64,000 nucleotides of DNA. It comes from Pyrinomonadaceae bacterium (GTDB lineage Bacteria > Acidobacteriota > Blastocatellia > Pyrinomonadales > Pyrinomonadaceae). The translations under genes were made by a program, and so were the position numbers. The stretch lies in NCBI GenBank assembly GCA_051002415.1, contig JBPCMI010000140.1, forward strand, positions 363 through 64,362. Reading direction: 5' to 3'. Under the pieces are notes generated by a model. That model saw only the letters and a program-made list of their open reading frames with translations, did no database searches and was not told where the DNA came from. Below, in pieces: positions 1 through 64,000 of this stretch (within the stretch, counting starts at the first letter, position 1; each line of letters starts with the position of its first letter).

Positions 1-2
1 AA

Positions 3-329
3 ACGGAGCATGAAGTAGAGCGCTCGCGCGGACTGGCTCGTGTCTCGCAGATAGTCGACTACATTTTCTTTGTGCTCTACGCCTTGCTGGCGTTGCGCTT
101 TCTGTTGGCGCTGCTTGCCGCGCGCAGTTCAGCCGGGTTCGTTCAGTTCATCGTCTCAGTGACGAATCCCCTTTACGAACCCTTTAGAGGAATTGTCGCC
201 AGCCCGAGAACGCCGGAAGGGCATACGCTTTTGCTGCCGATGGTGATCGCGATCATCGTCTATGTCTTGCTGCACTTAGCAATCAACGGTCTGCTGCGGC
301 TTCTGGCTCATCGCAAGACCCAGATCTGA
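3..329 (+). CDS. YggT-family small integral membrane protein, 5' end outside the window
   Basis: Frame 3 is open from the window edge to the stop at 327-329, with no in-frame ATG near the edge. Two hydrophobic helices (LYALLALRFLLALLAA; LLLPMVIAIIVYVLLHLAINGLL) flank an NPLYEPFRGIV loop, as in YggT repeats. Confidence 0.55.
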   Translation, partial: TEHEVERSRGLARVSQIVDYIFFVLYALLALRFLLALLAARSSAGFVQFIVSVTNPLYEPFRGIVASPRTPEGHTLLLPMVIAIIVYVLLHLAINGLLRLLAHRKTQI

Positions 330-336
330 CATATTG

Positions 337-562
337 CATTGCCGATTGGCGATTTCCGATTGCCAATTGGCGATTGGAGTTTGGCGAACAGGATAAGCCT
401 ATAGCGCGCAGTATGCTGCTGCAATGGTGGTGCATGGTAGTTAGCGCACGATGCGCATTGATAGTTAACGCATGATGCTGCATTTGTAGTTAACGTTAAT
501 GCAGCGCACGCGACTTCGACGAATTGACAATCGGCAATTGGCAATCAACAATTGGCAATCGT
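337..562. repeat. Inverted pair of CAATTGG/CAATCGG short tandem arrays (337-377, 522-562) flanking three ~24-nt direct repeats (436-509)
   Basis: Read directly: attgccgattggcgatttccgattgccaattggcgattgg versus ttgacaatcggcaattggcaatcaacaattggcaatcg. Inner units are (g)tAGTTAgCGCAcGATGCgCAtt x3. ORFs 283-483(-) and 308-544(-) are translations of this repeat. Confidence 0.6.
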
Positions 563-580
563 TCAACGATCTTTCTTTAT

Positions 581-686
581 CAGACTTCGGGCTCCGCACA
601 ACGCTCGCCTTGTGAACCCCGCCAGGCCGGGAACGGAGCAACGGTAGCAACGGCAACGTGTGTTGCGGGTAAGTCCGGAGTCTGGC
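581..686 (+). ncRNA. ffs: Signal recognition particle RNA (small 4.5S type)
   Basis: Domain IV signature CCAGGCCG-GGAA-CGGAGCAACGG at 622-644: a GNRA tetraloop closed by CCG/CGG, flanked by the conserved CAGG and AGCA. 5' CAGACU (581-586) pairs with 3' AGUCUG (679-684). Sits in the classic position just upstream of dnaX. End coordinates are approximate. Confidence 0.75.
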
Positions 687-697
687 CAATTCGAAAA

Positions 698-797
698 GGA
701 TGAGGGATGAAGGATGAGGGATGAATCGCAATCAGTATTCTAACGTTTGCGGTTTCAGCCTCATTCTTCATCCCTCATCCCTTCGCCCTCATCCCTT
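698..797. repeat. Inverted pair of heptamer arrays, GGATGAG-type (698-725) and CTCATCC-type (759-797)
   Basis: ggatgagggatgaaggatgagggatgaa ... cctcattcttcatccctcatcccttcgccctcatccctt, with a 33-nt spacer. The right arm abuts the dnaX ATG. Confidence 0.6.
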
Positions 798-2618
798 ATG
801 AGCTATCAGGTAATCGCACGTAAATGGCGACCGCAGAGTTTCGCGGAAGTCACCGGCCAGGAACCGATCACGCGCACGTTGCAAAACGCGATTGAGCACG
901 AACGGCTCCACCACGCCTACGTCTTCTCCGGCGCCCGCGGCGTCGGCAAAACCACTACCGCCAGACTCTTTGCCAAGGCTTTAAACTGTCATAAGTCAAA
1001 AACACCGACTGCAACTCCGTGTCGCACCGACGATCCCACCGCCTGTCCTTCATGCCGAGAAATTTCCGAAAGCCGCTCAATTGATGTTCAGGAAATCGAC
1101 GCCGCCTCAAACACCGGAGTCGGAAACGTTAGAGACTCGATCATAGAAACCATCGGCTTTGCGCCTGCGCGAGATCGTTTCAAGATTTTCGTAATCGACG
1201 AAGTGCACATGCTTTCAATGCCGGCGTTCAATGCGTTGCTTAAGACCGTGGAAGAGCCGCCGCCGCGCGTTGTTTTCATTATGGCGACGACCGAAAGGCA
1301 CAAGGTTCCCGAAACTATCCTCTCCCGCAGTCAGCAATTTGAGTTTCGCACGATTGCCACTGCAAAAATTCTCGAGCGGCTCAGGTTAATTGCCGAAGCG
1401 GAACAGATCTCCATTCCCGAAGATGCTTTGCGCGAGATTGCGCGCGCCGGGGAAGGCTCGATGCGCGACGCCCAGTCAGCCTTTGATCAAGTGATTAGTT
1501 TCGCCGGGAACAAAATTAAGAAGGAGGACGTCGAGCAGGCGCTTGGCGTAGCAGGAGCCGATATTCTGATCCGGGTGATGAATGGCATTGCCGGAAACCA
1601 ACCGGCTGAAGCGCTCGCAGTAGTGGAGGAGGTAGTAATGCGCGGCCATGACCTGCGCAACTTCTCGCGTGACTTGCTCGCGCACTTTCGCGACCTGCTG
1701 GTTACCAAAGTTTCAGGCAGCGAAGAATTGCTCGAGTCAGCCGTCTGCGATCGCGAGGAGTTGCGGCGCCAAGCTGATCTCTTTTCGGAATCGGACCTGG
1801 TGCGTTTCTTTCACTCGCTGGCGGAAACGGAAACTAAACTTAGTACTGCCGCTCAACCTCGTTATCAGCTAGAGGTTGGATTGGTAAAGCTGATGGAGAT
1901 GCGCCGGCTTGAGCCTCTCACTCAACTCCTTGAACGTCTCACCGCGCTCGAGGAATCATTGCGAACCGGAAAAGCCCTGGCTCCCGCGAAGCCCGGCCCG
2001 CCAAGCAGCGGATCGGCGCCAACTCCTGCTGGAGGAGTTTCATCACCCGCGAAGACCGGTTCGAAGGCAATGAGCGCGTCGGTCGGATCTGCGGCAACGC
2101 CCGCGCGCGCAATTGAACCGACGTTTACCCCACTTGCTATCTCACACGACTTGCCGCCGCCCACTGCCGCCGCGGACACGCCTGCTAGTTCTATCGCAAC
2201 GAGTTTTCCTGAGGGTGATTCGGAAATCGAACGTATCAAGTCGGCGTTGGAATCACGACGAAAAATGTTTCTCGTGACCGCGCTCGAAGGCGCGCGTTCT
2301 GCGGCCATCGAGAATGGCGAGCTGTATATTGAGTTTGCCCCCGAAGCGCGTCACCTGCGCGACTCGCTCGCGAAAGGCGACAGCGTTAAAGTGCTGCGCG
2401 AGATTTGTCAGGAGATTACGGGCAAGGAATTGGGCGTGCGCATCATGATCAAGGATCAGGCCGCCGCGGTCGATGACGCGCCACTATCGCGCGAAGATGA
2501 AGAGCGACTGGAGCAAAATCGCCTGCGCGAAGACGCCGAGAAGCATCCGGTTGTGCAGCAGATGCTGCGCACGTTTCGCGGCGAGCTTGTTGACGTGCGC
2601 CGCGTCGACAAGTCTTAA
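798..2618 (+). CDS. dnaX: DNA polymerase III subunit gamma/tau
   Basis: N-terminus MSYQVIARKWRPQSF. Walker A GARGVGKTT, Cys-rich zinc module (CHK...CRT...CPSC), Walker B IDEVHML, and SRSQ sensor. Start moved from TTG 747 to ATG 798 because the 17 upstream codons translate the heptamer array. Confidence 0.9.
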   Translation: MSYQVIARKWRPQSFAEVTGQEPITRTLQNAIEHERLHHAYVFSGARGVGKTTTARLFAKALNCHKSKTPTATPCRTDDPTACPSCREISESRSIDVQEIDAASNTGVGNVRDSIIETIGFAPARDRFKIFVIDEVHMLSMPAFNALLKTVEEPPPRVVFIMATTERHKVPETILSRSQQFEFRTIATAKILERLRLIAEAEQISIPEDALREIARAGEGSMRDAQSAFDQVISFAGNKIKKEDVEQALGVAGADILIRVMNGIAGNQPAEALAVVEEVVMRGHDLRNFSRDLLAHFRDLLVTKVSGSEELLESAVCDREELRRQADLFSESDLVRFFHSLAETETKLSTAAQPRYQLEVGLVKLMEMRRLEPLTQLLERLTALEESLRTGKALAPAKPGPPSSGSAPTPAGGVSSPAKTGSKAMSASVGSAATPARAIEPTFTPLAISHDLPPPTAAADTPASSIATSFPEGDSEIERIKSALESRRKMFLVTALEGARSAAIENGELYIEFAPEARHLRDSLAKGDSVKVLREICQEITGKELGVRIMIKDQAAAVDDAPLSREDEERLEQNRLREDAEKHPVVQQMLRTFRGELVDVRRVDKS

Positions 2619-2679
2619 AACTGACTACATCGGCCAAAGGCAGCCTCTCACCTAACCAGCCGTCCGAAGACAAAATTTT

Positions 2680-2828
2680 CACCGCTAAGTCGCCAAGAGG
2701 CAAAGCAAAATCTAACAGGCAGATTGAGCGGGTTGTACCTCAGGACATAAATTACAAACCAAAACTCCAAACGTGAGACTCGGTCTGAACTGGTTTCGCC
2801 TCTGCGTCTTTGCGTCTTGGCAGTAAAC
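2680..2828. repeat. IR-flanked GCCAAGA-type element (copy D of a 5-member family)
   Basis: Left arm caccgctaagtcgccaagaggcaaagcaaaa, right arm tttcgcctctgcgtctttgcgtcttggcagtaaac (reverse-complementary words), ~85-nt core. Intergenic, downstream of dnaX. Confidence 0.5.
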
Positions 2829-2913
2829 TCCCACCGGGACAAACTCCAGCATTTTTCCACCGAACAATTTTCTGATGAGGGTCGTATAAGGTCGCTCGGA
2901 GGGATTACTACTT

Positions 2914-3123
2914 ATGCGCGACCCATTTACTGCAGGACTTCTCAGCTTCATCATTCCCGGCGTGGGGCAACTTTATAACGGGCGAATACTGGCCGGCATT
3001 CTCTGGCTCATCATCACGCCGGGCTTTTGGATAGGATCCGGCGGCACGCTCGGCTGGATCTGCCACATCATCTCAGCGTACACCGCTTACTCGTACGCGA
3101 AGGATCATCCAGTTCGCGTCTAG
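2914..3123 (+). CDS. Small membrane protein (two predicted TM helices, GxGQxYNG motif)
   Basis: 69-aa ORF with ATG start. IIPGVGQLYNGRILAGILWLII and a second hydrophobic stretch. Family not assigned with confidence. Confidence 0.45.
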   Translation: MRDPFTAGLLSFIIPGVGQLYNGRILAGILWLIITPGFWIGSGGTLGWICHIISAYTAYSYAKDHPVRV

Positions 3124-3209
3124 CCCCTCAGAAGGTCGGGATGTCTGCTAATTGTTCCCAGCGTCCCGGTTCGTACTAAACGCGTAGCGCTAACAAACTT
3201 CGCTCTCCT

Positions 3210-4355
3210 CTACCGGCCAAGACTCCCCGCTACTCTGACTGCAGCCTCGTAAGTCGTATCCTTCGCAAGAATCTCCATTTCACGTGCTATCAATTCAGCC
3301 GTACTTCGGTTTCGCACTGGGAGAGTGCGACCAGGACACGGTCGACCTGCAATCATTGCGTGTGTCTCCAGATGAAGACCGTTGTCCGCGCGTTGCACCA
3401 CAAACGAAGCGTTGTTTTGCGTAGATTGTAGTTCGACCCTCGCCAACCGACCCGGCTTCATTTCGGGCCGTTCCACCCGTTTCAGTTCGAGACTAACTGC
3501 ACTGCCGTCGGCTTTGCGCGCGAAGAACAAAGTCTGATCCTCTTCATTTGTTTGCCGTTCAATACTCCAATCCAGACGGCTCGCTAGCCAACCGGCAATC
3601 AACAACGCTTGAGTAGCGATTCCGTTTGCATTTCCCTCGGGCGCGGCATACTCGATCTTAACTCGTTCGTGTTCCGCAAGCGCGGCACGATATTCCTGGA
3701 CGTCATAAAAATTAGCGAGCAACGCTCGCCACGAAGTGAGTCGCGCCCAGTTGATGTCGCTGACAGCAATCGCTTCGGAGCCCTGCCGTGAAAAAAGTTG
3801 TTCGATACTATCCAGGTGCAGATTCATTGCTGCCAGATCAACTGAATCAATCACAAGCCGGTCTGCCGAATGACTTAGCGGCAGGAAAGTATCGTCGTCT
3901 AGCCGTTGCAGATCCTGCCACCAGAGAAATATTGGAAGGTCTGGTACAAGCAACGGGATACCGGCACTGGGAAGCTCCGAAGTGAATTGGCCATGAGCAA
4001 CTAAGGTGATTTCCTCGCAGCTGAGTTCGGCATTCTTTGCCCGGGTTTCGGTCTGACATGAGGCGGAAACAAACATCTCGATATCAGAATCAGCACCCTC
4101 GCGATCCGCCAGCATTACAACCGCGCGGCAAGGATGAATGACCGCGAGTCTGCGAATTGTCTCCTGAGTTTCCGTAAGCGCTGCATCGGTCGTAACAACG
4201 ACCATCAAGTTGGCCGCGCGGGCGCGCAAGACAGCATCGTCAGGTCCCACTTCTTCCCCTCCAGCCGTTTCCTGCCACAGTTCAGCCAGGGCGCGCTCAA
4301 CCTCTTCGACGTCGAGCGTCTTTTCAACCTGTATTTGTTTAAGTAGTGTCGACAT
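3210..4355 (-). CDS. opcA: Glucose-6-phosphate dehydrogenase assembly protein OpcA-like
   Basis: Lies immediately downstream of zwf on the same strand. N-terminal VEEVERALAELW...RARAANLMVVV pattern typical of OpcA. Start set to MSTLLKQ (4355) to avoid overlapping the zwf 3' end. Confidence 0.7.
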   Translation of the reverse strand: MSTLLKQIQVEKTLDVEEVERALAELWQETAGGEEVGPDDAVLRARAANLMVVVTTDAALTETQETIRRLAVIHPCRAVVMLADREGADSDIEMFVSASCQTETRAKNAELSCEEITLVAHGQFTSELPSAGIPLLVPDLPIFLWWQDLQRLDDDTFLPLSHSADRLVIDSVDLAAMNLHLDSIEQLFSRQGSEAIAVSDINWARLTSWRALLANFYDVQEYRAALAEHERVKIEYAAPEGNANGIATQALLIAGWLASRLDWSIERQTNEEDQTLFFARKADGSAVSLELKRVERPEMKPGRLARVELQSTQNNASFVVQRADNGLHLETHAMIAGRPCPGRTLPVRNRSTAELIAREMEILAKDTTYEAAVRVAGSLGR

Positions 4356-4368
4356 GTTGCGGCCGCCC

Positions 4369-5904
4369 TTACAACTTTCGCCAGCTTCTGCCATCCCGCT
4401 CGATCAATGCAAACGAGCTGCGTGGTCCCCAGGAACCTGCTGCGTAGTTTGGAAAATCTGGCGCGGGCTGTCGCCACCCCTCAAGAATTGGCGACACAAT
4501 TTCCCAGCCGCGCTCCACCATATCGCGCCGCGCGTAGAGCGTGGAATCGCCCAACATACAATCGAGCAACAGCCGCTCGTAAGCCTCTGGCGCCTTCACG
4601 CCAAAAGATGCGCCATAACGAAAATCCATGTTGACCCAACGAATGCGCATCGCCTGTCCCGGCAACTTCGCCCCAAAGCGAAGGGTGATCCCCTCGTTTG
4701 GTTGAATACGAATCACAAGTGCGTTCGGCTGCAATGGCGTATCGGATTCGGTGAAAAGCTGGTGCGGCACTGCTTTGAACTGAATCGCGATTTCCGTCAG
4801 GCGCTTCGGCATTCGCTTACCTGAGCGCAAATAAAAAGGCACATCTGCCCAGCGCCAGTTAGCGAATTGAAGTTTGAGGGCAGCAAACGTTTCTGTAGAA
4901 GAAAGCGGATCAACGCCCGGCTCTTCGCGATAACCGGGGACCGTATCGCCGAGCACAGTGCCCGGTCCGTACTGCCCGCGAACAGCGAAATCATTGACAC
5001 GGTCGTTAGGGATTGCACGCACGCTGCGCATCGCGCGAACCTTTTCGTCGCGTACGCTGTTAGGTTCAAGCGAAGTGGGCGGTTCCATCGCAATCAAAGC
5101 CACGATCTGAAATACGTGGTTCTGGATCATGTCGCGAACGGCGCCCGCTTTTTCGTAGTAGCTGCCGCGACCCTCGACGCCGATTGCCTCGGCATTAGTA
5201 ATTTGCACGTGGTCGATGTAGTTATGGTTCCAGAGAGGTTCAAAAATGCTGTTGGCAAAACGAAACACCAAAAGGTTCTGCACGGTTTCCTTACCGAGAT
5301 AATGATCGATGCGGAAAATTTGGTTTTCATTAAAGACGGCGGCGAGTTCCACGTTCAGCGACTTCGCGCTTTCTAGATCATGGCCGAATGGTTTTTCAAC
5401 AATGATGCGCGTCCAACTTTGCCCAGTGGGGTGCGCGAGGCCGGCAGCACCTAGCTGGCGGGCAACAACTCCAAAAAAGTCTGGCGCCGTTGCCAGGTAG
5501 AAGAGGTGATTATTTTGAGTGTTGCGAGCGGCGTTGATTTCCAGAAGTTTTGCTTTAATTTTTGCGTAAAGTTGCTGGTCGTCGAACTCACCCGACAGAT
5601 AAAAGAGTCCGGTAGCGAAACTGTCCCAAGCCGCTTCGTCGATATCTTCTTCTGAAAATTCGGTGAGGGCGTCGCGCATCTTGAGGCGAAATTCTTCGTC
5701 ATCCATCGCCGGCCGCGCCGTTCCCAAGATGGCGAACTCCGCCGGCAAAAGCCGTTGGCGCGCCAAGCGGTAAAGCGCTGGAAGAAGTTTGCGCCGCGTC
5801 AGGTCGCCGGTGGCGCCGAAGATTACAACCACACACGGCTCGGCGGTGCGTTCCAGACGCGTTCCACTACGCAGCGGATTTACGTTCTCAACCAAAGTTG
5901 TCAT
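4369..5904 (-). CDS. zwf: Glucose-6-phosphate 1-dehydrogenase
   Basis: GATGDLTRRKLLPALY dinucleotide-binding motif, EKPFG, and the active-site motif RIDHYLGKE. 511 aa, full length. Confidence 0.95.
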   Translation of the reverse strand: MTTLVENVNPLRSGTRLERTAEPCVVVIFGATGDLTRRKLLPALYRLARQRLLPAEFAILGTARPAMDDEEFRLKMRDALTEFSEEDIDEAAWDSFATGLFYLSGEFDDQQLYAKIKAKLLEINAARNTQNNHLFYLATAPDFFGVVARQLGAAGLAHPTGQSWTRIIVEKPFGHDLESAKSLNVELAAVFNENQIFRIDHYLGKETVQNLLVFRFANSIFEPLWNHNYIDHVQITNAEAIGVEGRGSYYEKAGAVRDMIQNHVFQIVALIAMEPPTSLEPNSVRDEKVRAMRSVRAIPNDRVNDFAVRGQYGPGTVLGDTVPGYREEPGVDPLSSTETFAALKLQFANWRWADVPFYLRSGKRMPKRLTEIAIQFKAVPHQLFTESDTPLQPNALVIRIQPNEGITLRFGAKLPGQAMRIRWVNMDFRYGASFGVKAPEAYERLLLDCMLGDSTLYARRDMVERGWEIVSPILEGWRQPAPDFPNYAAGSWGPRSSFALIERDGRSWRKL

Positions 5905-5922
5905 CTGGAATTTGGGGCCTGT

Positions 5923-6083
5923 GCTTTGAACTTTGTACTTTGAGCTTTGAGCTTTGAGCTTTGAGCTTTTTGCTTCGAACTTAAGCTCGAAATCAACTGC
6001 TGCTGCCCACTGCCTTCCGCTTCTGCCTTCCGCCTTCTGCCTTCTGCCTACTGCCTTCTGCTTTCTGCCTACTGCCTGCTGCC
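5923..6083. repeat. Two adjacent short tandem arrays: CTTTGAA/GAGCTTT-type (5923-5970) and CTGCCTT-type (6001-6083)
   Basis: ctttgaactttgtactttgagctttgagctttgagctttgagc, then ctgccttccgcttctgccttccgccttctgccttctgcctactgccttctgc... Fills the gap between the BNR gene stop and the zwf start. Confidence 0.65.
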
Positions 6084-6085
6084 GT

Positions 6086-8125
6086 CTACGGCCGTGCCGG
6101 CTTTTTTATCGTAGGCACGGCGCGCGGAATATCGCCGTCGTCGACAACAAGCGGTGTCTCTGAGTTTTGCGACTGAAGTTTAGGAGCACTGCGGCGCAAA
6201 ATGGGAGGCAGACCCGGCCGCGGTAAGCGAACTGTTTCTACATCGTCAAGGCGCCTCAGGATTGCCCCGCCACGACCTGCAACCCAAACATTCGCCCCAC
6301 CGCGATTGGCGATCGAGAACAAGGTCGTGCTGGTAATCGTTGGCTGCGTCAGCCACGTCTCGCCGCCGTCTTTGCTTTCGATAATTCTTCCCTGCTCGCC
6401 GGCCACCATCACTTCATCACGCGCAGAGGCCGCGACGGAAAAAAGATTCGTCGTGATCCCACTTTCCAGGTCTTTCCATGTGAGCCCGCCATCATCAGTG
6501 CGCAGAATCAAGCCCTGGGCCCCGACCGCATATCCGCGTTGCGGATCGAAGAACGCCACGGCGTAAAGCCACTCTTTCAGATTCCGATCAACACGTTTCC
6601 AGGTGGCGCCGCCATCTTCCGTGCGCAGGATCGTGCCATTAGAACCAACTGCTAAGCCGTGTTTTGAATCGATGAAGCGAACATCTTCGAGCCAGGCGAA
6701 AGTGTCTGCACGCTGAAAGTGCCAGATTTGACCGCCGTCGCTTGACTCGAGTATCACGCCACGCGCTCCGACGGCCCAACCCTGAGTGGGCGAAACGAAG
6801 TCAACCGCCAGCAGATCCTCGTTGACCTGTAGACGAACCTGCGCCCAGGTAACACCACCATTAACCGAACGTAGTATGGTTCCTTGATCACCCACTGCCC
6901 ATCCCAATTTCTCATTGACGAAATCCACAGCGTTTAAGCGCACCGTGGTGCCGGAAGGCCGCACTGTCCAGCTGCGACCCGCTGAACTCGTGAATAAGAT
7001 TTTTCCGCGAGCGCCGACGGCCCAACCGCGCGTATCGTTGAGGAAGAAAATCTGAGAGAGATCGTCGCGGCCACCTTCGGTGAGCCGACGCCACGAAAGT
7101 CCGCCGTCATCGGTGCGCAGAATCAAACCATCAGCACCTGCTGCCCAACCAAGCGACTCATCAGCAAAGTGCACCGACGAAAGTCTCGGACTGGTGCGCA
7201 CGCTCACCGGCAACCAAATCGATCCGCCGTCCGCGGTAGTTAGCACGAGGCCATCATCGCCCGTCGCCCAGCCCACCTTGTCGTCTTTGAAATAGACCGA
7301 AAGCAAATCCGTGGTTGTGAGACTATTCGCCGTCTGCCAGGTAACACCAGCGTCGCGAGTTTCAAGGATAGTTCCCGCGTAGCCGACCACTACTGCACGC
7401 AAAGGAGAACTAAAAGTGACCCCCGTCAAGGCTTTGCTAGTGACGTCCGTGTGGGGTCTCCAATCAACGCCACCGTTTTTAGTCACCAGCAGCGTGCCTC
7501 GAGCTCCGACAGCAATACCGGTTAGCTCATCGGTAAAGGCGACTGAAAACAAGTGCGCTGTTGTCGGTGCCTTTTGTATCTGCCAACTGATGCCGCCATC
7601 TTTGGTATGGACGATGGAGCCGAAGGATCCGACGGCCCAGCCTTTTTTTGACGACCCGGAGGCGAAGGTGACACAAAAAAGATGATCGCGCGTTCCGGTG
7701 GTGCGGCGTACCCATTTGCCGCCGCCGTTTGTAGTCGTAAGAATCACACCACCTGATCCCGCTGCAATCAGCTTCGCTTTGTCTTTGACGTAGAGACCGT
7801 ACAAGGTGGTGTTAGTGGGCGAGATCTGTTCTTCCCAGGTAAAGCCGCCATTTCGCGAGCGTAAAATTGCGCCATCTCCGCCGACAGCCCAGCCGTTCTT
7901 TTTGTCTAAAGCGAACTTCACATTGTTGATTGTATTTCCCTGCGGCAGCGGGTTCTGCCACTGCCAGGCGCGAATTTCCAGGCCCTGAGCGGATACGATT
8001 ACAGCAGTTGCGGTACAGATCAGGAGTAAGAACGTCGACGACAGGACGGGCCGCTTAGCGCCCCAGCGAGGTGGTCTGCTAGAAATAGCGGTCAAAAAGG
8101 GCAATCTTGTACGCTGCAAGAGCAA
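6086..8125 (-). CDS. Secreted Asp-box (BNR) repeat beta-propeller protein, Ycf48/sortilin-like
   Basis: About 13 Asp-box motifs (S/T-x-D/N-G-G-x-T/S-W: SRNGGFTW, TKDGGISW, TDDGGLSW, TEDGGATW, SKDGGETW...) at regular ~45-50-aa spacing. N-terminal hydrophobic signal/anchor. Confidence 0.7.
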   Translation of the reverse strand: MLLQRTRLPFLTAISSRPPRWGAKRPVLSSTFLLLICTATAVIVSAQGLEIRAWQWQNPLPQGNTINNVKFALDKKNGWAVGGDGAILRSRNGGFTWEEQISPTNTTLYGLYVKDKAKLIAAGSGGVILTTTNGGGKWVRRTTGTRDHLFCVTFASGSSKKGWAVGSFGSIVHTKDGGISWQIQKAPTTAHLFSVAFTDELTGIAVGARGTLLVTKNGGVDWRPHTDVTSKALTGVTFSSPLRAVVVGYAGTILETRDAGVTWQTANSLTTTDLLSVYFKDDKVGWATGDDGLVLTTADGGSIWLPVSVRTSPRLSSVHFADESLGWAAGADGLILRTDDGGLSWRRLTEGGRDDLSQIFFLNDTRGWAVGARGKILFTSSAGRSWTVRPSGTTVRLNAVDFVNEKLGWAVGDQGTILRSVNGGVTWAQVRLQVNEDLLAVDFVSPTQGWAVGARGVILESSDGGQIWHFQRADTFAWLEDVRFIDSKHGLAVGSNGTILRTEDGGATWKRVDRNLKEWLYAVAFFDPQRGYAVGAQGLILRTDDGGLTWKDLESGITTNLFSVAASARDEVMVAGEQGRIIESKDGGETWLTQPTITSTTLFSIANRGGANVWVAGRGGAILRRLDDVETVRLPRPGLPPILRRSAPKLQSQNSETPLVVDDGDIPRAVPTIKKPARP

Positions 8126-8257
8126 GTGAGTAGAGCTACAACTTTCGGGGAGTTAATGTCTCTGGAGCGAGGATTATAAAGATGAAGGCGCGGGAAAGCG
8201 AATGGTCTTAAAAACGGAACTGCCGCCGTTTCCACGAGGCACCCACTGAAGGCGGTG

Positions 8258-8395
8258 AATGCTGGTACGCCAAGCCGCGAAAGCCGTCGAGACGCGAAGT
8301 AAGCAATAATTCTTAACCAGCAATCGCCTCTAAATATTTTTTGAATCTTCGCGGCTTGCGTCTTGGCGTCTTGGCGTCTTGGCGACACCAGAAAA
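8258..8395. repeat. IR-flanked GCCAAG/CGTCTTGG element (copy C)
   Basis: Left arm gtacgccaagccgcgaaagccgtcgagacgcgaag, right arm ggcttgcgtcttggcgtcttggcgtcttggcgacacc. ORF 8092-8412(-) is a translation of it. Confidence 0.5.
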
Positions 8396-8416
8396 TCAAC
8401 CAGCACAGGCACGGAA

Positions 8417-8950
8417 CTACTTCACGTCAGCGCGGCGCAGACGACGGTCAAGCTGCCATTGTCCCGACGTCTTTCGTAAGCGCGCCAGGACTAACCCGTG
8501 AGGCTTTCCGCATGATTGCCGGCGCCCTCCCTTGTGCCGATGACTCTGGTCTGGACTACTGTTTTCAAAAGCCAGGGAAAAACTTTCCTGAATCAAAGCA
8601 GGTTCAGAAGAATTGTCAGCGCTGGGTACAGGCGTAGGGTTTGTCTTTGTCTGGCGATAGTAGATGATCAGAAAAACCGACGTATCCAAATTGAGTTGAG
8701 GCAGCGGATGGGACTGAGTTTCTGCAACCACGATTTCGTTGCCTTCGCAATCAAGTGCGAGCCCGGCGGTGATTATTAATTTGTCCCGACGGCGCGAGAC
8801 TTCCAGTCCGGAGACAATTCCAAATCCATGTAACTCGCGATTATGTAGTCTTTGCTTCTCGCGAAAATAAGTTTGCTCCAAGTCGAGATCTGCTGCCGTT
8901 AAAATGCGGCCGGAAAAAAAGTTGTTCCTACGAAAACCTTTTTCACTCAT
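8417..8950 (-). CDS. Hypothetical protein (177 aa)
   Basis: ATG-initiated ORF adjacent to rnhA (3-nt gap). N-terminal FFSGRILTAADLDLEQTYFREKQRLHNRELHGFGIVSGLEV block looks like a conserved domain, but I cannot name the family. Confidence 0.45.
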   Translation of the reverse strand: MSEKGFRRNNFFSGRILTAADLDLEQTYFREKQRLHNRELHGFGIVSGLEVSRRRDKLIITAGLALDCEGNEIVVAETQSHPLPQLNLDTSVFLIIYYRQTKTNPTPVPSADNSSEPALIQESFSLAFENSSPDQSHRHKGGRRQSCGKPHGLVLARLRKTSGQWQLDRRLRRADVK

Positions 8951-8953
8951 GAC

Positions 8954-9466
8954 TTAGTTTTCAAGATCGGGGTCGAGCGTGCCGACTTTGTCTTCAGCAT
9001 CGCGCAGCACTTCTGGGTCGACGCGGCCCAGGCCCGCCAGCCTGCGGGCGGCGCGATCTACCGCCTCTTGAATCACATGCCCTGAGTGCCCAGCAGTCCA
9101 TTCCCAGGCGATCTCATGGCGCTCTGCCGCTTTGTCGAGACGCGCCCACCAATCATGATTTGTTTTGCGACGAAAGTTGCCGTTCATTGTCTCGACCACA
9201 TAGCGCGAATCCGTAAAGAGGCGAACCTTACATGGTTCGCGCAAAGCTTCAAGACCCACTGCGGCCGCAGCGACCTCGGCTTGCTGATTGGTAGCCTGTC
9301 CGAGATAGCAACCGACTGAGCGCCAAATCCCCTGATAGCCCAGGAGGGCGACAGCCGCCGCCCTCGTATCGACTTTGCCATTACCAAGACTCGAACCGTC
9401 ACAAAAAATTGTGACCTGCTTTCGTGACGAACTCTTTAATGTCTGATCAGCGGTGGTCTTAGTCAT
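8954..9466 (-). CDS. rnhA: Ribonuclease HI
   Basis: Type 1 RNase H pattern: IFCDGSSLGNG (Asp), NQQAEVAAA (Glu), LFTDSRYVV (Asp), and WTAGHSGHVIQEAVDRAAR (His/Asp). Confidence 0.85.
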   Translation of the reverse strand: MTKTTADQTLKSSSRKQVTIFCDGSSLGNGKVDTRAAAVALLGYQGIWRSVGCYLGQATNQQAEVAAAAVGLEALREPCKVRLFTDSRYVVETMNGNFRRKTNHDWWARLDKAAERHEIAWEWTAGHSGHVIQEAVDRAARRLAGLGRVDPEVLRDAEDKVGTLDPDLEN

Positions 9467-9830
9467 TCGTAGGGGGCGCCCCGCATTTTTAGATTGATCT
9501 AAGTTGGAAGGTTAGCCTAACACGCGCTCTGCAGCGGCGGTAGTTGTAGCGTTCGAGGTGGGGACGGTTTTCGAATCAGGCCAGTACAACCACGCCGTGC
9601 CGGTGGGCCAATATCGAAGCTCTCGAGCCCCGGTCGCACGAGCCCGTTTACATGACTCTGGAGGCAAGATTGAGTGCTCTTTCTTTCTTGCTTTGCCTCA
9701 GAAGGCAAAGCTTTTCTTACTCAGTTAAATTGATTAGCTTGGGATCTGCCGCGCCTACGGTTCAAACTGTCGCGCTTGCCGACTGCTTCGGCTAGAATCC
9801 TGCCCGTACAAAAGTCCAACAAGATTAGCC

Positions 9831-10334
9831 TTGAAAGCGATGCGACTGTTTCACCTGCTAGCGCGAGGTTCCCGCAAAATCATAATTAATCCTGGCGAGT
9901 CGTTCCTGATCTTCAGGATGGCGTTGTGGGTTTCTGTGCTTTCGCTCCTGGTGAAACTTCGACCACTGCCGCGAGCACTCGAACTGGTCGCCGCAAAACC
10001 CAGAAATACTCCTAAGGATTCTGCGAAGGTCGCCGAAGAAACCATGAACCGACTGGCTCGCACCATGGATTTGCTTTTGCGAACCGATATGTTTGTCTTT
10101 AAGCCTATCTGTTGGAAGCGAGCCGCCGTTTTGCATCGCTATCTGGCGCTCAGCGGGATCGATTCGCGAATCGTGTTCGGCGTCAGGCGCGGTGCGCAAG
10201 GTGAAGTGGATGGGCACGCCTGGCTTGAATCGAATGGCGAGCCGATTCTTGAAACCACATCGCCGAATTACAAAGTCACCTACGCTTTTCCCTCCGACGA
10301 ACCTTTCGAAGCCGATCTTGCTTCCATGTCCTAG
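9831..10334 (+). CDS. Lasso-peptide B2-type (McjB C-terminal/transglutaminase-core) cysteine protease homologue
   Basis: N-terminal hydrophobic hairpin (FLIFRMALWVSVLSLLVKL). Catalytic-type Cys in CWKRAAVLHRYLAL and His in EVDGHAWLESNG. ~165 aa, the size and layout of stand-alone B2 proteins. Confidence 0.7.
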   Translation: MKAMRLFHLLARGSRKIIINPGESFLIFRMALWVSVLSLLVKLRPLPRALELVAAKPRNTPKDSAKVAEETMNRLARTMDLLLRTDMFVFKPICWKRAAVLHRYLALSGIDSRIVFGVRRGAQGEVDGHAWLESNGEPILETTSPNYKVTYAFPSDEPFEADLASMS

Positions 10335-10417
10335 CTTACAAAAAAGAGAGAGGCGAGTAAGCACCTCTCCCTTTCGTTGTTCGATTCAAGCCGAAAACGT
10401 TAGTTGAATCCTTCCCG

Positions 10418-10464
10418 AGACTCGAAACTCCGAACCTGAAACTCGAAACCCGGAACTCGAAACT
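10418..10464. repeat. GAAAC-type short tandem array just 3' of the 10470 gene stop
   Basis: gactcgaaactccgaacctgaaactcgaaacccggaactcgaaactc. The same word family occurs at 29168-29306, 50621-50749 and 53494-53534. Confidence 0.6.
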
Positions 10465-10469
10465 CTCCT

Positions 10470-11132
10470 TTACGGCAGGGCCTCGACGTTAACGAAGAAG
10501 CGGAAGGTTCCTCCCTGCACTACCCCCAAAAGATACCTGACGTTGATCGATGCGCCCGGAGCGACGAAGCCGCCGGGAATCGCAACGACAATACTTGAAT
10601 TTGATCCGCCGCCGGCGACCGCATCGGAAGGACCCTCGAGCGCAGTGCCCCTTATCAAGATCGTTCCGCCATTCGCGGTTGTATCTCCAGACGTAAGCAT
10701 TCGCAAATCGGCTTGTGGTCCTCCCGGCGTGTTGCTAGTGGTGATATCGACAACCCGGAAACGAAGTCGCGTGACAGGCGCACCAGTGCTATTCGTGAAC
10801 TTGCGTCGAATATCCAAAGTGCCAAGCGCCATAGCCCCCGATCCCGGTGTCGTATCGCGCACACGGTTGGGAGGAGCACTCGACGCTTGTGATGGATCAA
10901 TCAACGCAGGTTTCACCGTCGCATTGCGCTGAATCGGACTCACCAGATTTTCCGGACCAGGTCCGCCACGCACTGACAGAATGCCAAACGTGCCTGCCAT
11001 CGTTGAGACAAATTCAAAGTCTGCCGCATTATCTCCTGTGTCTTTGGGCAGGCCAGTGGCTTGAGTCCTTTTAATGGCAACGGCGTCTGCGGCGGCGTGG
11101 GCGGAAACTTTTCCGTGTATTCGCCATCCCAT
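10470..11132 (-). CDS. C-terminal fragment of a frameshifted secreted protein (P1); carries the shared ~175-aa C-terminal module
   Basis: GLPKDTGDNAADFEFV...GGPGPENLVSPIQRNATVK...VTRLRFRVVDITT...FRFFVNVEALP aligns with the C-termini of the 11919, 18160 and 29311 proteins. Overlaps the N-terminal fragment in another frame. Confidence 0.6.
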   Translation of the reverse strand: MGWRIHGKVSAHAAADAVAIKRTQATGLPKDTGDNAADFEFVSTMAGTFGILSVRGGPGPENLVSPIQRNATVKPALIDPSQASSAPPNRVRDTTPGSGAMALGTLDIRRKFTNSTGAPVTRLRFRVVDITTSNTPGGPQADLRMLTSGDTTANGGTILIRGTALEGPSDAVAGGGSNSSIVVAIPGGFVAPGASINVRYLLGVVQGGTFRFFVNVEALP

Positions 11133-11734
11133 TGGAGAGGAGCTGAGAGCGACTGTGCCTGCTGAATGCTGCCTGACGTTCCGTAGATCAAATAGGCGTT
11201 GCTCGGGATGTAGGTGACGATCTCAACGCCTGTGCTTAATAACGCGCTATACCATTCCGGCTTGATAGGACCGGCGAATTGCACCAGGTGCATGCGCTTG
11301 CCGCCAAAGCCGCCGGCATGCTGTCTAAGGCGCTGTACTTCCGCTGTCGTCGTATCAAAAACGCCGGAGTTAAGCATGATCAGGTTGCTCTCATCGCTGA
11401 ACTCGGCGCCCGGCTTGTCGTTTAATGAGCCGGCAAGTGCATCGTTCACTTCCAACAACTTAAAAGTGCCGTAGTCGGCAATAAGGCGCGCCCCCTCAGA
11501 CTCAATTGATTTCGCCAGGGTGCGATCACTAACGATCACTTTATGAACATTTCCCGGACTGCGGTACTTCGCCGCTGAAGACACTCGCGCAGCCACACGG
11601 GCTTCGTCCTGACCCTTCCCTTTGCTCTTCATCGACGTTCGCGGCGTGAAGTCCCAACCGAACAGTACGAAGGCTGCGGCCGCCGCCGCGATCAAGAGGA
11701 TCTTTGATGCGAACAATTTCTGATTACGTTTCAT
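10940..11734 (-). CDS. N-terminal fragment of the same frameshifted secreted protein (P1)
   Basis: ATG 11734 preceded by GGAGA. Signal anchor MKRNQKLFASKILLIAAAAAAFVLFGW. Prodomain-like region HLVQFAGPIKPEWYSALLSTGVEIVTYIPSNAYLIYG. After ~11110 this frame decays into Pro-rich nonsense while the other frame becomes homologous. Confidence 0.55.
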   Translation of the reverse strand: MKRNQKLFASKILLIAAAAAAFVLFGWDFTPRTSMKSKGKGQDEARVAARVSSAAKYRSPGNVHKVIVSDRTLAKSIESEGARLIADYGTFKLLEVNDALAGSLNDKPGAEFSDESNLIMLNSGVFDTTTAEVQRLRQHAGGFGGKRMHLVQFAGPIKPEWYSALLSTGVEIVTYIPSNAYLIYGTSGSIQQAQSLSAPLQWDGEYTEKFPPTPPQTPLPLKGLKPLACPKTQEIMRQTLNLSQRWQARLAFCQCVADLVRKIW

Positions 11735-11918
11735 TGCAGCGGGTCTCCAAGAAGATCCGGTCGCTAGCTCAGTGGACAACAAAGGAATTGAGGGTGCCAA
11801 GGTTATTCAAGGCATGTCTTAAACGGCGTGTGATCCTAAAGTCGTAAGGGGAAGAATCTAAATTGATCCTTCCCCTTAACGTGGTTACGCGCAAGCGGCT
11901 GCTACCGCCTTTGCAGCG

Positions 11919-14900
11919 TTAGGGCAACGCTTCGACGTTTACTAAGAAGCGGAACGTTCCGCTTTGAGACACGCCTACCAGCAACCTGATGTTAATTGAG
12001 GCTCCTGGCGCTAATGGTGTCCCGAGTGTGACAGTGCCCGACGAGAGTGACGTGTTGAGACCCCCGCCTAATGTTGGAATAGGTGGAGTTTCCAGGGCCG
12101 TCCCTCTTAGTTGTTTGGCGCCGGTTCCACAGGGATTGCTACCTGCAGCTATTGCCAGATCGTTTGAGGTCAGGACGCGCAGATCAGCGGTGCCCGGCGG
12201 CGCCAGACTTGTAGTGATGTCAACAACCCTGAAGCGCAGGCGGGTGACCTGACCACCTGTGTTGTTTGTGAACGCGCGCCGCAATTCAAGTGTTCCTAGT
12301 GGCCCAGTAATAGGTACAGGTGTCAGATCGCGAACTCTGTTCGGGTCTGCACTACTGCTGGCGCAAGGGAATATCAGAGACGCTTTAACTGTTGCGTTAC
12401 GTTGAATTGGACTGCTTAGGTTTTCCGGTCCCGGACCACCGAGCCGGCTTCCCATACCGCGCTCAGTTGCCAGCGTGTCCGCGTAAAGAAAATCTGCGGA
12501 ATTGCTGTTTGTGTCCTGAGGTAATCCGCTGACCATGTTCCGGAACAAACTAAAGTCCGACATGCTCATTGGATTACTGAGCGCAGCGTAGCCGGGTCCT
12601 TCTTTGTACAGTGAATTCGCTTCAGCTGTTGAGCCAACAGCGTCGAGCCGGTTCGCCAAAGTGAAGTTCACCGGATTCGACGTATTGAAGAGAGCGATAC
12701 CAACGTTGTCGTTGATACCAGTCGTGTATGTGGCATCTCCGGTGGCTGTCGTGCCGTTGCCGGCCGGATATGAGCCCAGCGAATACGCGGAGGAATTCAC
12801 ACAGAGGTAGTGACCGCGATTCGGTATTACGGTCCCATTGGGAACTGTACAGCGAGCAACGCCGTCGGATGTGGCTACTGCCCACCCCGACGATCCGTCA
12901 CTTGTTGCAATCGTGACGTCAGCCCCGGACTTGTTGTAGAGCTCAATGAACTCATCGTTGTCACCAGCGATACCTCGCAGCCGAAACTCACTGATGATCA
13001 GACCTGAAGCCGAACCTGGGCCAGTCACGGTGACGTTGAAAGTACACGTTGATCCCCCGGCGCCGGTGACTGTTACGGTTGTGATGCCAAGTGGAAGCGT
13101 CGAACCGGAGACCGGATTATAGTTCAACACGCCACAAGCGCCGGCGGGACTAGCCGCCGGATAGTTTACAACCGCGCTCACGCCTCCGCCGTCTGCAGGT
13201 ACCGAGTAACTAGACGGACAAGTGACTGCACAGGATTGCGCATTGCAGATGCTCTGCGTAGTTGTGATGGAAAGATCCCAGCCACCGGCAAAGGTGCCGA
13301 TGTCAGTTCCCGCGTCGTCAACCACGTAGAGACTCCACGTGCCATTCGGATTCAGGTTATTAAATGCAGCCAGCGTTGCTGAGCCTGCTGTTGCCGGATC
13401 GAGATACGGTGCTGCCGGCGCCGGCGCCGGGAATGGGTCCCCGGTTCCATAGTTCGTTGGTCTAAAGCTGCCGGGCGCCGGTGGAGCTCCCGACGAAGGG
13501 AACACCGTAGCTGCGGCATCATCGATTGTGTAGGTTTGACCGGCCCAATCAGTGCCACCGATGACATCTGACATAAGGCTGAATTTCACGCCCGTTGGAC
13601 CAACCAGCAACACATCCACATCTCCCGGGAATGTATGGCTGATTTGCTTGAGCGTAACCGTCACCTTGCTAACCGGGTTCGTCAGACCGGCCACAGTTAT
13701 CGTGGAAGGATACGGATTCGAGGGTGAGCCTGTGGTGGCACCCGTTCCCGTAGCCGGAATCACGATTGCGGCTGGGTTTGAAAAAGTCTGACTGGAAACA
13801 CTTGTAGTGCCCAGCTGGAACGTATAGGTAATCGTTCCCAGATTGATGGCGCCATCCTGAAGCTGCAGCGTTGCGGTGATGTTATTCCCGCAAGTTCCGC
13901 TCGCCACGAAGGTGAACGGCTGCGAGACTGCGGGAGCGCCTACGCTAACCACGCCATAGGTCCGCGTGGGCGTGACCGGAGTGACACCACCACTCGTTTG
14001 CATAGTGGCAACCAGGTTGGAGGTGTTGCCGTCGCCGGAATTAATCAACGGGAAAGTGGCAGTAATAGTCTCACCCGGATCGGGTGCATTGTTAGCTGGA
14101 GTAATACTTTCAGCCGTAATTACGGCAGCGCCCCCTGATTCGATTACCGGAGTGCCGACGACACCGCAGCAGGCAAATGGCTGGCGATTGATTTCCAGCG
14201 TTACGCAGCCGACGGTGCCTGTGTCGATCGCTGCACTGTCTGATACGCGCAACTTCCATGTACCGTTGATTGACTTGCCGGTCATTGCGGAAAGGGGTTC
14301 CTCGGGTTGAAACGTTCCGGCGAAGGGCGGCAGCCCGGCGGAAATCGGATTGGAGGCCGAGTCGTCGAAAATGGTCGGCGTGCCGGAACAGTCGTTGGCT
14401 CCCGTGCCGTAGTTGTCGCCACCGCCCGCTGCGGTGTCGCGGTTGGCTGACAACACCACCTCGGTATTGTCGGGAGCGATCAGGGAGAGCGACAGGTCGC
14501 GGGTAAACGTGTGGTTCAAACGCACGCGTACGTTGACGTCGCCTGCCGCGCCGTTTTGATTGACGAGGATCGGAATATCTACCGAGCTGACGTCGGGAAT
14601 CGGAGTTGCGATATTGCCCGTGGTGTAGACAGTCGGAATGCCAGCTCCAAGCGTGCCGGTGCGTAAGCGATAGACAATCGTGCCGTAGTCAGTTGCGCCA
14701 TCCTGCAACTGCAACGTGATGTCGACAAAGGTTCCGCAAGTGGCACTGACAGTGAAAGTGAAAGGCCGAGACACAGGAGCCGCACCTTGGGCGACCGCTC
14801 CGTAGTTTTGCGGACCAGAGGGGCTCGAAACGCCCCCGGTGGCCTGCAGCGTGCCCACCAGATTTACAGTAGTAGCCCCTGCACCGCCGTCGTTAACAAC

Positions 14901-15437
14901 CGGTAAATTTACCGTTACGGTTTCACCCGGATCGAGGGCATTGTTTCCGGGAGCGCAGCTCTCTGCGGTGATCTCCACATTGCCAGGCTCCAGATCGTTC
15001 TGCGGTACTAGCTGCACATTCTGAATAGTTGTGTTTCCCTGAGTGATAGTGACACCCGGGATCGAGGCACTGGAGTAGCCGGGAGCTGATACCACGAGGG
15101 TATAACTCCCGAGGCCCATCGGGTCGATGTTATAAACGCCACTGCCGTTGGAGCTTCTAATAAAAGGACCTGCCGATACCGAAGCATTCGCGATTGGAGT
15201 ACCGCCAACACTGCTGGTAACGCTGCCAGTCAGTACACCCTTTTGCACTGCCGGACAGGGACCGAATTGGAAAGCGCCGACGCGCGTGTGCCAGCGAGTG
15301 TTGTCAGGAGCTGCGGCCCCGGTGACGTATTGTTGGGTGTACCAGAAAGTACAGTCATCAACCGGATCGACTGTGAGATCTGAATAGTCACCCCAGCGTC
15401 CGGACGAATGAGTTTGAGAGCTGGTGCCGTTGACCAA
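11919..15437 (-). CDS. Large secreted multidomain protein P2, part downstream of an in-frame TGA
   Basis: Carboxypeptidase-regulatory-like segment. Two proprotein-convertase P-domain-like segments (NHTFTRDLSLSLIAPD...GTWKLRVSD; SHTFPGDVDVLLVGPTG...GTWSLYVVDD). HYR-like segment, LTD (LIISEFRLRG...DEFIELYN), and the shared C-terminal module ending FRFLVNVEALP. The frame stays open upstream to TGA 15483-15485, so TTG 15437 is probably not a real start. Confidence 0.75.
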   Translation of the reverse strand: MVNGTSSQTHSSGRWGDYSDLTVDPVDDCTFWYTQQYVTGAAAPDNTRWHTRVGAFQFGPCPAVQKGVLTGSVTSSVGGTPIANASVSAGPFIRSSNGSGVYNIDPMGLGSYTLVVSAPGYSSASIPGVTITQGNTTIQNVQLVPQNDLEPGNVEITAESCAPGNNALDPGETVTVNLPVVNDGGAGATTVNLVGTLQATGGVSSPSGPQNYGAVAQGAAPVSRPFTFTVSATCGTFVDITLQLQDGATDYGTIVYRLRTGTLGAGIPTVYTTGNIATPIPDVSSVDIPILVNQNGAAGDVNVRVRLNHTFTRDLSLSLIAPDNTEVVLSANRDTAAGGGDNYGTGANDCSGTPTIFDDSASNPISAGLPPFAGTFQPEEPLSAMTGKSINGTWKLRVSDSAAIDTGTVGCVTLEINRQPFACCGVVGTPVIESGGAAVITAESITPANNAPDPGETITATFPLINSGDGNTSNLVATMQTSGGVTPVTPTRTYGVVSVGAPAVSQPFTFVASGTCGNNITATLQLQDGAINLGTITYTFQLGTTSVSSQTFSNPAAIVIPATGTGATTGSPSNPYPSTITVAGLTNPVSKVTVTLKQISHTFPGDVDVLLVGPTGVKFSLMSDVIGGTDWAGQTYTIDDAAATVFPSSGAPPAPGSFRPTNYGTGDPFPAPAPAAPYLDPATAGSATLAAFNNLNPNGTWSLYVVDDAGTDIGTFAGGWDLSITTTQSICNAQSCAVTCPSSYSVPADGGGVSAVVNYPAASPAGACGVLNYNPVSGSTLPLGITTVTVTGAGGSTCTFNVTVTGPGSASGLIISEFRLRGIAGDNDEFIELYNKSGADVTIATSDGSSGWAVATSDGVARCTVPNGTVIPNRGHYLCVNSSAYSLGSYPAGNGTTATGDATYTTGINDNVGIALFNTSNPVNFTLANRLDAVGSTAEANSLYKEGPGYAALSNPMSMSDFSLFRNMVSGLPQDTNSNSADFLYADTLATERGMGSRLGGPGPENLSSPIQRNATVKASLIFPCASSSADPNRVRDLTPVPITGPLGTLELRRAFTNNTGGQVTRLRFRVVDITTSLAPPGTADLRVLTSNDLAIAAGSNPCGTGAKQLRGTALETPPIPTLGGGLNTSLSSGTVTLGTPLAPGASINIRLLVGVSQSGTFRFLVNVEALP

Positions 15438-15482
15438 CGTAGCCTCGCCCTGCGCGAGACTGCCGGCGGGATCACCGGCAAG

Positions 15483-17126
15483 TCAGCCGGCGTAGCGAAT
15501 TCCCGGAAACACTGAAGCGCTGGACACCGAGTAACCGACGGCCAGGCTGCCCGCAGCATTCATGGCTGCGCTACCCATCCAGCGATGCGTCGTATCACCA
15601 GGAGCGCCGGACATAGTCCCCTGTTCTTGAACTACGTACGCGCCCGTGGGTGTAGCTTTACGAATCTCGTAATAACGCACTCCAGAGCGGAATGCCGGAT
15701 TTACCGCGGCGTTAACTGAGTGGTTCAGAGCTAAAGATTCATGCGTACCATAGTTGCGATACGCCAGGCGGTTCATCAAACGATCGGAAATAACATCGAC
15801 TGCAACACCCGGAGGAGGTTGCGGGATGATATTGCGGGAGCCGGGTGGGACTTCGCGCGAATCAAACGCAGCTACCGCGAGAGGACTGCCGGTCCGTTCG
15901 AGCAGAGTCGAATTAGCGGGGACTGCAAAGTCAGCATGAAAATCAAAGATACGAAGCGAGTCAGTCGCACCAAATTCATCAGCGTCAAACTGGATGAAAG
16001 GAGCCGGCGCGCCCGCCGGCGGCGGTGTGAAGCCGTCGATGTCGCCGGGTAACATGCCACCGAATTGACAGGCTCCCGGACATCCTTCCGCCTTATCGAA
16101 ATAGATGAAGCCCGCAGTCGGATCGCCGGCAAGCATTTTTGTGCGATCAAACGCGAAGAGACCGGCGCCGAGGAACTGAGTGCCCGCCTGGTTGAATTGG
16201 TTGTCGGTCATGTAATAACCATCAGACCAGACACCAAATTTTGGGTAGTCGTTGAACTTGTTGTTCGGCATCATAAAATCATAGAGATAGTATGCGCCGG
16301 TGGGATCTCCTGTCTGCGAGACCGCGATCAGTTGGTGATTGTTTGGGTTTGCTACCACGCAGAATTCGGAAAGAATCCAGCGGTCAGCCAATTGATCGTA
16401 GAGCACGATCGGATCCCCGTCCTCGCTGTTGGCGCAGGGACCAGGAATTGAGCTAAAGAGCGCGCCAATACTCGTAAGTGGAATCACCGGCGTTCCAGTG
16501 CGGTTGTAGATGCGGAAGGCACTGTTCACCATCTGCACAAAGTGATTCGGTCCGATCTCGCCGACGGTATCCGGCGGCAGGAAACCCTGACCAGGTAGTG
16601 CGGTGGTATCTGTTAGTGAAATCGACTCAAAGCTGACAGTCGGAGTCGGCATCACGCGCGGCGTGATCGATCGATCGTTGCCGGGCACGCGAGCGATCGC
16701 TGCATCCGGCTCAGTCTTCATTTCAGGATCGCCTTTGCGAATAATTTCCGCATTACGGCGATTCTTCTCAGAGACCTCGTCTTCGCGCGACTCGGCGCGG
16801 CCGCCTTTGCCACCGCTGATGCTCTGTTCACGGGCCTTTTCGATCAGCTCTTCGTGGTTCTTGACCGGCGCTCTTCGTGCCTGTGCGGGTGAGAGTCGCT
16901 CTTGCGCCGCTGCCAACTCGCGCACCGTCGGAGAGATCCCAAAGTTGACTGCCTGCGCCGACATTACCCCAGGGTTCCACTCGCGCGCAGCTTTGTCGTT
17001 AGCCAGCTTTTCCTGATCAATTCGTTTTCGGGCTTTCTCGTTTCTCTTAGCGCCGGTTAACGGCGGCAGGATCAGGGCTACAAACAACAGACCAACGGCC
17101 AAGCCAAACACCAGGAACTTTCTCAT
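15483..17126 (-). CDS. N-terminal part of P2, ending at the in-frame TGA
   Basis: ATG 17126 with an AAGGAGAG SD. Signal anchor MRKFLVFGLAVGLLFVALILPP, a charged linker, then a large globular region ending ...VFPGIRYAG-TGA. Same reading frame as ORF 11919-15437. Confidence 0.7.
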   Translation of the reverse strand: MRKFLVFGLAVGLLFVALILPPLTGAKRNEKARKRIDQEKLANDKAAREWNPGVMSAQAVNFGISPTVRELAAAQERLSPAQARRAPVKNHEELIEKAREQSISGGKGGRAESREDEVSEKNRRNAEIIRKGDPEMKTEPDAAIARVPGNDRSITPRVMPTPTVSFESISLTDTTALPGQGFLPPDTVGEIGPNHFVQMVNSAFRIYNRTGTPVIPLTSIGALFSSIPGPCANSEDGDPIVLYDQLADRWILSEFCVVANPNNHQLIAVSQTGDPTGAYYLYDFMMPNNKFNDYPKFGVWSDGYYMTDNQFNQAGTQFLGAGLFAFDRTKMLAGDPTAGFIYFDKAEGCPGACQFGGMLPGDIDGFTPPPAGAPAPFIQFDADEFGATDSLRIFDFHADFAVPANSTLLERTGSPLAVAAFDSREVPPGSRNIIPQPPPGVAVDVISDRLMNRLAYRNYGTHESLALNHSVNAAVNPAFRSGVRYYEIRKATPTGAYVVQEQGTMSGAPGDTTHRWMGSAAMNAAGSLAVGYSVSSASVFPGIRYAG

Positions 17127-17646
17127 AGGGAAAACTCTCCTTTGCATGAAGCTGCAACTCCTAGAGACAGCAGCTGCGGGGTCAATCGAGTGGACGGCTG
17201 AAAGAGAACGCGTGAACACCACACAGCTTCAGGCCGCCAGGGGAATGGGCAGACTAAAGAGGCATGGAAGCGATGGTTTGTCTTCAAAAAACGCGTACTG
17301 ACCGGAGGCAGTGAAAATGCCTACGACACAGAATTAAGGTGGAACTTCAAGAGACGCCTGCGTGTGCGCGGAACCTGGTCGCGAGATGGATTGGGACGGT
17401 AGCTGTTTCGCGAGCCGGGGGATTCCCACGTGAGCATTCCTTGTACTTAGAAAGAAAAGTAAATTACGATTCAGCGATAGTAATGCGAGGCAGGTGCAAG
17501 CAAAGATGGCTTCGCGACCCTTTAGATTCGACGACAGAACGTCGGGACTATAACCGCACCTAAGTGCGTATGTCAATGTTGATCCTTTTCGTTTCATCAC
17601 GCGACTGATTGGCTTGAATAGAGCCGCCGAACAAGGAGGTACTAAC

Positions 17647-18093
17647 GTGATTCCGGGCCAAACACTTTTCGCAATTTTTCTTGTGTTCATGATTGCGTTA
17701 CCAGCGAATTCGTGTGGAAAGGAAAGAATGAGCGAAAAATCAAAGACTGAAGTAGTGAAAGATCGCCGCGTTGCCGAAGGGAAGTGGGGTGGTCAACACG
17801 TGCGGGTGGACGTTTCGGGAAGTGGAGCTGAGTTTGAGTTCGATTGTGCGCACGGTCGCATGACTGGACCGCTGACTTTGCAGAAGGGACGCTTTGCTAC
17901 AACCGGGACCTTTGTACATGAAAGAGGTCGCGTACGCCTTGACGATGACGAGCAGGGGCAGCGGGTTTATTTCAAGGGCGAAGTTCAGGGCTCCCGGATG
18001 ACACTGACCTTTTCGCCAGCCGAAGACTTCAGCGAAGCGGAAACATTTACGCTAACGCATGGAGCTGAGGCCAAGTTGTTCAAGTGCAAATAG
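17647..18093 (+). CDS. Hypothetical lipoprotein
   Basis: GTG 17647 lies 6 nt after AAGGAGG. Signal peptide with lipobox-like LPANS-C. No recognisable family. Confidence 0.5.
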   Translation: MIPGQTLFAIFLVFMIALPANSCGKERMSEKSKTEVVKDRRVAEGKWGGQHVRVDVSGSGAEFEFDCAHGRMTGPLTLQKGRFATTGTFVHERGRVRLDDDEQGQRVYFKGEVQGSRMTLTFSPAEDFSEAETFTLTHGAEAKLFKCK

Positions 18094-18127
18094 CCAACGA
18101 CGCTGCGGTTGGACGTTCAGAATGAAA

Positions 18128-18155
18128 GGGAGAAGCACAAGCGCTTCTCCCTTTT
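18128..18155 (+). terminator. Bidirectional intrinsic terminator between convergent genes
   Basis: Perfect 9-bp stem gggagaagc/gcttctccc with a 6-nt loop, followed by TTTT and preceded by AAA. Confidence 0.65.
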
Positions 18156-18159
18156 AATT

Positions 18160-21100
18160 CTAAAAGATCACCTTTTTCACAGGGTTAGGTTGGGATCCAC
18201 TCGGCAGCGCCTCTACATTTAATAGGAAGCGAAAGTTACCGCCCTGTTGGACTCCGAGCAGGAACTGCACGTTAATTGAAGCGCCCGGCGCGAGTGGGGA
18301 CGCAAGCGTAATCGTCCCGGCTGACGCGGAGGAATTAAGTCCACCGCCAAGGGTTTGAGTCGGAGGCTGCTCCAAAGTTGTGCCTTCGATCATAATAACG
18401 CTTCCTGGTCCCGCGCATCCTCCTCCGCTCCCAACGCAAGTAGCGGTAAAACTGCTCGAAGTAAACAGTCGCAGGTCAGCGTTGCCCGCAGCGGGAGGCA
18501 GAGACCTCATGTCTACAGCTCGGAAACGCAATCGCGTCACCGGGGACCCAGTATTGTTCTTGAAGGTGCGGCGGATCGATAGCGTACCCAGAGTCGCATT
18601 CGTTCCGGGTGTGGTGTCGCGATGCCGCGCGCAAGTTGTGTTCGAAGCCGCGCCGGCGCCACTGCTGTTGGCGCAGGCGATGTCAACAAGGGAAGCCTTG
18701 ATAGTAGCGTTGCGCTGTAAGGGACTCAAAAGATTTTCAGGTCCTGGCGCGCCCAGATGACGCCCACCGATAGTGCCGTCGGCGGTAGCGCCTGTCGCAC
18801 AACCCACAACAAACAAGCAAGTGGCCTGTGTGTCGACAATCACAAAATCGGCAAGATTGTTGTCAGTATCCTTCGGCGTACCCGTGCTCAAATTGCGAGT
18901 CAGACTGTGGTCAGTGGAAGCCGTCGTGATGAGACTCGGATAGCCAATGCCTTCCTTGTAGAGCGTGTTCGCTTCGCTGTCAGATCCGACAGCGTCAATG
19001 CGATTGGCCAACGTGTAACTCGCGCCGCCAGTCGCATTGTTAAAGATAGCGATTCCGGCGTTGTCCACAATCTCAGTGGTGTACGTCGCATCTCCGAGTG
19101 CGGTCGTGCCATTGCCGGCCGGATACGACGCTAGCGAGTAGCCTCCTGAGTTGACACATAAATAATGCCCACCGTTCGGGATCACCGTTCCGTTCGGAAT
19201 GGTGCAACGCGTAACGCCGTCGGAAGCGGCTACGCCGAGACCTGACGAAGCATCTGCGGCCTGCGCAGTAATAGCCGCACCGCTCGCGTTATAGACCTCA
19301 ATGAACTCGTCGCTGATGCCGTTAGATCCGCGAAGACGGAATTCGCTGATAACCAAATTACCGGCACTTAGAAGAACCAGCTCATCAGCACCGATATCCG
19401 GTGTTGTTGCGGAACGAGTCTGGTCGTCAAAGTCGTTTGTAACACCACCCGCGGGAGTACCTGCATTTAGAACGGGCGTGGCAGTTGGTTTCAAGTGCAA
19501 GTCGCCTGTAGCTGCATTAACGAAGAAGTCTGAGACATTGAAACTCGCTGCTGTGTTGGCTATGGAGTTCGCGTCCCGCGCAGGCGGTCCTGCCTGCCAC
19601 GTGGCAAACGAAACCGGAGTGGCTGTTGACGAGGTTGAGAGGTCCATGAAGTTTGCAGCAGTTGCACCCGTCCCGGCAAAGAAATTGAAATTGGAAACAA
19701 ATGTTCCAGTGTTCACCGATTGATCACCTCCGGCGAAGTGATTACCCGTGCCGCCGGTGCGACTGTTGAAACAGAGGTTGTCGATTGCCGTATAAGTGGT
19801 CGGCGCACTGAATCCGCGCTGGCAGGCCCAGCTATTTGCAGTTCCCGATCCGGTTCCACCAATCAGGGCAGTGTTGAAGTAGGCACTAAACGTATTTCCC
19901 GCAAAACCGAAGTCCCTAATTCCGAAGATGCTCTGAGCGTTAGTAAAGCTCGGAACGATCGACACCATATTATTAACGACCGACAAATTCGCGGGGTTAC
20001 CACTTGAGCCGTTAGATTGGATTCCGGTTAACGTACCCGTTGAACCGCTGGTGCTCGGGAAATTATAGATACGGTTCTGAGATACCGTGGTCGCGCGAAC
20101 ATCGTTAAATTGCATGCCGCTGGTGCCGAGAGTAGTGGTTAAATCGTGAACCTTGTTTTCGGAGAACAGGTTGGTCCCACCTGCACTATTCACCGCTACA
20201 CCAAACAGAGAAGTCGTTCTTGCCGCTGTCTGAAAGATATCGTTGTTAGTAACAGTCACGTCGTCGCTCATTCCGACAAGGATACCCGCCTGCGTAAAGT
20301 TAATAATCTGATTGTTGTTAATCAGAATATTAGTATTCGAAACGGTAGCGGATGATCCAATCAGGTTAATTACGTTGAACGGCACGCTGACCGCGTCGGT
20401 CCTGTCACGAATTATGTTTCCGACAATCTGAATATTGTCGTTACCCGTCGTAACGCCGGTACTGATGAACAGCACACTGCTCGTGCCGCCGCCTTCCAGC
20501 GTAGTGTTCTGGAGGGTGTTAGTAGACGCGTCGTTGATGTAACGAACGGCAGTTCCGGTGCCTGCCGTGGTGTTTCTAATGGTCAGAGAGTTGCCGCCTG
20601 TATTCAGACCATCAATGACCACGCCATCGGCGCCGCTAAAATCAAGCAAGACCACTGCGCTGCCTCCGGAAATCAGACGCGCTGCCCCGCCGCTCGGCAG
20701 AATTGTTACGGTAAAGCCTCCGCCGAATTCATTCAGTGAAATTGCCCCTGACTCGGTTGTCAAATCGGAGGTAATGTTGACTGTCAGATTGGCAGACAGT
20801 GCTCCGTTGTTAATTGCCTCAAACAATCCGCCAGGATTTGTCAAAGACGTAAAGGTTTCGCCTGAGCCAACATTCACCGCACTGCCGAATGTAACTGAAT
20901 TCAGAATCGTCAAAACGGCCGAGCTGGGAGTTCCGAGGGTTGCGCCCGTCGGGTTCGACAAGGCAAGATTAACGGTCTCACTACCTTCAACGACTCCATC
21001 GCTGCAGAGCGTGACGTTGAAAGTTTTTGTTGCGAAATCATTATCGGCCCAGTTAAAAGTTCCCGAAGTATTGATGTAATCAACTCCGGCTGTACAAGAC

Positions 21101-22935
21101 GCGCCGCCCGTTGCCGAGCCTCCGGCAACCGTGGCGAAGTCAACCGAGGCTGCACCGCTAGCGCCGCCTGTGCGCGTAACGCTAATAGTCACCACGCCGG
21201 AAGCTTCAGTAACAGTGTAGGTCGCGGAACTGAACTGGACTGTTCCTCCGGAGGGATAGAATTCATCAGCGCCGATGTCCGGAGCAGCGCCATTGGGTCG
21301 CACCTGGGAGTCGATATCGTCGGCGATCCCTGCGATGGTGGTTCCCATGTCAATGTTAGGTGAGAGCGGCGCCAGATGAAGGTTGCTGGTAGTTGAGAAG
21401 TAAAGCGGGTCTACCTGCTTGGAATTAGCATCCTGCGGGGTGGTTAGAGCCGCCTGCCAGTTTGCCAAGGTTTGAAACGACGTAGTAGCGGTATTCCCCG
21501 ACCCGATAGTGGAAAAGCCGCCGGTTCGCAACTGCGTATTCGCCGGGTTGATGTAATAGTTGTTGAAATTCAGGCCACCGGTTCCAAAGCTGTAAGCGGC
21601 GGCATTTAAAGTAATCGCATAATAAAAATTGGCCGCTGTGTTTGAATTCACATCCAGATAGATGCTGTTATTCATCAACGTCAGATTTGCGTTGTTGCTG
21701 CTGTTTGCCTGCGTCACGCGAATCGCGTTGGCGTAAGTTGACGCTGACGCCGCCGCGCCAGGATCCATGTCGCCGGTCAGACTGATCGAGTTGAAAACAA
21801 TTCTATCCGTATGTCCGTTGGCGTAACCGATAGCTACAACCTGGTCGCCAGCCGTTGCATCGGCGCGGATGTTGTAGACAAAGTTATTCGCTACCAGGTT
21901 ATTAGTAGCTGCTCCACCACGGGTGGTTCCGAGTCTGATACCGATTGCCGAGAAAGTTCTCTCCTCGACAATGTCGTGAATAACATTCTTCGTTACTGTG
22001 TAATCGCCGCTCGTAATAGTCGTCGATTCGGTGACACTCCAGTTTTCTCCGCCGATGCAGATGCCACAGCGGTCTGCGCCTGCCGTCGTATTAGCCAAAT
22101 CGCCACCCACGAACTGAACCGTGTTGCGTGAGACCAGCGCGCCGGTGTCCGCTTGCAGGTAAATTCCGGCTTTACCGATTGCGTCAGCGCCGAACGATGC
22201 CGGACCGATAACATTGTCTGTAATAACAAGACCTTCGTTGTTGTTAGTAGTTACGCCCCTGGTCGCCAGACCGTACCGCGCTCTTGTGATCCGGTTGAAG
22301 ATGAATTGATTGTTGTCGTTGTCGTTGCCATCCGTGGCTATAAGGCTAATCGTCGTGCCTCCCATTAAAACGCCGACGGTCGCATTGGTATTGACGTTTG
22401 CCGTCGCGCCCGCCGCAATTTCAAGATTGCGGATCACGTTGTTGCTTGCGCCATTACCAGCTGCGACGCTAGCTAACCAGATGGCAACCGTCGCCGACGC
22501 CGTGCTGTTATTGCGAACAGTCAAGTCGCGATTTGTTCCTGAACCCCCGATGCGCCCATCAATCGTGACATTGTCTGCCCCATTCAGTTTTATGATTGCG
22601 CCCACGATGGTACCGCTTACCGAAACTCCCGGAGCCGTTGGTCGAATCGTTATCGTCGCCCAGTCACCAGCGTTTAGCGCTGCCGTGGCAGTTTCCGTCG
22701 TGCTCGCCGCTATATCGATAGTGATGTTGTTGCCGGTCTGGACGGCGTTCGCATTAATTGCATCGAAAGCGGCTTTCAAAGTTGTATAGCCGCCGTTTGC
22801 GCCAGTTGAACCCGCCACGGTGACCTGGGCCGACGCGGTCGCGGTCATCAACGTCAATGCCGCAATCAGAGTTATCAACGCCGACGCCAGTCGCGCTCCA
22901 AGCAATGCGGAGCCGGGACTCATAGTTCTCTTCAT
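18160..22935 (-). CDS. Large secreted protein P3: parallel beta-helix repeats + Calx-beta-like + LTD + shared C-terminal module
   Basis: Signal peptide (LITLIAALTLMTATASA). Long runs of N/G/T-rich beta-helix-type repeats (NNxIxN). Calx-beta-like VQFSSATYTVTEASGVVTISV...VDYINTSGTFNW. LTD LVISEFRLRG...DEFIEVYN. Module ...FRFLLNVEALP plus a 13-aa tail. Start at 22935, 22974 or 22923. Confidence 0.8.
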   Translation of the reverse strand: MKRTMSPGSALLGARLASALITLIAALTLMTATASAQVTVAGSTGANGGYTTLKAAFDAINANAVQTGNNITIDIAASTTETATAALNAGDWATITIRPTAPGVSVSGTIVGAIIKLNGADNVTIDGRIGGSGTNRDLTVRNNSTASATVAIWLASVAAGNGASNNVIRNLEIAAGATANVNTNATVGVLMGGTTISLIATDGNDNDNNQFIFNRITRARYGLATRGVTTNNNEGLVITDNVIGPASFGADAIGKAGIYLQADTGALVSRNTVQFVGGDLANTTAGADRCGICIGGENWSVTESTTITSGDYTVTKNVIHDIVEERTFSAIGIRLGTTRGGAATNNLVANNFVYNIRADATAGDQVVAIGYANGHTDRIVFNSISLTGDMDPGAAASASTYANAIRVTQANSSNNANLTLMNNSIYLDVNSNTAANFYYAITLNAAAYSFGTGGLNFNNYYINPANTQLRTGGFSTIGSGNTATTSFQTLANWQAALTTPQDANSKQVDPLYFSTTSNLHLAPLSPNIDMGTTIAGIADDIDSQVRPNGAAPDIGADEFYPSGGTVQFSSATYTVTEASGVVTISVTRTGGASGAASVDFATVAGGSATGGASCTAGVDYINTSGTFNWADNDFATKTFNVTLCSDGVVEGSETVNLALSNPTGATLGTPSSAVLTILNSVTFGSAVNVGSGETFTSLTNPGGLFEAINNGALSANLTVNITSDLTTESGAISLNEFGGGFTVTILPSGGAARLISGGSAVVLLDFSGADGVVIDGLNTGGNSLTIRNTTAGTGTAVRYINDASTNTLQNTTLEGGGTSSVLFISTGVTTGNDNIQIVGNIIRDRTDAVSVPFNVINLIGSSATVSNTNILINNNQIINFTQAGILVGMSDDVTVTNNDIFQTAARTTSLFGVAVNSAGGTNLFSENKVHDLTTTLGTSGMQFNDVRATTVSQNRIYNFPSTSGSTGTLTGIQSNGSSGNPANLSVVNNMVSIVPSFTNAQSIFGIRDFGFAGNTFSAYFNTALIGGTGSGTANSWACQRGFSAPTTYTAIDNLCFNSRTGGTGNHFAGGDQSVNTGTFVSNFNFFAGTGATAANFMDLSTSSTATPVSFATWQAGPPARDANSIANTAASFNVSDFFVNAATGDLHLKPTATPVLNAGTPAGGVTNDFDDQTRSATTPDIGADELVLLSAGNLVISEFRLRGSNGISDEFIEVYNASGAAITAQAADASSGLGVAASDGVTRCTIPNGTVIPNGGHYLCVNSGGYSLASYPAGNGTTALGDATYTTEIVDNAGIAIFNNATGGASYTLANRIDAVGSDSEANTLYKEGIGYPSLITTASTDHSLTRNLSTGTPKDTDNNLADFVIVDTQATCLFVVGCATGATADGTIGGRHLGAPGPENLLSPLQRNATIKASLVDIACANSSGAGAASNTTCARHRDTTPGTNATLGTLSIRRTFKNNTGSPVTRLRFRAVDMRSLPPAAGNADLRLFTSSSFTATCVGSGGGCAGPGSVIMIEGTTLEQPPTQTLGGGLNSSASAGTITLASPLAPGASINVQFLLGVQQGGNFRFLLNVEALPSGSQPNPVKKVIF

Positions 22936-23409
22936 TGTTTGGTTCGATGCGAAATTAGTTGGCGAAACTCTCATCGTGGTCGTCTCCTCGGTGGGGCCAG
23001 AATTCCAAAGTCGTCACTGCGGATGCAGCCGAACTATGTCGTTGGAGCGGGGACAGAACCTCTTATCAGGTTCCGAACAGTAACGGGTTGGTTAAACTTC
23101 TTAAGGTTCTGGTGGGCGCGTGTTAATTCGGTCCATCCAGAGCGCTGTTGCTGAAAGCTAAACTTCTTTGCTGTTTGGGTGGGTTTATTAAGTGAGTTTA
23201 TCCAAACAGCTCAGTGCTGAAAGCTTATTCTGGAATATGGCAAAAAGCGGAAGATTGTTAGGCACACAAAATACACACCTCGCCGGAGTAAGGCAAGACT
23301 TTCGGACAACCGTCAAGCTTGAAGACTTCAATACCAGGCAGAGCTTAAAAAAGCAGGAGATAGTAGCGGTAGATGATTCCAATCAAGTGTCGAGAAGTTT
23401 GGAAAGCAA

Positions 23410-25233
23410 CTATTGCAGAACATAGATCAGATAGTTTGTATTACCGAGTCGTTGCCAGCCTTCCTGTATCGCCCAACTCGGCGCAGCATCAGCAATAACA
23501 ACTCGAGCGCCGGTACCAGCGATTGCCGCGATAGCTTGAGCTCTAGTGATCTCATCAACCGCCCAGAATTTTTCCGCTTCGCCTCCTGGTGCTGCCGGTA
23601 TCTCTGCCACCACGCGCACTCGAGCCAGCCGCGGCCAGGCCGCGAACATTGTGTTACCCACTGACGCGACACGATCGTTTTGCTGCACGCCACGCTGCTG
23701 TAATTCGTGGGCGACTTGCCACTGAACGTCACGAAGCTCTGAACGTCCGTATGAAAGATCGCGCACACCCGAATACGCTAAACGTGCGGTATGTGGAAGG
23801 ACAGAGAGCAGAAAAAAGAGGACTAATGCCAGACTCACCCCCGAAACCAGGCGACGCGTTTCAGACGTGTCTGCAAGCTGCACCCCTGCGAGACAACTCA
23901 AAGCGATCACTGCAACGAACGGCGCGATGTAACGCGGCTCAATATTGATCGTGAGATAAAGCGCCAGAGCGATCAGCGACGGAGCAATGAGAAACCAATA
24001 GGCAAGCAGGCTTCGCAACACGACGTGGCGATTACCGCTCTGGTAAAGCAATGCAAACAACGCGAACGCCAGGGCGACGAGGAAGAAACGATAAAACAAA
24101 AAGCCATAAAGCCCGGTAAGATTGCGCCAGACGGCGGCAACTTGTTGGCGCAGATTAAACTGCGGTCTGATGCCCTCGTACCAGTAGGAGGGATCGTACC
24201 AGGGCGGATAACTGATTCCGGCTGCTCCGTTAAATTCGTAAACGGCTGGAACGTCGAAAATCTTCCGAGTCGGATGCAACGGCGTGCCGCTGCCCGTGGG
24301 ATTACCTTGCCAGTGCGTGAACCGCGTCGTTCCATTGACGTACCAGGCGTAGTTCACGCGCGCGCTGTCCCCGATTGTGAAGCGATTCTTCGCGCGCGAG
24401 ATGACGATGACGAACGGAGCTGCCAACGTTAGAAAAACTACAAACGTGATGCCAACGCGCATGAGGGCGGGCTTGAATCCTATCGATTGTCGCGTCAGCA
24501 AATAAGCAACGAGAATAAAAACCAGAGCCAGCGGGAACATTAACGTCTTCGCCAGATAACTAAAACCCAACACAATTCCCAATGCTACAAATAAGTCACG
24601 GCGCGAGGCGGCAGTTTTGATTTTCAATACAAGTCCGCAGGCTACGAAGATCATGGCAGCCAGAAGTAGATCCGGACTAGTGCGCCAAACACGATTCATG
24701 AACAGCGACGTCCAGATGAAAGTCGTGTAACCAAAAATCACCCAGCTCCATTCCGGTAGTGACCCGTCTTTGATTCGCAGTTGCCGGTCCCTTCTTAGCG
24801 CGCGCAGAAAGTAGGCGAAGCTGGACAAAGCTGCGACGTAAATCAGGAAGTTTAAGAGGCGCACGACGGTAAATTCCCAAAATGGCGAGGGCTTAAACAG
24901 CTTGAGCCAGAATCCAGCCAACCACGAATAGAGAGGGCTCCACATCGCATTCACAGCGACGTACCAGTCGCCGCGCAGATAAGCGTCGCCGATGTCGAGA
25001 TAGGAGATGCCATCGGGACCCATGTAAGCGAGACCATCGGCGCTTACGTGACGGCGGGCCCAAGCCTGAAGGAAACCTAAAAGCAGAGCGGTTAACCAAA
25101 AGAGCCGTTCGCAACGTGTTGAATTAAACCTCCGAAATGAGTCAACACCGGGCGAAGTCTCGTCTGTCTTGAGTTGATCGGCAGAGGGGTCAGGCACGGG
25201 GCGCATCTTTACCCGCGTAAAACAGCTTGTCAA
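23410..25233 (-). CDS. Polytopic membrane protein, GT-C fold glycosyltransferase-like (ArnT/PMT-like)
   Basis: At least 10 hydrophobic helices. Acidic first loop (SADGLAYMGPDGISYLDIGDAYL). C-terminal soluble domain. Assignment is by architecture and motif impression only. Confidence 0.5.
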   Translation of the reverse strand: MTSCFTRVKMRPVPDPSADQLKTDETSPGVDSFRRFNSTRCERLFWLTALLLGFLQAWARRHVSADGLAYMGPDGISYLDIGDAYLRGDWYVAVNAMWSPLYSWLAGFWLKLFKPSPFWEFTVVRLLNFLIYVAALSSFAYFLRALRRDRQLRIKDGSLPEWSWVIFGYTTFIWTSLFMNRVWRTSPDLLLAAMIFVACGLVLKIKTAASRRDLFVALGIVLGFSYLAKTLMFPLALVFILVAYLLTRQSIGFKPALMRVGITFVVFLTLAAPFVIVISRAKNRFTIGDSARVNYAWYVNGTTRFTHWQGNPTGSGTPLHPTRKIFDVPAVYEFNGAAGISYPPWYDPSYWYEGIRPQFNLRQQVAAVWRNLTGLYGFLFYRFFLVALAFALFALLYQSGNRHVVLRSLLAYWFLIAPSLIALALYLTINIEPRYIAPFVAVIALSCLAGVQLADTSETRRLVSGVSLALVLFFLLSVLPHTARLAYSGVRDLSYGRSELRDVQWQVAHELQQRGVQQNDRVASVGNTMFAAWPRLARVRVVAEIPAAPGGEAEKFWAVDEITRAQAIAAIAGTGARVVIADAAPSWAIQEGWQRLGNTNYLIYVLQ

Positions 25234-25357
25234 CGGGAAGTGGAAGGGGGAATGGGAAGGGGGGAACAGGGGAACTACCCATCAAACACGTTTCGCCGTT
25301 CCCTGTTCCCCTCTTCCCCCTCTTCCCCTTTTCCCCCTTTCCCCTGTTCCCCTGTTG
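25231..25357. repeat. Inverted pair of GGGGAAC/GGGAAGG-type arrays in a divergent intergenic region
   Basis: caacgggaagtggaagggggaatgggaaggggggaacaggggaac ... gttccctgttcccctcttccccctcttccccttttccccctttcccctgttcccctgttg. Confidence 0.65.
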
Positions 25358-25408
25358 ACTCTTGCCCTTCCCCCTTTTCCGTCTGCGCTTTTATACTCGC
25401 CGCGCACA

Positions 25409-26698
25409 ATGCCGATGATGAAAACGATTCGCTGGCGTTGGGGTCTCCTTGCGGCGCTGGCAATAGTCTTGCTATCGCTCTTCCCACAATTATTTTTGTG
25501 GCGCGATCGCGGCCGCGACTGGAATGGCGCTCATGCGTTTATCTACGCGGATGAGACGGCCTATGCGTCCTACGTGAATGCACTCATCGACGGGAGACCG
25601 CGACGCAACGACCCCTACACCGGGAGCAATGATGCTCCAGCGACCCCGCTGTTTGAAACACAGTTCTCGATCCAGTTTGCCCCTGCATATCTGATGGCCA
25701 TTCCGGCGCGAGCCCTGGGGTTGTCCAGCGCGACCGTTTTCATCTTCCTTGCTCCAGCAGTCGCCTTTACAACAGCACTCGCACTCTTTTGGCTGTTGGC
25801 CCTACTGACCGACGATGATCGCGCTGCAGCGGCCTTTGTTCCTTTCGTACTCTGTCTCGGAGTGTTGCTCTCAGGTAGTGGCGTGGCGCGAGCCTTTCTG
25901 GGACAACCAACAACCTATTCATACCTGCCTTTTCTGCGCCGCTATATGCCTGCGGGGTCGTTTCCCTGGTTCATGCTGTTTTTTCCCTGCTTCTGGCTTG
26001 CCCTAATCGGTGCCAAACGACGCCAAAGGATCTTCTACGCCATCGCTGCCGGCGTCTGCTTTACTCTTTGCGTGTATGGCTACTTCTACCTATGGACCAC
26101 AGCGTTGGCGTGGCTGGTGCTCATCGCCTTGCTCTGGTTCATAGTCAAACCGCAAGGATGGCAAGCGGCTCTCAAATCGAGCGCGTTGGTCAGTGTGATC
26201 GCGATTGCGGCTTTGGTTCCTTACGGCCTCATGCTCTCGCAACGCGGTCCATTTGGATTCAGTGCAAATGCTCGTCTATACACGCAGACCCGATCTCTGG
26301 CGCCCAATCGAAGGCCTTGCATTGCTAATTGTTTTGGCGCTGATTGTGGCTTGCAAACAGGGCAGACTGAGTTGGCGCGATCCTCGCACACTCGTTACTG
26401 CGGCATTCGCGCTTTTGCCATTCCTGCTCTTCAATCAACAAGTGATCACGGGCCGGTCGCTCCAGTCGATGCACTACGAACAATACGTCGCCAGTTATAC
26501 GACGCTGATAGCAGCCGCCTTGACGATCATCCTCCTCTGGCGCGGCGAATCGAAACGACAACTGTCCTGGCGCTTCGTCTTAATCGCAGCTTGTCTCACC
26601 TACGGCTGGGGTCTCGGCGAGACTCTCATCTCAACGAGACGTTTTGCTCAAGCAAATGTAAGACGCGACGAGGCGCGGCCAGTGGAACTGCGACTTAG
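25409..26698 (+). CDS. GT-C/PMT-like membrane protein, N-terminal fragment (frameshifted paralogue of 27251-29167)
   Basis: MPMMKTIRWRWGLLAALAIVLL...FIYADETAYASYVNALIDGRPRRNDPYTG aligns with the 27251 protein up to ~LVPYGLML (about 26235). After that this frame becomes non-homologous. Confidence 0.55.
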   Translation: MPMMKTIRWRWGLLAALAIVLLSLFPQLFLWRDRGRDWNGAHAFIYADETAYASYVNALIDGRPRRNDPYTGSNDAPATPLFETQFSIQFAPAYLMAIPARALGLSSATVFIFLAPAVAFTTALALFWLLALLTDDDRAAAAFVPFVLCLGVLLSGSGVARAFLGQPTTYSYLPFLRRYMPAGSFPWFMLFFPCFWLALIGAKRRQRIFYAIAAGVCFTLCVYGYFYLWTTALAWLVLIALLWFIVKPQGWQAALKSSALVSVIAIAALVPYGLMLSQRGPFGFSANARLYTQTRSLAPNRRPCIANCFGADCGLQTGQTELARSSHTRYCGIRAFAIPALQSTSDHGPVAPVDALRTIRRQLYDADSSRLDDHPPLARRIETTTVLALRLNRSLSHLRLGSRRDSHLNETFCSSKCKTRRGAASGTAT

Positions 26699-27221
26699 GG
26701 AACTGGGAGGTAGTGTTGCTGCCGCTTCAGGGCAATCGCCTGGTGTTGTTTATTCTCCGGATTTCGCCCGAACTGACCATCTGCCAATGGTGGCGCCACA
26801 AGCGGTGCTGTGGGCGCCGCACATGATTTTCTTTTCCACCCTACGTCCTTCCCAATACACGGAACGTTTCTTTCAGCAGCTTTATTACTCGGATGTGAGC
26901 GCCGAAGAGCTTGAGCGTGACTACTTGAATCAGAAATTTGCGAGAGAGGCGATCTTCGGTTGGGAGCGCGTGAATCCAAACCTGACAGCGGATTTCAAAC
27001 CGATCACTTCCGCTGAACTTGCCGACGAAGTAAAAAGTTATGGAGCTTACGTCGCGGGCTTCGATCGCTCAAAAGCGAGTCAACCTGCCCTGACCTATTT
27101 GGTGATCAAAACGGATGTTCCAGCCGATCTTACGAAAATTGACCGTTGGTACATTCGCGACAGTGGTGAGCCAATCGGTCGCTACTTGCTTTATCGATTG
27201 ACTCTGCGGGAGCACCAGTAA
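26205..27221 (+). CDS. C-terminal fragment of the same frameshifted GT-C/PMT-like gene
   Basis: From AVHLDSVQMLVYTRRP... onward (LLPFLLFNQQVITG, HYEQYV, RLRELGG, QQLYYS, IFGWERVN, DRWY) this frame aligns with the 27251 paralogue. Confidence 0.55.
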   Translation: MRLWFLTASCSRNAVHLDSVQMLVYTRRPDLWRPIEGLALLIVLALIVACKQGRLSWRDPRTLVTAAFALLPFLLFNQQVITGRSLQSMHYEQYVASYTTLIAAALTIILLWRGESKRQLSWRFVLIAACLTYGWGLGETLISTRRFAQANVRRDEARPVELRLRELGGSVAAASGQSPGVVYSPDFARTDHLPMVAPQAVLWAPHMIFFSTLRPSQYTERFFQQLYYSDVSAEELERDYLNQKFAREAIFGWERVNPNLTADFKPITSAELADEVKSYGAYVAGFDRSKASQPALTYLVIKTDVPADLTKIDRWYIRDSGEPIGRYLLYRLTLREHQ

Positions 27222-27250
27222 CTTTGCCTGGTTCTTTGAGTGAATGACTC

Positions 27251-29167
27251 TTGAGTGAATTGCCTTCACAACGCGGGCGGACTCGGTGGCGACTAGGTGT
27301 CCTTGCGGCAGTAGCCATGGTCTGCTTAGCGCTGTTGCCACAGTTTCATCTTTGGGTTATCCGGGGGGACGACTGGCAGGGTACCTTCGTCTCGTTTGAT
27401 TTTGACGAGGTTGCATACGCTTCGTATTTGAATGCGCTAATTGACGGACGACCGCGTCGTAATGATCCCTATACCGGTCGTGACGATAGTCCTCAGCAAC
27501 CCCGCGCGGAATCACTGCATTCAATTCAATTTCTCGCGGCATATGCCGCAGCCTTGCCTGCTCGCGCTCTTGGCTTCTCCGCCGGAACAACTTTTATCAT
27601 TATCCGCGCGCTAGCCGCGTTTGCTTCGACGCTGGCGCTCTTCTGGTTATTGCTGTTGCTGACACGCGATCAGCACATCGCTGTGGCCGGCGCTGTTATC
27701 GTCCTTTGTCTCGGCGGAATCGCCGGTGAGACTCACAACGCCTGGCGCATTATTACGCTGCGCGGTACGGGAGAGTCGTTACCATTTCTGCGCGGCTATG
27801 TTCCGGCGCTAGTGTTCCCGCTTTTTTTCCTCCTTGTAGCCCTCGTTTGGCAAGCTTTGCAGAATCGGGCTCCTGTGCGGCGGGCAGCAGTTGCAGGCGT
27901 GGCCCTCGCGATTCTGATCTTTTCTTACTTTTTCCTTTGGACAGCGACGCTTGCCTGGCTGGTCTTGATCGCATTGCTTTGGTTAAGTACACCTCGCAAG
28001 GCTAAGCGAGATGCTCTCCTTGTTTTTGGGATCATCGGCGCCTGCGCTGCAATTACCCTCGTGCCTTACGCACTCCTGCTGGCGCGCCGCGCGCCGAGTG
28101 TTGACTCTGCACAACTGCTTACTCATTCGCGAATGCCGACCGTGAGTCTTCCGGTCATGATTGGTTTGCTTGTTTTAATCGTTCTGGTGATAGCCGTGCG
28201 ATGGCGCTGGCTGAGTTGGAGCACGCCATCCGTTCTCTTCACTGCATCATTCGCCCTCTTGCCGGTAGTCACTTTCAACCAGCAGGTGATCACCGGCTTG
28301 TTGTTACAACCTGTGCATTACGGTCGTTACGTTGCTAATTACGCAGGCCTGCTCGCAGTCTTCCTGGCTTTGGTGATGATCTGGGATCGAAAACAAACAA
28401 CCAGCTTCGCACCGCTTTTTGGAGTGCGCCGGCTTGACGGCGCTTTGGTTTTCGTAAGTCCTCCTCCAACTCGGGACAAAAAGCGGCGACTATTCTCCGC
28501 ACTCCAAAAACTGGCTTCCTGGGCCCCAAAACGAAAGCTATTGTTATTAACACTTGTGATTTTTGGCTGGGCAATGTTGGAAACTGGAGTGAGAAGCGCA
28601 AGGTTTGAAAGCCATAACATCGCGCGGGATGAAGCCGAACGCGTTGCCTGGCGACTGCGCGAGCTTTCTACCCAGCCACGAACATCCGGCGCTAACTATG
28701 AAGCGGTAGTTTTCTCTAGCGACATTTTGTTAGGTGACACTTTGCCGAACGTGGCGCCGCAGCCGGTGCTGTGGACGCCACATCTTTTTGTTTTCTCGGG
28801 TGCATCCGCGGAAGAGAATCGCGAACGGCTTTATCAACAGCTCTATTATTCCGGAACTGATGAGCAACAGTTCGCTGCCCTCGCCGGGAGCTCCAGCTTC
28901 TTGCAGCTGGCGCTCTTTGGTTGGGAACGGATGAATCAAAAAACTCATACGCTCGGTATCACGAGTGAAGATGTGCGACAGGAGACCTTGCACTTCGCGG
29001 AGTATGTTCGCGACTTCGATGCGCGGAAGGCAGCCACGCCGACACTTGAATTCGTAGTAGTGCCGGCGGCGAGTGGACCGTCATTAACAAATCTCGATCG
29101 CTGGTACGAACGAGATGTGGGAGAGAGGGTTGGCGACTACGTGATCTATCGAAGCCGGAGGAGATGA
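27251..29167 (+). CDS. GT-C/PMT-like polytopic membrane protein (intact paralogue)
   Basis: The first-loop motif FDFDEVAYASYLNAL resembles the GT39 (PMT) loop-1 DE motif (FDEVHFGKF...Y). Multiple TM helices and a C-terminal soluble domain. Confidence 0.55.
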   Translation: MSELPSQRGRTRWRLGVLAAVAMVCLALLPQFHLWVIRGDDWQGTFVSFDFDEVAYASYLNALIDGRPRRNDPYTGRDDSPQQPRAESLHSIQFLAAYAAALPARALGFSAGTTFIIIRALAAFASTLALFWLLLLLTRDQHIAVAGAVIVLCLGGIAGETHNAWRIITLRGTGESLPFLRGYVPALVFPLFFLLVALVWQALQNRAPVRRAAVAGVALAILIFSYFFLWTATLAWLVLIALLWLSTPRKAKRDALLVFGIIGACAAITLVPYALLLARRAPSVDSAQLLTHSRMPTVSLPVMIGLLVLIVLVIAVRWRWLSWSTPSVLFTASFALLPVVTFNQQVITGLLLQPVHYGRYVANYAGLLAVFLALVMIWDRKQTTSFAPLFGVRRLDGALVFVSPPPTRDKKRRLFSALQKLASWAPKRKLLLLTLVIFGWAMLETGVRSARFESHNIARDEAERVAWRLRELSTQPRTSGANYEAVVFSSDILLGDTLPNVAPQPVLWTPHLFVFSGASAEENRERLYQQLYYSGTDEQQFAALAGSSSFLQLALFGWERMNQKTHTLGITSEDVRQETLHFAEYVRDFDARKAATPTLEFVVVPAASGPSLTNLDRWYERDVGERVGDYVIYRSRRR

Positions 29168-29306
29168 AGTTTCAAGTTTCAAGTTTCAGGTTTCAGGTTT
29201 CAAGTTTCAGGGAATCACGCAGAACTAAACAACCTCGGAACCCTAAAGACGAAACCTTCTCTCTGGAACGCGAAACTTGAAACCTGAAACCTGAAACCTG
29301 AAACTC
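29168..29306. repeat. Inverted pair of GTTTCAG/GTTTCAA (29168-29212) and CTGAAAC (29271-29306) heptamer arrays between convergent genes
   Basis: agtttcaagtttcaagtttcaggtttcaggtttcaagtttcaggg ... cgaaacttgaaacctgaaacctgaaacctgaaactc. Starts right after the stop at 29165-29167 and ends 4 nt before the stop of the 29311 gene. Confidence 0.7.
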
Positions 29307-29310
29307 TCTT

Positions 29311-32300
29311 TTAAGGCAGCGCTTCCACGTTCACGAAGAAGCGGAACGTGCCACCCTGCTGTACCCCAAGCAAGAATCTCAGATCGATTGAAGCACCCGC
29401 GCCGAGCGGTGTTCCGAGCGTTACGGTGTCCATCGACAATGAGGAGTTCAGTCCACCCCCGATAATTTGATTAGGTGGTTCTTCCAGCGTGCTGCCTCTA
29501 AGCGTTAGTGCGCCGGTGCCGCACGGGTTGTTACCTGACGCGACTGGCACGTCGCTCGACGTGATCGCGCGTAGGTCAGCTGTTCCCGGCGGCGCAACTG
29601 CGGTTGTGATATCTACGATGCGGAACCGCAAGCGCGTAATGCTGCCGCCTGTATGGTTCGTGAACTTGCGCCGGATGTCGAGAGTTCCCAGTGAACCATT
29701 GAATACCGGAGTTAGGTCGCGAATCCGATTCGGACTAGCGCTGCTCTGAACACATGGGAAAACCAACGACGCTTTAATTGTTGCGTTGCGTTGAATAGGA
29801 CTTGAGAGGTTCTCCGGTCCCGGTGCTCCGAGGTGAGCGCCGGCACCGGCATCAGTAGCCTGGGTGTCGACGAACACAAAGTCCGCGGGGTTCACGTTAG
29901 TGTCCTTAGGTAGTCCTGATGACAGGTTGCGTACCCAGCTATGTTGCGAACTGATCGCGGGATTGAGCGCCGGATAGCCGGTGCCCTCTTTGTAAAGCGT
30001 GTTGGCTTCACTAGCCGAGCCTACAGCGTCAAGTCGATTAGCCAGTACAAAGTTAGAGGCAAGCGAAGTGTTGAATAACGCAATGCCGGCGTTATCCGGG
30101 ATGTCGTTCGTGTAGCTGATGTCGCCACTTGCAGACGTTCCATTGCCGGCTGGATAACCTGCCAGCGAATAGCCGAGCGAGTTGACGCCCAGGTAATGCC
30201 CGCGGGCGGGAATGACGGTACCGTTCGGAATAGTGAAGCGGGCGACGCCGTCGGAAGCTACAACCGACCAGCCGCTGGTACCGTCAGTCGTCGACACTAC
30301 GATTGCTGCGTTAGTGTTGTTGTAAATCTCAACAAACTCATCGGTTGCAGCTTGCGAAATAGTTCCGTTCGGCTCGGGTGAAGTACCTACAGGTCCAGGG
30401 CCACGTAACCGGAACTCGCTTATCAAAACAGACCCAAGGGGCTGAGCGCCGAGTGAAAAATAGGCAACGGGCATGTCATGATCCGAATTTCGCTCCGGGC
30501 GCGCGGCGTTAGAAACGAAGGCTGCCGCCGGGAATTCCGGAAAATCGGCGTTGTTGCGCGCGATCGCGATGCGCGTCTTGCGCCCGTTGGCTACCGTGTT
30601 GACGAGCACGTGATCGAGCGCCTGAGGCGTACCCTCGAAGATGAAACTGTAACGCTCGTCGGCCGGCAGGTCGTCAATCAAGTTAATGAAGTTCGGGTTC
30701 ACAAGATCGGGACTCTGATCAACGACGATCTGATCGTCGGGCGTCGGGTTGCCCTTGATAACAGAGAGGGGATCGGTGTAGCCGTCGTTGAATTGATAAG
30801 CGTTGTAGTCGCCGACGGAGATCACACTGGTCCCGGGGTTACCAGACTGCAAATCCTGCAGCAAGTCGGCTAGAAATTCGGCCTGTGCCGTGCGTTTGGC
30901 GCGGACGCGCGGACCCTCACCGGTAACCAACTCAATGTCGATGAACGAGCGTAGGTGGTTGACGACAACGATGACCGGCAAATTAACGCCAAGAGGCTGA
31001 ACGCGCGCGCGGAGTACGAGCGGCGGACGGTCGTTAAGATATGCGGGTTGCCCGTTGGTTGGGTCAATATAGGTATTGCAGGTAGCTGCGTTACCGAGGC
31101 ATCCGGCGAGTTCGATCTGCGTGACGCTATCGACTTGAACACGCGCGGTGTTGACGAGATAGCCAACGTCTTGATCGGCGTCTCCAGTCGTGCTGTCGGC
31201 TTCGACGAGGAAGGCTTGGTAAGAAACACCCGGCGCGATCGCGTTGACCTCGGCGGCGAGGGCTTGCAGACCGGTAAGTTCGAAGATTTCGGCATGCCCG
31301 ATGATGTCGGGCAGTTTCATCACGTCGCGGATGGCGAGCGCGGCTTTCTGACGTTGCGTTGCGTTGTTGTTAAAGTTTTCGATATTGAAACCGGCCACGG
31401 TAAATTCCGTCGACGTAGGGGTCGGCACCGGGACGGCGCTCATATTAGCCGAAGCGATTAAGCTGGTTTCGGGAATGAGCCGATACCGACCAAAAGCAAA
31501 ATCGAGCGGCCCTGCAATGCTCGAGAACGTCACGTTCGACGTGTAAGCATTGATCGCCGAGCCCGCTCGCCCGTTTGTATCCACGGACAAGCGTTCGGGG
31601 TTTTCGTCCCAGCGGGGAATGCAACAGTCAGGCGTGCCCGAAGTCGGATCTGGTGGCACCGGTTGCGAGATTTCAATGCCTGGCTCACGGAGCGGGCGCG
31701 GCACACTGCTGAGTACTGTATCAACGTCGAAAAACTCGTCATTCGGAGCTACCGTATTGAGCGAAGCGGAACTCATCCGCATGCCTTCATACTTTTCGAG
31801 TTGCGGCTGCGTGGGTGGCGCAGTTGGATCAAGGATGGTCGCAGTTAGCACGATGGCATCCGGTAGCCCGTTTCCCGTAGAGTTGACTATAACACTCGAA
31901 ACGGGACTGATCTCCGTCAACCCGTTAAACTCGACGGCAGTACCCGTCACGGTCACGTTGTCGCCGACAGCGACCGTCGGGACGGAAGTGGTGAAAACGA
32001 AGATACCTTCGGACGTGTTCGGGTCGGCGTCGTTAGTGGCCGTTGGCTCTTGCAAGAAGAAGCCGCTGGCCGCGCCGCCGTTGTTAGTGCTGGTCCTGAG
32101 CAACGTGACGATGCCCGTGGTCGTTACAGCCTGACCGGCGAGAGGCGACGTCGCGCCGCTACCCTGTATCTGGTTAATTTTGACGGGCGTGCTATTGATT
32201 ACCGTGAAGTCGAAGACGTAATCCAGCGCCATGTTGTTGGGCGTCCCGTCTTGATCCGCGACCTGGGCCGCCACGACTGTGACCGTGCAGATTTCGCCTT

Positions 32301-33312
32301 GCGTGAAGTCAACTGTCGGATCGAGGGTGTAGGTAGTCGTACCGCCGCTCAGACTGAACGCATGAGTTGAGCTCGCGGAGCAGCTAATGGTGAACGAACT
32401 ACCCGTTGCAGTGACAGGCTCGCTGAAAGTCACGCTAATGTTCGTGTTAACGGCGACGTTGAGCGCGTTGTCCGTCGGAACCGTGCTGGACACGGTTGGG
32501 GCGATGTCAACGGGCGGCCCGCCAGAAAAAGTCTGGCCGGTATTAGGCAAGTTCTGCGTGTGGGCAATCGAGGTGGCGTTCCAGGTGAAGTCGCCGTAGT
32601 TGTCGCCCGTGCCCTGTAACTGGAGCGATGTTCCGGCGGCATTAGTACCATCCTGGAAAACGCCGATGCTAGTGCAAGTCTGCCCGTTGGCGGGGCCATC
32701 CGTCGCTGCGAACGTGCCCTCGTAGCAGAGGAACTGGACGAGCGTGCCGTTATTGACGAGTGCGATGCCGTCCGGCGCACCATTTTGGATACCGTTCGAG
32801 GCGTAGGAAATTGAGACTGTGCCATAGCCACCCTGCTGGGAGGGTATGGGGGTGGGCAGCGAATCTGTATCGTATGCGAGGCCATTGCTCCCGTTGTAGA
32901 GCACAATTGTCCAGCCCGTCAGGTTCGTCCCCGCCGGTCCTGCAACCTCGACGAATTCGCCGGCGTCAGTACCCGTAATGTCGTACAAAATCTCGTTGAT
33001 GAAGACGGTAGAAAGGGTTCCTGCCACATTCGCTGTAATGTTCTTGCGCTTGACCAAACGCTGCGCGACCGCCACCGTGCCCGGAAGCGCGGGCTGAAGA
33101 AGAATAAACGCAGCCGTGATTAGTGCAACAAGTTGATTGTGCAGGGAAGCGCGATGTCCTCGGCCAAAGAGAGATGTAAACACAGGGTTGGTTCCTTTCG
33201 AGATGTTTGAATAGATCTTGCGGGCAGGCAGGAGAGAAACTTGCCCTTCGTTTCGTAATCGACAGAAGATTTCAGTTAAGCCCGAAGGGTAAAACGATCC
33301 TGACACCTCCAA
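29311..33312 (-). CDS. ExeM/NucH-type extracellular nuclease (P4) with an extra C-terminal LTD and the shared C-terminal module
   Basis: N-terminal LTD (VFINEILYD...GEFVEV...LTGWTIVLYNGSNG). Ig-like segment. EEP nuclease motifs (FNIENFNN, VVVNHLRS, GDYNAYQF, LDHVLVN, SDHDMPVAYF). Second LTD VLISEFRLRG...DEFVEIYN, then ...FRFFVNVEALP. The exact start is uncertain. Confidence 0.8.
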   Translation of the reverse strand: MEVSGSFYPSGLTEIFCRLRNEGQVSLLPARKIYSNISKGTNPVFTSLFGRGHRASLHNQLVALITAAFILLQPALPGTVAVAQRLVKRKNITANVAGTLSTVFINEILYDITGTDAGEFVEVAGPAGTNLTGWTIVLYNGSNGLAYDTDSLPTPIPSQQGGYGTVSISYASNGIQNGAPDGIALVNNGTLVQFLCYEGTFAATDGPANGQTCTSIGVFQDGTNAAGTSLQLQGTGDNYGDFTWNATSIAHTQNLPNTGQTFSGGPPVDIAPTVSSTVPTDNALNVAVNTNISVTFSEPVTATGSSFTISCSASSTHAFSLSGGTTTYTLDPTVDFTQGEICTVTVVAAQVADQDGTPNNMALDYVFDFTVINSTPVKINQIQGSGATSPLAGQAVTTTGIVTLLRTSTNNGGAASGFFLQEPTATNDADPNTSEGIFVFTTSVPTVAVGDNVTVTGTAVEFNGLTEISPVSSVIVNSTGNGLPDAIVLTATILDPTAPPTQPQLEKYEGMRMSSASLNTVAPNDEFFDVDTVLSSVPRPLREPGIEISQPVPPDPTSGTPDCCIPRWDENPERLSVDTNGRAGSAINAYTSNVTFSSIAGPLDFAFGRYRLIPETSLIASANMSAVPVPTPTSTEFTVAGFNIENFNNNATQRQKAALAIRDVMKLPDIIGHAEIFELTGLQALAAEVNAIAPGVSYQAFLVEADSTTGDADQDVGYLVNTARVQVDSVTQIELAGCLGNAATCNTYIDPTNGQPAYLNDRPPLVLRARVQPLGVNLPVIVVVNHLRSFIDIELVTGEGPRVRAKRTAQAEFLADLLQDLQSGNPGTSVISVGDYNAYQFNDGYTDPLSVIKGNPTPDDQIVVDQSPDLVNPNFINLIDDLPADERYSFIFEGTPQALDHVLVNTVANGRKTRIAIARNNADFPEFPAAAFVSNAARPERNSDHDMPVAYFSLGAQPLGSVLISEFRLRGPGPVGTSPEPNGTISQAATDEFVEIYNNTNAAIVVSTTDGTSGWSVVASDGVARFTIPNGTVIPARGHYLGVNSLGYSLAGYPAGNGTSASGDISYTNDIPDNAGIALFNTSLASNFVLANRLDAVGSASEANTLYKEGTGYPALNPAISSQHSWVRNLSSGLPKDTNVNPADFVFVDTQATDAGAGAHLGAPGPENLSSPIQRNATIKASLVFPCVQSSASPNRIRDLTPVFNGSLGTLDIRRKFTNHTGGSITRLRFRIVDITTAVAPPGTADLRAITSSDVPVASGNNPCGTGALTLRGSTLEEPPNQIIGGGLNSSLSMDTVTLGTPLGAGASIDLRFLLGVQQGGTFRFFVNVEALP

Positions 33313-33477
33313 ACCAAGATCTCTGGGAAGTTTGGTAAGCGCCGACGGTCAGCTTCGCCTTCTTATACCACACCGTATCTGGGGTGAATAGCTTTTGCAG
33401 TGAATTCGTGCGGTACGACTTAAGGCACTAAAGCCTTTTCTTTTCCAACCGCTCTCGACATGCACAGACGAATTCAC

Positions 33478-33756
33478 TTAAGAGTTTGCAGTCAACAAAC
33501 GATGCGCAGCGAGCGAATTCACCAGGCGTTCGACAGATGCTGTTGCGTGTTCCGCTGTCACGTCGTAGTGGTCCGTGATCTCGCGCGCAATATCGGCTGT
33601 GGTCTGACCGCGTTCTAGACCGCGCCAAACCAGCATCGCTGTCTCGTTCAGCGTGTAGTAACGCTTGGTATTAAGATCGACGAGCACGGCTTCACGGCCG
33701 TCGAACTCGGTATAAACAACGTGGCTGTGTGGCTGCGGTGTGGCGGAGGCGTTCAA
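33478..33756 (-). CDS. PqqD-family protein (RiPP recognition element-type)
   Basis: FDGREAVLVDLNTKRYYTLNETAMLVWRGLERGQTTADIAREITDHYDV...ERLVNSLAAHRLL is a typical PqqD winged-helix pattern. 21 nt downstream of the radical SAM gene. Start codon uncertain (TTG 33756). Confidence 0.8.
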   Translation of the reverse strand: MNASATPQPHSHVVYTEFDGREAVLVDLNTKRYYTLNETAMLVWRGLERGQTTADIAREITDHYDVTAEHATASVERLVNSLAAHRLLTANS

Positions 33757-33777
33757 GTGATCTCTTTCTAATTTGAT

Positions 33778-34872
33778 TCAGTCGCTGGTAGTGGCGGGCG
33801 CGACAATTACCGGCAGCGAGCGTCCGTTCACCCCTTGTGTGTTAACGCCCTCACTGCGCCAGGGGATTTTCCCAAAACTTTGCAAACAGAACAGACAAGG
33901 TGACCCCGTATAAAGGTCCGGTGTCTCGCCGCGTGCTGCGATGTCGGCTAAAGCTTGCCGGCGTCGTTCGAGTTGCTGCTGCGCCAGGGTTTTCAACCGC
34001 GTGTAGCCATCCGCAAAGCTCTCGCGATTCAGATCTGCCACCACATCCGGCTCCCCACCGGCGTTCCGATAACCTGCCAGATTGCAGCAAAGCGTTAAAC
34101 GACCGCGCCAATCGACATTACAACTGGTGGTTTTAAGCGGCGAACAGGGAACATCCGAATGGATGTCGTAGTAACCCGCGGCGATGCCGATCGGCATCTT
34201 CAAAATCTTTGCGAGTCCCACTACTTCCTGTTCCGCATGACGCTGTTCTTCGAGCGACAATGCCGACTCCTGCTCAGCTTCCGCCGATGTTGGCAATAAG
34301 TGCGAAAAATGAAGAGCAGCGGCGCCGAGCCGCGCGGCCAGTAAAGCGATCGACTCCAGCTCGGTCATCGTATCGCGGCGTATACCGACTTTGAACACAA
34401 ACGGAATGCTTTGCACATGACAGCGAGTTACCGCGCGGATCACGCGATCGAAAGATCCGGCGCCACGCCAGAAGTCGTGCGATTCGCGCGTTGCTCCGTC
34501 GATACTGAAAGCGACGAGACGAACTGCTTGCTTGTGCTCCATGATCGCCGGGTAAACGCGATCGAAGTGCCAACCATTTGTAACAAAGCTGCATTGCATG
34601 CCTTCACTTGCCACTGCTGCAATCATGTCGTTGAAGCGAGGATGGAGCGTTACTTCGCCGCCGGTGAAGGTAACGTAGTCAATCTGGTAAGCGTCGCGCG
34701 CTTCGCGAACGATCCGTCCGAGCAGCTCTGCGGGAAAGTAGTTAGCTTTGGTGTGATAGAGAGCGTCCTCATCGCGCATGCAATAGCTGCAATGGAGATT
34801 GCAGATATTCGTCAGCTCGACAGTTAAGCGAACTGGATCCTGGCGCTGGGGAACTTCGGTCGTCATGGTCAC
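33778..34872 (-). CDS. Radical SAM enzyme with C-terminal SPASM-type Cys-rich domain
   Basis: CNLHCSYC (CxxxCxxC) near the N-terminus. FTGGEVTLHP SAM-binding type motif. C-terminal Cys cluster CSPLKTTSCNVDWRGRLTLCCN...GSPCLFC. Confidence 0.85.
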   Translation of the reverse strand: MTMTTEVPQRQDPVRLTVELTNICNLHCSYCMRDEDALYHTKANYFPAELLGRIVREARDAYQIDYVTFTGGEVTLHPRFNDMIAAVASEGMQCSFVTNGWHFDRVYPAIMEHKQAVRLVAFSIDGATRESHDFWRGAGSFDRVIRAVTRCHVQSIPFVFKVGIRRDTMTELESIALLAARLGAAALHFSHLLPTSAEAEQESALSLEEQRHAEQEVVGLAKILKMPIGIAAGYYDIHSDVPCSPLKTTSCNVDWRGRLTLCCNLAGYRNAGGEPDVVADLNRESFADGYTRLKTLAQQQLERRRQALADIAARGETPDLYTGSPCLFCLQSFGKIPWRSEGVNTQGVNGRSLPVIVAPATTSD

Positions 34873-34881
34873 GAAACCTTT

Positions 34882-35943
34882 TTACTCTGTCATGTAGGGC
34901 GCGAGCAAGTTAGCGGCTCGCTCAGGCTGAAGCAACAGGTCACGACCAGCTGCCAGTTCGTAAGCACGGCATTGATTTGCCAGCCGGGCCAGGACTCGCA
35001 AGTAGCTGGGCGCCGTATACGTGTCGTAAGTGGCCCAGGGACAGTGTCGCACGAGCTGCTCCATTGCGGCGCGAGCTCCGATCTCGTTGATCCTCGTCTC
35101 ATCCGACAAGACCACTCGCGGGAAGAAGAGCGCGCGCGGTTGGCAACTGGCCGCTCGGCTCTCAGGAAAAACTGTTTCCGGTTCCAGGCGGCGCTTGGAG
35201 GGATCGGATGCCACGGGAGGACCCAGGGCGGCGCTCAACTTCATGCTACTGCTACCAACCACCGAAGTGTCAGCCACCGCAAACAAGCGGCGCAGCCCTT
35301 CCGCTTCGAGCGAAGTAGGAGTTTCACGCAACACCACCATGTCATCCGACAAGTAGCGCCAGCCTGCTTCCGTGAGACGCAACGTCAACGTCGTCTTGCC
35401 GCTTCCTGAAGCGCCAACAAAAAGGGCGCCCGTTTGCGAAATCGGCTCGAGGGCGCCGGCGGCATGCACGTCGAAAACTCCGGCGCGACGCAATGCGGCT
35501 TGCAGCCCATAGGAAAACGCGTTGACCAGCGCGACCGGATGTCGCGCGTGTTCGCTTACCCCAAACCAGACTTCAACTAATCGATCATCGGGTACCGAGA
35601 TGTGAATCAGCGATTCATCTACAGCCAAAAAATACTGGCTGCCATCCGTGAAGCACTCGCCGCGATTGATCGCGAACGATTGCAATCCAGACGGGATGAT
35701 CGGAAGCGACGCGCGTCTTACTGTCAGCGTGATTGAGGGCTGGTCAACGGGAGCAACCGTGTGAACCAGGTGAAAACCCTTCAGGAAACTGGCGACCCAG
35801 TGCGCTTCCCAATCACCGAGGGTGTGGACGCGAAGGAGGCGGTCGGCAATATTGTAGTGACTAATCAGGCCAGAAGTGGTGTTAGCTTGAAACTGCGACT
35901 CGAGCACTTCGTCGGGTACGGACCGAATGCGAGGAACCTGCAA
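34882..35943 (-). CDS. HPr-kinase-like (HprK-related) putative peptide kinase
   Basis: Walker A FVGASGSGKTTLTL followed by YLSDDMVVL, as in the HprK C-terminal domain. ~350 aa. TTG start 3 nt after the stop of precursor A, in the same frame. Confidence 0.7.
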   Translation of the reverse strand: MQVPRIRSVPDEVLESQFQANTTSGLISHYNIADRLLRVHTLGDWEAHWVASFLKGFHLVHTVAPVDQPSITLTVRRASLPIIPSGLQSFAINRGECFTDGSQYFLAVDESLIHISVPDDRLVEVWFGVSEHARHPVALVNAFSYGLQAALRRAGVFDVHAAGALEPISQTGALFVGASGSGKTTLTLRLTEAGWRYLSDDMVVLRETPTSLEAEGLRRLFAVADTSVVGSSSMKLSAALGPPVASDPSKRRLEPETVFPESRAASCQPRALFFPRVVLSDETRINEIGARAAMEQLVRHCPWATYDTYTAPSYLRVLARLANQCRAYELAAGRDLLLQPERAANLLAPYMTE

Positions 35944-35946
35944 TTG

Positions 35947-36129
35947 TTAGGTTGTAGCACTTTCGATGGTCGGCGCCTGGAAGAAGGTGGTTGCTTCCAG
36001 AACATCGGCGGGCACCGAAACGGGCGGCTCGACAAACGGCTTCTTGCTGGTTGGCTCAGTGGCAGCTTCAGTTAGACGGTCTTGGTCGTTGAGCTGCTCG
36101 TGGCCCGGAACAATTGGTTGTTTACTCAA
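35947..36129 (-). CDS. Putative RiPP precursor peptide A (60 aa, TTG start)
   Basis: GGGAGG 9 nt upstream of TTG. Sequence SKQPIVPGHEQLNDQDRLTEAATEPTSKKPFVEPPVSVPADVLEATTFFQAPTIESATT. Paralogous to 36244-36414. The shared 13-codon block differs only by synonymous changes. Confidence 0.65.
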   Translation of the reverse strand: MSKQPIVPGHEQLNDQDRLTEAATEPTSKKPFVEPPVSVPADVLEATTFFQAPTIESATT

Positions 36130-36172
36130 AGCTGCAGCCTCCCTGAAATCATTAATTGCGTCTTAGCTTCGC

Positions 36173-36211
36173 TGCCGGCACAAGTCAGAGATCATATGGC
36201 TAGTGCCGGCA
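36173..36211 (-). promoter_or_regulatory. Intercistronic stem-loop between the two precursor genes
   Basis: tgccggcac (36173-36181) and gtgccggca (36203-36211): perfect 9-bp stem, 21-nt loop, no U-tract. Possible mRNA processing/stability element. Confidence 0.4.
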
Positions 36212-36243
36212 ATTAAGCAGACACACACACGCAAACGTGAACG

Positions 36244-36414
36244 CTAGACAGTGGTGGTATCGACAGTAGGAGCTTGAAAGAAGGTTGTCGCCTCGAGCAC
36301 ATCTTCAGGAGTTGAAACAGTCGGCTCTACGAAAGGCAATTTTGAATCCGTTTGCGTCAGCTCGTTTTGATCCGTGACTTGCTCGCTTACAACATGACTG
36401 TTTGGCTTATTCAA
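36244..36414 (-). CDS. Putative RiPP precursor peptide B (56 aa, TTG start; below the ORF-track size cutoff)
   Basis: My own translation: (M)NKPNSHVVSEQVTDQNELTQTDSKLPFVEPTVSTPEDVLEATTFFQAPTVDTTTV, stop TAG at 36244-36246. GGAGAC SD upstream of TTG 36414. 12 nt after the stop of the 36427 gene. Confidence 0.6.
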   Translation of the reverse strand: MNKPNSHVVSEQVTDQNELTQTDSKLPFVEPTVSTPEDVLEATTFFQAPTVDTTTV

Positions 36415-36426
36415 GGTTCGGTCTCC

Positions 36427-37326
36427 TCACATTTTGATTGTCTGACTGATTGGCTGCGCTAGTACTAGACGCAATGGTTTGGTCTCGTACGTCTGCAGGT
36501 CGGTACGTTGGTACAAACGAATGTTCGGCGAAAGCGTCCTCACCACTTGTTCCATGGTGGCGTTGTTCAAGTCAACGTTAACAATCTCCGAAGAGTCATA
36601 TTTCATCTCGAAAGGAATGTCAACCTTGCTGGCAATTTCGTAAAGTACAGCCGTCAAGGGCTGTTTTCGTGCCCTGACAGTGAACTGATTGCGATCGATT
36701 TTGACGCTCAATGAAATCTCTTGCTCGTCCTTGGCCGCTTGCTCGGTGCCTTCTTCGGTGTTTCCGGAAATGAGAATCGCTTCCGAATCTCCGCGCACCA
36801 CAGCCGACTCTGAAGGCGGTGATTCATTCAGAGCATAAAGATAGAGAGCGACAATCTTTGGCATCGTGCTGCCATCGCCGCTGATTTCGTAATCAGCGTA
36901 AGGCTGCGGCGCAATCATCCGCACCGCGCCTTCCAGAGGCATGCCTTCAAATTCAATCGTGACGCGTGCTTTTTGCATCACCGGGCTCAAGAGCACAGGA
37001 ATATCAAACTCCTTGCTGAGCTTGGCGGCGATCTCCGCTACTAAAGCCGCATTGGCTTTCAAGTCCACGGCGCGCACAGGTCCGCTGGCAACCTTCAAAG
37101 TGAACTTGCCCTTGGCCTCTTTGGATTTTGCTTTATCGGCTGAGGCAGGCACTTGCTTATCAACTGAATCCGGTGCTGCTGCTTTCTCTTTTTGCGCAGC
37201 CGGCTTGGTCTCTTCGCCGGCGGTTGCGGGCACTGTGTTTTGAGTGCGGCTTTGCGCCAGCGCCGCGGCGGGCAGGATCAGTAACAGGACGAGTGCGAAC
37301 AAGCGACTGGAAAACATCTGCGCCAT
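36427..37326 (-). CDS. Secreted protein with two internal repeats (STN/secretin-N0-like by impression); first gene of the precursor operon
   Basis: ATG 37326 with a GAGG SD. Signal peptide MAQMFSSRLFALVLLLILPAAALAQ, Lys/Ala-rich linker. Two similar ~80-aa units (...DLKANAALVAEIAAKLSKEFDIPVLL...; ...RKQPLTAVLYEIASKVDIPFEM...). The 54 codons upstream in the ORF track are probably not translated. Confidence 0.55.
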   Translation of the reverse strand: MAQMFSSRLFALVLLLILPAAALAQSRTQNTVPATAGEETKPAAQKEKAAAPDSVDKQVPASADKAKSKEAKGKFTLKVASGPVRAVDLKANAALVAEIAAKLSKEFDIPVLLSPVMQKARVTIEFEGMPLEGAVRMIAPQPYADYEISGDGSTMPKIVALYLYALNESPPSESAVVRGDSEAILISGNTEEGTEQAAKDEQEISLSVKIDRNQFTVRARKQPLTAVLYEIASKVDIPFEMKYDSSEIVNVDLNNATMEQVVRTLSPNIRLYQRTDLQTYETKPLRLVLAQPISQTIKM

Positions 37327-37582
37327 TCTAACTACCTCTTGAAAAATGAAGCCTGAATTAACTTTCAGCAGACCTTCCAGTCTCGCCGGTGTCAACTTTG
37401 TATCGTGGGGACTAAATAGAGTTTCCTTAGCGTCGAATCGTTGCCCCATCCCGAGACATGAAACCGCCGTTAACGGCGGCCGGGGCACATCTGGAACATT
37501 CCCCGTCGCACGTTAGTCTGACGTGAAGGAATTTCCGTATGGCCCGGACAGTAGCACATTGTCTCGCGCACGGCAACGACTT

Positions 37583-37702
37583 CAAAAAAAAGCGTAGTGC
37601 CCTAAATTGTAGAGAAAACTTTTAGTTTGCGCTGAATAAATGGCATTCAAGGCGCACGCAAACTAACAGTTTGCGTTACAAAGACCTACACCGGGGCACT
37701 AC
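37583..37702 (-). terminator. Complex terminator-like structure downstream of the nucleotidyltransferase gene
   Basis: On the minus-strand RNA, GUAGUGCCC (37702-37694) pairs with GGGCACUAC (37602-37594), followed by U8 (37590-37583). Encloses a perfect hairpin ACGCAAACU-GUU-AGUUUGCGU (37676-37656) and a third copy of the word (37632-37624). Confidence 0.45.
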
Positions 37703-37720
37703 CGAAAAAAGTCTTTGGTG

Positions 37721-38926
37721 CTAATGGAAATGGCTGGGCCCACCCGTAACCACCAACCGCACGGGACGCAGAAGGTAATAAATAAAGGTCAGCGCTGGAG
37801 GCAATTTAAGCCGCACAAGATCCTCCTCGTTCGGCGTAAATGTGAATCTGAGATAGTTCAACTTGTCCCGTAACCTGCGGCGCGCTCGTAACTGAAACCT
37901 GAAATAGCCCGTCATGCCGGTTCTTGTCAGCTCGGGAGTGAATAGATCGCGAATAACATCCTGGGCCAGGGCCGCGACTGAGACATCAACATTTAATGCG
38001 TTCTCCACATGTTTCGGAAGGGGCACTTCCAGTAAATCTGCGGCCAAACGCAAACCCAGAAAAAGCATGCGTTCGCTCCCCGTGGATCGCGCGCGACTAA
38101 TTAGTTCCTGCCAGTTCAGGTCCGTCTCAGTTGCGATCAGACCAGCGATGTCGCAAACCCACGCAAGCCGCTCCCAAAGATGTTTCGATCCATGAATGCA
38201 CAACGCCAGAAGTAGATCTTCCGTCGCCGGAACTTTGATAGCAACTGTTTCCAACTTTGCGTCCAGCAATCGCGACCAAAAATCATCAGTCTCAAACGGA
38301 CGTGCAAAAGCCGGGGCGCTAACAGTCCAGTGAAGCTCGACGATCATGCGGTTTCGATCGCGGGTAAAAGGCAGGTTGCATTGAGTTCGTAAGAGCACGG
38401 CTTGCTGGCCCTCAGTCAGCGGCGGTAATTGCGCATAGCCTTCGGACAAAAGTAAGTCGCGCGCGCGCAGCACGTCGCCCGGGTGCACAAGAATATCGAG
38501 ATCGCTGAACTGACGGAGTGCGACGTTTCCGTAAATCTGCAAAGCGAGGGCAGGCCCTTTATACGGCGCTGCCCGAACATCGTTGTCGACAAACAGCGTG
38601 AGCAGTTTCTGCAGCTCGTGGGTGAGCAGAATGTTCAGCGCGGAAACGCGTTGAAAAGCGACGCGCAAGTGTTGACGCTGCTGACTGGGAACAGCCTCAG
38701 GACAAACTGCGTTCAAGTGCGAATGCAGCAACGGTTGCAAGCCATGACGATCAGCCAACCGCAGCACCAGATCCCAGTCAAGTGGTCCCGACACGAGATC
38801 CTGAATTCGTTTTTTTTGGGCCTCATCGAGTGAAGCACGTGCACAGGTAAGCAGGAGCGCGGACTCAGGTCTCTCCGCAGCGAAACCGTTTGCCGCAACA
38901 TTCGAAACTTTGAGGGACGCAGACAT
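37721..38926 (-). CDS. Uncharacterised nucleotidyltransferase family protein (NTP_transf_5-like)
   Basis: N-terminal LLLTCARASLDE...DWDLVLRLADRHGLQPLLHSHL pattern and ~400-aa size are typical of this family, which often accompanies lasso/PqqD-type RiPP loci. Confidence 0.6.
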   Translation of the reverse strand: MSASLKVSNVAANGFAAERPESALLLTCARASLDEAQKKRIQDLVSGPLDWDLVLRLADRHGLQPLLHSHLNAVCPEAVPSQQRQHLRVAFQRVSALNILLTHELQKLLTLFVDNDVRAAPYKGPALALQIYGNVALRQFSDLDILVHPGDVLRARDLLLSEGYAQLPPLTEGQQAVLLRTQCNLPFTRDRNRMIVELHWTVSAPAFARPFETDDFWSRLLDAKLETVAIKVPATEDLLLALCIHGSKHLWERLAWVCDIAGLIATETDLNWQELISRARSTGSERMLFLGLRLAADLLEVPLPKHVENALNVDVSVAALAQDVIRDLFTPELTRTGMTGYFRFQLRARRRLRDKLNYLRFTFTPNEEDLVRLKLPPALTFIYYLLRPVRLVVTGGPSHFH

Positions 38927-38984
38927 GAAATAAAGGAGGGCAGGAAGATAACGCGCCAGAAGACGCGGCTGGCGAACTTCGGCC

Positions 38985-40784
38985 TTACTCGTTCACTTTT
39001 AAGACGGCAAGAAATGCTTCCTGAGGAATCTCCACGCGCCCGACTTTCTTCATCCGCTTCTTGCCTTCTTTTTGCTTCTCCAACAGTTTGCGCTTACGCG
39101 TGATGTCGCCGCCGTAGCATTTCGCAATCACGTTCTTACCCATCGCCTTCACCGTTTCTCGGGCAATTACTTTGTTTCCGATCGCCGCTTGAATCGGAAC
39201 TTCAAACATCTGCCGTGGTATTAGCTGCTTCATTTTCTCCGCCAGCGCGCGTCCTTTCGATTGCGAGGTGCTGCGATGAAGCACAAGCGAGAGCGCATCA
39301 ACGGGCTCATCGGCAACCAGGATATCGAGTTTTACTAAATCGCTTTCCCAGTAACCGGCAAGATTGTAGTCAAGCGAAGCATAGCCGCGCGAAACTGATT
39401 TTAAGCGATCATAAAAGTCCAAAACAATTTCGTTCAACGGCAATTCATAGGTCAACATCACGCGGTTCGCCGCGATGTATTCGAAACCCTTTTGCACGCC
39501 TCGCTTTTCTTCCAACAGCGGCAGGATTCCGCCCAGGTATTCATCGGAAGTAAGTATTGTCGCGCGAATTATTGGTTCTTCAATTTTCACAATCCGACCC
39601 GGGTCGGGCATCTTGGCGGGCGAGTCGATCTCGAGGACTTTGCCGTCAGTTGTGTGCACCACGTAACGAACGCCGGGGGCAGTCGTAATTAGATCGAGAT
39701 TAAACTCGCGCTCTAGCCGTTCCTGGACCACTTCCATGTGGAGCAAGCCAAGAAAGCCGCAGCGAAAGCCAAAGCCGAGGGCCGTCGATGATTCGGGTTC
39801 ATAGAAGAAGGACGCATCATTCAGCCGCAGCTTGTCCAGAGCATCACGCAGCTCTTCATACTGATTCGTGTCGACCGGATAAAGACCGGCGAAGACCATG
39901 GGCTTGATCTCTTCGAAACCAGGAAACGGTTCTGAAGTGGGACGCGCGCTTTCAGTAATGGTGTCGCCAATTTGCACGTCTGCTACTTCTTTAATCGACG
40001 CCGTCAGGAATCCGACTTCGCCCACTCCAAGCGAGTCGATAGGCGTGGGCCGCGGACGATTGACTCCCAACGTCTCAACCTGGTAATCGCGCCCGGTATT
40101 GAAGAAACGGATCTTCATGCCCGTTCGAATTGTGCCGTCGATCACGCGAAACAAAACAATCACGCCGCGATACGAGTCGTACCACGAGTCGAAGATCAAT
40201 GCTTTGAGCGGACCCTCAGGATCGCCTTTCGGGTACGGCACGTCGCGCACGACAGCTTCCAGCACTTCATGCACACCCGCGCCGGTCTTCGCGCTGGTAA
40301 AGACGGCATTGTGCGTCTCGAGACCGATGAGATGTTCGATTTGTTCGATTGCCCGATCGGGTTCGGCGCCCGGTAAGTCGATTTTATTAATGACAGGGAT
40401 GAGTTCCAGATTGTTCTCGATGGCGAGGTAGGTGTTAGCAAGGGTTTGGGCTTCGACTCCCTGGGAAGCGTCCACGATCAGCAAGGCGCCCTCGCAGGCT
40501 GAGAGCGAGCGCGAGACTTCATACGAAAAATCCACGTGGCCCGGAGTGTCGATGAGATTTAGAACATAAGCTTTGCCGTCTTCCGCCGTGTAATCGAGCC
40601 GCACGGCATGCGACTTAATCGTGATACCGCGCTCCCTTTCGAGATCCATGTTGTCGAGCACTTGCTCAGACATATCGCGCCCGGTCACGGCGCCCGTCAA
40701 CTCGAGCAGCCGATCCGCCAAAGTAGACTTGCCATGATCGATATGCGCGATGATGGAAAAATTACGAATCCGTTCGACGTTCAT
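38985..40784 (-). CDS. lepA: Translation elongation factor 4 (LepA)
   Basis: [30 protein letters not shown] GTPase motifs, and the LepA-specific C-terminus ([22 protein letters not shown]). Start set to ATG 40784 (MNVERIRNF). Confidence 0.95.
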
Positions 40785-40795
40785 TTTGATCAACT

Positions 40796-40929
40796 GTACT
40801 TAGAACTTCGTGCTTTGAACTTTGTACTTTGAACTTTTTTCTCTGGCCAGACGACTGCGGCAGCAGCGCGAAAGAGGGCAATAATCCAAAGCACAAAGAA
40901 CTAAGTTCAAAGTACAAAGTTCTAAGAAC
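40796..40929. repeat. Inverted pair of CTTTGAA/CTTTGTA-type arrays upstream of lepA
   Basis: gtacttagaacttcgtgctttgaactttgtactttgaactt ... aagcacaaagaactaagttcaaagtacaaagttctaagaac. Same words as at 5923-5945. Confidence 0.6.
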
Positions 40930-40998
40930 GTCTTTCTGTTGTAACAAAACGGGCGCGAAACCGCACGCGCCCGAATGCCTGCAACTTAGAAAGTTGAA

Positions 40999-41451
40999 CT
41001 AACCGTCAATGTGGGCTTCGACGTAGGCTCGCCCCTTCTCCGGCGTGTTCACGGTTTTTATGAATTCCAAATTCTTCATCGCCCAGGAGAAATGCTCCTC
41101 GGAGAACTTCTGATATTCCTCTCCAATGCCCGACCGGAATCCAATTTTTGTAAGCACCTTCATAGTCAACTGAGAGTCGCCTGTAACGCCGACGGCTTGA
41201 AAAAGTCTGTGCTTGTCGTCGTCGGACATCGAAGACGAAGTGTCTTCGTCAGCCGTTGTATTGTTGTTGATACTGCTGTCGTCGTTAGTGTTCAGATTTG
41301 TATTGAAATTGCTATTGCGATTCTGGTTGGCAAAGGTGGGTGAGGTCTTCATATAAGTCAGGTAACCAAAAACACCGACGACCGCCAACACGATCAAGCC
41401 GAGGCAGCCGGCGCCTCCGCATCCCAGGGCAATTTTTTGATTTCTGTTCAT
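40999..41451 (-). CDS. Hypothetical membrane-anchored protein
   Basis: N-terminal TM (IALGCGGAGCLGLIVLAVVGVFGYL), Asn/Ser/Thr-rich linker, ~70-aa C-terminal globular part. No family recognised. Confidence 0.45.
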   Translation of the reverse strand: MNRNQKIALGCGGAGCLGLIVLAVVGVFGYLTYMKTSPTFANQNRNSNFNTNLNTNDDSSINNNTTADEDTSSSMSDDDKHRLFQAVGVTGDSQLTMKVLTKIGFRSGIGEEYQKFSEEHFSWAMKNLEFIKTVNTPEKGRAYVEAHIDG

Positions 41452-41532
41452 CGTTTCCTCTTTGGATTATTGTCACAGCTGGCGAAATAGAGTAGCACGC
41501 AAAGTATGGTCCGAGAGCGGTAGCGTACGTAC

Positions 41533-41616
41533 ATTGCCAATTTCCAATTGCCGATTGCCGAACTGATCCCTTGCCTAGGTGCCAATTGGAAATTGCCAAT
41601 CAGCAATCGGCAATCG
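41533..41616. repeat. Inverted pair of CAATTGC/CAATCGG-type arrays
   Basis: attgccaatttccaattgccgattgccg ... gccaattggaaattgccaatcagcaatcggcaatcg. Confidence 0.6.
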
Positions 41617-41626
41617 TGATGTCTGT

Positions 41627-43009
41627 TTATAAATCAAATTCACTGATCAAGCGGTGCAGATACGAGCGACTGATGCCAAGCAGTTTTGCGGCAGCCACTT
41701 TGTTTCCACCAGATGTCTCTAGCGCTTTCAAAATCAAGCGCCTTTTAAGTGCCGCCACTCCGCCTTCCAGCGTCGCTTCATCTGCAAGATTGGTCCCCGG
41801 CAGGACTCTCAGCATTTTTTCCGGCAGGAATTCCAAATCAATGGTGGGCCCATTAGTCAGGACCACTAGGCGTTCCATCACGTTTTCCAGTTCCCGTACG
41901 TTACCCGGCCATTCATATTCCTGCAGCGCTTCGAGCAGCAGTGGATCGAGTACCGGCGCCGGTCGCAAATATTTCTCCGCCGCTTTCTCGGCGAAATGAA
42001 TCGCCAGCACCGGAATATCTTCTTTGCGCGCACGCAAGGTCGGTAAGACTAACGGCACCACATTCAAACGATAAAATAAGTCACGACGAAATCTGCCTTC
42101 CGCGACTTCCTGTTCCAAATCACAATTGCTCGCAGCTATCAGGCGAATATCAACGTGCAATGTCTTCGTGCCGCCCACACGTTCGAAGGATCGCTCCTGC
42201 AACACTCGCAATAGCTTTACCTGGACCGTCGGGGTCAGGTCCGCTATTTCATCAAGAAATAATGTGCCCCCGTCGGCAAGCTCAAAACGACCTTTGCGAG
42301 TTTGCGTAGCAGTTGTGAATGACCCTTTTTCGTGTCCAAACAATTCCGATTCGATCAGGGTTTCTGGTAAAGCCGCACAGCTGACTCCGACAAAAGGACC
42401 GCCGGCTCGCGGACTTTCTTCATGAATGGCGCGCGCCAACAGTTCTTTTCCGGTTCCATTTTCGCCGATGACTAGGACGGTCGCACTTGTTGCCGCTACC
42501 GTGCGCGCGTGCTTGACGATCCGTTCGAGAGATTGGCTTGCGCCAATCAGATGACTGAATCCACGCGAGCCCAACAACTCGTCACGGAGCCTGACGTTCT
42601 CAACTTCAAGGCGTCGCATTCGTGCCGCTTGATTCACTATATGCAAAACTTCGTCGGCGTCGAGCGGCTTTTCAAAAAAACCATAAGCCCCGTGCTTCAC
42701 TGCTTCCAGCGCCGCTCGCTTGGAGTTGCTTCCGGTAATCACTACAGCCTGAACCGCCGGGCGCATGCTGCGCGCCGCTTGCACCACAGTCAGTCCTTCT
42801 GAGATGTCATCAAGATGCGGCGGCAAATGTAAGTCGCTGATGACGACGTCCACTTTCTCATGCTGCAACAGCTCGACTGCTTCGTTACGCGAGCCGGCTT
42901 CGATGACGCGATAGTCAGAGTTCAAAGCCCAGTAAAGGCCGCGACGGACCGACTCGTCGTCGTCAACCAGCAGTACTGTTCCCTTCAAATTTGACTGTGA
43001 TCCGGGCAT
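41627..43009 (-). CDS. Sigma-54-dependent response regulator (NtrC family)
   Basis: REC domain (LLVDDDESV...DVVISDLHLP). AAA+ activator motifs GENGTGKE, ESELFGHEKGSFTTA, RRDLFYRLNV. C-terminal Fis-type HTH AAAKLLGISRSYLHRLI. Confidence 0.9.
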   Translation of the reverse strand: MPGSQSNLKGTVLLVDDDESVRRGLYWALNSDYRVIEAGSRNEAVELLQHEKVDVVISDLHLPPHLDDISEGLTVVQAARSMRPAVQAVVITGSNSKRAALEAVKHGAYGFFEKPLDADEVLHIVNQAARMRRLEVENVRLRDELLGSRGFSHLIGASQSLERIVKHARTVAATSATVLVIGENGTGKELLARAIHEESPRAGGPFVGVSCAALPETLIESELFGHEKGSFTTATQTRKGRFELADGGTLFLDEIADLTPTVQVKLLRVLQERSFERVGGTKTLHVDIRLIAASNCDLEQEVAEGRFRRDLFYRLNVVPLVLPTLRARKEDIPVLAIHFAEKAAEKYLRPAPVLDPLLLEALQEYEWPGNVRELENVMERLVVLTNGPTIDLEFLPEKMLRVLPGTNLADEATLEGGVAALKRRLILKALETSGGNKVAAAKLLGISRSYLHRLISEFDL

Positions 43010-43091
43010 CAGGAATCCGAGCCAAGGTCTCGCCTGACTAAACTAAAACTTTGGATTGTACGCGAGTGAACGGTCAGCGAACCTGCGACCG

Positions 43092-44813
43092 TTAGATTTT
43101 CTCGATGGCGGCCGATGGTAACACCACGCGGAAGGTTGTGCCAGCACCCTCTCGCGAATCGACTTCGATGGCGCCCCCATTCGCGCGCACAACTTCGCGA
43201 CAAGTGTAGAGTCCCAGGCCCACGCCTCGTTTTTTGGTAGTCGCAAAAGGACGAAAGAGTTGTTGCTCAATGAAGCCGGGAGACATTCCGACGCCTGTGT
43301 CGCTAACACTAAAAAACACTTTTCCCTCACCCGCAGTCCCGGCGGCAACCGAAAGCTTCCCTGCGGATCCCATGGCCTCAACCGCATTCAGAATCAGATT
43401 TTCAATCACCTTTTCAATGCGCTCAGCATCAACCAGGGCCAGCAACGAATTGGGTAATTTGGTTTCGATTTGCTCGGCGCCGAGCGCTGGCTCGGCGGTG
43501 AGCTTGATCACGCGATTCAGCAAAGGCACAAGGGCCACAGTTTGTGGGCGTTTGAATTCACCGCTTAAAGTTGTCACCGGATTCGATAACCGGTCCACCA
43601 ACGATCGTAGGTTCTGCGTGGCGATGTTCAGCGACTTCATCGCGTCCGCGCGAAAGGCTTCATTGTCGAAGTGGCGTTCCATGTTACTGACTATCAGGGA
43701 CAATGCTTCGATCGCATTCTTCAGATCGTGAGTTAGCATCGAAGAGAGTCTGACGAACGATTGAAATTGCCGCGCTTCTGTTTCACGGGCGATCTGTTCC
43801 CGCAATTGTGCCGTCATCAAATTGAGATTGTCGGAAATGGGACGGATGGCATCGCTCGAGAGTGCCTCGATGCGATGATTCAGGTCGCCACGCGCAATCG
43901 CTGCCACGCCCGCCGTCACTTTTTCCATTCCGCTCGTGCGGCGTTCCCATATACGAGTTAACAAGAGGGCAGCAACAGCCGCGATTAGAAACGAACCAAG
44001 CAAGCCTGCGATTGCCACTTGTTCAAGCGAAAGCGTTGATCGAGACGTCTCAACGGCAGCTACGGAAAGATTGAGGTCGGGAAGCCGAACTGGCTGCGAC
44101 AAGTGTTCCCGACCCGGCAATGAGCTGAACTGTTGGTGCAGGAAGGCCGCGTTGGAATGGTAGAGAATTGTGCCCGTGTCGTCAGTGACAATGATTTCAC
44201 GTGAGACACCGCGCGCGGCTTCGCGCAGGAGCGAATCCATTTCGACTTCGCCAACTACGGCAGCAACCGGCGCCGCGAGTGTGGCCGTCATCACCGGCGC
44301 GGTTATCTGTAACCGGGCTCTCAGAGCATTGCGAGAAACACCCGAGCGAATGGGAGTTTTGCCCAGCCAACTTTGCTCGTCTGGCTGCATTTGCCCGGGC
44401 AAAAAATCTTTTTCCCGGAAAACCACCCCATCTGAACTGCGCTCGGCCAGGAATAGTTGTTTGTTTCGATCAAAACCGGCCACACCGACGAAATGACTGC
44501 GGCGATTAAGCAGCTCGCCAAGGGTAGACCGAAACTGTGAGGGGGGTTCCGAGACAAATGCTTCCGTGCGAAAGGCGGGCGACTGGGCGTATTCAAGCAC
44601 TGGCGGGGAGTGGGCGAAGAGGGCCAATTCGTCTTCCTGCCGCTCCAATAACTCAGTCACCTCCTCGCTAAACTGATCGATATCGGTGTTTGCTTCACCT
44701 GGCCGGTTGGCAAATCGCCGCGCTCCCCAATAACTGAAACCACCGACCAGCAGGAGCGGCAACAGAAACAGCGCCAAGAATGTGAGAAAGATCTTTGGTC
44801 GAAGGCGCAGCAT
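43092..44813 (-). CDS. Sensor histidine kinase (periplasmic sensor + HAMP + HisKA + HATPase)
   Basis: Two TM segments. H-box SSMLTHDLKNAIEAL, N-box NLILNAVEAM, G-boxes DTGVGM and GVGLGLY. 82 nt upstream of the response regulator. Confidence 0.85.
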   Translation of the reverse strand: MLRLRPKIFLTFLALFLLPLLLVGGFSYWGARRFANRPGEANTDIDQFSEEVTELLERQEDELALFAHSPPVLEYAQSPAFRTEAFVSEPPSQFRSTLGELLNRRSHFVGVAGFDRNKQLFLAERSSDGVVFREKDFLPGQMQPDEQSWLGKTPIRSGVSRNALRARLQITAPVMTATLAAPVAAVVGEVEMDSLLREAARGVSREIIVTDDTGTILYHSNAAFLHQQFSSLPGREHLSQPVRLPDLNLSVAAVETSRSTLSLEQVAIAGLLGSFLIAAVAALLLTRIWERRTSGMEKVTAGVAAIARGDLNHRIEALSSDAIRPISDNLNLMTAQLREQIARETEARQFQSFVRLSSMLTHDLKNAIEALSLIVSNMERHFDNEAFRADAMKSLNIATQNLRSLVDRLSNPVTTLSGEFKRPQTVALVPLLNRVIKLTAEPALGAEQIETKLPNSLLALVDAERIEKVIENLILNAVEAMGSAGKLSVAAGTAGEGKVFFSVSDTGVGMSPGFIEQQLFRPFATTKKRGVGLGLYTCREVVRANGGAIEVDSREGAGTTFRVVLPSAAIEKI

Positions 44814-44820
44814 TGGGTGT

Positions 44821-44982
44821 AGGGTTTTAGGTTTCGGGTTCAGGTTTCAGAGGTCAGGAGTCAGCGGTCAGTGGTCATGGGTCAATCGTTTCAAGAATCT
44901 GACGCCGGCACCCGATTACGATCGTGAGTCTATTACCGCGCCAATTCTAATCGGCAATCGGCAATCGGCAATCGCCAATCCC
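44821..44982. repeat. Short tandem arrays GGTTTCA/GGTCAG-type (44821-44886) and AATCGGC-type (44948-44982)
   Basis: agggttttaggtttcgggttcaggtttcagaggtcaggagtcagcggtcagtggtcatgggtca; taatcggcaatcggcaatcggcaatcgccaatccc. Confidence 0.6.
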
Positions 44983-45842
44983 TAGACTGCCACTCTTCCA
45001 AACTCGTCCAGAAGCGGCGCCAATGATCGAACAATCTCGTCATGCACCACACCGTTGCTGGCCACCAGTCCGTTGCGGTTCTGAACCTCGGCCACGTTAT
45101 AGCGCAACGGTTGACCAAACAAATCGGTGATGCGGCCTCCCGACTCGTGCAGGATAATCTCGGGAGCGCACGTGTCCCACTGCTTGGTGCGCGGCGAAAG
45201 ATGCACGTAGAGGTCGCACTGCTGTTCGCAAATCAGTCCAACTTTTATTCCCACCGAGCCGCGCCGCACTTCTTCCTTAACCCCGAAAGTGTTTACGACT
45301 TGATCCATGCGTGGGCTTCGATGCGACCGGCTGGCGGCCAAACGCATCCGGTGCAACTCATGTTGCCGGGAAACTGTAGCGCGTTCAGGGATGAAATTTG
45401 GCCGCTCAATCCAACAACCGTCGCCGCGAACTGCCCGATAAAGAGTGCCGGTCAGCGGTTGATAGACAACCCCCAGAACCGCTTCGCCATTTTTCGCGAG
45501 ACCAATTTGCACGGCGAAGTCGCCATTGCCTTCGATAAAGCCTGTAGTCCCATCGAGCGGATCAATCATCCAGACACGGGGTCTATCGAGCCGGTGCGAG
45601 GTGTCAATCGATTCCTCAGCAAGGATGCCGTCGTCAGGAAACTCCTCTTGCAACGACGCAACTATCAGATCATTAGCCACGCGATCTGCTTCCGTGACTG
45701 GTTCGCTATTGCTGAAACTTTCCTTCTGCTCAATCTGGAGCGGCTTGCGATAAAAGTCGAGGATCGACGCCCCGGCCTCGCGCGCGAGTCCCACGGCGAA
45801 CTGCAACTCGCGCTTCAATGTTTGTGATGTCGCCCGGACCAT
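44982..45842 (-). CDS. Inositol monophosphatase family protein (CysQ/SuhB-like)
   Basis: EPVTEADRVAN, WMIDPLDGTTGF and the metal-binding pattern of the IMPase fold. Start set to MVRATSQ (45842). Confidence 0.8.
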   Translation of the reverse strand: MVRATSQTLKRELQFAVGLAREAGASILDFYRKPLQIEQKESFSNSEPVTEADRVANDLIVASLQEEFPDDGILAEESIDTSHRLDRPRVWMIDPLDGTTGFIEGNGDFAVQIGLAKNGEAVLGVVYQPLTGTLYRAVRGDGCWIERPNFIPERATVSRQHELHRMRLAASRSHRSPRMDQVVNTFGVKEEVRRGSVGIKVGLICEQQCDLYVHLSPRTKQWDTCAPEIILHESGGRITDLFGQPLRYNVAEVQNRNGLVASNGVVHDEIVRSLAPLLDEFGRVAV

Positions 45843-46042
45843 GAAATAGAATCGCGAGCGTCTCGCCCGCAACGCGCCGCAGGCGCGCAGTTCTTAGCTC
45901 TTTATCAGAATCTCGTAAGGCTTCGCACTCCCTGCGGGTGAGACTCAACTCACAAAGGAAGATTAGCAGCTGAAGAACCCTGCCCGTAATGACCAAGATC
46001 TTTAATGCGTTTGAACCCCTTCTTTACTTGGCGACTTGGCGG

Positions 46043-47557
46043 TTAATGACCAGCGCGCCGAATTATCTCCAGAGCCTTGTCTATATCCTCACGCGTCGTG
46101 CGAAAGTTTGTGATGCAGGCGCGCAACGCAAACTTGCCATGGATTGTCGCGTTCGAAACGTACGCTTCCCCGCCCCGTTGCACCGTCAGCATCGCCCGCT
46201 GATTCAAAGCGTCCAGCTCGCGCTCAATCTTTACTCGTGTTTCAGTGTCACTCTCGGCCAGCTTCGCTCGCAGTTGTTTTGGCAAATAACGAAAACAACA
46301 GATACTCAGCTCGACCGGAGCGAGCAGCTCAAAATCTTCCGACTGCTCAACACGTTCCGCTAAATACTGCGCCAACGAATTGTCATCGCTAATCGCTGCT
46401 GCAAGGCGTTCGACGCCGTAGTAGCGTAACGTCAGCCAGATTTTCAGCGCGCGAAAACGTCGCGACAACTCCATCCCATAATCCCAAAACGCAAACGACT
46501 CGTCCGGACTCTCTTCAAGCACCTTGATGTAGTCTGCATCCCCAGCCGTAAACGCCAGGCGCGCCGCGGCTTGATCGCGAAATAAGAGACAGCCGGCGTC
46601 GAGGGGCACGTAAAGCCATTTGTGTGGATCAAGCGAGACTGAATCCGCGAGTTCGAGTCCGGCAAAAAGATGACGCTTGCGCGCATCCAGGCTGCCCGGC
46701 GCACCATAAGCGCCGTCAACATGAAACCATATGCCAAACTCGCGAGCAATCTCGGCAATCTCGGCTAACGGATCGACTGCGCCGCTGTTAACTGTTCCGG
46801 CGCTCGCGACTACGCAAAATGGTTGGAAGCCATTCCGGCGATCTTCTTCCAGACGCTTACGCAAGGAGCGCACGTCCAGTCGCAGCCTCTCATCACAAGC
46901 AACCGTGCGCACTTGATCGCGGCCAAAGCCAAGTAGGTCTGCCGCTTTGGGAATCGACATATGCACTTGCTCGGAAGCATAGATCGTCATCGGCGTGCCC
47001 TGGTTCCAAAGGCCTTTTGCGGCGCTATCGCGGCTTGCTTTGTTCCGTTGCGCGATATGTAAAGCAGTGGTATTTGCCAGCGATCCGCCACTCGTTAACA
47101 AACCGTGGGCCTCATCGCTGTAGCCGATGAGCGAACCAAGCCAGCGCACTACCGTCCTTTCAATCTCTGTGGCCGCCGGCCCTGAACGCCACGATGTCAC
47201 ATTTGAATTTAGAGCGGAGGCGATCAGATCTCCGTAAGCGCCGATCGGCGTAGAAGGCGACGCTACGTAACCAAAAAACCGCGGATGACCATTGTGACGG
47301 CTGCCATCGAGTATCGCGCGACAATCAGCGAGCACCTTCTCGAGCGGATGGCCGGCAGGGGACAGATTTGCGCCAACTTGTGAGAGCGTGTCGCTCGCTG
47401 AGGTTTTCGGAAAGACCGGTCGTTCACTGATGCTCGTGAAATAATCTAGTACCAGCCTATTAATTTCTGTAGAAAGCTCGGTGAGATCGGCCTCGGAGAG
47501 ATCCAGAGTCGAACTCCTCGCCGCTGTGGAATTTTTAGTATTGAGAGGCTGACTCAT
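46043..47557 (-). CDS. Group II pyridoxal-phosphate-dependent decarboxylase
   Basis: SGGSLANTTAL and SLDPHKWLYVPLDAG (PLP-binding Lys). ~500 aa. Confidence 0.85.
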   Translation of the reverse strand: MSQPLNTKNSTAARSSTLDLSEADLTELSTEINRLVLDYFTSISERPVFPKTSASDTLSQVGANLSPAGHPLEKVLADCRAILDGSRHNGHPRFFGYVASPSTPIGAYGDLIASALNSNVTSWRSGPAATEIERTVVRWLGSLIGYSDEAHGLLTSGGSLANTTALHIAQRNKASRDSAAKGLWNQGTPMTIYASEQVHMSIPKAADLLGFGRDQVRTVACDERLRLDVRSLRKRLEEDRRNGFQPFCVVASAGTVNSGAVDPLAEIAEIAREFGIWFHVDGAYGAPGSLDARKRHLFAGLELADSVSLDPHKWLYVPLDAGCLLFRDQAAARLAFTAGDADYIKVLEESPDESFAFWDYGMELSRRFRALKIWLTLRYYGVERLAAAISDDNSLAQYLAERVEQSEDFELLAPVELSICCFRYLPKQLRAKLAESDTETRVKIERELDALNQRAMLTVQRGGEAYVSNATIHGKFALRACITNFRTTREDIDKALEIIRRAGH

Positions 47558-47650
47558 CGGGAGCCCGACTATACAGCGTTTGCGCCGATGTGGTCAGCCC
47601 GGAACCGATTGGCGATTGACGATTGAGGATACCAAGCGGCGGCCCCAGAT

Positions 47651-47788
47651 TACCGCCAAGACGCCGAGGCGCAGAGACGCAAAGGAAAACGAAGTTCAAG
47701 AGGGTTAAGATTTTGGCCCTTACGAAGATAAGTCATTTCAGCGCTTAATACTTCCTTTGCGTCTCTGCGCCTCGGCGTCTTGGTGGTA
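47651..47788. repeat. MITE-like element, copy A: 37-bp terminal inverted repeats around a 64-nt core
   Basis: taccgccaagacgccgaggcgcagagacgcaaaggaa (47651-47687) versus the reverse complement of 47752-47788: 36/37 match. Nested inside an outer CGATTGG-type array pair (47604-47628; 47806-47826). Confidence 0.65.
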
Positions 47789-47894
47789 ATGCTGGGTTGT
47801 GAGAGGCGATCAGCAATCGCCATCGTACAGTCGTCGACGCGTTATGATTTCGAAATTAGTGAATCCGATTCTGTCTTGTTAAACTGCGCGCTCA

Positions 47895-49016
47895 ATGATG
47901 CAACCAGAAACTTCAGCTTGCACCACGCGCGAAGGAACAGATCGTTACCGTCAGCGCTTTCAAGAGAATGCTGCAGAAAATCATTTTCGGTTAGAACAAG
48001 ACGTTTATTTGTCGTCGATTGGGATCGGCACCTACCTGGGTAACCCCGACACTCTCACCGATGAAAAGTACGAAGCTGCCGTCATTCGCACTGTCCAACT
48101 CGGCGCCAACGTAATCGATACCGCGGCGAATTATCGTTTTCAACGTAGCGAACGCTCGATCGGAAAAGCCCTTCAGCAATTAACTGGGCGGCACGGTTTC
48201 GCTCGCGATGAGCTGGTCATCTGCACCAAAGGCGGTTACTTGCCTTTCGACGGCGACGCGCCCCGCGATGTGCGCGCTTACGTTCAGGACACATTTGTCG
48301 CACCCGGAATCGCCGGCTTTGGCGACATTGTTGGCGGCAGTCATTGCATGACGCCGGCGTATCTGCAAAACCAACTCGATCAATCGCTGAAAAATTTGGG
48401 ACTTGAATGCATCGACGTGTACTACATTCACAATCCGGAGTCGCAATTGGGCGCCGTTCCTGAGGACAAGTTTTATGAGCGCCTCAGAAAGGCGTTTGCC
48501 AGCCTGGAGAGCAATATTGAGGCAGGCAAGATCAGGATGTATGGCGTGGCCACCTGGAATGGATTCCGCCAGCCGGAATCGGCGGGAGGGCATTCGCTAG
48601 CGAAGATGGTGAAACTAGCCGAAGAGGTTGGGGGCCCGGATCACGGCTTTCGCTTCGTTCAACTGCCTTTCAATCTCGCGATGCCGGAAGCGCTGACCTT
48701 GCTCAATCAGTATGTTAACGACTCGCAACCCATGACTTTTTTGGCTGCGGCAGCGGCGTTGGGAGTGACGGTTGTTTCGAGTGCTTCAATCCTGCAGGGC
48801 CGTGTTGCTCATGGTCTTCCCGAATCAGTTCGCGAACCGCTGGGCTCTCTGGCTACCGATGCCTTAACCGCGATCCAATTTGTGCGCTCAACGCCGGGCA
48901 TCACCACGGCACTAATCGGCATGAGCAGCGTCGAGCACGTGGAAGAGAATATGCAGCTGACGCAGATTGAGCCGGCGCATCGCGATGATTACGCGCGCTT
49001 GTTTTCGGAAACGTAA
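47895..49016 (+). CDS. Aldo/keto reductase family oxidoreductase
   Basis: IGIGTYLG, IDTAANYRFQRSERSIG, and LVICTKGG are typical AKR (beta/alpha)8 motifs. Confidence 0.8.
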   Translation: MMQPETSACTTREGTDRYRQRFQENAAENHFRLEQDVYLSSIGIGTYLGNPDTLTDEKYEAAVIRTVQLGANVIDTAANYRFQRSERSIGKALQQLTGRHGFARDELVICTKGGYLPFDGDAPRDVRAYVQDTFVAPGIAGFGDIVGGSHCMTPAYLQNQLDQSLKNLGLECIDVYYIHNPESQLGAVPEDKFYERLRKAFASLESNIEAGKIRMYGVATWNGFRQPESAGGHSLAKMVKLAEEVGGPDHGFRFVQLPFNLAMPEALTLLNQYVNDSQPMTFLAAAAALGVTVVSSASILQGRVAHGLPESVREPLGSLATDALTAIQFVRSTPGITTALIGMSSVEHVEENMQLTQIEPAHRDDYARLFSET

Positions 49017-49076
49017 CGCGTAGCGCAAACGTTAGTTTGCGGTCGTTCGACGGATCTGAAATTTGAGATTTGAGAT

Positions 49077-49412
49077 TTGAGATCTGAAACATTCCATTCC
49101 TTCGCAGACTTCTGGCCGCATTATGTAAACGAACATAGCAGGCCGGCGACGCGTCTGCTCCACTTGCTCGGCACAGGGGTGGGAATCGCCTCTGTCATCT
49201 ACTTCATTGCTTCCGGACGCTGGTGGTTATTTTTTCTTGGTTTCATTCCCGGCTACGGAGCAGCCTGGGTCGGACACTTCTTCATTGAAAAGAACCGACC
49301 CGCCACATTTCAACACCCACTCTGGTCATTCATGGGCGACTACAAAATGATTTGGCTAATGCTCACCGGAAGGATGAGTGCTGAGGTTAAGAGACTGGAC
49401 ACTGAGAGTTAG
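49077..49412 (+). CDS. DUF962/Mpo1-like small membrane protein
   Basis: FWPHYVNEHSRPATRLLHLLGT...GHFFIEKNRPATFQHPLWSFMGDYKM pattern. TTG start uncertain. Confidence 0.6.
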   Translation: MRSETFHSFADFWPHYVNEHSRPATRLLHLLGTGVGIASVIYFIASGRWWLFFLGFIPGYGAAWVGHFFIEKNRPATFQHPLWSFMGDYKMIWLMLTGRMSAEVKRLDTES

Positions 49413-49589
49413 AACATTTTCCATCTATCATTTTCCATTTTCCATTTGTCATTTAAAGGAAACTGAAACTGCCAAGTTGCCAAGAATAAAACGAGCTTAT
49501 TTCTTAGTCTTAATATTCAAATACTTCACCCTTTACTATGTCTCTCAAGTTTCAAAGTCCAAAGAATCAAGATCAAAGGTCGTTTTATT

Positions 49590-50621
49590 ATGAAAGGCAA
49601 CGTTCCGATTCCCGACCTGCAACACGGCGAAGACGCCTGGCTGATGGTTGTCATCACCTCCGTCCGTGAGCGGCGCACCCAACAGGGCAAACGTTTCTGC
49701 GATATCGTGGCGCGAAACGCGACCGGCACCCTCTCGCTGCGGATTTGGTCGGAAGTGCTTGATACGTGCAGCGCGATAACGCCAGGGCTCTGGGGAATCA
49801 CAGGCAAACTTGAGAGCTTTCAGGACCGGCCGCAGTTTGTAGTCGCCGAATATCGTCCGATCACGGTCGCGCAGTATCGCGAACATCAAAACGCGGAGCC
49901 GGTCTTGCCGCTCGCTTACACAATGGACATCGAGACCCTCGCCATCCCTGAGTTCCGTGAACGCGTCGGTCACCAACTCGAACGACTGATGCGTCTCGGT
50001 AATATGCGACTGGAACAACAACAGCGTTATCTCGCCGACATTGCCGCCGAAGAAGAACGTTGTTACCAACTGGGTTCGCTGAATGCGACCTCGGGAAGAA
50101 TTCTGTCAATCGCAGTGCACGTGGGACCAATTCCGGGAGCCCAGTTAGAGGAAATGACCCAAGTTCATAGTGAGCATCTGTTTGGCATCGACGACGCCGG
50201 CAATGAGGAGCATGAGCGACGCGCTCTGACTTGCTTTCTCAATCTGCTGAAAGATTTCGATCCTGAGACTGACGAGATCGTCGGCCATAACATTCTCGGT
50301 TTCGATCTGCCGTACATCTTCCAACGGTGTCTGGTGAACGAGATTCCGGTGCGACCCTTTATTGATCTATCTGAATTCCACGTGCGCGGCGTTTACGACA
50401 CGATGCATCACTGGTGGCTGGGCTCGAAGCGCTTTGTAAGTCTGGACGACATCGCCTGGGCTTTGGGGATAGAGTCCAGTAAGACCGCGGAAGCTGAGGG
50501 CAGCAAAGTTTTCGAGATGTATGCGGCAGACAAACTGGCTGAAATACGCGAATACAATCTGAACGACGTCCGCGTCACGCGAAAGGTTTATGAGCGCATG
50601 GTGGCCGGCTTTGGACGATAG
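49590..50621 (+). CDS. OB-fold + DnaQ/PolB-exonuclease-like 3'-5' exonuclease
   Basis: N-terminal OB-like (VITSVRERRTQQGKRFCDIVARNATGTLSLRIW). Exo motifs MDIETL (ExoI), IVGHNILGFDLPYIF (ExoII), YNLNDVRVT (ExoIII). Confidence 0.6.
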   Translation: MKGNVPIPDLQHGEDAWLMVVITSVRERRTQQGKRFCDIVARNATGTLSLRIWSEVLDTCSAITPGLWGITGKLESFQDRPQFVVAEYRPITVAQYREHQNAEPVLPLAYTMDIETLAIPEFRERVGHQLERLMRLGNMRLEQQQRYLADIAAEEERCYQLGSLNATSGRILSIAVHVGPIPGAQLEEMTQVHSEHLFGIDDAGNEEHERRALTCFLNLLKDFDPETDEIVGHNILGFDLPYIFQRCLVNEIPVRPFIDLSEFHVRGVYDTMHHWWLGSKRFVSLDDIAWALGIESSKTAEAEGSKVFEMYAADKLAEIREYNLNDVRVTRKVYERMVAGFGR

Positions 50622-50749
50622 TTTCGCGTTTCGAGCGTTCCGAGTTCCGGTTTTCAACGTTTGGGGTCCAATGCCTCTCATCATAGATTGGTCAGAGATT
50701 TCGTCCCGTAGGTTAGCGAACGCGAAACTCGAGACGCGAAACTCGAAAA
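50621..50749. repeat. Inverted pair of GTTTCG/CGAAAC-type arrays
   Basis: gtttcgcgtttcgagcgttccgagttccggttttc ... gcgaacgcgaaactcgagacgcgaaactcgaaaa. Confidence 0.55.
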
Positions 50750-50831
50750 TTTATTTCGGCCCGTAAGCGGGCCAGCGTTTCGTGTTTGCAACGGCCTTTG
50801 ATACACTCCGCCAGGATTCGAAAACAAGCCA

Positions 50832-52298
50832 ATGGATGGACAGACTCTATCGCTCATAATTTTCGTGCTCGGCGTTGCATTAGGGGCAATTGCCGGGTGG
50901 TTTCTCTTAAAAACTAAAGCTAGCGCCGCCAGCGCCGCGAATCTCGCCACCTTAAAAGAACGTCTTGAAGGTAAAGAGACAGAGGTGCAGCGACTGCAGA
51001 CGGCGTTAAGCAATGAACTGTCCGAACACAAGTGCGCACGCGACGAAAGCGTGCAACTGAAGAGCGCTCTCGAAGGCGAGCGCCGGGCGGCCCAGGAACG
51101 AAATGACTCTTTTAAAAAGGCTGCTGACGAACTTGCTGAAAGATTTAAAGCACTCTCGCGCGATGCCTTGAAGGACAATAACGAGTCGTTCCTCGATCTG
51201 GCGCGCTCAACGTTGGAAAGATTTCAGTCGACAGCAAAAGTTGATCTTGAGTCGCGACAGAAAGCAATCGACCAGTTAGTCAAACCACTTAAAGATTCTC
51301 TCGATAAAGTTGATTCGAAAATCGGTGAACTGGAGAAGACCCGCGAGGGGGCTTATTCGGAATTGCGCGAGCAGGTAAAGGCTCTGGCCACGTCACATTC
51401 GCAGCTGCAGGCAGAGACCGGGAACCTGGTAAACGCTTTACGCACTCCACACATTCGCGGTCGCTGGGGCGAAATTCAATTGCGACGTGTCGTCGAGCTT
51501 GCCGGAATGCTGCAGTACTGCGACTTCATTGAACAGGAAACGGTTGTGACTGCGGATGGTCGCCTGCGGCCCGATGTCATTGTCCGCCTACCGGGGAACC
51601 GCACCATTGTCATCGATGCAAAGGTACCTTTTGATGCTTTTTACGAATCGATTGCCACCAAGGACGACGTAATCCGCACCGCCAAACTTAAGGATCACGC
51701 GCGCCTCGTTCGCACCCACATCGGCTCGTTAAGTAAAAAGTCTTACTGGGAGGCAATTCAACCCGCGCCCGAATTCGTGCTTCTGTTTCTGCCGGGCGAA
51801 ACGTTCTACAGCGCCGCCCTCGAGATGGATCCTAAGTTAATCGAGGATGGGGTAGGCCAGGGCGTGATTATCGCCACGCCAACGACGTTGATTGCTCTGC
51901 TCAAAGCAGTTTCTTTCGGGTGGCGCCAGGAACAAATGGCAACGAATGCTCAAGAGGTTAGCAAGCTTGGCAAGGCCCTTTACGACCGCTTGCGCACGTT
52001 CACCAATCATTATGAAGACATCGGCCGCGGACTTGACCGCGCGCTCGACTCATACAACAGAGGTGTTCGGTCCCTCGAGGCACGCGTGTTGGTGACTGCG
52101 CGAAAGTTTAAAGAGCGTGGCGCGATTACGGGTGAAGAGATCGAAACTCCGCAGCCAATCGACAAGCTCGCCAGTGCATTGAGTTTGGACGAAGGTGGGC
52201 TCTTCCCTGAAGCGATAGCGGAAGTCGAGCCCGAAGAGTTGATTGAAGAAGCCCCGCCGCTGTTTAGTCTCTCGGTGGCCGCTGGTGATGATGTCTAA
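50832..52298 (+). CDS. rmuC: DNA recombination protein RmuC
   Basis: N-terminal TM, a long coiled-coil region, then GRWGEIQLRRVVELAGM...DVIVRLPGNRTIVIDAKVP...ATPTTLIALLK, the typical RmuC nuclease-like core. Confidence 0.85.
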   Translation: MDGQTLSLIIFVLGVALGAIAGWFLLKTKASAASAANLATLKERLEGKETEVQRLQTALSNELSEHKCARDESVQLKSALEGERRAAQERNDSFKKAADELAERFKALSRDALKDNNESFLDLARSTLERFQSTAKVDLESRQKAIDQLVKPLKDSLDKVDSKIGELEKTREGAYSELREQVKALATSHSQLQAETGNLVNALRTPHIRGRWGEIQLRRVVELAGMLQYCDFIEQETVVTADGRLRPDVIVRLPGNRTIVIDAKVPFDAFYESIATKDDVIRTAKLKDHARLVRTHIGSLSKKSYWEAIQPAPEFVLLFLPGETFYSAALEMDPKLIEDGVGQGVIIATPTTLIALLKAVSFGWRQEQMATNAQEVSKLGKALYDRLRTFTNHYEDIGRGLDRALDSYNRGVRSLEARVLVTARKFKERGAITGEEIETPQPIDKLASALSLDEGGLFPEAIAEVEPEELIEEAPPLFSLSVAAGDDV

Positions 52299-52379
52299 AA
52301 CCTGATGAGCCCGCGCAGCTGCCTCAGAATGTTCGGGTGCGAAGCTCGCGTAACATGAGGCCAAGAGCGACAAAAGTTA

Positions 52380-52536
52380 GCGTGCGAAGCACGCGTAAAG
52401 CGTAAAGCCTAGGGCGTTAGCCCTAGGTTACCGGAGAGTTAATGCACCGAGCCTGCGAAGCAGGCGTCTAGCGTAGAGCCTAGGGCGTAAGCCCTAGGTA
52501 TCCAAACAACCTCACAACCAGAGCTCGCGAAGCGGG
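52380..52536 (+). repeat. REP-like hairpin cluster upstream of the RAYT gene
   Basis: gcgtgc-gaa-gcacgc (52380-52394), CCTAGGGC-gtta-GCCCTAGG (52408-52427), gcctgc-gaa-gcaggc (52451-52465), CCTAGGGC-gtaa-GCCCTAGG (52479-52498), gctcgc-gaa-gcgggc (52522-52536). Confidence 0.75.
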
Positions 52537-52552
52537 CGAAAGGATTCCTCAC

Positions 52553-53035
52553 ATGTCTCAGTCATACACGAATCTTCTCTACCACTTGATCTTCTCCACC
52601 AAAGAACGTCGTCCAATTATTACCCTGGACTATAAACCCCGGCTCTACGACTACATCGGGGGAATTATTCGAGGGCTCGGCGGCATTTCGCTTGGAATAG
52701 ACGGAGCCGCTGATCACGTACACGTGCTGGCGAAGTTGCGTCCTGAGCGCGCTCTTTCCGATGTCTTGCGCGACTTAAAGGCAAATGCCAGTGGCTGGAT
52801 GCACGATGTCTTTCCGGAAGCTAGAAACTTTTCTTGGCAACGAGGCTACGGAGCATTCACTGTCAGTCAATCACATATCATTGACGTGCAGCGATACATA
52901 GCGGCGCAGGAAGAGCACCACAAACGAGTTTCATTTCGGGATGAATTCATTCAATTCCTGAAGGCGAATGGAATTGCTTACGACGAACGGTATTTGTGCA
53001 CGTTGTCTCTGTCGCCCGCTTCGCGGGCTCATTGA
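52553..53035 (+). CDS. REP-associated tyrosine transposase (IS200-like Y1 transposase, RAYT)
   Basis: HUH motif in ADHVHVLAK, catalytic Tyr region QRYIAAQEEHH, YHLIFSTKERRP N-terminus. No tnpB partner. Flanked by oppositely oriented REP hairpins. Confidence 0.8.
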   Translation: MSQSYTNLLYHLIFSTKERRPIITLDYKPRLYDYIGGIIRGLGGISLGIDGAADHVHVLAKLRPERALSDVLRDLKANASGWMHDVFPEARNFSWQRGYGAFTVSQSHIIDVQRYIAAQEEHHKRVSFRDEFIQFLKANGIAYDERYLCTLSLSPASRAH

Positions 53036-53052
53036 AATTTTCCAACCGGTAA

Positions 53053-53100
53053 CCTAGGGCTTACGCCCTAGGCTTTACGCTAACGCGTGCTTTCGCACGC
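53053..53100 (-). repeat. REP-like hairpins downstream of the RAYT gene, inverted relative to the upstream set
   Basis: CCTAGGGC-ttac-GCCCTAGG (53053-53072) and gcgtgc-tttc-gcacgc (53085-53100). This is the reverse complement of the upstream unit. Confidence 0.75.
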
Positions 53101-53108
53101 TATTCCCA

Positions 53109-53393
53109 TCACCACTTGATGCTGCCTTCCTTAGTAGTATCGATTTGCGGGAGGGCTTCGCTCTCGCTAAAGAGATACCCCTTGATGTTGTCGAACAAAA
53201 AGTTCTGAGCGTCCGGGTTCGTCAAGTCCAGACCGTAATGGTTAATTATCTGCGTCTGCTTTTGTAGCCAACCGCTCCAACAGGGTTGGCAGATTTCATT
53301 TGCGAGACGCTGTCCTAGGTCGTTCGGAAACGGCGCGAAACCCAGCGCCGGCCTTTTCTCGCCACAGTGTTTGCACTTCATTGTTTCAGCCAT
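53109..53393 (-). CDS. yggX: Fe(II)-trafficking / oxidative damage protection protein YggX
   Basis: MAETMKCKHCGEKRPALGFAPFPNDLGQRLANEICQPCWSGWLQKQTQIINHYGLDL matches the YggX pattern (~90 aa). Start at 53393 or 53381. Confidence 0.7.
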   Translation of the reverse strand: MAETMKCKHCGEKRPALGFAPFPNDLGQRLANEICQPCWSGWLQKQTQIINHYGLDLTNPDAQNFLFDNIKGYLFSESEALPQIDTTKEGSIKW

Positions 53394-53404
53394 AACGCTC
53401 CGCG

Positions 53405-53534
53405 CTCTCAAGTCTCAATTCTCAGGTCTCAGGTCTCAGGTCTCGGGTCTAGCTTTGAGATCTTAATCGGTCTGTGGTTCAAGTTGAGCCCGCGAACTTG
53501 AAACTTGAAACTTGAAACCTGAGACCTGAAACTT
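53405..53534. repeat. Inverted pair of GTCTCAG (53405-53449) and CTTGAAA/CTGAGAC (53494-53534) arrays
   Basis: tctcaagtctcaattctcaggtctcaggtctcaggtctcgggtct ... gaacttgaaacttgaaacttgaaacctgagacctgaaactt. Confidence 0.6.
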
Positions 53535-54003
53535 ATTTCTGCGCCGCGCGAATTGCTCCCAGAACCTCATCGTCCTTCGGGCGAAACAATCCGAGCGGCT
53601 GCACCTTTCGATGTCGAATGATTCCATTCGCATCGATTACAAAAACTGAACGCGCCACCTTTCCGGGAATCAGGGAACGCGCTCCATATAAATTAGCCAC
53701 GCTTTGATCCGCATCTGACAGCAAACGCAAAGGCAGCTCGTGGTTACTGGCAAACTTTTGATGCGAATCAACTGAGTCGGCTGAGATGCCGACAACTTCA
53801 GCGCCCGTCGCTGCATAATCGTCCCAGCGGTCGCGAACAGAACACATCTGGCGCGTGCAGATCGGCGTTTCATCGCCCGGGTAGAAGAGTAGTACTACGA
53901 CATTCCCCCGCTGTTCCGAGAGCTTCCATGGTTTCCCTGCTCCATCTGGAAGCGTGAAATCAGGAGCTTCGGTTCCCAATGATGCTTGCGCTGTTTGACT
54001 CAT
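53533..54003 (-). CDS. bcp: Peroxiredoxin, BCP type
   Basis: LLFYPGDETPICTRQMC, with peroxidatic and resolving Cys 5 residues apart. Thioredoxin fold, ~155 aa. Confidence 0.85.
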   Translation of the reverse strand: MSQTAQASLGTEAPDFTLPDGAGKPWKLSEQRGNVVVLLFYPGDETPICTRQMCSVRDRWDDYAATGAEVVGISADSVDSHQKFASNHELPLRLLSDADQSVANLYGARSLIPGKVARSVFVIDANGIIRHRKVQPLGLFRPKDDEVLGAIRAAQK

Positions 54004-54084
54004 TGTTGTTTTCGCTCTTCAGCATACACGTAACAGGCTCACCGCAAAATGTAGTTGCCGGCCTCAGTACTCAATCCGCGTTAT

Positions 54085-57000
54085 TTACCCGTTGACTGCG
54101 GCTACGCCAAGTGGCGGGGGTCGCGAGATCCGATGCGGCATGGCTTGCCGGCCCGCATAACAGATGCGCAGAAAACTGCACATGCCGCAATGTCGCGCCG
54201 GGCGCACGGGAAAATCTTCCGGACCACACGAGTTGATGATCTGGCGCATCGCCTCGTCAAGCGACGTCGCGCATACTTCCGGAGTCAGCATTTCCGGCGC
54301 AAGCCTCCATTCAACATTCGGATGGAGAAAATGAAGCGTTGCCCGGATGCGACAGCCATTCTTTATCAACTCCGGCATCAGCTCGTAAACCGCGAGCGCG
54401 TAAGCCTGCATTTGCAGTTGGTAGTCAGAAGCAGCAACCCGGACTTGCTCAGCGATTGAAGAGCCTGTTTCGAATTCAACGTCAACAACTTCCCGTGGCT
54501 TTGCTTCAGAGAACTCAAACGCAAATTGATTCCCAGTAGCTTTTGATTGCGCTCGACTTCGTTTCCCTTTGATCCCCGCGCTGGTTAACGGCGGGGGTTC
54601 GTCAACCAGCTGATTAATCGCGGCGTCACGCTTCAAAGTCGCCGGTTGATTCATTCGATTAGTTTTGAAGTCGATAATTTCGATCTCAAAACCGTCACCG
54701 TCGCCCGCCGGAAAAATCAACAGCTTATCAATCGTGCCTGTCAGGATTCCCCACGGCCGCCGCAGTCGAAAACTCAGTTCGCTCCAAAGGCCCGCCGCAG
54801 CCGCCGGCTGCGTGTTTGGTTTCGCACTTACTTTTCGAATCGCTTCGGCGCGGGAAAACACAGCACTCGAAAGATAGTTTTGCGCAAGCGGCCATAGCTC
54901 CTTCAGCGCTTCTGCTTCGTTTATGTCTTCCAGGCGATCAGCCAGTTGCGCCAGCCGAGCCCGAATCACGTCGGCAAAACTTAGTTTCAGTCTTTCCTTA
55001 GGATCATCACCCTGGGAATAGGTTTCGCAGAAACGGTGAATCACCGCGCCTTTCAAAGTCGCGTTTAGATTTGCAGGTGGCTCAGGCGCTTCGGCGTTGT
55101 TCCAAACGGCGAGCTCGTCGACAGACGGCACACGCAGAACCCGATCGAAATAGTACTGGCGCGGGCAACGCTGATAATTGATCAGCTGCGTCACGCTGAG
55201 CCGTTGCTGCGCATCGCTGTCAGCGGGCGCGATCGAATGCATCAAGGGAAACGCTTCAGCCAACGACCCAACGGACTCGGGAATGGGCGGCTCGCTGGCA
55301 ACGATCCCCTCGGGCACCAATTCTGCACTCGTGACAGGATTGAGCGATAGCCTTAACTCGACACCCTCGGCTAACGCTACAACTCCGCTTTGCGATCTCA
55401 ATCCCAGGTCAAGCGATTGCCAAATCCACCGCAACCACGTTTCGGGTTTTGCGTTGAGACTGTCGAGGTCCTTAGTGGTCCCGGAAAAAATCAAACGATC
55501 CTCAGCGCGAGTGGCTGCGACGTACAGCAACCGCATGCTTTCGAATTCTTCACGCCAGGAGTTGCGTTGCTCGAAGGTGGTGAAGCTGAAACCTGCAACC
55601 AGGTTGCTGCGCCCGTCAGGCACCTTCAGTGTTAACCCGCGATGGCGGTCAAGCAGAAACCAATTATCGGGCACGCGCGAGTAACGTTGCAGCTCGGGAA
55701 TAATAACGATCGGAAACTCGAGTCCCTTGGCCTGGTGTATCGTCATCAGTCGCACGGCGTTGGCGGCTTCGTCAATTTGTCCCTCGCTTTCGCGACTGCC
55801 GATCGCTTCAAAATCTTCAACGTAACGAACAAAATCACGAATTAGATAATTGCCTGATTGCTCGAAACGCGCCGCGAGAGTGTAAAGGCGTTCGACGTTT
55901 GCCAGACGCTGCGCGCCATCAAAGTTAGCAGCAATCACCGTCTGGTATTCTGAGCGCTCAACCGCATAGCGCAAGAGATCGTCGAGAGCGTAATGGTGGC
56001 GCCGCTTCACCAGCTCACTGATAAAACCGGCCGCGCGTTCCAGCAGCTCATGTTCGGCTTCGTCGATGAAAGCGATTTCGCGATGACGTTGTAGTGCTGT
56101 AAAGAGCCGCCGCGTGTTGTTGAAGTGATAAAGCGGGTCGCCAGTCTCGGCATCTTTGAGCCACGGCGCACAACGCAGCGCGAGGAGCGCGTTGTCTGAA
56201 ATGCCGACGAGCGGTGAGCGAAGCACTGCGGCCAGCGCCAATTCATCTGTCTTATTGTCGAGGAAGCGCAGCAACTGAACCAAATCAGTAATTTCTTCGC
56301 GCGCATAAAAGCCGCGACCGAGCACGGTTTGGTAAGGAATGTTGGCGCGTCGAAAGACCGACTCATACGTTGATACGTTTGTAAGAGCGCGAAACAAGAG
56401 GGCGATATCGCTGTATTTAGCTCCCTGAGTTACGAGCGCGCGAATTCTTTGCGCCAGTTGTTCAGCATCAATTTCGCGCGAGCTCAGTTCGGCGCGCGGA
56501 TCGCTATCCGCGTCTGCGTCCACGGCTGTCTCTGTGGAAGCGAGAAGTTCGACGAGCGGACCGTCCGCGGTAAGTTCGCGTTTCGCTTGGCTCGGTTCAT
56601 GAGCGACATAACCAAGCTCTTCGCGTTCCCTGGCGTTGACTGGATCGCGCGGTTCGAACAAGCGCGCGAAAAGATAGTTAAAGAAATGGACTAACGGAGG
56701 TTGACTGCGAAAGTTGAGCAAGAGCGCCTGCGATACGCCACCGGCTTTAATCAGCGTGTCAGTCATCGCGCGAAAGACATCAACGTCCGCCCCGCGAAAT
56801 CCATAGATCGATTGTTTGCGATCGCCGACAATGAACAGGTTGGCTCGTTCTCGCCGGCTGATCTGTAGCGCTAGCTGCTCCAGCAATCGTCGCTGCAGAG
56901 TGTTAGTGTCCTGGAATTCATCGACCAGGAAAAACTTGTAACGCTCAGCGGCGCGCGTAATCACTTCCGGCCGCTCGAGCAGTGCAAGCGCTTTCAGCTC

Positions 57001-58014
57001 CAAATCAGCAAAGTCCAGGGCCGATAGTTTGTGTTTTTCTTCCTCGAGTCTCTCGTCGACGCGAAGCAGCAGCTGGATCAACTCCAACGCATACTCCTGC
57101 GCGAACCGATCAAGACATAATTGCGGCACTCGGCCTGCCAGGTCTTTTTCCCAGATCAGTTCATCGAGCGTCTTCACGCCTTCGGTAAAAAGTCCTTGCG
57201 CGTTCGGTCTTAGCTTGCGGAAGTCGGCTACGGCGCGGCAATAGTCAGCCAATGTTTCCGGCGTCGGAGCTTTTCGCAGCAGCTGCTCCAGCTCAGACCA
57301 GGCCTTGATTGCCTTCCTTTGTTTCTCAATCTGCGCCGCAGTGGTTGCGCGAATAGCTGAGAACCTCTTCATCGCCTGGGACAACTCGGCAAGCGCGTTG
57401 GTGTGATCTTCCTCGCTAACGTGCGTTGCAGCGGTCTTCACTGCGAGTTCAGTAAGCGCCAGCCCCTGGCCGCGAACATCTCGATAAATTTGTGCAATGG
57501 CTGTAGCCAAGCGGCCGCGGCCCACACCGAGGGTCAAACGCGAGATCTTAACCTGGCCAAGGCTGATGAACTCGTTTAGTACCTCTTCGACGACGCCTTC
57601 GAGCAGCATCGCCGAGCGGTGTTCGTCGAGAAGCAGAAACTGCGGATCGACACGAGCCTCAACGGGAAACTCGCGCAAGAGGCGGGAGCAGAAACCATGA
57701 ATCGTTGTGATCACGGCGCCATCAAGCGTTCGTTTGTAGCCGAGCAACTGCTGACGCTTGTCGCTAGCTGCGTTATGCAGAAGTTGGTCGAGTTGCTCGC
57801 GAAGTCGCTCGCGCATCTCGTTGGCGGCACGGTTGGTGAAAGTGATCGCGACTATTTGATCGATTGAAAGGTCGTGCTTGAGGAGAATGTGCAGGTAACG
57901 CTCGACGAGCACGGTCGTCTTGCCGGAACCCGGTCCAGCCGTTACCGAAACGTGACGGTCAACCGTGTAAGCGGCAGCAGTTTGCTCTGGTTCGAGTTGT
58001 CGTTTCGTTTTCAT
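54085..58014 (-). CDS. addA: UvrD/Rep-type helicase fused to a C-terminal PD-(D/E)XK nuclease (AddA/AdnB-like)
   Basis: TAGPGSGKTTVLV (Walker A), LVDEFQDTN (motif II), IHQAKGLEF. C-terminal nuclease region with IDFKT and a CGMCSFLRIC Cys cluster. Start set to MKTKRQ (58014). Confidence 0.8.
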   Translation of the reverse strand: MKTKRQLEPEQTAAAYTVDRHVSVTAGPGSGKTTVLVERYLHILLKHDLSIDQIVAITFTNRAANEMRERLREQLDQLLHNAASDKRQQLLGYKRTLDGAVITTIHGFCSRLLREFPVEARVDPQFLLLDEHRSAMLLEGVVEEVLNEFISLGQVKISRLTLGVGRGRLATAIAQIYRDVRGQGLALTELAVKTAATHVSEEDHTNALAELSQAMKRFSAIRATTAAQIEKQRKAIKAWSELEQLLRKAPTPETLADYCRAVADFRKLRPNAQGLFTEGVKTLDELIWEKDLAGRVPQLCLDRFAQEYALELIQLLLRVDERLEEEKHKLSALDFADLELKALALLERPEVITRAAERYKFFLVDEFQDTNTLQRRLLEQLALQISRRERANLFIVGDRKQSIYGFRGADVDVFRAMTDTLIKAGGVSQALLLNFRSQPPLVHFFNYLFARLFEPRDPVNAREREELGYVAHEPSQAKRELTADGPLVELLASTETAVDADADSDPRAELSSREIDAEQLAQRIRALVTQGAKYSDIALLFRALTNVSTYESVFRRANIPYQTVLGRGFYAREEITDLVQLLRFLDNKTDELALAAVLRSPLVGISDNALLALRCAPWLKDAETGDPLYHFNNTRRLFTALQRHREIAFIDEAEHELLERAAGFISELVKRRHHYALDDLLRYAVERSEYQTVIAANFDGAQRLANVERLYTLAARFEQSGNYLIRDFVRYVEDFEAIGSRESEGQIDEAANAVRLMTIHQAKGLEFPIVIIPELQRYSRVPDNWFLLDRHRGLTLKVPDGRSNLVAGFSFTTFEQRNSWREEFESMRLLYVAATRAEDRLIFSGTTKDLDSLNAKPETWLRWIWQSLDLGLRSQSGVVALAEGVELRLSLNPVTSAELVPEGIVASEPPIPESVGSLAEAFPLMHSIAPADSDAQQRLSVTQLINYQRCPRQYYFDRVLRVPSVDELAVWNNAEAPEPPANLNATLKGAVIHRFCETYSQGDDPKERLKLSFADVIRARLAQLADRLEDINEAEALKELWPLAQNYLSSAVFSRAEAIRKVSAKPNTQPAAAAGLWSELSFRLRRPWGILTGTIDKLLIFPAGDGDGFEIEIIDFKTNRMNQPATLKRDAAINQLVDEPPPLTSAGIKGKRSRAQSKATGNQFAFEFSEAKPREVVDVEFETGSSIAEQVRVAASDYQLQMQAYALAVYELMPELIKNGCRIRATLHFLHPNVEWRLAPEMLTPEVCATSLDEAMRQIINSCGPEDFPVRPARHCGMCSFLRICYAGRQAMPHRISRPPPLGVAAVNG

Positions 58015-58078
58015 TAGCGGCTCAAGTACAACCTGCCGTATTCCGTGCGGGCAAATCAGATCGCAAGTCTCCACATTT

Positions 58079-58266
58079 CAGCGCCAAGACGCCAAGTCGC
58101 CGGGACGCAAAGAGGATTGTCTAAGGATCGCTCGTATCGCGTTTCTGGTTTCTTGCTCATGTCGAGTTTCTGGTTCTTGTTTGTCCGCCAAGGCTAATCA
58201 CTCAATCGTACTGCTTTGCCTTCCAGACGCGTCTTGGCGTCTTGGCGTCTTGGCGTCTTGGCGGTA
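58079..58266. repeat. IR-flanked GCCAAGAC element (copy E) between addB-like and addA-like cistrons
   Basis: Left arm cagcgccaagacgccaagtcgccgggacgcaaagagga. Right arm ctttgccttccagacgcgtcttggcgtcttggcgtcttggcgtcttggcggta. Confidence 0.6.
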
Positions 58267-58369
58267 AAAATGTTGAGCGACTTGGCGGACAAATGTTTGA
58301 GACGCGCGACTCGATTCTAACGCTCGGAAGGCGGCAAGCCGTTACTGACTACTTACCCACTCCTGACTC

Positions 58370-61300
58370 CTAACTCCTGTCTCCCGACTCCTGTCTCCTG
58401 CCTCCTGACTCCTGTCTTTTCTTCCTTTCGATGCGATAGGTGTCGTAACGACAGACCGCGGCGAAGTCACAGAAGCGGCAGGTCTTCAGCCTTTGCGAGG
58501 GGTCGACGCGAAAATCTCCGGCACGGATGTCGTCCACGAAATCCCAAATCTTCGCGAGGGTCGCTGCGCGGATTCGTTGCCACTCCTCGTCGCTAATCAG
58601 AGATTTCACGCTCGGATGAAGTCCCGATTGTTCGATGAAGGTTTTGCGGTGCAAGCCCTTGTTGCGCCGTTCTGTGCCACCGCGAATGACGTAATAACCG
58701 CCGCCCGCAACTTCCTGATTCGGAAAGATCAACTTTTCCAAAGCTTCGATATAAATCGGCAATTGCAGACTGCGACCCGCTTCCATGTCCACCATCGACG
58801 AGCCGGTCGAGAGTTTGTAGTCATAAGCAATCAGTGTTTGCTCCGCGCTGATATCTACGCGATCGATTTGTCCGCTTACTTTTATCGTTTCGGAGCCGAC
58901 GAAGGTGGAACGAGTCAGCTCGAGCGGTTCAGCTTTCGAATCTGGATCTTTGGCGCCACCCGACTTTAAGCCAAACGATACTTCGAAGTAGGCCGGCAAA
59001 ACTGCATGACCAGAGGCTTTGCCCTGCATCTCCAACTCATACAGCAGCACCTGATCCAGGAGAATCTTTCGGATCTCCTGGTCGATCTTCCAGATTTGTT
59101 TATTGAGCGCCGGCACCACGTCTTCATGTTCCTTGAAGACTTTATCCGCGAGCTCTCGCAATTCTTTTTGGAGGGCGGCACGGTCAAACTGCTCCAGCGG
59201 TTGCCGCCGATGTGTTTCGAAGAAGCGTCGCAGAATATCGTGCAGCAGCTTGCCGGCATCGATTGCCTGCAGATCGAGCGCCGCCTCGCCGCGCGGCTCC
59301 AGTTTCAGAACGCGCTGGCCGAAAAACTTGTAAGCGCAGTTGCCATAGACACTCAAACCACTAGCGCTGTGAACAAAGTCCTGCCCGAATTTTTGATTCA
59401 GGAGCGCAACGAGATGGGGATCGGTGATGTTGCCATCGTAAGGTCCGAACGCTGAGCCCGCCCGTTCTCGTTCGATCTCGATGCGCCGGAGGGCGCCGTC
59501 GCTGACGAAACCATCATTGCGCGCGAGAGTAAGAAACTTCTGGATGCGTGGCTGCGGCAACAAGTTTTCAATGTCTACTTTGCGTAGTTGCCGTTCCTGT
59601 TGGCGCACGAGGGCGGTGCTAAGTTCGCTGTTGCGCGAGATCTGAGCCAAGCACTTGCCATCATAGTCGCGGCGAATTGTTTCGCTTTCGATTTTAAGCG
59701 GCGCCACTGCGCGTCGCAGCTCATCAATGTAATAAGAGGCCACCGTTTCCGAATCGTCTGGCAGAACGAGAGGCCGCGTTAGGTAAAGCTTCTCAGTTGC
59801 ACGGCAGGCCGCTTGATAAAAATAATGCTCCTCCTTCAAGAGGGTCGCCGGCGAAATGTCTTCAAGAGTCAAACCGTATTGTTTCAATCGCTCCCGTTCT
59901 TCATGCGGATAGATCCAATCGCGCGAGGCGCGCAAGGGGAAACCGCCTTCGATCAAACCCGCGAGGAAAACTGCGCGAAAGCGGAGACCGCGCACGTCGG
60001 TGGCTTCAAGGACGCGCAAGCCGCGCGCATTCGCCGCGCGCGTCAGTTGCGATTGAGATGTGAGAGAACGGCGTACCTCTTCGATAAAGGCTGCCAGCCG
60101 CGTTTCTACTGAGGGCGCAACGGAAGTCCACACGATCTCAATCGCTTTAATCGCGGCCACGAACGCGCGTCGCAGCGCCTCCAGGCTGTTAAAGTTGAGC
60201 ATCGCCTGCGGCAGCTCGTCATCTGCAATATCATCTTTTACGGGCCGCGCAATCTGCTCAGCAAAAGACAATTTGTCGAAGAGGCGGACCAGTTCACGGC
60301 GTAAGCCAACCGGACGGCCGGCCAGGGGAACTGCGCGGATGTGATTGGCAAACTGCTCGATCACCAGGAGCGCCCAGAGGATTGCCGCGGGATGAACATC
60401 GCGAGATGGGCGACGCTTTTTCTCAACGTTCTTCTCTTCCAACTTCGCGGTTTCGGCATTCTCAACTTGATCCGCTTCGTCGGGATCGCGCGCTTGTTCA
60501 GTGGATTCAATATTGAGCAATTCGCGGGTGGCGGCGGCGCCGGGCAGTTTATTGATTAATTGCTCAGCCCGCCTTGACCACTCACTCAACCGCAGCTCGC
60601 TGCCAACGAACGCAAAGGTGTTTTCCAGCGCATCTGCATCCCAGGTGCCAATGCGATGGCGCGTGCGCAACTTCTCGCGCAGGTCTCCTTTTGCTTCGGC
60701 TAGGCCGGGTAACAAGTTTATGCCCTCGGCTTCGAACCGTTGCGTTAGTTTTTCGATTTCTTCGCTACCCAGCTTGAAGTATTCCGACTTGATCAAATCG
60801 GCCAGTTCAGACACTCGCGGGTTAACCGGCTCATCTGGAGCGAAACTCTCCAGGACTTCGAAAAGTTTTAAGGCCGCGCGCAGCGCCGGAATGTCTTTCA
60901 CGTCAACTCGCGCTTCGAGATTGCAACTGAGTGACTCTTCGCGCAGCACGCGCGCAATGGTTTCGGAGTACGCAGCGCGCTGGCGCACCACGAGGGCGAT
61001 GTCCGACAGCGCGAACCCGTCGCGCAACACCAGCTGCTTGATCTCTTTCGCGATGGCGCGAATTTCGGTATCGCGATCGCCACATTCGAGATAGCGCACC
61101 TCAGCTGCGGTGCCGGCCTGGTCGGGTTCTGTAATTTTCGTGTCGAGCTGCGGATTGAAGAGCTTTTGCCGCAAGCCCGCGAGCGCCCCTTGCGCTGCAG
61201 TTTCTGCGCTGCTGAATTTGCGCTCGAACGGCTCGATGCTCGTTAGGTGATCGATGGTGTCTTGAAAAGGAAGAAAGATATCCGGATTGCGTTGGTCGTG

Positions 61301-62092
61301 GTTGAGATTCACGACAACGTCGGGCACACGAGGAATCAATTGCCGCAAAATCTCACCCTGAATTGGCGTGAAGTCGAAGAAGCCATCGAGGACGAGTAAT
61401 TCGACATTCTCCAGCCACGGAAGCCTGACGGGTTGACCATCGAGTTCGCCGTTGAGTACTGCGAGCGCCCGCAGTTGATCTGCATCTGCCTCAGTCAGTT
61501 TGGATTCGCGCAGAAAGTCAGAATAAGTTGCGTAAATCAGAGCGACTTCTTGATCAAAGTCGATTTGTTGCGCGAGGCCTTCGGTAACATCACCGTTGGG
61601 CGCGATATCAGCGTGCCGGGCAGCGATGATTTCAGTGATCGCCTGGGGCGTTTTCCCGGCACGTTCAATTTCGCCGATCAAAGTAGTGATGGTGTTGACG
61701 CAGCCTTCGCGACGCGCCAGGGGACCGATAGCTTTGAGCTGTCCGTTGGCGGAAAGGCGTACCAGGATTTGGGAAATAAGACTGCGTTTTAGAGGCAGCT
61801 CGTCCTGATCGATTGGCAGGCGCGGCGGCAAATTTTGTCCGCGATCGTCCCGGGCACTACTCAAGACTCGCCGGACGAAACCGCGGAAGAGGTACACAGG
61901 AAGTTCATTCCAGAGTCCGCGGTTCTTAACCCCATCGAGAATTCCCTGAGTCACTAATTCGAGGAGTGGATGCGAGGCTGCGAGGTAGAGAAACCGATCG
62001 GATTTCTGATCCGCCACGAGATCGGCGCAACGTTGAATTAAGCGCGAGCGATTACTGCCCAGAAGGGGGCCTAACCAAAGCTCTTTTGCCAA
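58370..62092 (-). CDS. addB: AddB-like helicase-nuclease subunit (PD-(D/E)XK nuclease with C-terminal Cys cluster)
   Basis: Large UvrD-like fold without an obvious Walker A. C-terminal nuclease motif GQIDRVD...IAYDYKLS and CRFCDFAAVC. Directly upstream of the addA-like gene. The last ~15 codons are encoded by a heptamer array. Confidence 0.75.
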   Translation of the reverse strand: MAKELWLGPLLGSNRSRLIQRCADLVADQKSDRFLYLAASHPLLELVTQGILDGVKNRGLWNELPVYLFRGFVRRVLSSARDDRGQNLPPRLPIDQDELPLKRSLISQILVRLSANGQLKAIGPLARREGCVNTITTLIGEIERAGKTPQAITEIIAARHADIAPNGDVTEGLAQQIDFDQEVALIYATYSDFLRESKLTEADADQLRALAVLNGELDGQPVRLPWLENVELLVLDGFFDFTPIQGEILRQLIPRVPDVVVNLNHDQRNPDIFLPFQDTIDHLTSIEPFERKFSSAETAAQGALAGLRQKLFNPQLDTKITEPDQAGTAAEVRYLECGDRDTEIRAIAKEIKQLVLRDGFALSDIALVVRQRAAYSETIARVLREESLSCNLEARVDVKDIPALRAALKLFEVLESFAPDEPVNPRVSELADLIKSEYFKLGSEEIEKLTQRFEAEGINLLPGLAEAKGDLREKLRTRHRIGTWDADALENTFAFVGSELRLSEWSRRAEQLINKLPGAAATRELLNIESTEQARDPDEADQVENAETAKLEEKNVEKKRRPSRDVHPAAILWALLVIEQFANHIRAVPLAGRPVGLRRELVRLFDKLSFAEQIARPVKDDIADDELPQAMLNFNSLEALRRAFVAAIKAIEIVWTSVAPSVETRLAAFIEEVRRSLTSQSQLTRAANARGLRVLEATDVRGLRFRAVFLAGLIEGGFPLRASRDWIYPHEERERLKQYGLTLEDISPATLLKEEHYFYQAACRATEKLYLTRPLVLPDDSETVASYYIDELRRAVAPLKIESETIRRDYDGKCLAQISRNSELSTALVRQQERQLRKVDIENLLPQPRIQKFLTLARNDGFVSDGALRRIEIERERAGSAFGPYDGNITDPHLVALLNQKFGQDFVHSASGLSVYGNCAYKFFGQRVLKLEPRGEAALDLQAIDAGKLLHDILRRFFETHRRQPLEQFDRAALQKELRELADKVFKEHEDVVPALNKQIWKIDQEIRKILLDQVLLYELEMQGKASGHAVLPAYFEVSFGLKSGGAKDPDSKAEPLELTRSTFVGSETIKVSGQIDRVDISAEQTLIAYDYKLSTGSSMVDMEAGRSLQLPIYIEALEKLIFPNQEVAGGGYYVIRGGTERRNKGLHRKTFIEQSGLHPSVKSLISDEEWQRIRAATLAKIWDFVDDIRAGDFRVDPSQRLKTCRFCDFAAVCRYDTYRIERKKRQESGGRRQESGDRS

Positions 62093-62157
62093 AGCAACTC
62101 CGTAAGACTGAGATGACGTGATGGAAGTTTAGCAGACGGAGCGAGAAAGTCTTTACC

Positions 62158-62445
62158 ATTGCCAATTGGCGATGATCTCGATTGCCGATTGCCAATTGCC
62201 ACTTGACTGCTGTTTGCAGTGACATTCACCGCCAAGACGCCAAGACGCAAAAGCGCAAAGGAAGTATAAACAGCTGAAATGAATCATCTTCGAAAAGGAA
62301 AAAATCTTAATGCTTTCGAACTTTCTTTTCCTTGGCGTCTCTGCGTCTTGGCGCCTCAGCGGTTAATGCTGAGCCCGCGACTTGAGTGATCACCAATCGC
62401 CAATCGGCAATTGGCAATTGGCAATCGAGATCAATTGCCAATCGC
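62158..62445. repeat. Composite nested inverted repeat (copy B of the MITE-like family inside CAATTGG/CAATCGG arrays)
   Basis: Outer arrays at 62158-62200 and 62393-62445. Inner arms at 62227-62264 and 62325-62363. I estimate by eye that the core 62265-62325 is about 75% identical to the reverse complement of the core at 47688-47751. Confidence 0.6.
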
Positions 62446-62570
62446 TTCCCTTGCGCCTGCTTTGCGGCCTAAGCTAAGCTTTCGCCACTTCGTTACTGAG
62501 AATGTGTTTGCTCTGGTCTCCCCAGGCTGGCGCCAGAACCCCAAACCACTGCATGCGGACCCGTTCGTCT

Positions 62571-64000
62571 ATGCCAAGACTAAAGTCGCGGATTGCCCTG
62601 GCGATGATCGCTTTAGTTTCGCTGGGAGCGTTACCTACTCGCTTCTCCCACGCGCAACGCAGCGCCATCGACACCTACGCCATTACTAACGCGCGCATCG
62701 TTCCCGTTTCCGGGCCGGCAATTGAACGCGGCTCAGTCGTGATTCGCGACGGGTTGATCGCCGCGGTGGGGCCAAACGTTTCCATTCCCGCAGACGCGCG
62801 CATCATTGATGGGAATGGACTGACTGTCTATCCCGGTCTCTTCGATTCCAATACGTCTTTGGGAATGCCGCAGCCGTCTCCTTCACCGGCGGCCACGCCG
62901 GGTGGCGGAGGTTTCGGAGGACAGCGCCCCCAGGCAGCCATTTTAACGGCACTGAACTCTTCGCAACCGGCGGGATTACAACCGGAGCTTCTGGCCGAAG
63001 ATTTCATTAAGCCCGGCGGAGACCAGATCGAAGCTGCTCGGCAGCTGGGAATCACTACTGCGTTGTCAGCGCCACGACAGGGTATCTGGATGGGCCAGTC
63101 AGCTTTGATCAATCTAGCTGGTGATACGACTCAAGAGATGATCGTGCGTTCGCCGGTGGCCTTGCATATCGGTTTCACTCCGTTGCGTAGCGGCGTCTAC
63201 CCCAACTCATTGATGGGCGTCTTTGCAGTGTTGCGCCAAATGATGCTAGACGCCGGCCGCTATCGCGAGGCTCAGCAGGCTTACGCGCGATCGCCGCGTG
63301 GTATGAAGCGACCCGATCAGGATCGGGCGTTGGCGGCGCTGCTACCCGTGCTCGATGGGTCGCTGCCGGTGATCATGTACGCGGACAGTGAAAGAGAAAT
63401 TACCAGGGCACTTGATCTCGCCGAGGAATTTAAGCTGCGCGCGATCATCGCGGGCGGCCTCGAGGCCGGTAAAGTTGCGGGCCGGCTGCGTGAACGAAAC
63501 GTGCCGGTGCTGCTTTCGCTTAATTTTCCGCGCCGCACAACGGCAGCGATGCCGGAAGCTGATCCCGAGCCGCTCAGAGTGTTACGCGAACGCGTGGAAG
63601 CGCAGAAGACAGCGGGACGATTGGCTTCAGCACGCGTGAAGTTTGCTTTTCAATCCGGGGCAATGACAAGCACCAGTGACTTCTATCCCAACATCGCCCG
63701 CGCTATCGAGAACGGCCTTTCTCGGGAAGATGCATTGCGCGCGCTGACGCTTTCCGCGGCTGAGATACTTTGCGTCAATGATCGGATGGGCTCGATAGAA
63801 GCTGGAAAGATCGCGAACCTGACAGTTACGCGCGGCGAGCTCTTCACACGCACTCCGACGTTTGCCCATGTCTTCATTGATGGCCGTCCGGTCGACCTGA
63901 AGCCCGCGACCACTGTTGCTACTGACGCCGCAGCGACCGCAACTGCGACTGGTAGTTGGACCGTGACAGTAAATACAGGTTCGGCCGACCTAAATATGGC
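62571..64000 (+). CDS. Secreted amidohydrolase-fold protein, 3' end outside the window
   Basis: ATG 62571. Signal peptide MPRLKSRIALAMIALVSLGAL. N-terminal beta-sandwich pattern ITNARIVPVSG...VVIRDGLIAAVG...IDGNGLTVYPGLFDS and C-terminal GSIEAGKIANLTV. The frame is open to the window end (my own translation; not in the ORF track). Confidence 0.65.
   Translation, partial: MPRLKSRIALAMIALVSLGALPTRFSHAQRSAIDTYAITNARIVPVSGPAIERGSVVIRDGLIAAVGPNVSIPADARIIDGNGLTVYPGLFDSNTSLGMPQPSPSPAATPGGGGFGGQRPQAAILTALNSSQPAGLQPELLAEDFIKPGGDQIEAARQLGITTALSAPRQGIWMGQSALINLAGDTTQEMIVRSPVALHIGFTPLRSGVYPNSLMGVFAVLRQMMLDAGRYREAQQAYARSPRGMKRPDQDRALAALLPVLDGSLPVIMYADSEREITRALDLAEEFKLRAIIAGGLEAGKVAGRLRERNVPVLLSLNFPRRTTAAMPEADPEPLRVLRERVEAQKTAGRLASARVKFAFQSGAMTSTSDFYPNIARAIENGLSREDALRALTLSAAEILCVNDRMGSIEAGKIANLTVTRGELFTRTPTFAHVFIDGRPVDLKPATTVATDAAATATATGSWTVTVNTGSADLNM

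Follow-up and report, generated by a model that had tools for sequence, protein, structure and literature searches.

A lamin tail domain paired with an undescribed all-beta module at the ends of predicted extracellular proteins of Pyrinomonadaceae

What is shared by an extracellular nuclease, a P-domain protein and a Calx-beta protein that all end in the same C-terminal module? The question is raised by a 64-kb window, the whole stretch of DNA that was analysed, from a soil acidobacterium of the Pyrinomonadaceae. From translations and alignment, exactly four genes of the window, all on the minus strand and designated P1 to P4, end in a common C-terminal module. A six-frame HMM scan of the 64 kb identified module copies in P1–P4 only (E 4e-77 to 8e-100), in agreement with the first-pass annotation, which had claimed one shared module at four C-termini. 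A four-copy match within 64 kb is far above chance. The features are listed below, where LTD denotes a lamin tail domain.

9831–10334, plus strand: Transglut_core3 (lasso-peptide B2-like) gene, downstream border of the island (Pfam PF13471, E 1.3e-14)
10470–10967, minus strand: P1 module, 165 aa and stop (HMM scan E 4e-77; alignment)
10968–11078, minus strand: P1 remnant, LTD last strand(s) and linker (alignable to the C-terminal part of the P2–P4 LTDs)
10940–11800, minus strand: ORF of the P1 5' part, signal peptide and prodomain-like region (three-frame translation)
11919–17222, minus strand: P2, a single gene of 1,766 codons (both ORFs in the same frame; Pfam)
11919–12440, minus strand: P2 module, 173 aa and stop (HMM scan E 1e-93)
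12441–13013, minus strand: P2 LTD, residues 809–999 of ORF 11919–15437 (Pfam LTD E 8e-8; alignment)
18160–22974, minus strand: P3, 1604 aa, ending in LTD and module (translation, Pfam, NCBIfam)
18160–18753, minus strand: P3 module, 184 aa, a 13-aa Pro/Lys-rich tail and stop (HMM scan E 1e-86)
18754–19368, minus strand: P3 LTD, residues 1203–1407 (Pfam LTD E 1e-3, under the gathering score; aligns throughout with the P2 and P4 LTDs)
29311–33312, minus strand: P4, ExeM/NucH-type extracellular nuclease, 1333 aa, ending in LTD and module (NCBIfam NF033681, E 1e-40; Pfam Big_5, LTD)
29311–29829, minus strand: P4 module, 172 aa and stop, GAPGPENL...FRFFVNVEALP* (HMM scan E 8e-100)
29830–30441, minus strand: P4 LTD, residues 958–1161 (Pfam PF00932, E 3.6e-11, 43.8 bits)
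33778–34872, minus strand: radical SAM gene, upstream border of the island (Pfam PF04055, E 1e-23)

Across P1–P4 the module spans approximately 165–197 aa, begins with G[GA]PGPENL and ends with FRF[FL][VL]NVEALP followed by a stop. The protein identity of the P1–P3 modules to that of P4 is 62–72%. The copies had been described as not recent duplicates, and they are indeed old paralogues since their DNA identity is approximately 50–62% and gene-conversion tracts are absent. The 13 extra residues noted earlier for P3 are evident in the alignment as SGSQPNPVKKVIF, in P3 only among the four; short basic tails of this kind occur in 12/148 representative proteins. The P1 module is the most divergent copy, with neither the Cys pair nor an 11-residue loop.

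The regions that precede the module are unrelated. P2 is composed of a signal peptide, a BNR-like WGDYSD region, CarboxypepD_reg and two P-domains, while P3 presents a signal peptide, beta-helix-like repeats, a choice-of-anchor Q domain (NF041518) and Calx-beta; each then ends in LTD and module. P4 shares 74% identity with the representative P0234. The P-domain, Calx-beta and ExeM/NucH assignments made from the sequence alone were therefore recovered, but the HYR domain proposed for P2 was not detected by Pfam or NCBIfam at E<=0.01. Two of the four genes are disrupted. The P2 reading frame is interrupted by an in-frame TGA at 15483–15485, where the orthologues in L005, L039, L002, L044 and L064 read RYAGRL with Arg at the position of the stop; ORF 11919–15437 is the 3' part of the longer gene. 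Both parts of P1, described as a prodomain-like protein carrying the module, are present, but three-frame translation places them in different reading frames. P1 is frameshifted because its signal peptide and prodomain-like part lie in another frame than the module, which marks either a pseudogene or an assembly error. Signal peptides were identified in the 5' parts of P1 and P2 and in P3, and one is likely on P4. From these signal peptides, and from Cys-rich columns that lie in a variable loop of the module, the products of all four genes are predicted to be extracytoplasmic.

The domain directly upstream of the module is a lamin tail domain, given its Pfam match and its Ig-like lamin-tail fold. 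Relative to the Pfam LTD gathering score of 34.3, the P4 domain lies above (43.8 bits) and those of P2 (33.0) and P3 (19.7) lie below; despite their sub-threshold Pfam scores, the P2 and P3 LTDs are homologous throughout to the P4 LTD by alignment. Among two sets of relatives, the Pfam LTD was detected in 43/47 and 45/52. Thus, the LTD claimed in front of the module of P2, P3 and P4 stands (Pfam PF00932), while P1, thought to be devoid of one, retains the last strand(s) as the remnant AIKRTQATGLPKDTGDNAADFEFV with most of the domain missing.

The approximately 175-aa domain C-terminal to the LTD, referred to here as module X, is undescribed, as it matches no known family in Pfam, NCBIfam or the PDB by sequence or fold. 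The releases compared were Pfam-A 2025, NCBIfam r20 and PDB 2026. No Pfam match was found even at E<=10, and neither NCBIfam nor a sequence search of the PDB returned a match. The profile search and structure prediction recommended in the first-pass annotation therefore identified no described domain, and the AlphaFold (AF2) model of the P4 module is an all-beta sandwich (pLDDT = 84.4, pTM = 0.80). A Foldseek search with the module gave only weak beta-sandwich or CBM-like matches, none of them significant (best E>=0.017, TM<=0.41). In the source databases, relatives are labeled as either "hypothetical protein" or "lamin tail domain-containing protein". The possibility that X is itself a diverged LTD was rejected; an hhalign comparison of 141 modules with 126 adjacent LTDs yielded a probability of 0.4% (E 0.13, 11 columns), and the Pfam LTD matches the upstream domain only.

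How firmly X is tied to the LTD can be judged from 159 X matches in 148 representative proteins. A purpose-built HMM found an adjacent LTD for 148 of the 159 matches. A further seven full-length X domains were missed by the LTD HMM; five of the seven were read by eye and all had a divergent LTD (LISELRTSGP...) directly upstream. Of the remaining four matches, three start too near the protein N-terminus to judge, and the last is a split hit within P0215, a protein that does have an LTD. Overall, the only match counted as lacking an LTD directly in front is a fragment that starts at residue 1. Conversely, no LTD of the X-paired subtype was found without X among the representatives. From these sequences the pairing appears to be obligate, and the likely functional unit is the LTD-X didomain of approximately 370 aa, in which an acidic Ig-like LTD (median pI 4.4) is directly followed by a basic beta-sandwich X (median pI 9.0). 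X alone is rejected as the unit.

The model of the didomain is one compact body (pLDDT = 84.9, pTM = 0.85), of which the LTD part alone matches the Ig folds of lamin A/C and B1 by Foldseek (probability 0.99–1.0, TMt 0.54–0.59). A compact, confidently modeled body with complementary charges on its halves would suit a self-contained structural or assembly unit that has no external ligand, such as a terminal cap, a stalk or an oligomerization unit. Such a unit could, for example, dimerize through its strands in the manner of lamin Ig domains, or assist folding as the pre-peptidase C-terminal domain does. Tandem and stand-alone forms of LTD-X, and the TasA fibre, pilin and cohesin-like sandwiches among the weak Foldseek matches of the module and didomain models, point the same way. 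This role is nevertheless unlikely. Approximately 58 columns of X, including seven Arg, are conserved at >=80% across proteins that are only about 55% identical, beyond what a spacer usually needs; LTD-X is confined to protein ends without repetition along stalks; and every one of the fold matches is insignificant (E>=0.017).

The X family comprises 1,788 representative clusters (50% identity) at E<=1e-3, and 1,026 at E<=1e-30. In species-representative genomes there are at least 572 X loci, nearly all from Pyrinomonadaceae or Blastocatellia, with a great expansion in Pyrinomonadaceae; X is also present in one Bacteroidota genome, on an Abditibacteriota plasmid and in IPTL-CTERM-tailed proteins. 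With respect to position, 87 of the 148 representatives end exactly with ...EALP-stop, 12 carry short tails, 37 have X in an internal or N-terminal position and 10 have it in tandem. In N-terminal-type proteins, some of them named from Pyrinomonadaceae, the gap between signal peptide and LTD ranges from a few residues to some tens, and many have the LTD directly after the signal peptide. Proteins made only of a signal peptide and LTD-X also exist. Several N-terminal-type proteins end in IPTL-CTERM (in one case 26.2 bits against a cut-off of 20.5), T9SS type A or RTX signals.

The question of whether the module is always C-terminal is therefore answered in the negative, and its initial likening to the strictly C-terminal T9SS CTD or PEP-CTERM does not hold, given the other positions, the stand-alone forms, the true signals on the same proteins and a unit that includes the LTD. 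A classical C-terminal sorting signal is rejected because 47/148 representatives are not C-terminal (X directly follows the signal peptide, is present twice in tandem or is internal), some of them alongside IPTL-CTERM, T9SS or RTX signals. Like the T9SS CTD (Por_Secre_tail, PF18962/TIGR04183), LTD-X includes a beta-sandwich that forms the very C-terminal end of numerous secreted proteins whose cargo is unrelated; unlike it, LTD-X is approximately four times larger and also occurs N-terminally, in tandem and alone. PF18962/TIGR04183 did not match P1–P4, nor did the isolated module give a match at Pfam E<=10, two representatives carry both Por_Secre_tail and LTD-X, and a T9SS type A CTD is rejected. 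PEP-CTERM, IPTL-CTERM and GlyGly-CTERM signals are likewise rejected: there is no hydrophobic stretch at the ...FRF.VNVEALP end and NCBIfam returned no match, consistent with the earlier remark that the proteins lack a TM segment and a recognized sorting motif. Within the 64-kb window, none of the T9SS genes PorK/L/M/N, SprA or PorU/V were found.

A more specialized version of sorting deserves separate consideration, in which the C-terminal form, with its invariant ...NVEALP-COOH end, would be the recognition tag of a new Pyrinomonadaceae outer-membrane translocation or surface-attachment pathway, analogous to the T9SS CTD. X is at or near the extreme C-terminus in 99/148 representatives, and a stop directly follows ...EALP in 91/100 modules from related loci. 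Conservation differs most between C-terminal and internal modules in the last strand (top-residue frequency 0.74 vs 0.55, 0.91 bit/column), and the first strand (PIQRNATI) is also conserved specifically in the C-terminal subtype. Very diverse cargo and many paralogues per lineage, several of them clustered, would fit a tag as well. This version is still improbable, since in roughly a third of the clusters, among them proteins named from Pyrinomonadaceae, a domain just as similar in sequence (N-type and C-type modules show about the same similarity, 53% vs 57%) follows a signal peptide, stands in tandem or stands alone. Recognized signals coexist with LTD-X on single proteins, and 370 aa is far above the size of any known sorting tag. 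Nor did the flanking genes, which are RiPP-like and housekeeping, offer a candidate for sorting or secretion machinery beside the module genes. There is a similarly small chance that such a tag evolved from a pre-existing binding didomain.

The borders of the locus are themselves conserved. In 42/80 related loci the last module gene has a Transglut_core3 gene close by on its downstream side, nearly always convergent, and 36 related loci have a radical SAM gene upstream of their first module gene; between them is a conserved chromosomal island of one to four LTD-X genes.

The first-pass description of a conserved terminal module on cargo of mixed function is also seen in related proteins. The cargo includes nucleases, M36 and S8 proteases, P-domains, Calx-beta, cadherin-like, HYR and DUF11 domains, and FG-GAP repeats, which share no chemistry. 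Glycoside hydrolases are absent from the 25 most frequent partner Pfam families. In being all-beta and appended to secreted enzymes, CBMs, chitin-binding domains and PPC (100–190 aa) resemble the module, and the best Foldseek matches are the CBM Cthe_0271 (6sl4; E 0.017, TM 0.35–0.39) and a Pyrococcus chitin-binding domain (2czn), which together span TM 0.35–0.41 and are not significant. LTD-X differs from these modules in a cargo that extends beyond glycoside hydrolases and peptidases and in an obligate LTD partner that is foreign to them. The name choice-of-anchor refers to a domain found on proteins that end in differing anchors or secretion signals. The N-terminal-type LTD-X proteins, with their IPTL-CTERM, T9SS or RTX ends, behave similarly; however, no such NCBIfam model matches X, and the dominant Pyrinomonadaceae form is C-terminal with no anchor signal.

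The closest known proteins are the bacterial LTD (PF00932) proteins, for example the ExeM/NucH extracellular nucleases, in which an Ig-like LTD is likewise present on Sec-exported hydrolases and repeat proteins; P4 is itself of the ExeM/NucH type. ExeM has a lone N-terminal LTD, whereas the window genes have a distinct LTD subtype joined to X at the C-terminal end. The role of bacterial LTDs is unsettled, with proposals of targeting or tethering to membrane-associated structures or of DNA binding (PMC6085458), and part of the in vitro activity of ExeM is lost when its LTD is removed (PMC6085458; PMC4486849). LTD-X might accordingly be a putative extracellular-DNA-targeting module, first recruited by ExeM/NucH nucleases and later spread. 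P4 and its widespread orthologues are ExeM/NucH-type nucleases, an Endonuclease_NS fusion exists, X is basic, and the LTD has both the proposed DNA binding and the contribution to ExeM activity to recommend it. Yet most of the cargo is non-nucleolytic (Calx-beta in 15/52 relatives, along with the proteases, cadherin-like, HYR, DUF11 and FG-GAP proteins), the LTD half is strongly acidic and known DNA-binding folds are not similar, so that a dedicated DNA-targeting origin is quite doubtful.

LTD-X is instead tentatively proposed to be a putative autonomous terminal binding or tethering didomain for exported proteins, and not an export or sorting signal itself. The proteins would be exported by the Sec pathway, after which LTD-X may act as an autonomous, non-covalent binding head that tethers its fused cargo to a common extracellular target, either a cell-surface or matrix polymer or extracellular DNA. 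Tethering of this kind would hold enzymes and adhesin-like repeats close to the cell, and domain shuffling may have spread the didomain across many genes.

Where a C-terminal signal anchors the protein to the cell, an LTD-X at the N-terminus would face outwards, and the binding of something external thus fits better than the binding of the cell's own surface. The conserved arginines of X may merely pair with the acidic LTD and not bind an anionic polymer, which counts against the tethering proposal. The exact ...EALP stop and the conserved last strand are not predicted by a plain binding role; the conserved end hints at recognition of a free C-terminus.

LTDs are widespread on bacterial secreted hydrolases and their role has never been settled. 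From this study, a large LTD subfamily of approximately 1,800 clusters forms a fixed pair with X, and LTD-X provides a defined and confidently modeled unit for ligand-binding tests. Pfam and InterPro would gain X as a domain model that they now lack. A sorting function of the C-terminal subtype, if real, would point to a new surface-display route in Acidobacteriota. The Pyrinomonadaceae are abundant in soil but have hardly been studied, and for hundreds of their large secreted proteins LTD-X would account for the 370 C-terminal residues that are now "hypothetical".

The ends of four minus-strand ORFs in the window, P1 to P4, were found from their translations to carry a common module, termed X here. 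It begins with G[GA]PGPENL.SP[IL]QRNAT and ends with FRF[FL][VL]NVEALP followed by a stop codon; P3 alone among the four has 13 residues beyond the shared end. The boundaries from translation and alignment are as follows.

10470-10967, minus strand: module of P1
11919-12440, minus strand: module of P2, a P-domain protein
18160-18753, minus strand: module of P3, a beta-helix-like/Calx-beta protein
29311-29829, minus strand: module of P4, an ExeM/NucH-type nuclease

An alignment of the four copies gave protein identities of 62-72% to the P4 module and 78 invariant columns. A six-frame scan of the 64 kb with a module profile recovered all four (E = 4e-77 to 8e-100) but no fifth; translations, alignment and scan thus all confirm the shared C-terminal module reported in the first-pass annotation. 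DNA identity among the copies is approximately 50-62% with no high-identity tracts found, which rules out recent duplication or gene conversion. The copies are judged to be old paralogues, as had been supposed by eye. In P2, P3 and P4, a lamin tail domain (LTD, PF00932) was identified by Pfam directly before the module, and in an alignment these LTDs resemble one another as closely as their modules do.

X could not be placed in a known family. There was no match in Pfam, even at E ≤ 10, in NCBIfam or among PDB sequence profiles, and literature searches found no description of it. AlphaFold2, supplied with 50 homologues, confidently predicted an all-beta fold of eleven strands (pLDDT = 84.4, pTM = 0.80). 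A Foldseek search of this model against the PDB returned nothing better than E = 0.017 (TM ≤ 0.41); the top matches, none of them significant, were carbohydrate-binding modules (CBMs), chitin-binding domains, TasA and integrin sandwiches. Profile-profile comparison ruled out that X is a diverged second LTD (probability 0.4%). Since X has no family or PDB match and no significant fold match, is not a diverged LTD and models as all-beta, it is predicted to be an undescribed beta-sandwich domain. Seven of its arginines are conserved at 80% or more, conserved arginines being present in TRLRFR, IRR and ADLR, and two variable-loop columns hold cysteine in 65% and 46% of modules.

Searched exhaustively, a set of 1.84 billion representative proteins yielded 1,788 clusters with X at E ≤ 1e-3 and 1,026 at E ≤ 1e-30. 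Pairing and position were counted on the 148 best representatives, which contain 159 module matches. With our own narrow LTD HMM, an adjoining LTD was detected for 148 of the 159 matches. Seven full-length modules were missed by this HMM, and all five of those read by eye have a divergent LTD (LISELRTSGP...DEFVEIYNN) directly upstream. Three further matches start too near the protein N-terminus for an LTD to be judged; the remaining match, in the LTD-bearing cluster representative P0215, is a split hit. No LTD of this subtype without X was found among the 148 best representatives. Among these representatives, Pfam detected an LTD in 43/47 and in 45/52 proteins. The P4 didomain (LTD-X, 376 aa) models as a single body (pLDDT = 84.9, pTM = 0.85) in which only the first half matches a solved fold, namely that of the Ig domains of lamins A/C and B1 (Foldseek probability 0.99-1.0). 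The halves are opposite in charge, with a median pI of 4.4 for the LTD versus 9.0 for X, and the conserved arginines of X could face a polyanion or, equally, the acidic LTD. The earlier view of a real, unannotated terminal module therefore holds, but the unit is LTD plus X and the C-terminus is not its sole position.

Position of the module along the 148 best representative proteins
87/148 proteins: last residue of the module is the protein end
12/148 proteins: short Pro/Lys-rich tail of 11-30 aa after the module
37/148 proteins: module elsewhere, internal or N-terminal
10/148 proteins: two LTD-X units
2/148 proteins: without a full-length module match

In most of the proteins with the module elsewhere, the LTD starts between a few and some tens of residues past the signal peptide, in many cases immediately, and X is succeeded by further domains. 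Stand-alone proteins consisting of signal peptide and LTD-X occur (e.g., representative P0130). Many clusters of approximately 500 and 820 aa are similar to representative P0207 over its didomain part; the one member of the 820-aa class that was checked, P0125, is a tandem LTD-X-LTD-X. C-terminal and internal modules are similar to about the same degree within and between the two groups (57% and 53%) and do not form separate clades. Among proteins with LTD-X right after the signal peptide (N-type), some terminate in genuine sorting or secretion signals, namely IPTL-CTERM (26.2 bits versus a cut-off of 20.5), T9SS type A or RTX repeats.

The strictly C-terminal behavior of a sorting signal, to which the module had first been likened, is hard to square with N-terminal, tandem and stand-alone forms or with the genuine sorting signals that some of these proteins carry. 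A lineage-specific sorting or attachment role of LTD-X at the C-terminus (C-type) in Pyrinomonadaceae is considered unlikely, although two features of the C-terminal copies speak for it. Proteins usually show their lowest conservation at the terminal residues. In X, the largest difference between C-terminal and internal copies is in the last block, RFFVNVEALP (top-residue frequency 0.74 versus 0.55; entropy difference 0.91 bit per column), followed by that in the first strand, PIQRNATI (0.56 bit). In addition, approximately 90% of C-terminal copies stop at the identical residue, and a stop codon directly follows the module in 91 of 100 modules from 80 related genomic loci. Both features suggest that a free C-terminus is of importance to the Pyrinomonadaceae expansion.

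Close relatives are nearly all from Pyrinomonadaceae or Blastocatellia MAGs, in agreement with the organism names returned for matches, and at least 572 loci were counted among species-representative genomes. LTD-X is also present in a Bacteroidota MAG (P0196) and in P0144, an IPTL-CTERM protein whose contig is possibly proteobacterial since its neighbors encode GGDEF/EAL, Tex and HDOD proteins. Plasmid pIAD-21 (locus L084, AP024153.1) of the cultured isolate Abditibacteriota bacterium IAD-21 encodes, at 4740-8174, a 1,144-aa "hypothetical protein" with LTD-X near its N-terminus (31% identity to that of P4, with 98% query coverage); this protein could open a way to experiments outside Acidobacteriota. 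The enzymatic partners of LTD-X include ExeM/NucH and NS-type nucleases along with M36 and S8 peptidases; further partners are proprotein-convertase P-domains, Calx-beta (15/52), cadherin-like, Big_9, HYR, DUF11, FG-GAP, Kelch and GSDH domains. Signal peptides were identified on P3 and on the ORFs upstream of P1 and P2, and P4 likely has one. What this cargo is predicted to share is a place outside the cytoplasm rather than a substrate.

Two of the four genes in the window, P1 and P2, are disrupted. In P1 the LTD is reduced to its last strand(s), with nearly all of the domain missing. The ORF 10940-11800 (-) encodes the signal peptide and prodomain-like part of P1 in a frame other than that of the module ORF 10470-11132, which places the frameshift within 10940-11132 (-). 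P1 had been described as one prodomain-like protein; the prodomain-like part is present but out of frame with the module, and the gene looks to be frameshifted and partly deleted. P2 is the 3' part of a single 1,766-codon gene (11919-17222, minus strand) in which an in-frame TGA at 15483-15485 (-) separates ORF 15483-17222 from ORF 11919-15437. An arginine (RYAGRL) is encoded at this position in five orthologous loci of 77-87% identity, and the TGA is read either as a sequencing error or as a nonsense mutation of CGA to TGA.

P1 to P4 lie within a conserved island, the order of which is kept in 42 of the 80 related loci.

36427-37488, minus strand: first, an unknown gene (homologue in related loci)
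34882-35943, minus strand: second, HPr-kinase-like gene
33778-34872, minus strand: third, radical SAM gene
fourth: co-oriented LTD-X genes, one to three per locus (42/80 related loci)
9831-10334, plus strand: fifth, Transglut_core3 (lasso B2-like) gene
37721-38926, minus strand: NTP_transf_5 gene of the same conserved set

The LTD-X genes are embedded in a conserved RiPP-like (lasso-type) gene set (related loci L007-L079), and the Transglut_core3 gene is convergent in nearly all of the 42 order-keeping loci. Most genomes have a single LTD-X gene at the island, the P4 orthologue; several have two (P4-type and P2-type), one has three and the window has four. The 168-aa ORF 9858-10364 (-) was rejected as a conserved partner immediately downstream of the module genes. 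It has tblastn matches in approximately 40 related loci, with a mean of 59 bits versus 138 bits for the Transglut_core3 gene on the opposite strand, to which the conservation belongs; it is an antisense shadow of that gene and illustrates the apparent conservation of an antisense ORF. Three large polytopic membrane-protein ORFs separate P3 and P4.

23410-25233, minus strand: membrane-protein ORF
25355-26698, plus strand: membrane-protein ORF
27251-29167, plus strand: membrane-protein ORF

Neither a Pfam match nor a homologue in the 80 related loci was found for them, and they were excluded as candidate machinery or conserved partners; their absence from the related loci gives them the look of a genome-specific insertion. 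The latter two are paralogues with a shared motif, YASY[VL]NALIDGRPRRNDPYTG; ORF 25355-26698 overlaps ORF 26205-27221 and may be frameshifted.

The remaining window is ordinary chromosome (dnaX, G6PD/OpcA, lepA, addAB and a sigma-54 two-component pair). Throughout, short tandem heptamer arrays fill many intergenic spacers (e.g., 338-387, 5923-6087, 10414-10465, 29167-29304, 40795-40929, 53406-53534 and 58359-58417), with units such as GTTTCAG, CTGCCTT, ATTGGCG and ACTCCTG. The arrays are similar to heptameric STRR repeats known from cyanobacteria. They are often paired in inverted orientation, as directly after the P4 stop, and such pairs could form long hairpins. A similar single array follows P1, and a short heptamer-repeat stretch is the sole DNA similarity past the P1 and P4 stops.

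SLH domains, CBMs and similar non-covalent anchors are found at either protein end, on varied cargo and also alone. LTD-X resembles them in lying at one or the other extremity of secreted proteins, on unrelated cargo, and in having stand-alone forms. Because of this arrangement, an autonomous binding or tethering head is the favored, if still tentative, reading of LTD-X, and its putative ligand would probably be polymeric. Proposed roles for bacterial LTDs are targeting to membrane-associated structures or DNA binding (PMC6085458; PMC4486849). LTD-X proteins are LTD-bearing secreted proteins with an accessory beta-sandwich, and what is new is the domain family X. No new mechanism is shown; X defines a new domain family and offers a handle on the function of bacterial LTDs.

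What the first reader, a model, noticed from the sequence alone, without database searches (positions are those of the whole stretch)
33478..38926. RiPP-like operon: two precursors + HprK-like kinase + radical SAM/SPASM + PqqD, a lasso-type accessory set with no lasso cyclase
Seen directly on the minus strand, the operon order and spacing are:
- a secreted two-repeat protein (36427-37326), then a 12-nt gap;
- precursor B (36244-36414), then a stem-loop;
- precursor A (35947-36129), then 3 nt;
- a kinase with Walker A GASGSGKTT (34882-35943), then 9 nt;
- a radical SAM enzyme with CNLHCSYC plus a C-terminal Cys cluster (33778-34872), then 21 nt;
- a PqqD protein (33478-33756).
Upstream, behind a terminator-like structure, sits an NTP_transf_5-like gene (37721-38926).

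Established knowledge:
- PqqD-type RRE domains dock leader peptides for radical SAM/SPASM maturases.
- HPr-kinase homologues phosphorylate Ser of lasso precursors in paeninodin-type clusters.
- NTP_transf_5 and B2 proteases travel with lasso loci.
- As far as I recall, HprK-related kinase + PqqD + rSAM/SPASM neighbourhoods are catalogued (for example the GeoRSP system) without a known substrate.

Inference: this is a complete maturation cassette with its substrates visible. Both precursors lack Cys, Trp and Tyr altogether, and Lys occurs only in the N-terminal leader region. That excludes the known sactipeptide/ranthipeptide, streptide, PQQ and mycofactocin chemistries. What remains is Phe/Thr/Gln-based crosslinks (cyclophane or Thr-O-C ether types) plus Ser/Thr phosphorylation.
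Basis: partly seen in the sequence, partly recalled or inferred. Interest (0 to 1): 0.9.

Follow-up and report, generated by a model that had tools for sequence, protein, structure and literature searches.

The report
Lasso-derived peptide pathway with radical SAM enzyme
This soil Acidobacteria operon makes short modified peptides with the leader-recognition, protease, kinase and nucleotidyltransferase toolkit of phosphorylated lasso peptides, but a radical SAM enzyme replaces the ring-forming cyclase; the family is very widespread and I found no description of it.

Summary
All seven ORFs, their spacings and motifs are as described, and the domain calls hold, except that no SPASM Pfam hit was found.

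The two small ORFs are real precursors:
- 95 homologous peptides lie beside the same kinase, rSAM and PqqD genes in 78 of 81 sources.
- Codons vary synonymously at invariant residues.
- A profile of the peptides finds 4,137 protein clusters in metagenomes.

Their leader, F-x-E-P-x-V-S…T-x, has the spacing of the lasso and LPP leader motifs (aromatic-xxP, Thr at +15). The PqqD protein matches only lasso B1 structures. No lasso cyclase occurs in the window or in 80 related loci.

The predicted product is a 10-15-residue peptide that starts Phe-Phe. It is anionic through Asp/Glu, or through sulfated Ser/Thr where a sulfotransferase gene is present (perfect covariation). It is probably also phosphorylated, perhaps glycosylated, and altered by the rSAM in an unknown way.

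A secreted two-domain protein, and secreted proteins sharing an LTD plus C-terminal module, travel with the cassette.

The closest known systems are paeninodin-type lasso clusters and LPPs. This is a new variant, and the chemistry is untested.

The parts
37721..38926 (-). NTP_transf_5 nucleotidyltransferase-fold protein ('N'). It shares the 'uncharacterised nucleotidyltransferase' class with PsmN and LppN; no direct comparison with them was made.
   Evidence: PF14907, E 3.6e-63. Contains an SDLD (DxD) motif. Present in 60 of 80 related loci. PsmN adds hexose to the phosphoserine of pseudomycoidin (PMC6993621).
37585..37702 (-). Terminator-like structured RNA between the N gene and the operon.
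   Evidence: Stem GUAGUGCCC...GGGCACUAC followed by U7; -42.5 kcal/mol, z = -4.35. No Rfam family matched.
36427..37326 (-). Secreted protein: signal peptide, disordered linker, then two ~90-aa alpha/beta domains of the FecR_C / secretin-N0 (STN) type.
   Evidence: AF2 pLDDT 71, with folded domains at residues 74-164 and 206-289. Of 42 family members, 35 weakly hit FecR_C and 16 hit T3S secretin N0. Present in 71 of 80 loci. There is a 12-nt gap to precursor B.
36244..36414 (-). Precursor B (56 aa). Leader motif FVEPTVSTPEDVLEATT; predicted core FFQAPTVDTTTV at 36247-36282.
36172..36212 (-). GC-rich 10-bp hairpin between the two precursor genes.
   Evidence: Its function (attenuation or mRNA stabilisation) is inferred.
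35947..36129 (-). Precursor A (60 aa). Leader motif FVEPPVSVPADVLEATT; predicted core FFQAPTIESATT at 35950-35985.
34882..35943 (-). HprK-like / ScmC-like P-loop kinase ('K').
   Evidence: TIGR04352 E 2e-13, below cutoff. 23 of 24 family members hit Hpr_kinase_C, all below threshold. The P-loop and SDD motif are conserved. Homologues carry precomputed PF27840 ScmC hits. Present in 68 of 80 loci.
33778..34872 (-). Radical SAM enzyme with a C-terminal Cys-rich auxiliary domain and no fused RRE.
   Evidence: PF04055. All NCBIfam hits are far below cutoff. AF2 pLDDT 84. Foldseek top hits are SuiB, SkfB, DesII, BlsE, CteB, PqqE and anSME. Conserved Cys residues are listed.
33478..33756 (-). Discrete PqqD-type RRE, lasso-B1-like.
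   Evidence: PF05402, E 7e-18. The best NCBIfam hit is lasso_PqqD_Strm, 60 bits against a cutoff of 70. The only PDB sequence matches are lasso B1 proteins TfuB1, TbiB1 and 9x90.
9831..10334 (+). Lasso-type B2 cysteine protease, the predicted leader peptidase, 23 kb from the operon.
   Evidence: NF033537 lasso_biosyn_B2, 53 bits against a cutoff of 33; PF13471, 54.5 bits. The motifs around the presumed catalytic Cys (CWKRA) and His (GHAWLE) are conserved in 42 homologues. Convergent with and next to the cassette in 41 of 80 loci, and in 35 of 49 loci with >=6 kb of downstream sequence.
29311..33312 (-). ExeM/NucH-like secreted nuclease carrying a C-terminal LTD + ~250-aa module that ends ...FRFFVNVEALP. 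Candidate partner of the system.
   Evidence: The module lies next to the cassette in 46 of 80 loci and in 31 of 40 full-flank loci. It is also present in rearranged or distant loci L053, L054, L066, L085 and L087. The functional link is inferred.
10470..22974 (-). Three further genes carrying the same LTD/C-terminal module (10470-11132, 11919-15437, 18160-22974). They fill the space between the B2 gene and the operon.

Best explanation
This is a ribosomal-peptide (RiPP) maturation system derived from the phosphorylated-lasso (paeninodin / LPP) toolkit, in which the macrolactam cyclase is absent and a radical SAM enzyme is present instead.

Proposed sequence of events:
1. Precursors A and B (about 56-60 aa) are bound through the leader motif K-K-x-F-x-E-P-x-V-S by the discrete B1-type PqqD protein. 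Shown: motif conservation and B1 homology. Inferred: binding.
2. On this scaffold the HprK/ScmC-like kinase phosphorylates a Ser or Thr of the C-terminal core, most likely the frequent penultimate Thr. The NTP_transf_5 protein then decorates the phosphate, as PsmN does. Both steps are inferred by homology.
3. The radical SAM enzyme has no RRE of its own, so it depends on PqqD. It carries out a hydrogen-abstraction-initiated change in the invariant region ...L-E-A-T-x-F-F. My preferred guess is a crosslink involving the Phe-Phe pair. Inferred; weakest step.
4. The B2 cysteine protease cuts after the invariant Thr plus one variable residue. This releases a 10-15-residue peptide that starts Phe-Phe and carries an obligatory negative charge in its middle: Asp/Glu, or O-sulfo-Ser/Thr in relatives that have a sulfotransferase gene. 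Shown: covariation. Inferred: cleavage site.
5. The product acts outside the cytoplasm together with the co-transcribed secreted two-domain STN/FecR_C-like protein. It possibly also acts with secreted enzymes that bear the LTD + C-terminal module.
For: Precursors are real and linked to the enzymes:
- 95 peptides occur in 78 of 81 sources, between the secreted-protein gene and the kinase gene.
- F0, P3, T15 and F18 are invariant, yet 2-6 synonymous codons are used at invariant or near-invariant positions.
- The precursor profile finds 4,137 clusters, which gene callers independently call as ORFs of 40-81 aa, mostly 46-64 aa.

Lasso/LPP-type leader:
- F-xx-P-x-V with Thr at +15 and a variable next residue (T61/A27/S5/R/K).
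- This is the same spacing as the LPP motif YxxPxVLxHQxIxFET and the lasso [Y/W]xxPx[L/V/I] motif with penultimate Thr (PMC13381572; PMC10368454).

Enzymes:
- PqqD matches only lasso B1 structures.
- B2 passes the NCBIfam lasso_biosyn_B2 cutoff and is syntenic with the cassette across Pyrinomonadaceae and Thermoanaerobaculia MAGs and one MAG labelled Gammaproteobacteria.
- No cyclase-like PP-loop ORF was found.
- The kinase and N protein are of the same enzyme classes as PsmK/PsmN and LppK/LppN.
- The rSAM fold is closest to peptide-modifying SPASM/twitch enzymes and begins directly with the core domain.

Sulfotransferase covariation:
- All 9 evaluable loci with a sulfotransferase gene have cores without Asp/Glu (x[ST]SGxTN in place of x[DE]SGxTN).
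- Among loci where it can be evaluated, none without that gene has an acid-less core (L080, which has acid-less cores, ends just after the rSAM gene).
- Two further acid-less precursors chosen afterwards also have the gene.
Against: - No product has been observed and no enzyme activity tested.
- The kinase is only distantly HprK-like (below all curated cutoffs). No Ser/Thr position in the core is invariant.
- Where the penultimate residue is Asp, the kinase gene is still present.
- The B2 gene is 23 kb away in this window and was not found within the flanks of about a third of loci.
- The aromatic leader residue is Phe, not Tyr/Trp.
- The rSAM also resembles sugar- and nucleotide-modifying enzymes (DesII, BlsE, viperin).
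- More distant rSAM relatives (41% identity) sit next to precursors without Phe-Phe, so the Phe-Phe target is a guess.
- No exporter is encoded in the operon.
- The sulfotransferase loci may be one clade, so the covariation may reflect few evolutionary events.
Confidence: 0.6

Rival explanations
1. Same pathway, but the radical SAM enzyme does not touch the peptide backbone or side chains. It remodels the sugar or nucleotide that the NTP_transf_5 protein (with a glycosyltransferase) attaches to the phosphate, in the manner of DesII, BlsE or viperin.
For: DesII, BlsE and viperin are among the best structural and sequence matches. In seven loci the rSAM gene lies next to the N gene rather than next to PqqD (L011, L013-15, L018, L020, L026). 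A GT1 gene follows the N gene in L084 and L085.
Against: The best fold matches overall are peptide maturases (SuiB, SkfB). The rSAM-PqqD gene pair is the commonest arrangement. Six conserved C-terminal Cys residues point to auxiliary clusters, which by my recollection are typical of peptide maturases and absent from BlsE, DesII and viperin. Distant cassettes keep rSAM and PqqD but show no N gene in view.
Confidence: 0.15
2. The product stays linear, like the LPPs. The radical SAM enzyme is an epimerase (YydG/EpeE- or PoyD-like) that installs D-residues, for example at the N-terminal Phe-Phe, to protect a short secreted phosphopeptide.
For: YydG/EpeE appears among the sequence and fold matches. 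The cores lack the residues used by most known crosslinks. LPPs show that this toolkit can yield linear products.
Against: The matches to epimerases are weaker than those to crosslinking enzymes. No specific evidence supports this.
Confidence: 0.15
3. The peptides are precursors of a small peptide-derived cofactor or redox molecule (PQQ / mycofactocin logic). The rSAM and PqqD would crosslink Glu13 to Phe17 (E-x3-F, compare E-x3-Y of PqqA), and proteases would excise the product.
For: The cassette is vertically inherited at a fixed chromosomal position between lepA and the LTD genes. The modified region is highly conserved. No exporter is present. The E-x3-F spacing is seen directly in the sequence.
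Against: Scores against PqqE and MftC models are far below cutoff. There is no Tyr. The cassette includes one to three paralogous precursors with variable tails, a secreted partner protein, a kinase, N, a sulfotransferase and a lasso-type B2. Glu13 is Asp in 6 of 95 peptides, and residue 17 is Leu in one.
Confidence: 0.06
4. It is an ordinary lasso peptide cluster whose cyclase is encoded elsewhere in the genome.
For: B1, B2, the kinase, N and a lasso-type leader are all present. Cores A and B have Glu/Asp at position 8.
Against: No PP-loop ORF occurs in 64 kb here or in 80 loci of up to 15 kb. Many cores have the acid at position 6 or none at all, and are only 10-12 residues long. The first residue is Phe.
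Confidence: 0.03

Closest known systems
Paeninodin / pseudomycoidin-type phosphorylated lasso peptide clusters (Bacillota)
   Same: Discrete B1 RRE, B2 cysteine protease, HprK-like kinase, uncharacterised NTP transferase, and a leader with aromatic-xxP and penultimate Thr.
   Different: No macrolactam synthetase, and no ABC exporter in the operon. A radical SAM enzyme and a secreted STN-type protein are present. Cores are 10-15 aa, start Phe-Phe, and have no obligatory Asp/Glu at positions 7-9. The host phylum is Acidobacteriota.
Linear polyphosphorylated peptides, LPP (Popov et al., Nat Commun 2026, PMC13381572)
   Same: A cyclase-less offshoot of the same toolkit: kinase, discrete RRE, NTP transferase, one to three precursors, and a leader with Y/F-xx-P and Thr at +15.
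   Different: LPPs use an SpI (SipW-like) peptidase and an MsbA exporter, phosphorylate Ser3 of a long core, have no radical SAM enzyme, and are reported as restricted to Bacillota. This locus has B2, an rSAM, Gln at position 3 and very short cores.
NCBIfam 'GeoRSP', 'SynChlorMet (Scm)' and 'HPr-rel-A' cassettes
   Same: The GeoRSP and SynChlorMet cassettes are catalogued with a PqqD-family chaperone and radical SAM/SPASM protein(s), and HPr-rel-A with an HprK-like protein and a PqqD chaperone. Pairing of an HprK-like protein with the first two is my recollection. The family names appear, and ScmC hits on kinase homologues.
   Different: All scores are far below the curated cutoffs (for example GeoRSP_rSAM 46 against 400, ScmE 71 against 400, HprK_rel_A 50 against 200). 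I found no paper on those systems in the searched library, whereas here the precursors are evident.
RRE-dependent radical SAM/SPASM peptide maturases (PqqE-PqqD, SuiB, SkfB, CteB; Phe-based triceptide cyclophane synthases)
   Same: A radical SAM core plus a Cys-rich C-terminal domain, and dependence on a PqqD-type RRE. These are the best structural matches.
   Different: The Cys spacing is non-canonical with no SPASM Pfam hit. The substrates lack Cys, Trp, Lys and Tyr. The RRE is lasso-B1-like and is presumably shared with a protease and a kinase.

Membership tests
Lasso peptide biosynthetic cluster | Leader with [Y/W]xxPx[L/V/I] and Thr at the penultimate leader position | tested here: met
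   F-x-E-P-x-[VIL] with invariant Thr at +15 and a variable next residue in 95 of 95 peptides. The aromatic residue is Phe, not Tyr/Trp.
Lasso peptide biosynthetic cluster | B1 RRE and B2 transglutaminase-like protease | tested here: met
   B2: NF033537, 53 bits against a cutoff of 33. PqqD: PF05402, and its only PDB matches are lasso B1 proteins. It scores below the cutoffs of the lasso-specific PqqD models (60 against 70).
Lasso peptide biosynthetic cluster | Asn-synthetase-like macrolactam synthetase (C protein) | tested here: not met
   No ORF >200 aa with a PP-loop S[GA]GxDS motif in the window or in the 80 loci. No such family appears in the Pfam lists for neighbouring genes.
Lasso peptide biosynthetic cluster | Core with Asp/Glu at positions 7-9 and a tail long enough to thread | tested here: not met
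   Cores are 10-15 aa. The acid is at position 6 in the commonest type and absent in the sulfotransferase-linked type.
LPP (linear polyphosphorylated peptides) | HprK-like kinase + discrete RRE + NTP transferase, no cyclase | tested here: met
   The kinase is only distantly HprK-like.
LPP (linear polyphosphorylated peptides) | SpI (SipW-like) leader peptidase and MsbA-type exporter | tested here: not met
   No signal-peptidase or MsbA-type ABC exporter family appears among the operon genes or the recurrent neighbours. L085 alone has a MacB/FtsX-type transporter gene upstream. A B2 protease is present instead.
LPP (linear polyphosphorylated peptides) | Ser at core position 3 as the polyphosphorylation site | tested here: not met
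   Position 3 is Gln in 82 of 95 peptides and never Ser.
GeoRSP system (NCBIfam) | rSAM reaching the TIGR04303 cutoff and kinase reaching the TIGR04355 cutoff | tested here: not met
   46.5 bits against 400, and 26.1 bits against 200.
SynChlorMet cassette (NCBIfam) | ScmD, ScmE and ScmF equivalogs | tested here: not met
   33.5 bits against 100, 71.4 against 400, and 68.1 against 400. The ScmC Pfam hits on homologues are mostly weak.
HPr-rel-A system (NCBIfam) | TIGR04352 kinase and TIGR04353 PqqD above cutoff | tested here: not met
   50.1 bits against 200, and 19.7 bits against 35.
Radical SAM / SPASM-twitch peptide maturases | CxxxCxxC radical SAM core | tested here: met
   C24, C28 and C31 are invariant; PF04055.
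Radical SAM / SPASM-twitch peptide maturases | SPASM domain with the seven-Cys motif binding auxiliary clusters | tested here: inconclusive
   No PF13186 hit. Six conserved Cys have a different spacing: C243-x7-C251-x10-CC...C326-x2-C329. The fold aligns over about 300 columns with SuiB, CteB and anSME. The model coordinates could not be inspected.
PQQ / mycofactocin pathways | PqqE or MftC equivalog, and a precursor with conserved Tyr | tested here: not met
   47.7 bits against 381, and 76.4 bits against 265. There is no Tyr in either window precursor, and only one Tyr among the 95 cores.

The most novel reading that the evidence does not exclude
The cassette defines a new RiPP class. An ancestral lasso/LPP recognition-and-processing module (B1, B2, kinase, NTP transferase) was recombined with a radical SAM enzyme that installs a new class-defining modification on an N-terminal Phe-Phe peptide. 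The resulting small anionic (phospho-, glyco-, sulfo-) peptide is not an antibiotic. It is a conserved extracellular ligand or anchor that works with the secreted STN-type protein and with a family of secreted enzymes sharing the LTD + '...VNVEALP' C-terminal module. Together they would form a peptide-dependent system for positioning or activating exoenzymes in Acidobacteriota.
Probability: 0.25. Interest if true: 0.88.

Novelty: new variant of a known kind. Interest (0 to 1): 0.72.

Why it matters
Acidobacteriota are among the most abundant soil bacteria and their peptide natural products are almost unknown.

This family is very large: 4,137 precursor clusters at 90% identity, and the cassette occurs in at least 80 species-level genomes. 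It is vertically conserved and has clearly visible substrates, which makes it directly testable by heterologous co-expression.

It shows that the lasso recognition and processing module can be detached from the cyclase and coupled to radical chemistry. Together with the LPPs reported in 2026, this suggests a wider superfamily of 'lasso-derived' peptides.

The substrates contain none of the residues used by most characterised radical SAM peptide crosslinks, so the reaction is likely to be new or at least unusual.

The sulfotransferase / acidic-residue covariation gives a concrete, falsifiable prediction about the product. The persistent association with a secreted STN-type protein and with LTD-module exoenzymes hints at a physiological role rather than an antibiotic one.

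Tried and rejected
- **Exact look-up of the window rSAM:** not on record in the contig collection.
- **Sigma-54 promoter:** an NtrC-type regulator lies upstream in 40 loci, but TGGCAC-N5-TTGC has no match near the operon and fewer matches window-wide than in shuffles.
- **Sigma-70-like promoter scan:** none found in 33200-39100. The simple terminator scan gave counts no higher than in shuffles.
- **Rfam on the whole window:** only an SRP RNA. No tRNAs.
- **Foldseek of the secreted protein against the PDB:** nothing significant; only weak partial hits to secretin N-domain and T4SS outer-membrane-core proteins.
- **PDB sequence search with the LTD/C-terminal module:** nothing meaningful. Pfam and NCBIfam find nothing for its last 250 aa.
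- **Kinase against the PDB:** only P-loop-level matches to HprK.
- **Literature:** searches for this architecture (rSAM + HprK kinase + PqqD/B1/B2; Acidobacteria RiPPs; PF14907 with PF04055; GeoRSP, HPr-rel-A, SynChlorMet) found no description.
- **Phosphomimic idea rejected:** I considered that the penultimate residue (Thr 61, Asp 14 of 95) shows a phospho-Thr/Asp substitution. I do not rely on it, because loci with Asp keep the kinase gene.
- **Core / C-terminal-module similarity rejected:** the resemblance between the core (FFQ..IE..) and the module's C-terminus (FRFFVNVEALP) is too weak to use.

Full report
**1. Observation**

The stated gaps of 12, 3, 9 and 21 nt are correct.
- Both small ORFs start at TTG behind good Shine-Dalgarno sequences (GGAG and GGGAGG).
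- Pfam confirms PqqD (E 7e-18), Radical_SAM (E 1e-23) and NTP_transf_5 (E 4e-63).
- The kinase reaches Hpr_kinase_C only below threshold (E 4.5e-5). Its best NCBIfam hit is HprK-related kinase A, at 50 bits against a cutoff of 200.
- No SPASM Pfam hit appears.
- The hairpin between the precursors, and a strongly structured terminator-like element (stem plus U7, z = -4.35) after the NTP_transf_5 gene, are both present.

**2. The small ORFs are genuine, conserved precursors**

The rSAM has more than 1,700 homologues in the protein database. The source names attached to them are all Acidobacteriota or Pyrinomonadaceae.

A scan of one genome per species returned 311 relatives. The best 80 loci are all metagenome-assembled genomes: Pyrinomonadaceae, other Acidobacteriota including Chloracidobacterium and Thermoanaerobaculia, and one bin labelled Gammaproteobacteria.

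tblastn and ORF clustering show a conserved order: NTP_transf_5, secreted protein, one to three small ORFs, kinase, rSAM, PqqD.

A motif scan recovered 95 peptides in 78 of 81 sources. The three sources without a peptide are cut off upstream.
- The peptides share K-K-x-F-[VI]-E-P-x-[VI]-S-x-P-x-D-V-L-E-A-T-x-F-F-(Q), followed by a variable tail of 7-13 residues.
- Examples of the resulting cores are FFQAPTIESATT (this window), FFQGPTVDTIQTLTT, FFQLTDSGSTN, FFQFTESGATN, FFQAATSGATN and FFQGSAALDVADL.
- Invariant and near-invariant residues are encoded by two to six different codons (for example six for Ser6 and four each for Pro3 and Thr15). Selection therefore acts on the peptide, not on the DNA or RNA.
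- A profile of 27 of these peptides finds 4,137 clusters (90% identity) in 5.8 billion proteins. Gene callers call them independently as ORFs of 40-81 aa, mostly 46-64 aa, and all 120 listed hits carry the motif.

**3. The leader and its handlers are lasso-derived**

Counting from the invariant Phe, Pro is at +3, Val/Ile/Leu at +5 and an invariant Thr at +15. Thr is followed by one variable residue (T/A/S/R/K) and then by Phe-Phe.

This is the spacing of the LPP leader YxxPxVLxHQxIxFET. It also fits the lasso RRE-binding motif [Y/W]xxPx[L/V/I/F/A] (PMC13381572) with the conserved penultimate Thr of lasso leaders (PMC10368454, abstract). From memory, the full lasso consensus is YxxPxLx3Gx5Tx.

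The PqqD protein's best NCBIfam model is the lasso PqqD chaperone. Its only sequence matches in the PDB are the lasso B1 proteins TfuB1, TbiB1 and 9x90, not PqqD of the PQQ pathway.

Clustering of neighbouring ORFs revealed a ~150-aa protein in 41 of the 80 loci. It lies convergent with the cassette, either just after PqqD or after one intervening gene.
- Its homologue in the window is at 9831-10334 on the plus strand, 23 kb away.
- It passes the curated cutoff of lasso_biosyn_B2 (53 bits against 33) and hits Transglut_core3.
- The CWKRA and GHAWLE motifs, which hold the presumed catalytic Cys and His, are conserved in 42 homologues.
- B2 is present in 35 of 49 loci with at least 6 kb of downstream sequence.

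No ORF with the PP-loop motif of Asn-synthetase-like lasso cyclases exists in the window or in any of the 80 loci. None appears in the Pfam lists of five further contigs found through the precursors.

Cleavage after Thr-x would release cores of 10-15 residues. In this window these are FFQAPTIESATT and FFQAPTVDTTTV.

**4. Tailoring enzymes**

HprK-like kinases of paeninodin-type clusters (poly)phosphorylate the C-terminal Ser. PsmN, an uncharacterised NTP-transferase-fold protein, adds one or two hexoses to that phosphate (PMC6993621; PMC9266682). LppK polyphosphorylates Ser3 of the LPP core.

The kinase here keeps the P-loop and the SDD motif. The family is only distantly HprK-like (23 of 24 members hit the Pfam model below threshold), and homologues carry precomputed ScmC hits.

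No single Ser or Thr of the core is invariant, but Thr is the commonest core residue (20%). The penultimate residue is Thr in 61 of 95 peptides.

A GT1 glycosyltransferase follows the NTP_transf_5 gene in some loci. This fits phospho-glycosylation.

**5. A covariation that ties peptides to enzymes**

Ten of the 80 loci carry a sulfotransferase-like gene between rSAM and PqqD (weak Sulfotransfer_3 hit).
- All nine of these in which the precursor is visible have a core without any Asp/Glu (x-[ST]-S-G-x-T-N).
- All other evaluable loci have Asp/Glu at the equivalent place (x-[DE]-S-G-x-T-N, or T-[IV]-[ED] in the window type). The one exception, L080, ends just after the rSAM gene and cannot be evaluated.
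- I then picked acid-less precursors from the independent protein search. The two on contigs long enough to judge both have the sulfotransferase gene in the same position.

The simplest reading is that a negative charge in the middle of the core is required, and is supplied either genetically or by O-sulfation. These loci may form one clade, so the number of independent events is small.

**6. The radical SAM enzyme**

All NCBIfam scores are far below the cutoffs. The best are the tungsten-cofactor maturase (91 bits against 380), MftC (76 against 265) and ScmE/F.

Profile search of the PDB aligns only the radical SAM core, with SkfB, BlsE, PqqE and YydG.

The AF2 model (pLDDT 84) starts directly with the core domain, so there is no fused RRE. 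It has a C-terminal beta-hairpin-plus-helix domain that holds the conserved Cys residues.

Foldseek ranks SuiB, SkfB, DesII, BlsE, CteB, PqqE and anSME first.

In the 50%-identity library the whole acidobacterial family collapses to one representative. The next full-length relatives are at most 41% identical, and 144 clusters score E<1e-30.

The chemistry cannot be read from sequence. The substrates contain no Cys, Trp or Lys and essentially no Tyr.

I favour a modification at the invariant Phe-Phe region, for example a Phe-based crosslink, but with low confidence. Epimerisation, or action on the appended sugar, are live alternatives.

**7. Other conserved partners**

*Secreted protein.* It occurs in 71 of 80 loci and has a signal peptide, a disordered linker and two ~90-aa alpha/beta domains. 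These domains weakly match FecR_C (35 of 42 members) and secretin N0 (16 of 42). These are periplasmic protein-interaction folds. No significant PDB match exists for the whole model.

*LTD + C-terminal module.* The ExeM/NucH-like nuclease downstream of PqqD (29311-33312) ends in a lamin-tail domain plus an uncharacterised ~250-aa domain that terminates ...FRFFVNVEALP.
- The same module ends three more proteins between the B2 gene and the operon. Their N-terminal parts differ: Calx-beta, and P-domain / CarboxypepD_reg.
- The module is encoded next to the cassette in 31 of 40 loci with full flanks.
- It is also present, at different positions, in L053, L054 and L066.
- In L085 it is a stand-alone 490-aa protein between PqqD and the precursor.
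- It is even present beside a distant cassette (rSAM 41% identical) whose precursor has a different core (L087).

*Distant cassettes.* These keep the secreted STN-type protein, a small ORF, a ScmC-like protein, the rSAM and PqqD. The small ORF retains only K-K-x-F-x-E-P-x-hydrophobic-S. This identifies that segment as the RRE-binding element and the D-V-L-E-A-T-x-F-F segment as family-specific.

The functional link to LTD-module proteins is an inference from repeated co-location.

**8. Comparison with known systems, and novelty**

The closest characterised systems are paeninodin/pseudomycoidin-type lasso clusters and the cyclase-less LPPs described in 2026. The authors report both paeninodins and LPPs as restricted to Bacillota.

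This locus shares their recognition, kinase and NTP-transferase logic. It fails the defining tests of both: no cyclase, and no SpI peptidase or Ser3.

It also fails the NCBIfam cutoffs of the catalogued but uncharacterised GeoRSP, SynChlorMet and HPr-rel-A cassettes.

Nine literature searches found no description of this combination. The library lacks most subscription-journal papers, so prior mention cannot be excluded.

I rate it a new variant of a known kind: a RiPP pathway built from known enzyme families in an undescribed combination, with an unknown class-defining modification.

**9. Verdict**

- B2 lies elsewhere in the window.
- The leader is lasso-type.
- SPASM is unconfirmed.
- The locus is not a GeoRSP member.

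Step-wise confidence:

| Claim | Confidence |
|---|---|
| RiPP pathway acting on these peptides | ~0.9 |
| B1/B2-type recognition and cleavage after Thr-x | ~0.6 |
| Ser/Thr phosphorylation with further decoration | ~0.55 |
| rSAM modifies the peptide itself | ~0.6 |
| A specific Phe-Phe crosslink | ~0.3 |
| Functional link to LTD-module proteins | ~0.35 |

Noticed in passing
window 29314-30462, 18202-19362, 11922-13001, 10473-11069 (all minus strand); L085 8453-9925; L087 4838-5893: A lamin-tail domain plus an uncharacterised ~250-aa C-terminal domain ending [FY][FLY]VN[VI]EALP is shared by otherwise different secreted proteins (nuclease, Calx-beta, P-domain). It recurs beside the cassette in several different arrangements and in distant relatives. 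The last 250 aa have no Pfam, NCBIfam or PDB match.
   Followed up: partly
window 33778-33850 (rSAM residues ~342-364): The disordered C-terminal tail of the rSAM carries a nearly invariant R-S-L-P-V-[LI] (R351, L353, P354, V355). This is an xxxPxL pattern that resembles the RRE-binding leader motif, so it may be a docking or auto-inhibitory element for PqqD.
   Followed up: no
L043, L058, L062, L064, L068, L070, L072-L074, L078, L081 (between rSAM and PqqD): A sulfotransferase-like gene is present exactly in those loci whose precursor cores lack Asp/Glu (x[ST]SGxTN in place of x[DE]SGxTN).
   Followed up: yes
L087 6053-10658; L088; L089: Distant cassettes (rSAM ~41% identical) keep the order secreted STN-type protein, small ORF, ScmC-like protein, rSAM, PqqD, and add a JmjC_2 gene. 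Their small ORFs retain only KKxFxEPx-hydrophobic-S and have Gly/Asp-rich or hydrophobic C-terminal parts.
   Followed up: partly
L084 7421-8764; L085 3608-4819; ORF cluster 19 in 10 of the 80 loci: A GT1 glycosyltransferase gene lies directly after the NTP_transf_5 gene. It may be the partner that the LPP authors postulated for LppN.
   Followed up: no
L034 8422-10010 and 15 other loci; L085 10359-11881: A pair of unannotated genes (~190 aa, and a ~330-aa multi-pass membrane protein) lies between PqqD or the precursor and B2 in one subclade. Neither has a Pfam or NCBIfam hit.
   Followed up: no
window 41627-44813; ORF clusters 7 and 13 in about 40 loci: An NtrC-type sigma-54 response regulator and a histidine kinase are conserved upstream of the cassette. 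No sigma-54 promoter consensus was found near the operon.
   Followed up: partly
window 25355-27221 and 27251-29167 (plus strand): Two overlapping ORFs (25355-26698 and 26205-27221) look like a frameshifted paralogue of the adjacent 638-aa membrane protein. Both lie inside the stretch between the B2 gene and the operon.
   Followed up: no
window 8954-9466 (minus strand); L081 14102-14326; the contig: An RNase H gene sits next to the B2 gene both here and in relatives. The window therefore keeps the order 'PqqD ... B2, RNase H', with an expanded middle.
   Followed up: no
window 585-683 (plus strand): Bacterial small SRP RNA (RF00169, 66.6 bits).
   Followed up: no

Follow-up and report, generated by a model that had tools for sequence, protein, structure and literature searches.

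The window analysed here, a 64,000-nucleotide stretch of a Pyrinomonadaceae contig, carries on its minus strand two small genes, A and B, for candidate precursor peptides, together with genes for a secreted protein, an HPr-kinase-like peptide kinase, a radical SAM enzyme, a PqqD-family recognition element and a nucleotidyltransferase-family protein; a gene for a lasso B2-type cysteine protease lies on the opposite strand (Table 1). The sequence-only reading of this stretch had covered the two peptides and the kinase, and did not include the radical SAM enzyme, PqqD, the NTP transferase or the secreted upstream partner.

Table 1. Features of the precursor locus and its surroundings, in window coordinates
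Feature	Position	Strand	Details
Lasso B2-type cysteine protease (Transglut_core3), probable leader peptidase	9831..10334	plus	NF033537 lasso_biosyn_B2 53 bits, above the cut-off of 33; PF13471 1.3e-14
Secreted lamin-tail-domain (LTD) / ExeM-NucH-type nuclease	29311..33312	minus	follows PqqD directly; a conserved neighbour
PqqD-family RiPP recognition element, lasso B1-like	33478..33756	minus	PF05402 7e-18; best NCBIfam lasso_PqqD_Strm, 60 bits against a cut-off of 70
Radical SAM enzyme, Cys-rich C-terminal SPASM/twitch-type domain	33778..34872	minus	PF04055 1e-23
HPr-kinase-like peptide kinase	34882..35943	minus	353-aa ORF, true start uncertain; Hpr_kinase_C 4.5e-5; HprK_rel_A 50 bits against a cut-off of 200
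Precursor peptide A	35947..36129	minus	60 aa, TTG start; leader ...SKKPFVEPPVSVPADVLEATT, predicted core FFQAPTIESATT
GGGAGG Shine-Dalgarno of precursor A	36138..36143	minus	8 nt 5' of TTG
GC-rich stem-loop between B and A	36172..36212	minus	UUGCCGGCAC ... GUGCCGGCAG; MFE -42.8 kcal/mol for the 117-nt spacer, z = -2.2
Precursor peptide B	36244..36414	minus	56 aa, TTG start; leader ...SKLPFVEPTVSTPEDVLEATT, predicted core FFQAPTVDTTTV
GAGGAG Shine-Dalgarno of precursor B	36423..36428	minus	8 nt 5' of TTG
Secreted protein	36427..37326	minus	299 aa from ATG 37326 (ORF reaches 37488); signal peptide and two alpha/beta domains; weak FecR_C match
NTP_transf_5 nucleotidyltransferase-family protein	37721..38926	minus	PF14907 3.6e-63; in 54 related loci
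Sigma-54-type response regulator	41627..43009	minus	conserved upstream neighbour
Sensor histidine kinase	43092..44813	minus	conserved upstream neighbour

Precursors A and B share the block DVLEATTFFQAPT, and a codon-by-codon comparison bears out the pattern first reported for it: 13 identical residues, 10 third-position differences and no replacements, to which the PFVEP segment adds 3 further synonymous differences. Nei-Gojobori counting over the block gives a pS of ~1.0 and a pN of 0, and 10 random substitutions in its 39 nt left the peptide unchanged in 0 of 2,000,000 trials. Because synonymous-only substitutions fit the minus-strand frames, we rejected the overlapping plus-strand ORFs at 35761..36075 and 35966..36166 as real genes. 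The described gene starts were likewise confirmed: the TTG is the sole ATG, GTG or TTG start in each ORF, both TTGs follow a GGAGG-like Shine-Dalgarno sequence, and ORF B does fall short of the 60-aa cut-off of the ORF list. The Shine-Dalgarno sequence of B overlaps the TGA stop codon (36427..36429) of the upstream secreted-protein gene, and B starts 12 nt past this stop; the same aaaATGTGAGGAG arrangement, with stop codon and Shine-Dalgarno sequence overlapping ahead of the precursor, is found again in many loci. At the other end of the pair, the kinase ORF has its first TTG at 35941..35943, in the frame of A and a single CAA past the TAA stop codon of the latter (35947..35949), as had been noted. 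Precursor A is 100% identical to a database protein (P0001) annotated as 'hypothetical protein [Pyrinomonadaceae bacterium]', and the predicted core of B also occurs at loci L004, L006 and L014.

The small ORFs belong to a wider family, which we assembled as 40 peptides from a protein collection, 73 loci from GTDB species genomes and 80 metagenome contigs. There are ~150 related loci, nearly all from the Pyrinomonadaceae/Blastocatellia, and the substitution pattern among them respects the reading frame, as expected if the ORFs are conserved genes. Family-wide values of 0.75 for pS and 0.12 for pN agree with the A/B block in placing selection on the peptide, and all four codons of the invariant Ser, Pro and Thr residues are in use across the family. 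Purifying selection on the precursor peptide is thus strong. The TTG start, with its Shine-Dalgarno sequence, is conserved too, being retained in 77 of 83 gene contexts. The N-terminal, leader half of the peptide is divergent, again as first described, and the block ahead of the core conserved, and each locus has between one and three paralogous precursors with divergent tails.

The leaders have the spacing of lasso peptide leaders, F(-17)xxP(-14)xV(-12)...T(-2), with Thr at -2 in 88/88 genes, Phe at -17 in 84/85, Pro at -14 in 85/85 and Val or Ile at -12 in 85/85. Lasso B1 and B2 proteins need Tyr(-17), Pro(-14), Leu(-12) and Thr(-2) in their substrates (PMC10368454), and the family conforms to this lasso pattern of aromatic(-17)xxP(-14)xL(-12) with Thr(-2). 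The earlier suggestion of a lasso-type cut after Thr-Thr is plausible in view of these conserved positions. The PqqD-family protein has the lasso B1 proteins TfuB1 (5.7e-6) and TbiB1 as its best PDB sequence matches, and we class it as a B1-type recognition element which, judged from the motif spacing and the B1 homology, would bind the leader at F(-17)xxP(-14)xV(-12). The B2 protease retains its CWKRA and GHAWLE motifs across 34 homologues, and a search of PDB sequences with it returned no match. By sequence, then, a lasso-B1-like PqqD and a predicted lasso B2 protease are part of the cluster. The protease would cut after Thr(-2)-Thr/Ala(-1), giving a product of 11-15 residues that starts Phe-Phe-Gln and carries no macrolactam.

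The gene downstream of A had been called kinase-type, and its predicted product indeed has an intact version of the catalytic motif of lasso-precursor kinases, H-GxxGxGK[S/T]-x16-DD (PMC8498205, PMC10368454): H160, G177xSGSGK183 and YLSDD198-201 are at least 90% conserved among 68 homologues. The first ~28 residues are not conserved in the same homologues, so that initiation at the TTG at 35941..35943 is uncertain. A search of the PDB with the kinase gave marginal HPr kinase matches only. In lasso systems HPr-kinase homologues phosphorylate the linear precursor, helped by B1, and nucleotidyltransferases attach a hexose to the resulting phosphate (PMC8498205, PMC10368454). By analogy with PadeK, BsfK and LppK, PqqD may present the peptide to the HPr-kinase-like enzyme, which would phosphorylate the hydroxyl group of a Ser or Thr in the tail, itself short, acidic and rich in these two residues; the NTP_transf_5 protein may then decorate the phosphate, on the model of PsmN.

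The secreted-protein gene immediately precedes the precursor in every one of the 66 loci where it occurs, and the distance from its stop codon to the precursor start is 11-20 nt in 30/63 loci. A Foldseek search of the PDB with the model of the protein yielded nothing significant, with weak domain-level resemblance to anti-sigma FecR/PupR C-terminal domains and secretin N0 domains, and homologue searches returned generic or 'hypothetical' names only. Translation of the precursors would begin at the conserved TTGs behind their strong Shine-Dalgarno sites, with B coupled to the upstream stop codon. All four of the remaining twin-precursor loci keep the stem-loop between B and A; inspection by eye shows the base of its stem altered by wobble or compensating changes. 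An Rfam scan of 33000..39500 gave chance-level matches only. In ~47 loci an LTD-family gene is placed either between those for PqqD and B2 or immediately 5' of the secreted-protein gene, and in ~44 loci the histidine kinase and response regulator are co-oriented upstream and are possible regulators of the cluster. Matches to a sigma-54 promoter pattern were fewer than expected by chance, with none near the cluster, and a scan for sigma-70 promoters and terminators gave nothing over background. We found no signal peptidase family among the scanned window ORFs or the recurrent neighbour families, and no ABC transporter among the recurrent neighbour families or exporter at the window locus; some sublineages have an SdpB-like membrane protein.

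The predicted cores are short, mostly of 11-15 residues (11 in 34 genes, 12 in 23, 13 in 9 and 15 in 19, out of 88). Phe at position 2 is nearly invariant, and the FFQ start, with Gln at position 3, is kept in 75/88 cores although it lies past the predicted cleavage site. Cys, Trp, His, Lys and Arg are absent from all 88, and Tyr occurs in one exception only. An acidic residue had been predicted at core position 8. This is correct for both peptides of the window, but the idea that position 8 is always Asp or Glu fails in the family at large, where it holds for 40/88 genes. An acid is found at +7 to +9 in 47/88 genes, elsewhere at +6, +10 or other sites, and 18/88 cores have no Asp or Glu at all; the ring acceptor that lasso cores place at positions 7-9 is accordingly not a feature of the family. 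Absence of the acid goes together with presence of a sulfotransferase gene, which in the GTDB loci accompanies 13/13 acid-less cores with enough flanking sequence and none of the cores with Asp or Glu. In the independent metagenome contigs the sulfotransferase is present with 5/6 acid-less cores and absent with 11/12 acid-containing ones; FFEVATSGVVN, which seems to break the rule, has no acid at the usual site. This covariation comes mostly from one clade plus L072 and has one counter-example, L154. In the acid-less LFQAPT[IV]QT group, P0039 and P0033 sit on short contigs; a DNA-pattern scan for the group found no match in the metagenome contigs, and the same pattern does match L043, L077 and L078. 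The co-occurrence of acid-less cores with a sulfotransferase fits a need for negative charge rather than for an isopeptide bond. A negative charge near core positions 6-9 appears to be required, supplied by Asp or Glu in most lineages and presumably by sulfation in the acid-less ones.

A and B are probably paralogous precursors of a ribosomally made, post-translationally modified peptide. We further favour, as the better bet, the view that the cluster is a lasso-peptide toolkit for leader recognition, proteolysis and phosphorylation that lacks the ring-forming cyclase and has a radical SAM enzyme in addition, and that its product would be short, linear, anionic and probably phosphorylated, starting FFQ. 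Several observations count against this explanation. The kinase scores far under the cut-offs of every curated HprK-related family, the Ser3 phosphosite of the linear polyphosphorylated peptide (LPP) and Bsf systems is Gln in the Pyrinomonadaceae cores, and the B2 gene of the window is 23 kb from PqqD, with paralogous secreted-protein genes between them. On the other side of the balance, B2 is no more than 150 nt from PqqD in many relatives, among them L050, L055, L056, L061, L063, L068, L070 and L074.

A ring closed on Glu/Asp 8, as the sequence-only reading implied, would call for a macrolactam cyclase, and here that reading finds no support: no Asn-synthetase-type cyclase is present among the scanned ORFs of the 64 kb window or among the recurrent neighbour families of the 73 loci (+/-10 kb flanks). 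A scan of 1.19 Mb of loci for the PP-loop motif SGGxDS gave matches in three long ORFs, in L045, L071 and L074, and the model scoring covered the one in L071. The L071 protein, a 632-aa Asn-synthase homologue encoded beside B2 and next to rmlA, was rejected as a lasso cyclase; it is an XrtA/PEP-CTERM-type (exopolysaccharide-type AsnB) amidotransferase, scoring 700 bits against the XrtA-type model and 273 of the 525 bits needed for the lasso cyclase model. A true lasso peptide, with Phe1 joined through its amine to Glu8/Asp8 by a cyclase encoded elsewhere in the genome, would explain the lasso-type leader, B1 and B2, the kinase, NTP transferase, sulfotransferase and O-methyltransferase accessories known from lasso clusters, and the position of the acid in both window peptides. 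This is nevertheless highly improbable given the missing cyclase, the lack of an ABC exporter, the cores whose acid is displaced or absent, and the sulfotransferase that takes the place of the acid in acid-less lineages. Moreover, an 8-residue ring in a core of 11-12 residues leaves a tail of 3-4 residues, too short to thread.

The radical SAM enzyme raises a different difficulty, since it could form a macrocycle, and the description of the product as linear may for that reason be wrong. Its gene, present in 61 of ~70 loci, is flanked by those for the kinase and PqqD, and the protein has an invariant CX3CX2C motif and six likewise invariant auxiliary Cys residues in its C-terminal part. The AlphaFold model (pLDDT 82) matches DesII, SuiB, BlsE, SkfB, CteB, anSME and PqqE, among them the peptide cross-linkers SuiB, SkfB, CteB and PqqE. 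Whilst the enzyme might on these grounds be the class-defining one, introducing a C-C or ether cross-link, for example on core Phe2, to give a small macrocycle for which phosphorylation and nucleotidyl or glycosyl transfer are mere tailoring, we consider this unlikely. The conservation of FFQ beyond the predicted cut would suit such a role, and the PQQ and mycofactocin pathways likewise have a SPASM enzyme next to a discrete PqqD. However, L071 and L073, on contigs that span the region, have no radical SAM gene yet keep the FF(Q/F) cores, the kinase and PqqD, L073 being a minimal variant with the secreted protein, precursor, kinase and PqqD only, plus a subtilase. To our knowledge none of the characterised thioether, Lys-Trp, Arg-Tyr and Glu-Tyr chemistries is compatible with the residue composition of the cores. 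Nor does the family fit a Phe-x-x cyclophane motif, position +4 being Gly in a large group and +3 Gly in one core. Foldseek and PDB sequence searches gave generic SPASM/twitch neighbours only, which point to no particular chemistry; the enzyme has no specific NCBIfam membership, and its homologues bear generic or 'hypothetical' names only. Because the gene is absent from the two variants, the enzyme is probably a tailoring one that would add a further modification to the peptide. A further proposal concerns biological role and is compatible with our preferred explanation of the chemistry, namely that the product is a lineage-wide signalling peptide or peptide-derived factor rather than an antibiotic-like compound, tied to the secreted STN-like protein, the LTD nucleases and the sensor kinase and sigma-54 regulator, with the variable tails as specificity determinants. 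In 73 species-level genomes, all of one family, the chromosomal surroundings of the locus are conserved, and its distribution is not patchy. The invariable and often translationally coupled secreted-protein gene, the LTD proteins inside or beside the cluster, the upstream two-component genes, the paralogous precursors with their divergent tails and the lack of recognised immunity or exporter genes all point the same way. Synteny within one bacterial family can, however, be kept by shared ancestry alone, and with neither a sigma-54 promoter nor a significant Foldseek match for the secreted protein this role is improbable.

The closest known system is that of the LPPs of Bacillota (Popov et al., Nat Commun 2026, PMC13381572), whose biological role was unknown at the time of description. 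Both families are cyclase-less relatives of phosphorylated lasso peptides, with a discrete recognition element, an HprK-like kinase and an NTP transferase (LppN and NTP_transf_5 being matched by description only), one to three precursors per cluster with variable C-termini, and a lasso-like aromatic-xx-P-x-V leader with a conserved Thr 15 residues past the aromatic. The full LPP leader YxxPxVLxHQxIxFETxxS with its phosphorylated Ser3 is, however, not that of the Pyrinomonadaceae family, and the aromatic-xxPxV...T spacing alone is common to both. Where LPPs are cleaved immediately behind Thr(-1) by a SipW-type signal peptidase, the Pyrinomonadaceae family has the lasso B2 cysteine protease, or in L073 the subtilase; LPPs have an MsbA-like ABC exporter, and none was found here among the recurrent families. 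LPP cores are ~45 residues or more in length and polyphosphorylated on Ser3, in contrast to the short cores with Gln at this position. The radical SAM/SPASM enzyme, the secreted protein with two STN-like domains and the LTD proteins are additional to the LPP gene set. LPPs are described as patchy and restricted to Bacillota, whereas the present family is from Acidobacteriota and syntenic across one bacterial family.

Phosphorylated lasso peptides (paeninodin, pseudomycoidin and the Bsf subfamily; PMC8498205, PMC10368454) share with the family the YxxPxL...T(-2) leader spacing, the split into B1 (PqqD) and B2 (transglutaminase-like), an HPr-kinase homologue with the H...GxxGxGK[S/T]...DD motif, which in the lasso systems acts on the linear precursor, a nucleotidyltransferase, and sulfotransferase and O-methyltransferase as optional accessories. 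The family differs from them in having no macrolactam cyclase and no ABC exporter but a radical SAM enzyme, and in cores with neither a conserved ring acceptor nor a small N-terminal residue. The same combination of HprK-like, PqqD-family and radical SAM/SPASM proteins is found in the SynChlorMet cassette (TIGR04248-04251) and the HPr-rel-A system (TIGR04352/04353), both uncharacterised. Models of these systems are among the best or only matches for the kinase, PqqD and radical SAM enzyme, with scores far under their cut-offs (HprK_rel_A 50/200, ScmD 33.5/100, PqqD_rel_X 19.7/35, ScmE 71/400). Unlike the Pyrinomonadaceae cluster, SynChlorMet includes a pair of radical SAM proteins, and no precursor has been identified for it. 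As far as we know, neither definition includes B2 or NTP_transf_5. A literature search for SynChlorMet by name found no publication, and searches combining lasso, SPASM, leader peptidase, RRE and kinase, or directed at Pyrinomonadaceae RiPPs, found nothing relevant. The gene cluster is a previously undescribed one of soil Acidobacteria.

If our preferred explanation is correct, cyclase-less linear relatives of lasso peptides, first described in 2026, are not confined to Bacillota, and would have arisen independently in a dominant soil phylum by a route in which the lasso B2 protease was kept and a radical SAM enzyme gained. A fuller account, which we regard as quite unlikely to hold in all its parts, is that the cluster is a vertically kept Pyrinomonadaceae trait making an undescribed class of peptide, in which lasso-derived leader, B1, B2 and kinase are recombined with a radical SAM/SPASM enzyme to give a short anionic FFQ-peptide; its partner in cell-cell or envelope signalling would be the translationally coupled STN-like secreted protein, perhaps joined by the LTD nucleases and by the sensor kinase and sigma-54 regulator, and the TTG start would set dosage. 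The TTG start is unusually conserved, and dosage control could be its role. The family offers ~100 distinct natural core sequences, and the division between Asp/Glu lineages and sulfotransferase lineages is a natural experiment that points to the functionally important position. Very few metabolites of Acidobacteria have been characterised, and a pathway made up of one short peptide and five or six enzymes lends itself to heterologous expression.

Codon-by-codon comparison of the twin small genes A and B agrees exactly with the positions, strand and pattern of differences assigned to them by the sequence-only reading. The peptide DVLEATTFFQAPT common to both is encoded with 10 third-position differences and no replacements, and PFVEP contributes three further synonymous differences, likewise as had been noted. 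By the Nei-Gojobori method the DVLEATTFFQAPT block has a pS of ~1.0 and a pN of 0, and the last 32 codons have a pS of 0.86 and a pN of 0.18. When 10 random substitutions were distributed over 39 nt, none of 2,000,000 simulations preserved the peptide. Precursor A has a 100% identical counterpart in a Pyrinomonadaceae MAG, annotated 'hypothetical protein', and 40 homologous peptides are present in the protein collection. Searching one genome per GTDB species with a back-translated pattern located 73 related loci, nearly all in Pyrinomonadaceae or Blastocatellia MAGs, and 80 additional contigs with such loci came from a metagenome scan. The GTDB set comprises 88 precursor genes with 53 distinct cores (the predicted peptide after cleavage past Thr-Thr) and the metagenome set has 54 distinct cores. 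The family consensus, KKPFVEPxVSxPxDVLEAT[T/A]FFQ, leads into a tail that varies. In the conserved block of 21 codons, 85 distinct gene sequences give a mean pS of 0.75 and a mean pN of 0.12, with all four codons in use at its invariant Ser, Pro and Thr sites. The small genes are thus clearly conserved with respect for the reading frame, bearing out the proposal that A and B encode precursors under selection on the peptide.

Decaying precursor copies occur in close relatives (numbered homologous loci L014, about 9676..9990; L001, 9751..9876; and L005, 9692..9871). The L014 spacer contains a degenerate third copy with the translation ...KKLFVAPVVSVTTDVLAVD..., the B copy of L001 is cut off by a stop, and that of L005 lacks one FVEP residue and has changed core residues. 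On the short contig of L043 (273..2547) the gene immediately after a precursor of the LFQAPTVQTAVVP type, which lacks the acid, is one of the lamin-tail domain (LTD) family instead of the kinase gene, an arrangement which suggests that precursor copies can exist outside the standard operon.

Features of the precursor gene cluster in the window
Feature	Position	Strand	Remark
NTP_transf_5	37721..38926	minus	
Secreted protein	36427..37326	minus	299 aa
Precursor B	36244..36414	minus	56 aa
Stem-loop between B and A	36172..36212	minus	GC-rich, 10 bp
Precursor A	35947..36129	minus	60 aa
HPr-kinase-like protein	34882..35943	minus	
Radical SAM enzyme	33778..34872	minus	
PqqD	33478..33756	minus	92 aa
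Large secreted LTD/ExeM-NucH nuclease	29311..33312	minus	past PqqD; LTD paralogue
Secreted LTD paralogue	18160..22974	minus	
Secreted LTD paralogue	11919..15437	minus	
Secreted LTD paralogue	10470..11132	minus	
Transglut_core3 protein (lasso B2)	9831..10334		53 bits, NCBIfam lasso B2 cut-off 33

The genes of the window follow the order NTP_transf_5, secreted protein, B, A, kinase, radical SAM, PqqD and LTD/ExeM-NucH nuclease, of which the stretch from NTP_transf_5 to PqqD is conserved in nearly every locus. Clustering of neighbouring ORFs places the kinase in 68 loci, the secreted protein in 66, the radical SAM enzyme in 61 and NTP_transf_5 in 54. The gene for B2, the probable leader peptidase, lies 23 kb from PqqD in the window, the gap being occupied by paralogous LTD-type genes. 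We nevertheless count B2 as a member of the system because it is near PqqD in most relatives: the two genes are convergent and less than 150 nt apart in L050, L055, L056, L061, L063, L068, L070 and L074, and in most other loci a single LTD-family gene alone separates them.

The four secreted LTD paralogues of the window have a common C-terminal region of ~200 aa ending ...FRF(F/L)(V/L)NVEALP. In about 47 related loci, among them the most divergent ones (L073, L076), genes of this family occupy the interval from PqqD to B2 or a place directly ahead of the secreted-protein gene. A sensor histidine kinase, judged by eye to have a large periplasmic domain, and a sigma-54-type response regulator (41627..44813) lie upstream and co-oriented, as they do in about 44 related loci, including rearranged ones such as L048; a search around the cluster gave no match to the sigma-54 promoter consensus. 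Two overlapping plus-strand ORFs (25355..26698 and 26205..27221) resemble by eye the N- and C-terminal parts of a paralogue of the membrane protein at 27251..29167, and may reflect either a pseudogene split by a frameshift or an error in sequencing.

TTG is the sole candidate start in both A and B, and is preceded at 8 nt by a Shine-Dalgarno sequence (GGGAGG for A, GAGGAG for B). The proposed TTG initiation holds across the family: of 83 distinct upstream contexts, 77 have TTG as the aligned start, 4 have ATG and 2 have GTG, inspection by eye indicating that both GTG picks are mis-selections with a TTG close by, and 80 contexts have a GGAG/GAGG/AGGA/GGGA-like motif ahead of the start. Among the 30 called genes of two related loci, 24 start with ATG and three with TTG, one of the latter being a precursor. 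The TTG start is therefore a conserved feature specific to the family rather than the genomic default. In 30 of 63 loci, B included, 11-20 nt separate the upstream stop codon from the start of the first precursor, and the TGA of the secreted-protein gene (36427..36429) lies inside the Shine-Dalgarno sequence of B (36423..36428; aaaATGTGAGGAG), with many loci alike, suggesting that translation of the two genes is coupled. This overlap may also constrain the conserved C-terminal ...KM of the secreted protein. As claimed, 3 nt separate the stop of A from the first TTG of the following ORF, which is in the same frame. The putative coupling of A to the kinase rests on a start that is uncertain, since the N-terminal ~28 residues of the kinase ORF show no conservation among 68 homologues. 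The stem-loop between B and A is kept in L004, L005, L006 and L014, where the base of the stem shows wobble or compensating changes, and may be a processing, stability or attenuation element.

The leader and its probable processing enzymes are of lasso type. If cleavage past Thr-Thr is taken as the reference, the leader has F(-17), P(-14), V/I(-12) and T(-2), the last in all 88 precursor genes, and this spacing is identical to that of the Tyr(-17), Pro(-14), Leu(-12) and Thr(-2) needed by lasso B1/B2 proteins (PMC10368454). The top curated match of PqqD is a lasso PqqD chaperone model, and among solved structures its top matches are to TfuB1 and TbiB1, both lasso B1 proteins. The B2 family keeps CWKRA and GHAWLE motifs, which we take to contain the catalytic Cys and His. 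Taken together, these features support the predicted cleavage after Thr-Thr. Likewise, assignment of the downstream gene as a putative kinase agrees with its family's conserved H160, G177xSGSGK183 and D200-D201, which match the H-GxxGxGKS-x16-DD motif of lasso-precursor kinases, enzymes that phosphorylate the linear precursor with the assistance of B1. Known lasso accessory enzymes comprise HPr-kinase homologues, nucleotidyltransferases, sulfotransferases and O-methyltransferases (PMC8498205), and all four types are found in the FFQ-peptide family, the O-methyltransferase in at least 33 loci and the sulfotransferase in about 13.

The implied lasso ring closed on residue 8 is unsupported and fails as a family-wide reading. 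Asp or Glu is present at +8 in 40 of the 88 genes, at +7 to +9 in 47 and nowhere in 18, and core lengths are chiefly 11, 12 or 15 residues; such short cores with an inconstant or absent acid argue against a ring. No asparagine-synthetase-type cyclase was found among the scanned window ORFs or the recurrent neighbour families; a cyclase encoded at a distance is an unlikely alternative. A scan of 1.19 Mb of loci for the PP-loop motif SGGxDS gave three long-ORF matches (L071, L045 and L074), of which the one in L071 was profile-scanned. The 632-aa L071 protein scores 273 bits as a lasso cyclase, where 525 are needed; it is an XrtA/PEP-CTERM-type amidotransferase (700 bits) adjoining rmlA.

The acidic residue instead follows a pattern which fits a role in recognition or charge better than an isopeptide bond. 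A Sulfotransfer_3 gene lies between the radical SAM and PqqD genes in all 13 GTDB loci that have cores without Asp or Glu and a contig extending past the radical SAM gene (L034, L036, L037, L040-L042, L044, L047, L049, L052, L054, L058 and L072), although these represent few independent events because one clade and L072 make up most of the acid-less group. Their cores are of the types FFQ[AS]x[ST]SGx[TI]N, FFIATSSNVTN and FFFQATLTTGAI. None of the GTDB loci with an acidic core has Sulfotransfer_3. On independent metagenome contigs 11 acid-containing cores lack the sulfotransferase and five acid-less cores have it (metagenome loci with the gene: L099, L103, L114, L117, L131 and L135). The core FFEVATSGVVN, which has the sulfotransferase, is an apparent exception, its sole acid replacing Gln3 and its usual site being acid-less; FQQPVGSGQTN (L154), acid-less yet without a sulfotransferase, is the one real exception. 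Aligned tails read T-E-S-G or T-D-S-G as against T-S-G or S-S-G. We infer from these sequences that a negative charge at this site probably matters, supplied either genetically or by sulfation.

No ABC exporter is present among the recurrent neighbours of the loci. In L037 (13442..14823) two membrane proteins of about 171 and 294 aa come after PqqD, with equivalents in about 15 GTDB loci; the pair goes with lineages having xSGxT[NT] tails and has no counterpart in the window. At the corresponding place next to B2, L071 has a 655-aa ORF (2159..4126) with a sub-threshold match to SdpB, a family for sporulation-delaying protein export/maturation. In those lineages the pair or the SdpB-like ORF may serve as the exporter or maturation factor that is otherwise missing.

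The radical SAM enzyme has a CX3CX2C motif and six invariant C-terminal Cys residues. Its model (pLDDT 82) resembles DesII, SuiB, BlsE, SkfB, viperin, CteB, anSME and PqqE, with no specific one among these structural neighbours, and every score against curated families is far under the cut-off. The cores are devoid of Cys, Trp, His, Lys and Arg, with Tyr in one exception only, a composition which would rule out cross-links of the characterised thioether, Lys-Trp, Arg-Tyr and Glu-Tyr types; the candidates are then a Phe-based cyclophane, an ether on Thr, epimerisation or some other C-H functionalisation. The contigs of L071 and L073 extend across the region and retain precursor, kinase and PqqD genes but no radical SAM gene; L073 also has a convergent subtilase in place of B2 and no NTP_transf_5 nearby. 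The kinase and PqqD, with the secreted protein, thus form the most persistent core, and the radical SAM step is more likely a tailoring reaction. Public calls of this gene in L001 (11364..12365) and L002 (11366..12364) begin at MRDEDALYHT, which loses the CX3CX2C motif, placing the true start about 30 codons upstream.

The secreted protein consists of a signal peptide, a low-complexity linker and two similar alpha/beta domains (residues 74-164 and 206-289), and its 312 homologues are all unnamed. Pfam gives a sub-threshold FecR_C match and Foldseek no significant one, the closest, non-significant resemblance of the domains being to anti-sigma FecR/PupR C-terminal and secretin N0 domains. Its gene invariably sits directly ahead of the precursor, which is the strongest clue to an action of the peptide in the envelope or outside it.

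The model with the best support is that of a short anionic peptide, made without a cyclase and probably phosphorylated, with the N-terminus FFQ, which B1 and B2 would release after Thr-Thr and the radical SAM enzyme would tailor. Our literature search found no paper describing this Pyrinomonadaceae family. The uncharacterised SynChlorMet and HPr-rel-A cassettes of NCBIfam have the same kinase-like/PqqD/radical SAM combination; the window proteins score far under the cut-offs of both. The closest described system is the linear polyphosphorylated peptides (LPPs) of Bacillota, which have a lasso-like YxxPxV...T leader motif and a polyphosphorylated core Ser3, and are described as linear analogues of phosphorylated lasso peptides restricted to Bacillota (PMC13381572). 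The two systems have in common their general logic and the 15-residue spacing from the aromatic residue to Thr. The Pyrinomonadaceae family differs in keeping the lasso B2 protease, in missing an exporter, in having Gln rather than Ser at core position 3 and far shorter cores, in its additional radical SAM enzyme and secreted partner, and in its conserved chromosomal neighbourhood in Acidobacteriota. We rate the family as a variant belonging with those relatives of phosphorylated lasso peptides that lack a cyclase and were described recently, of interest to specialists in modified peptides and Acidobacteria.
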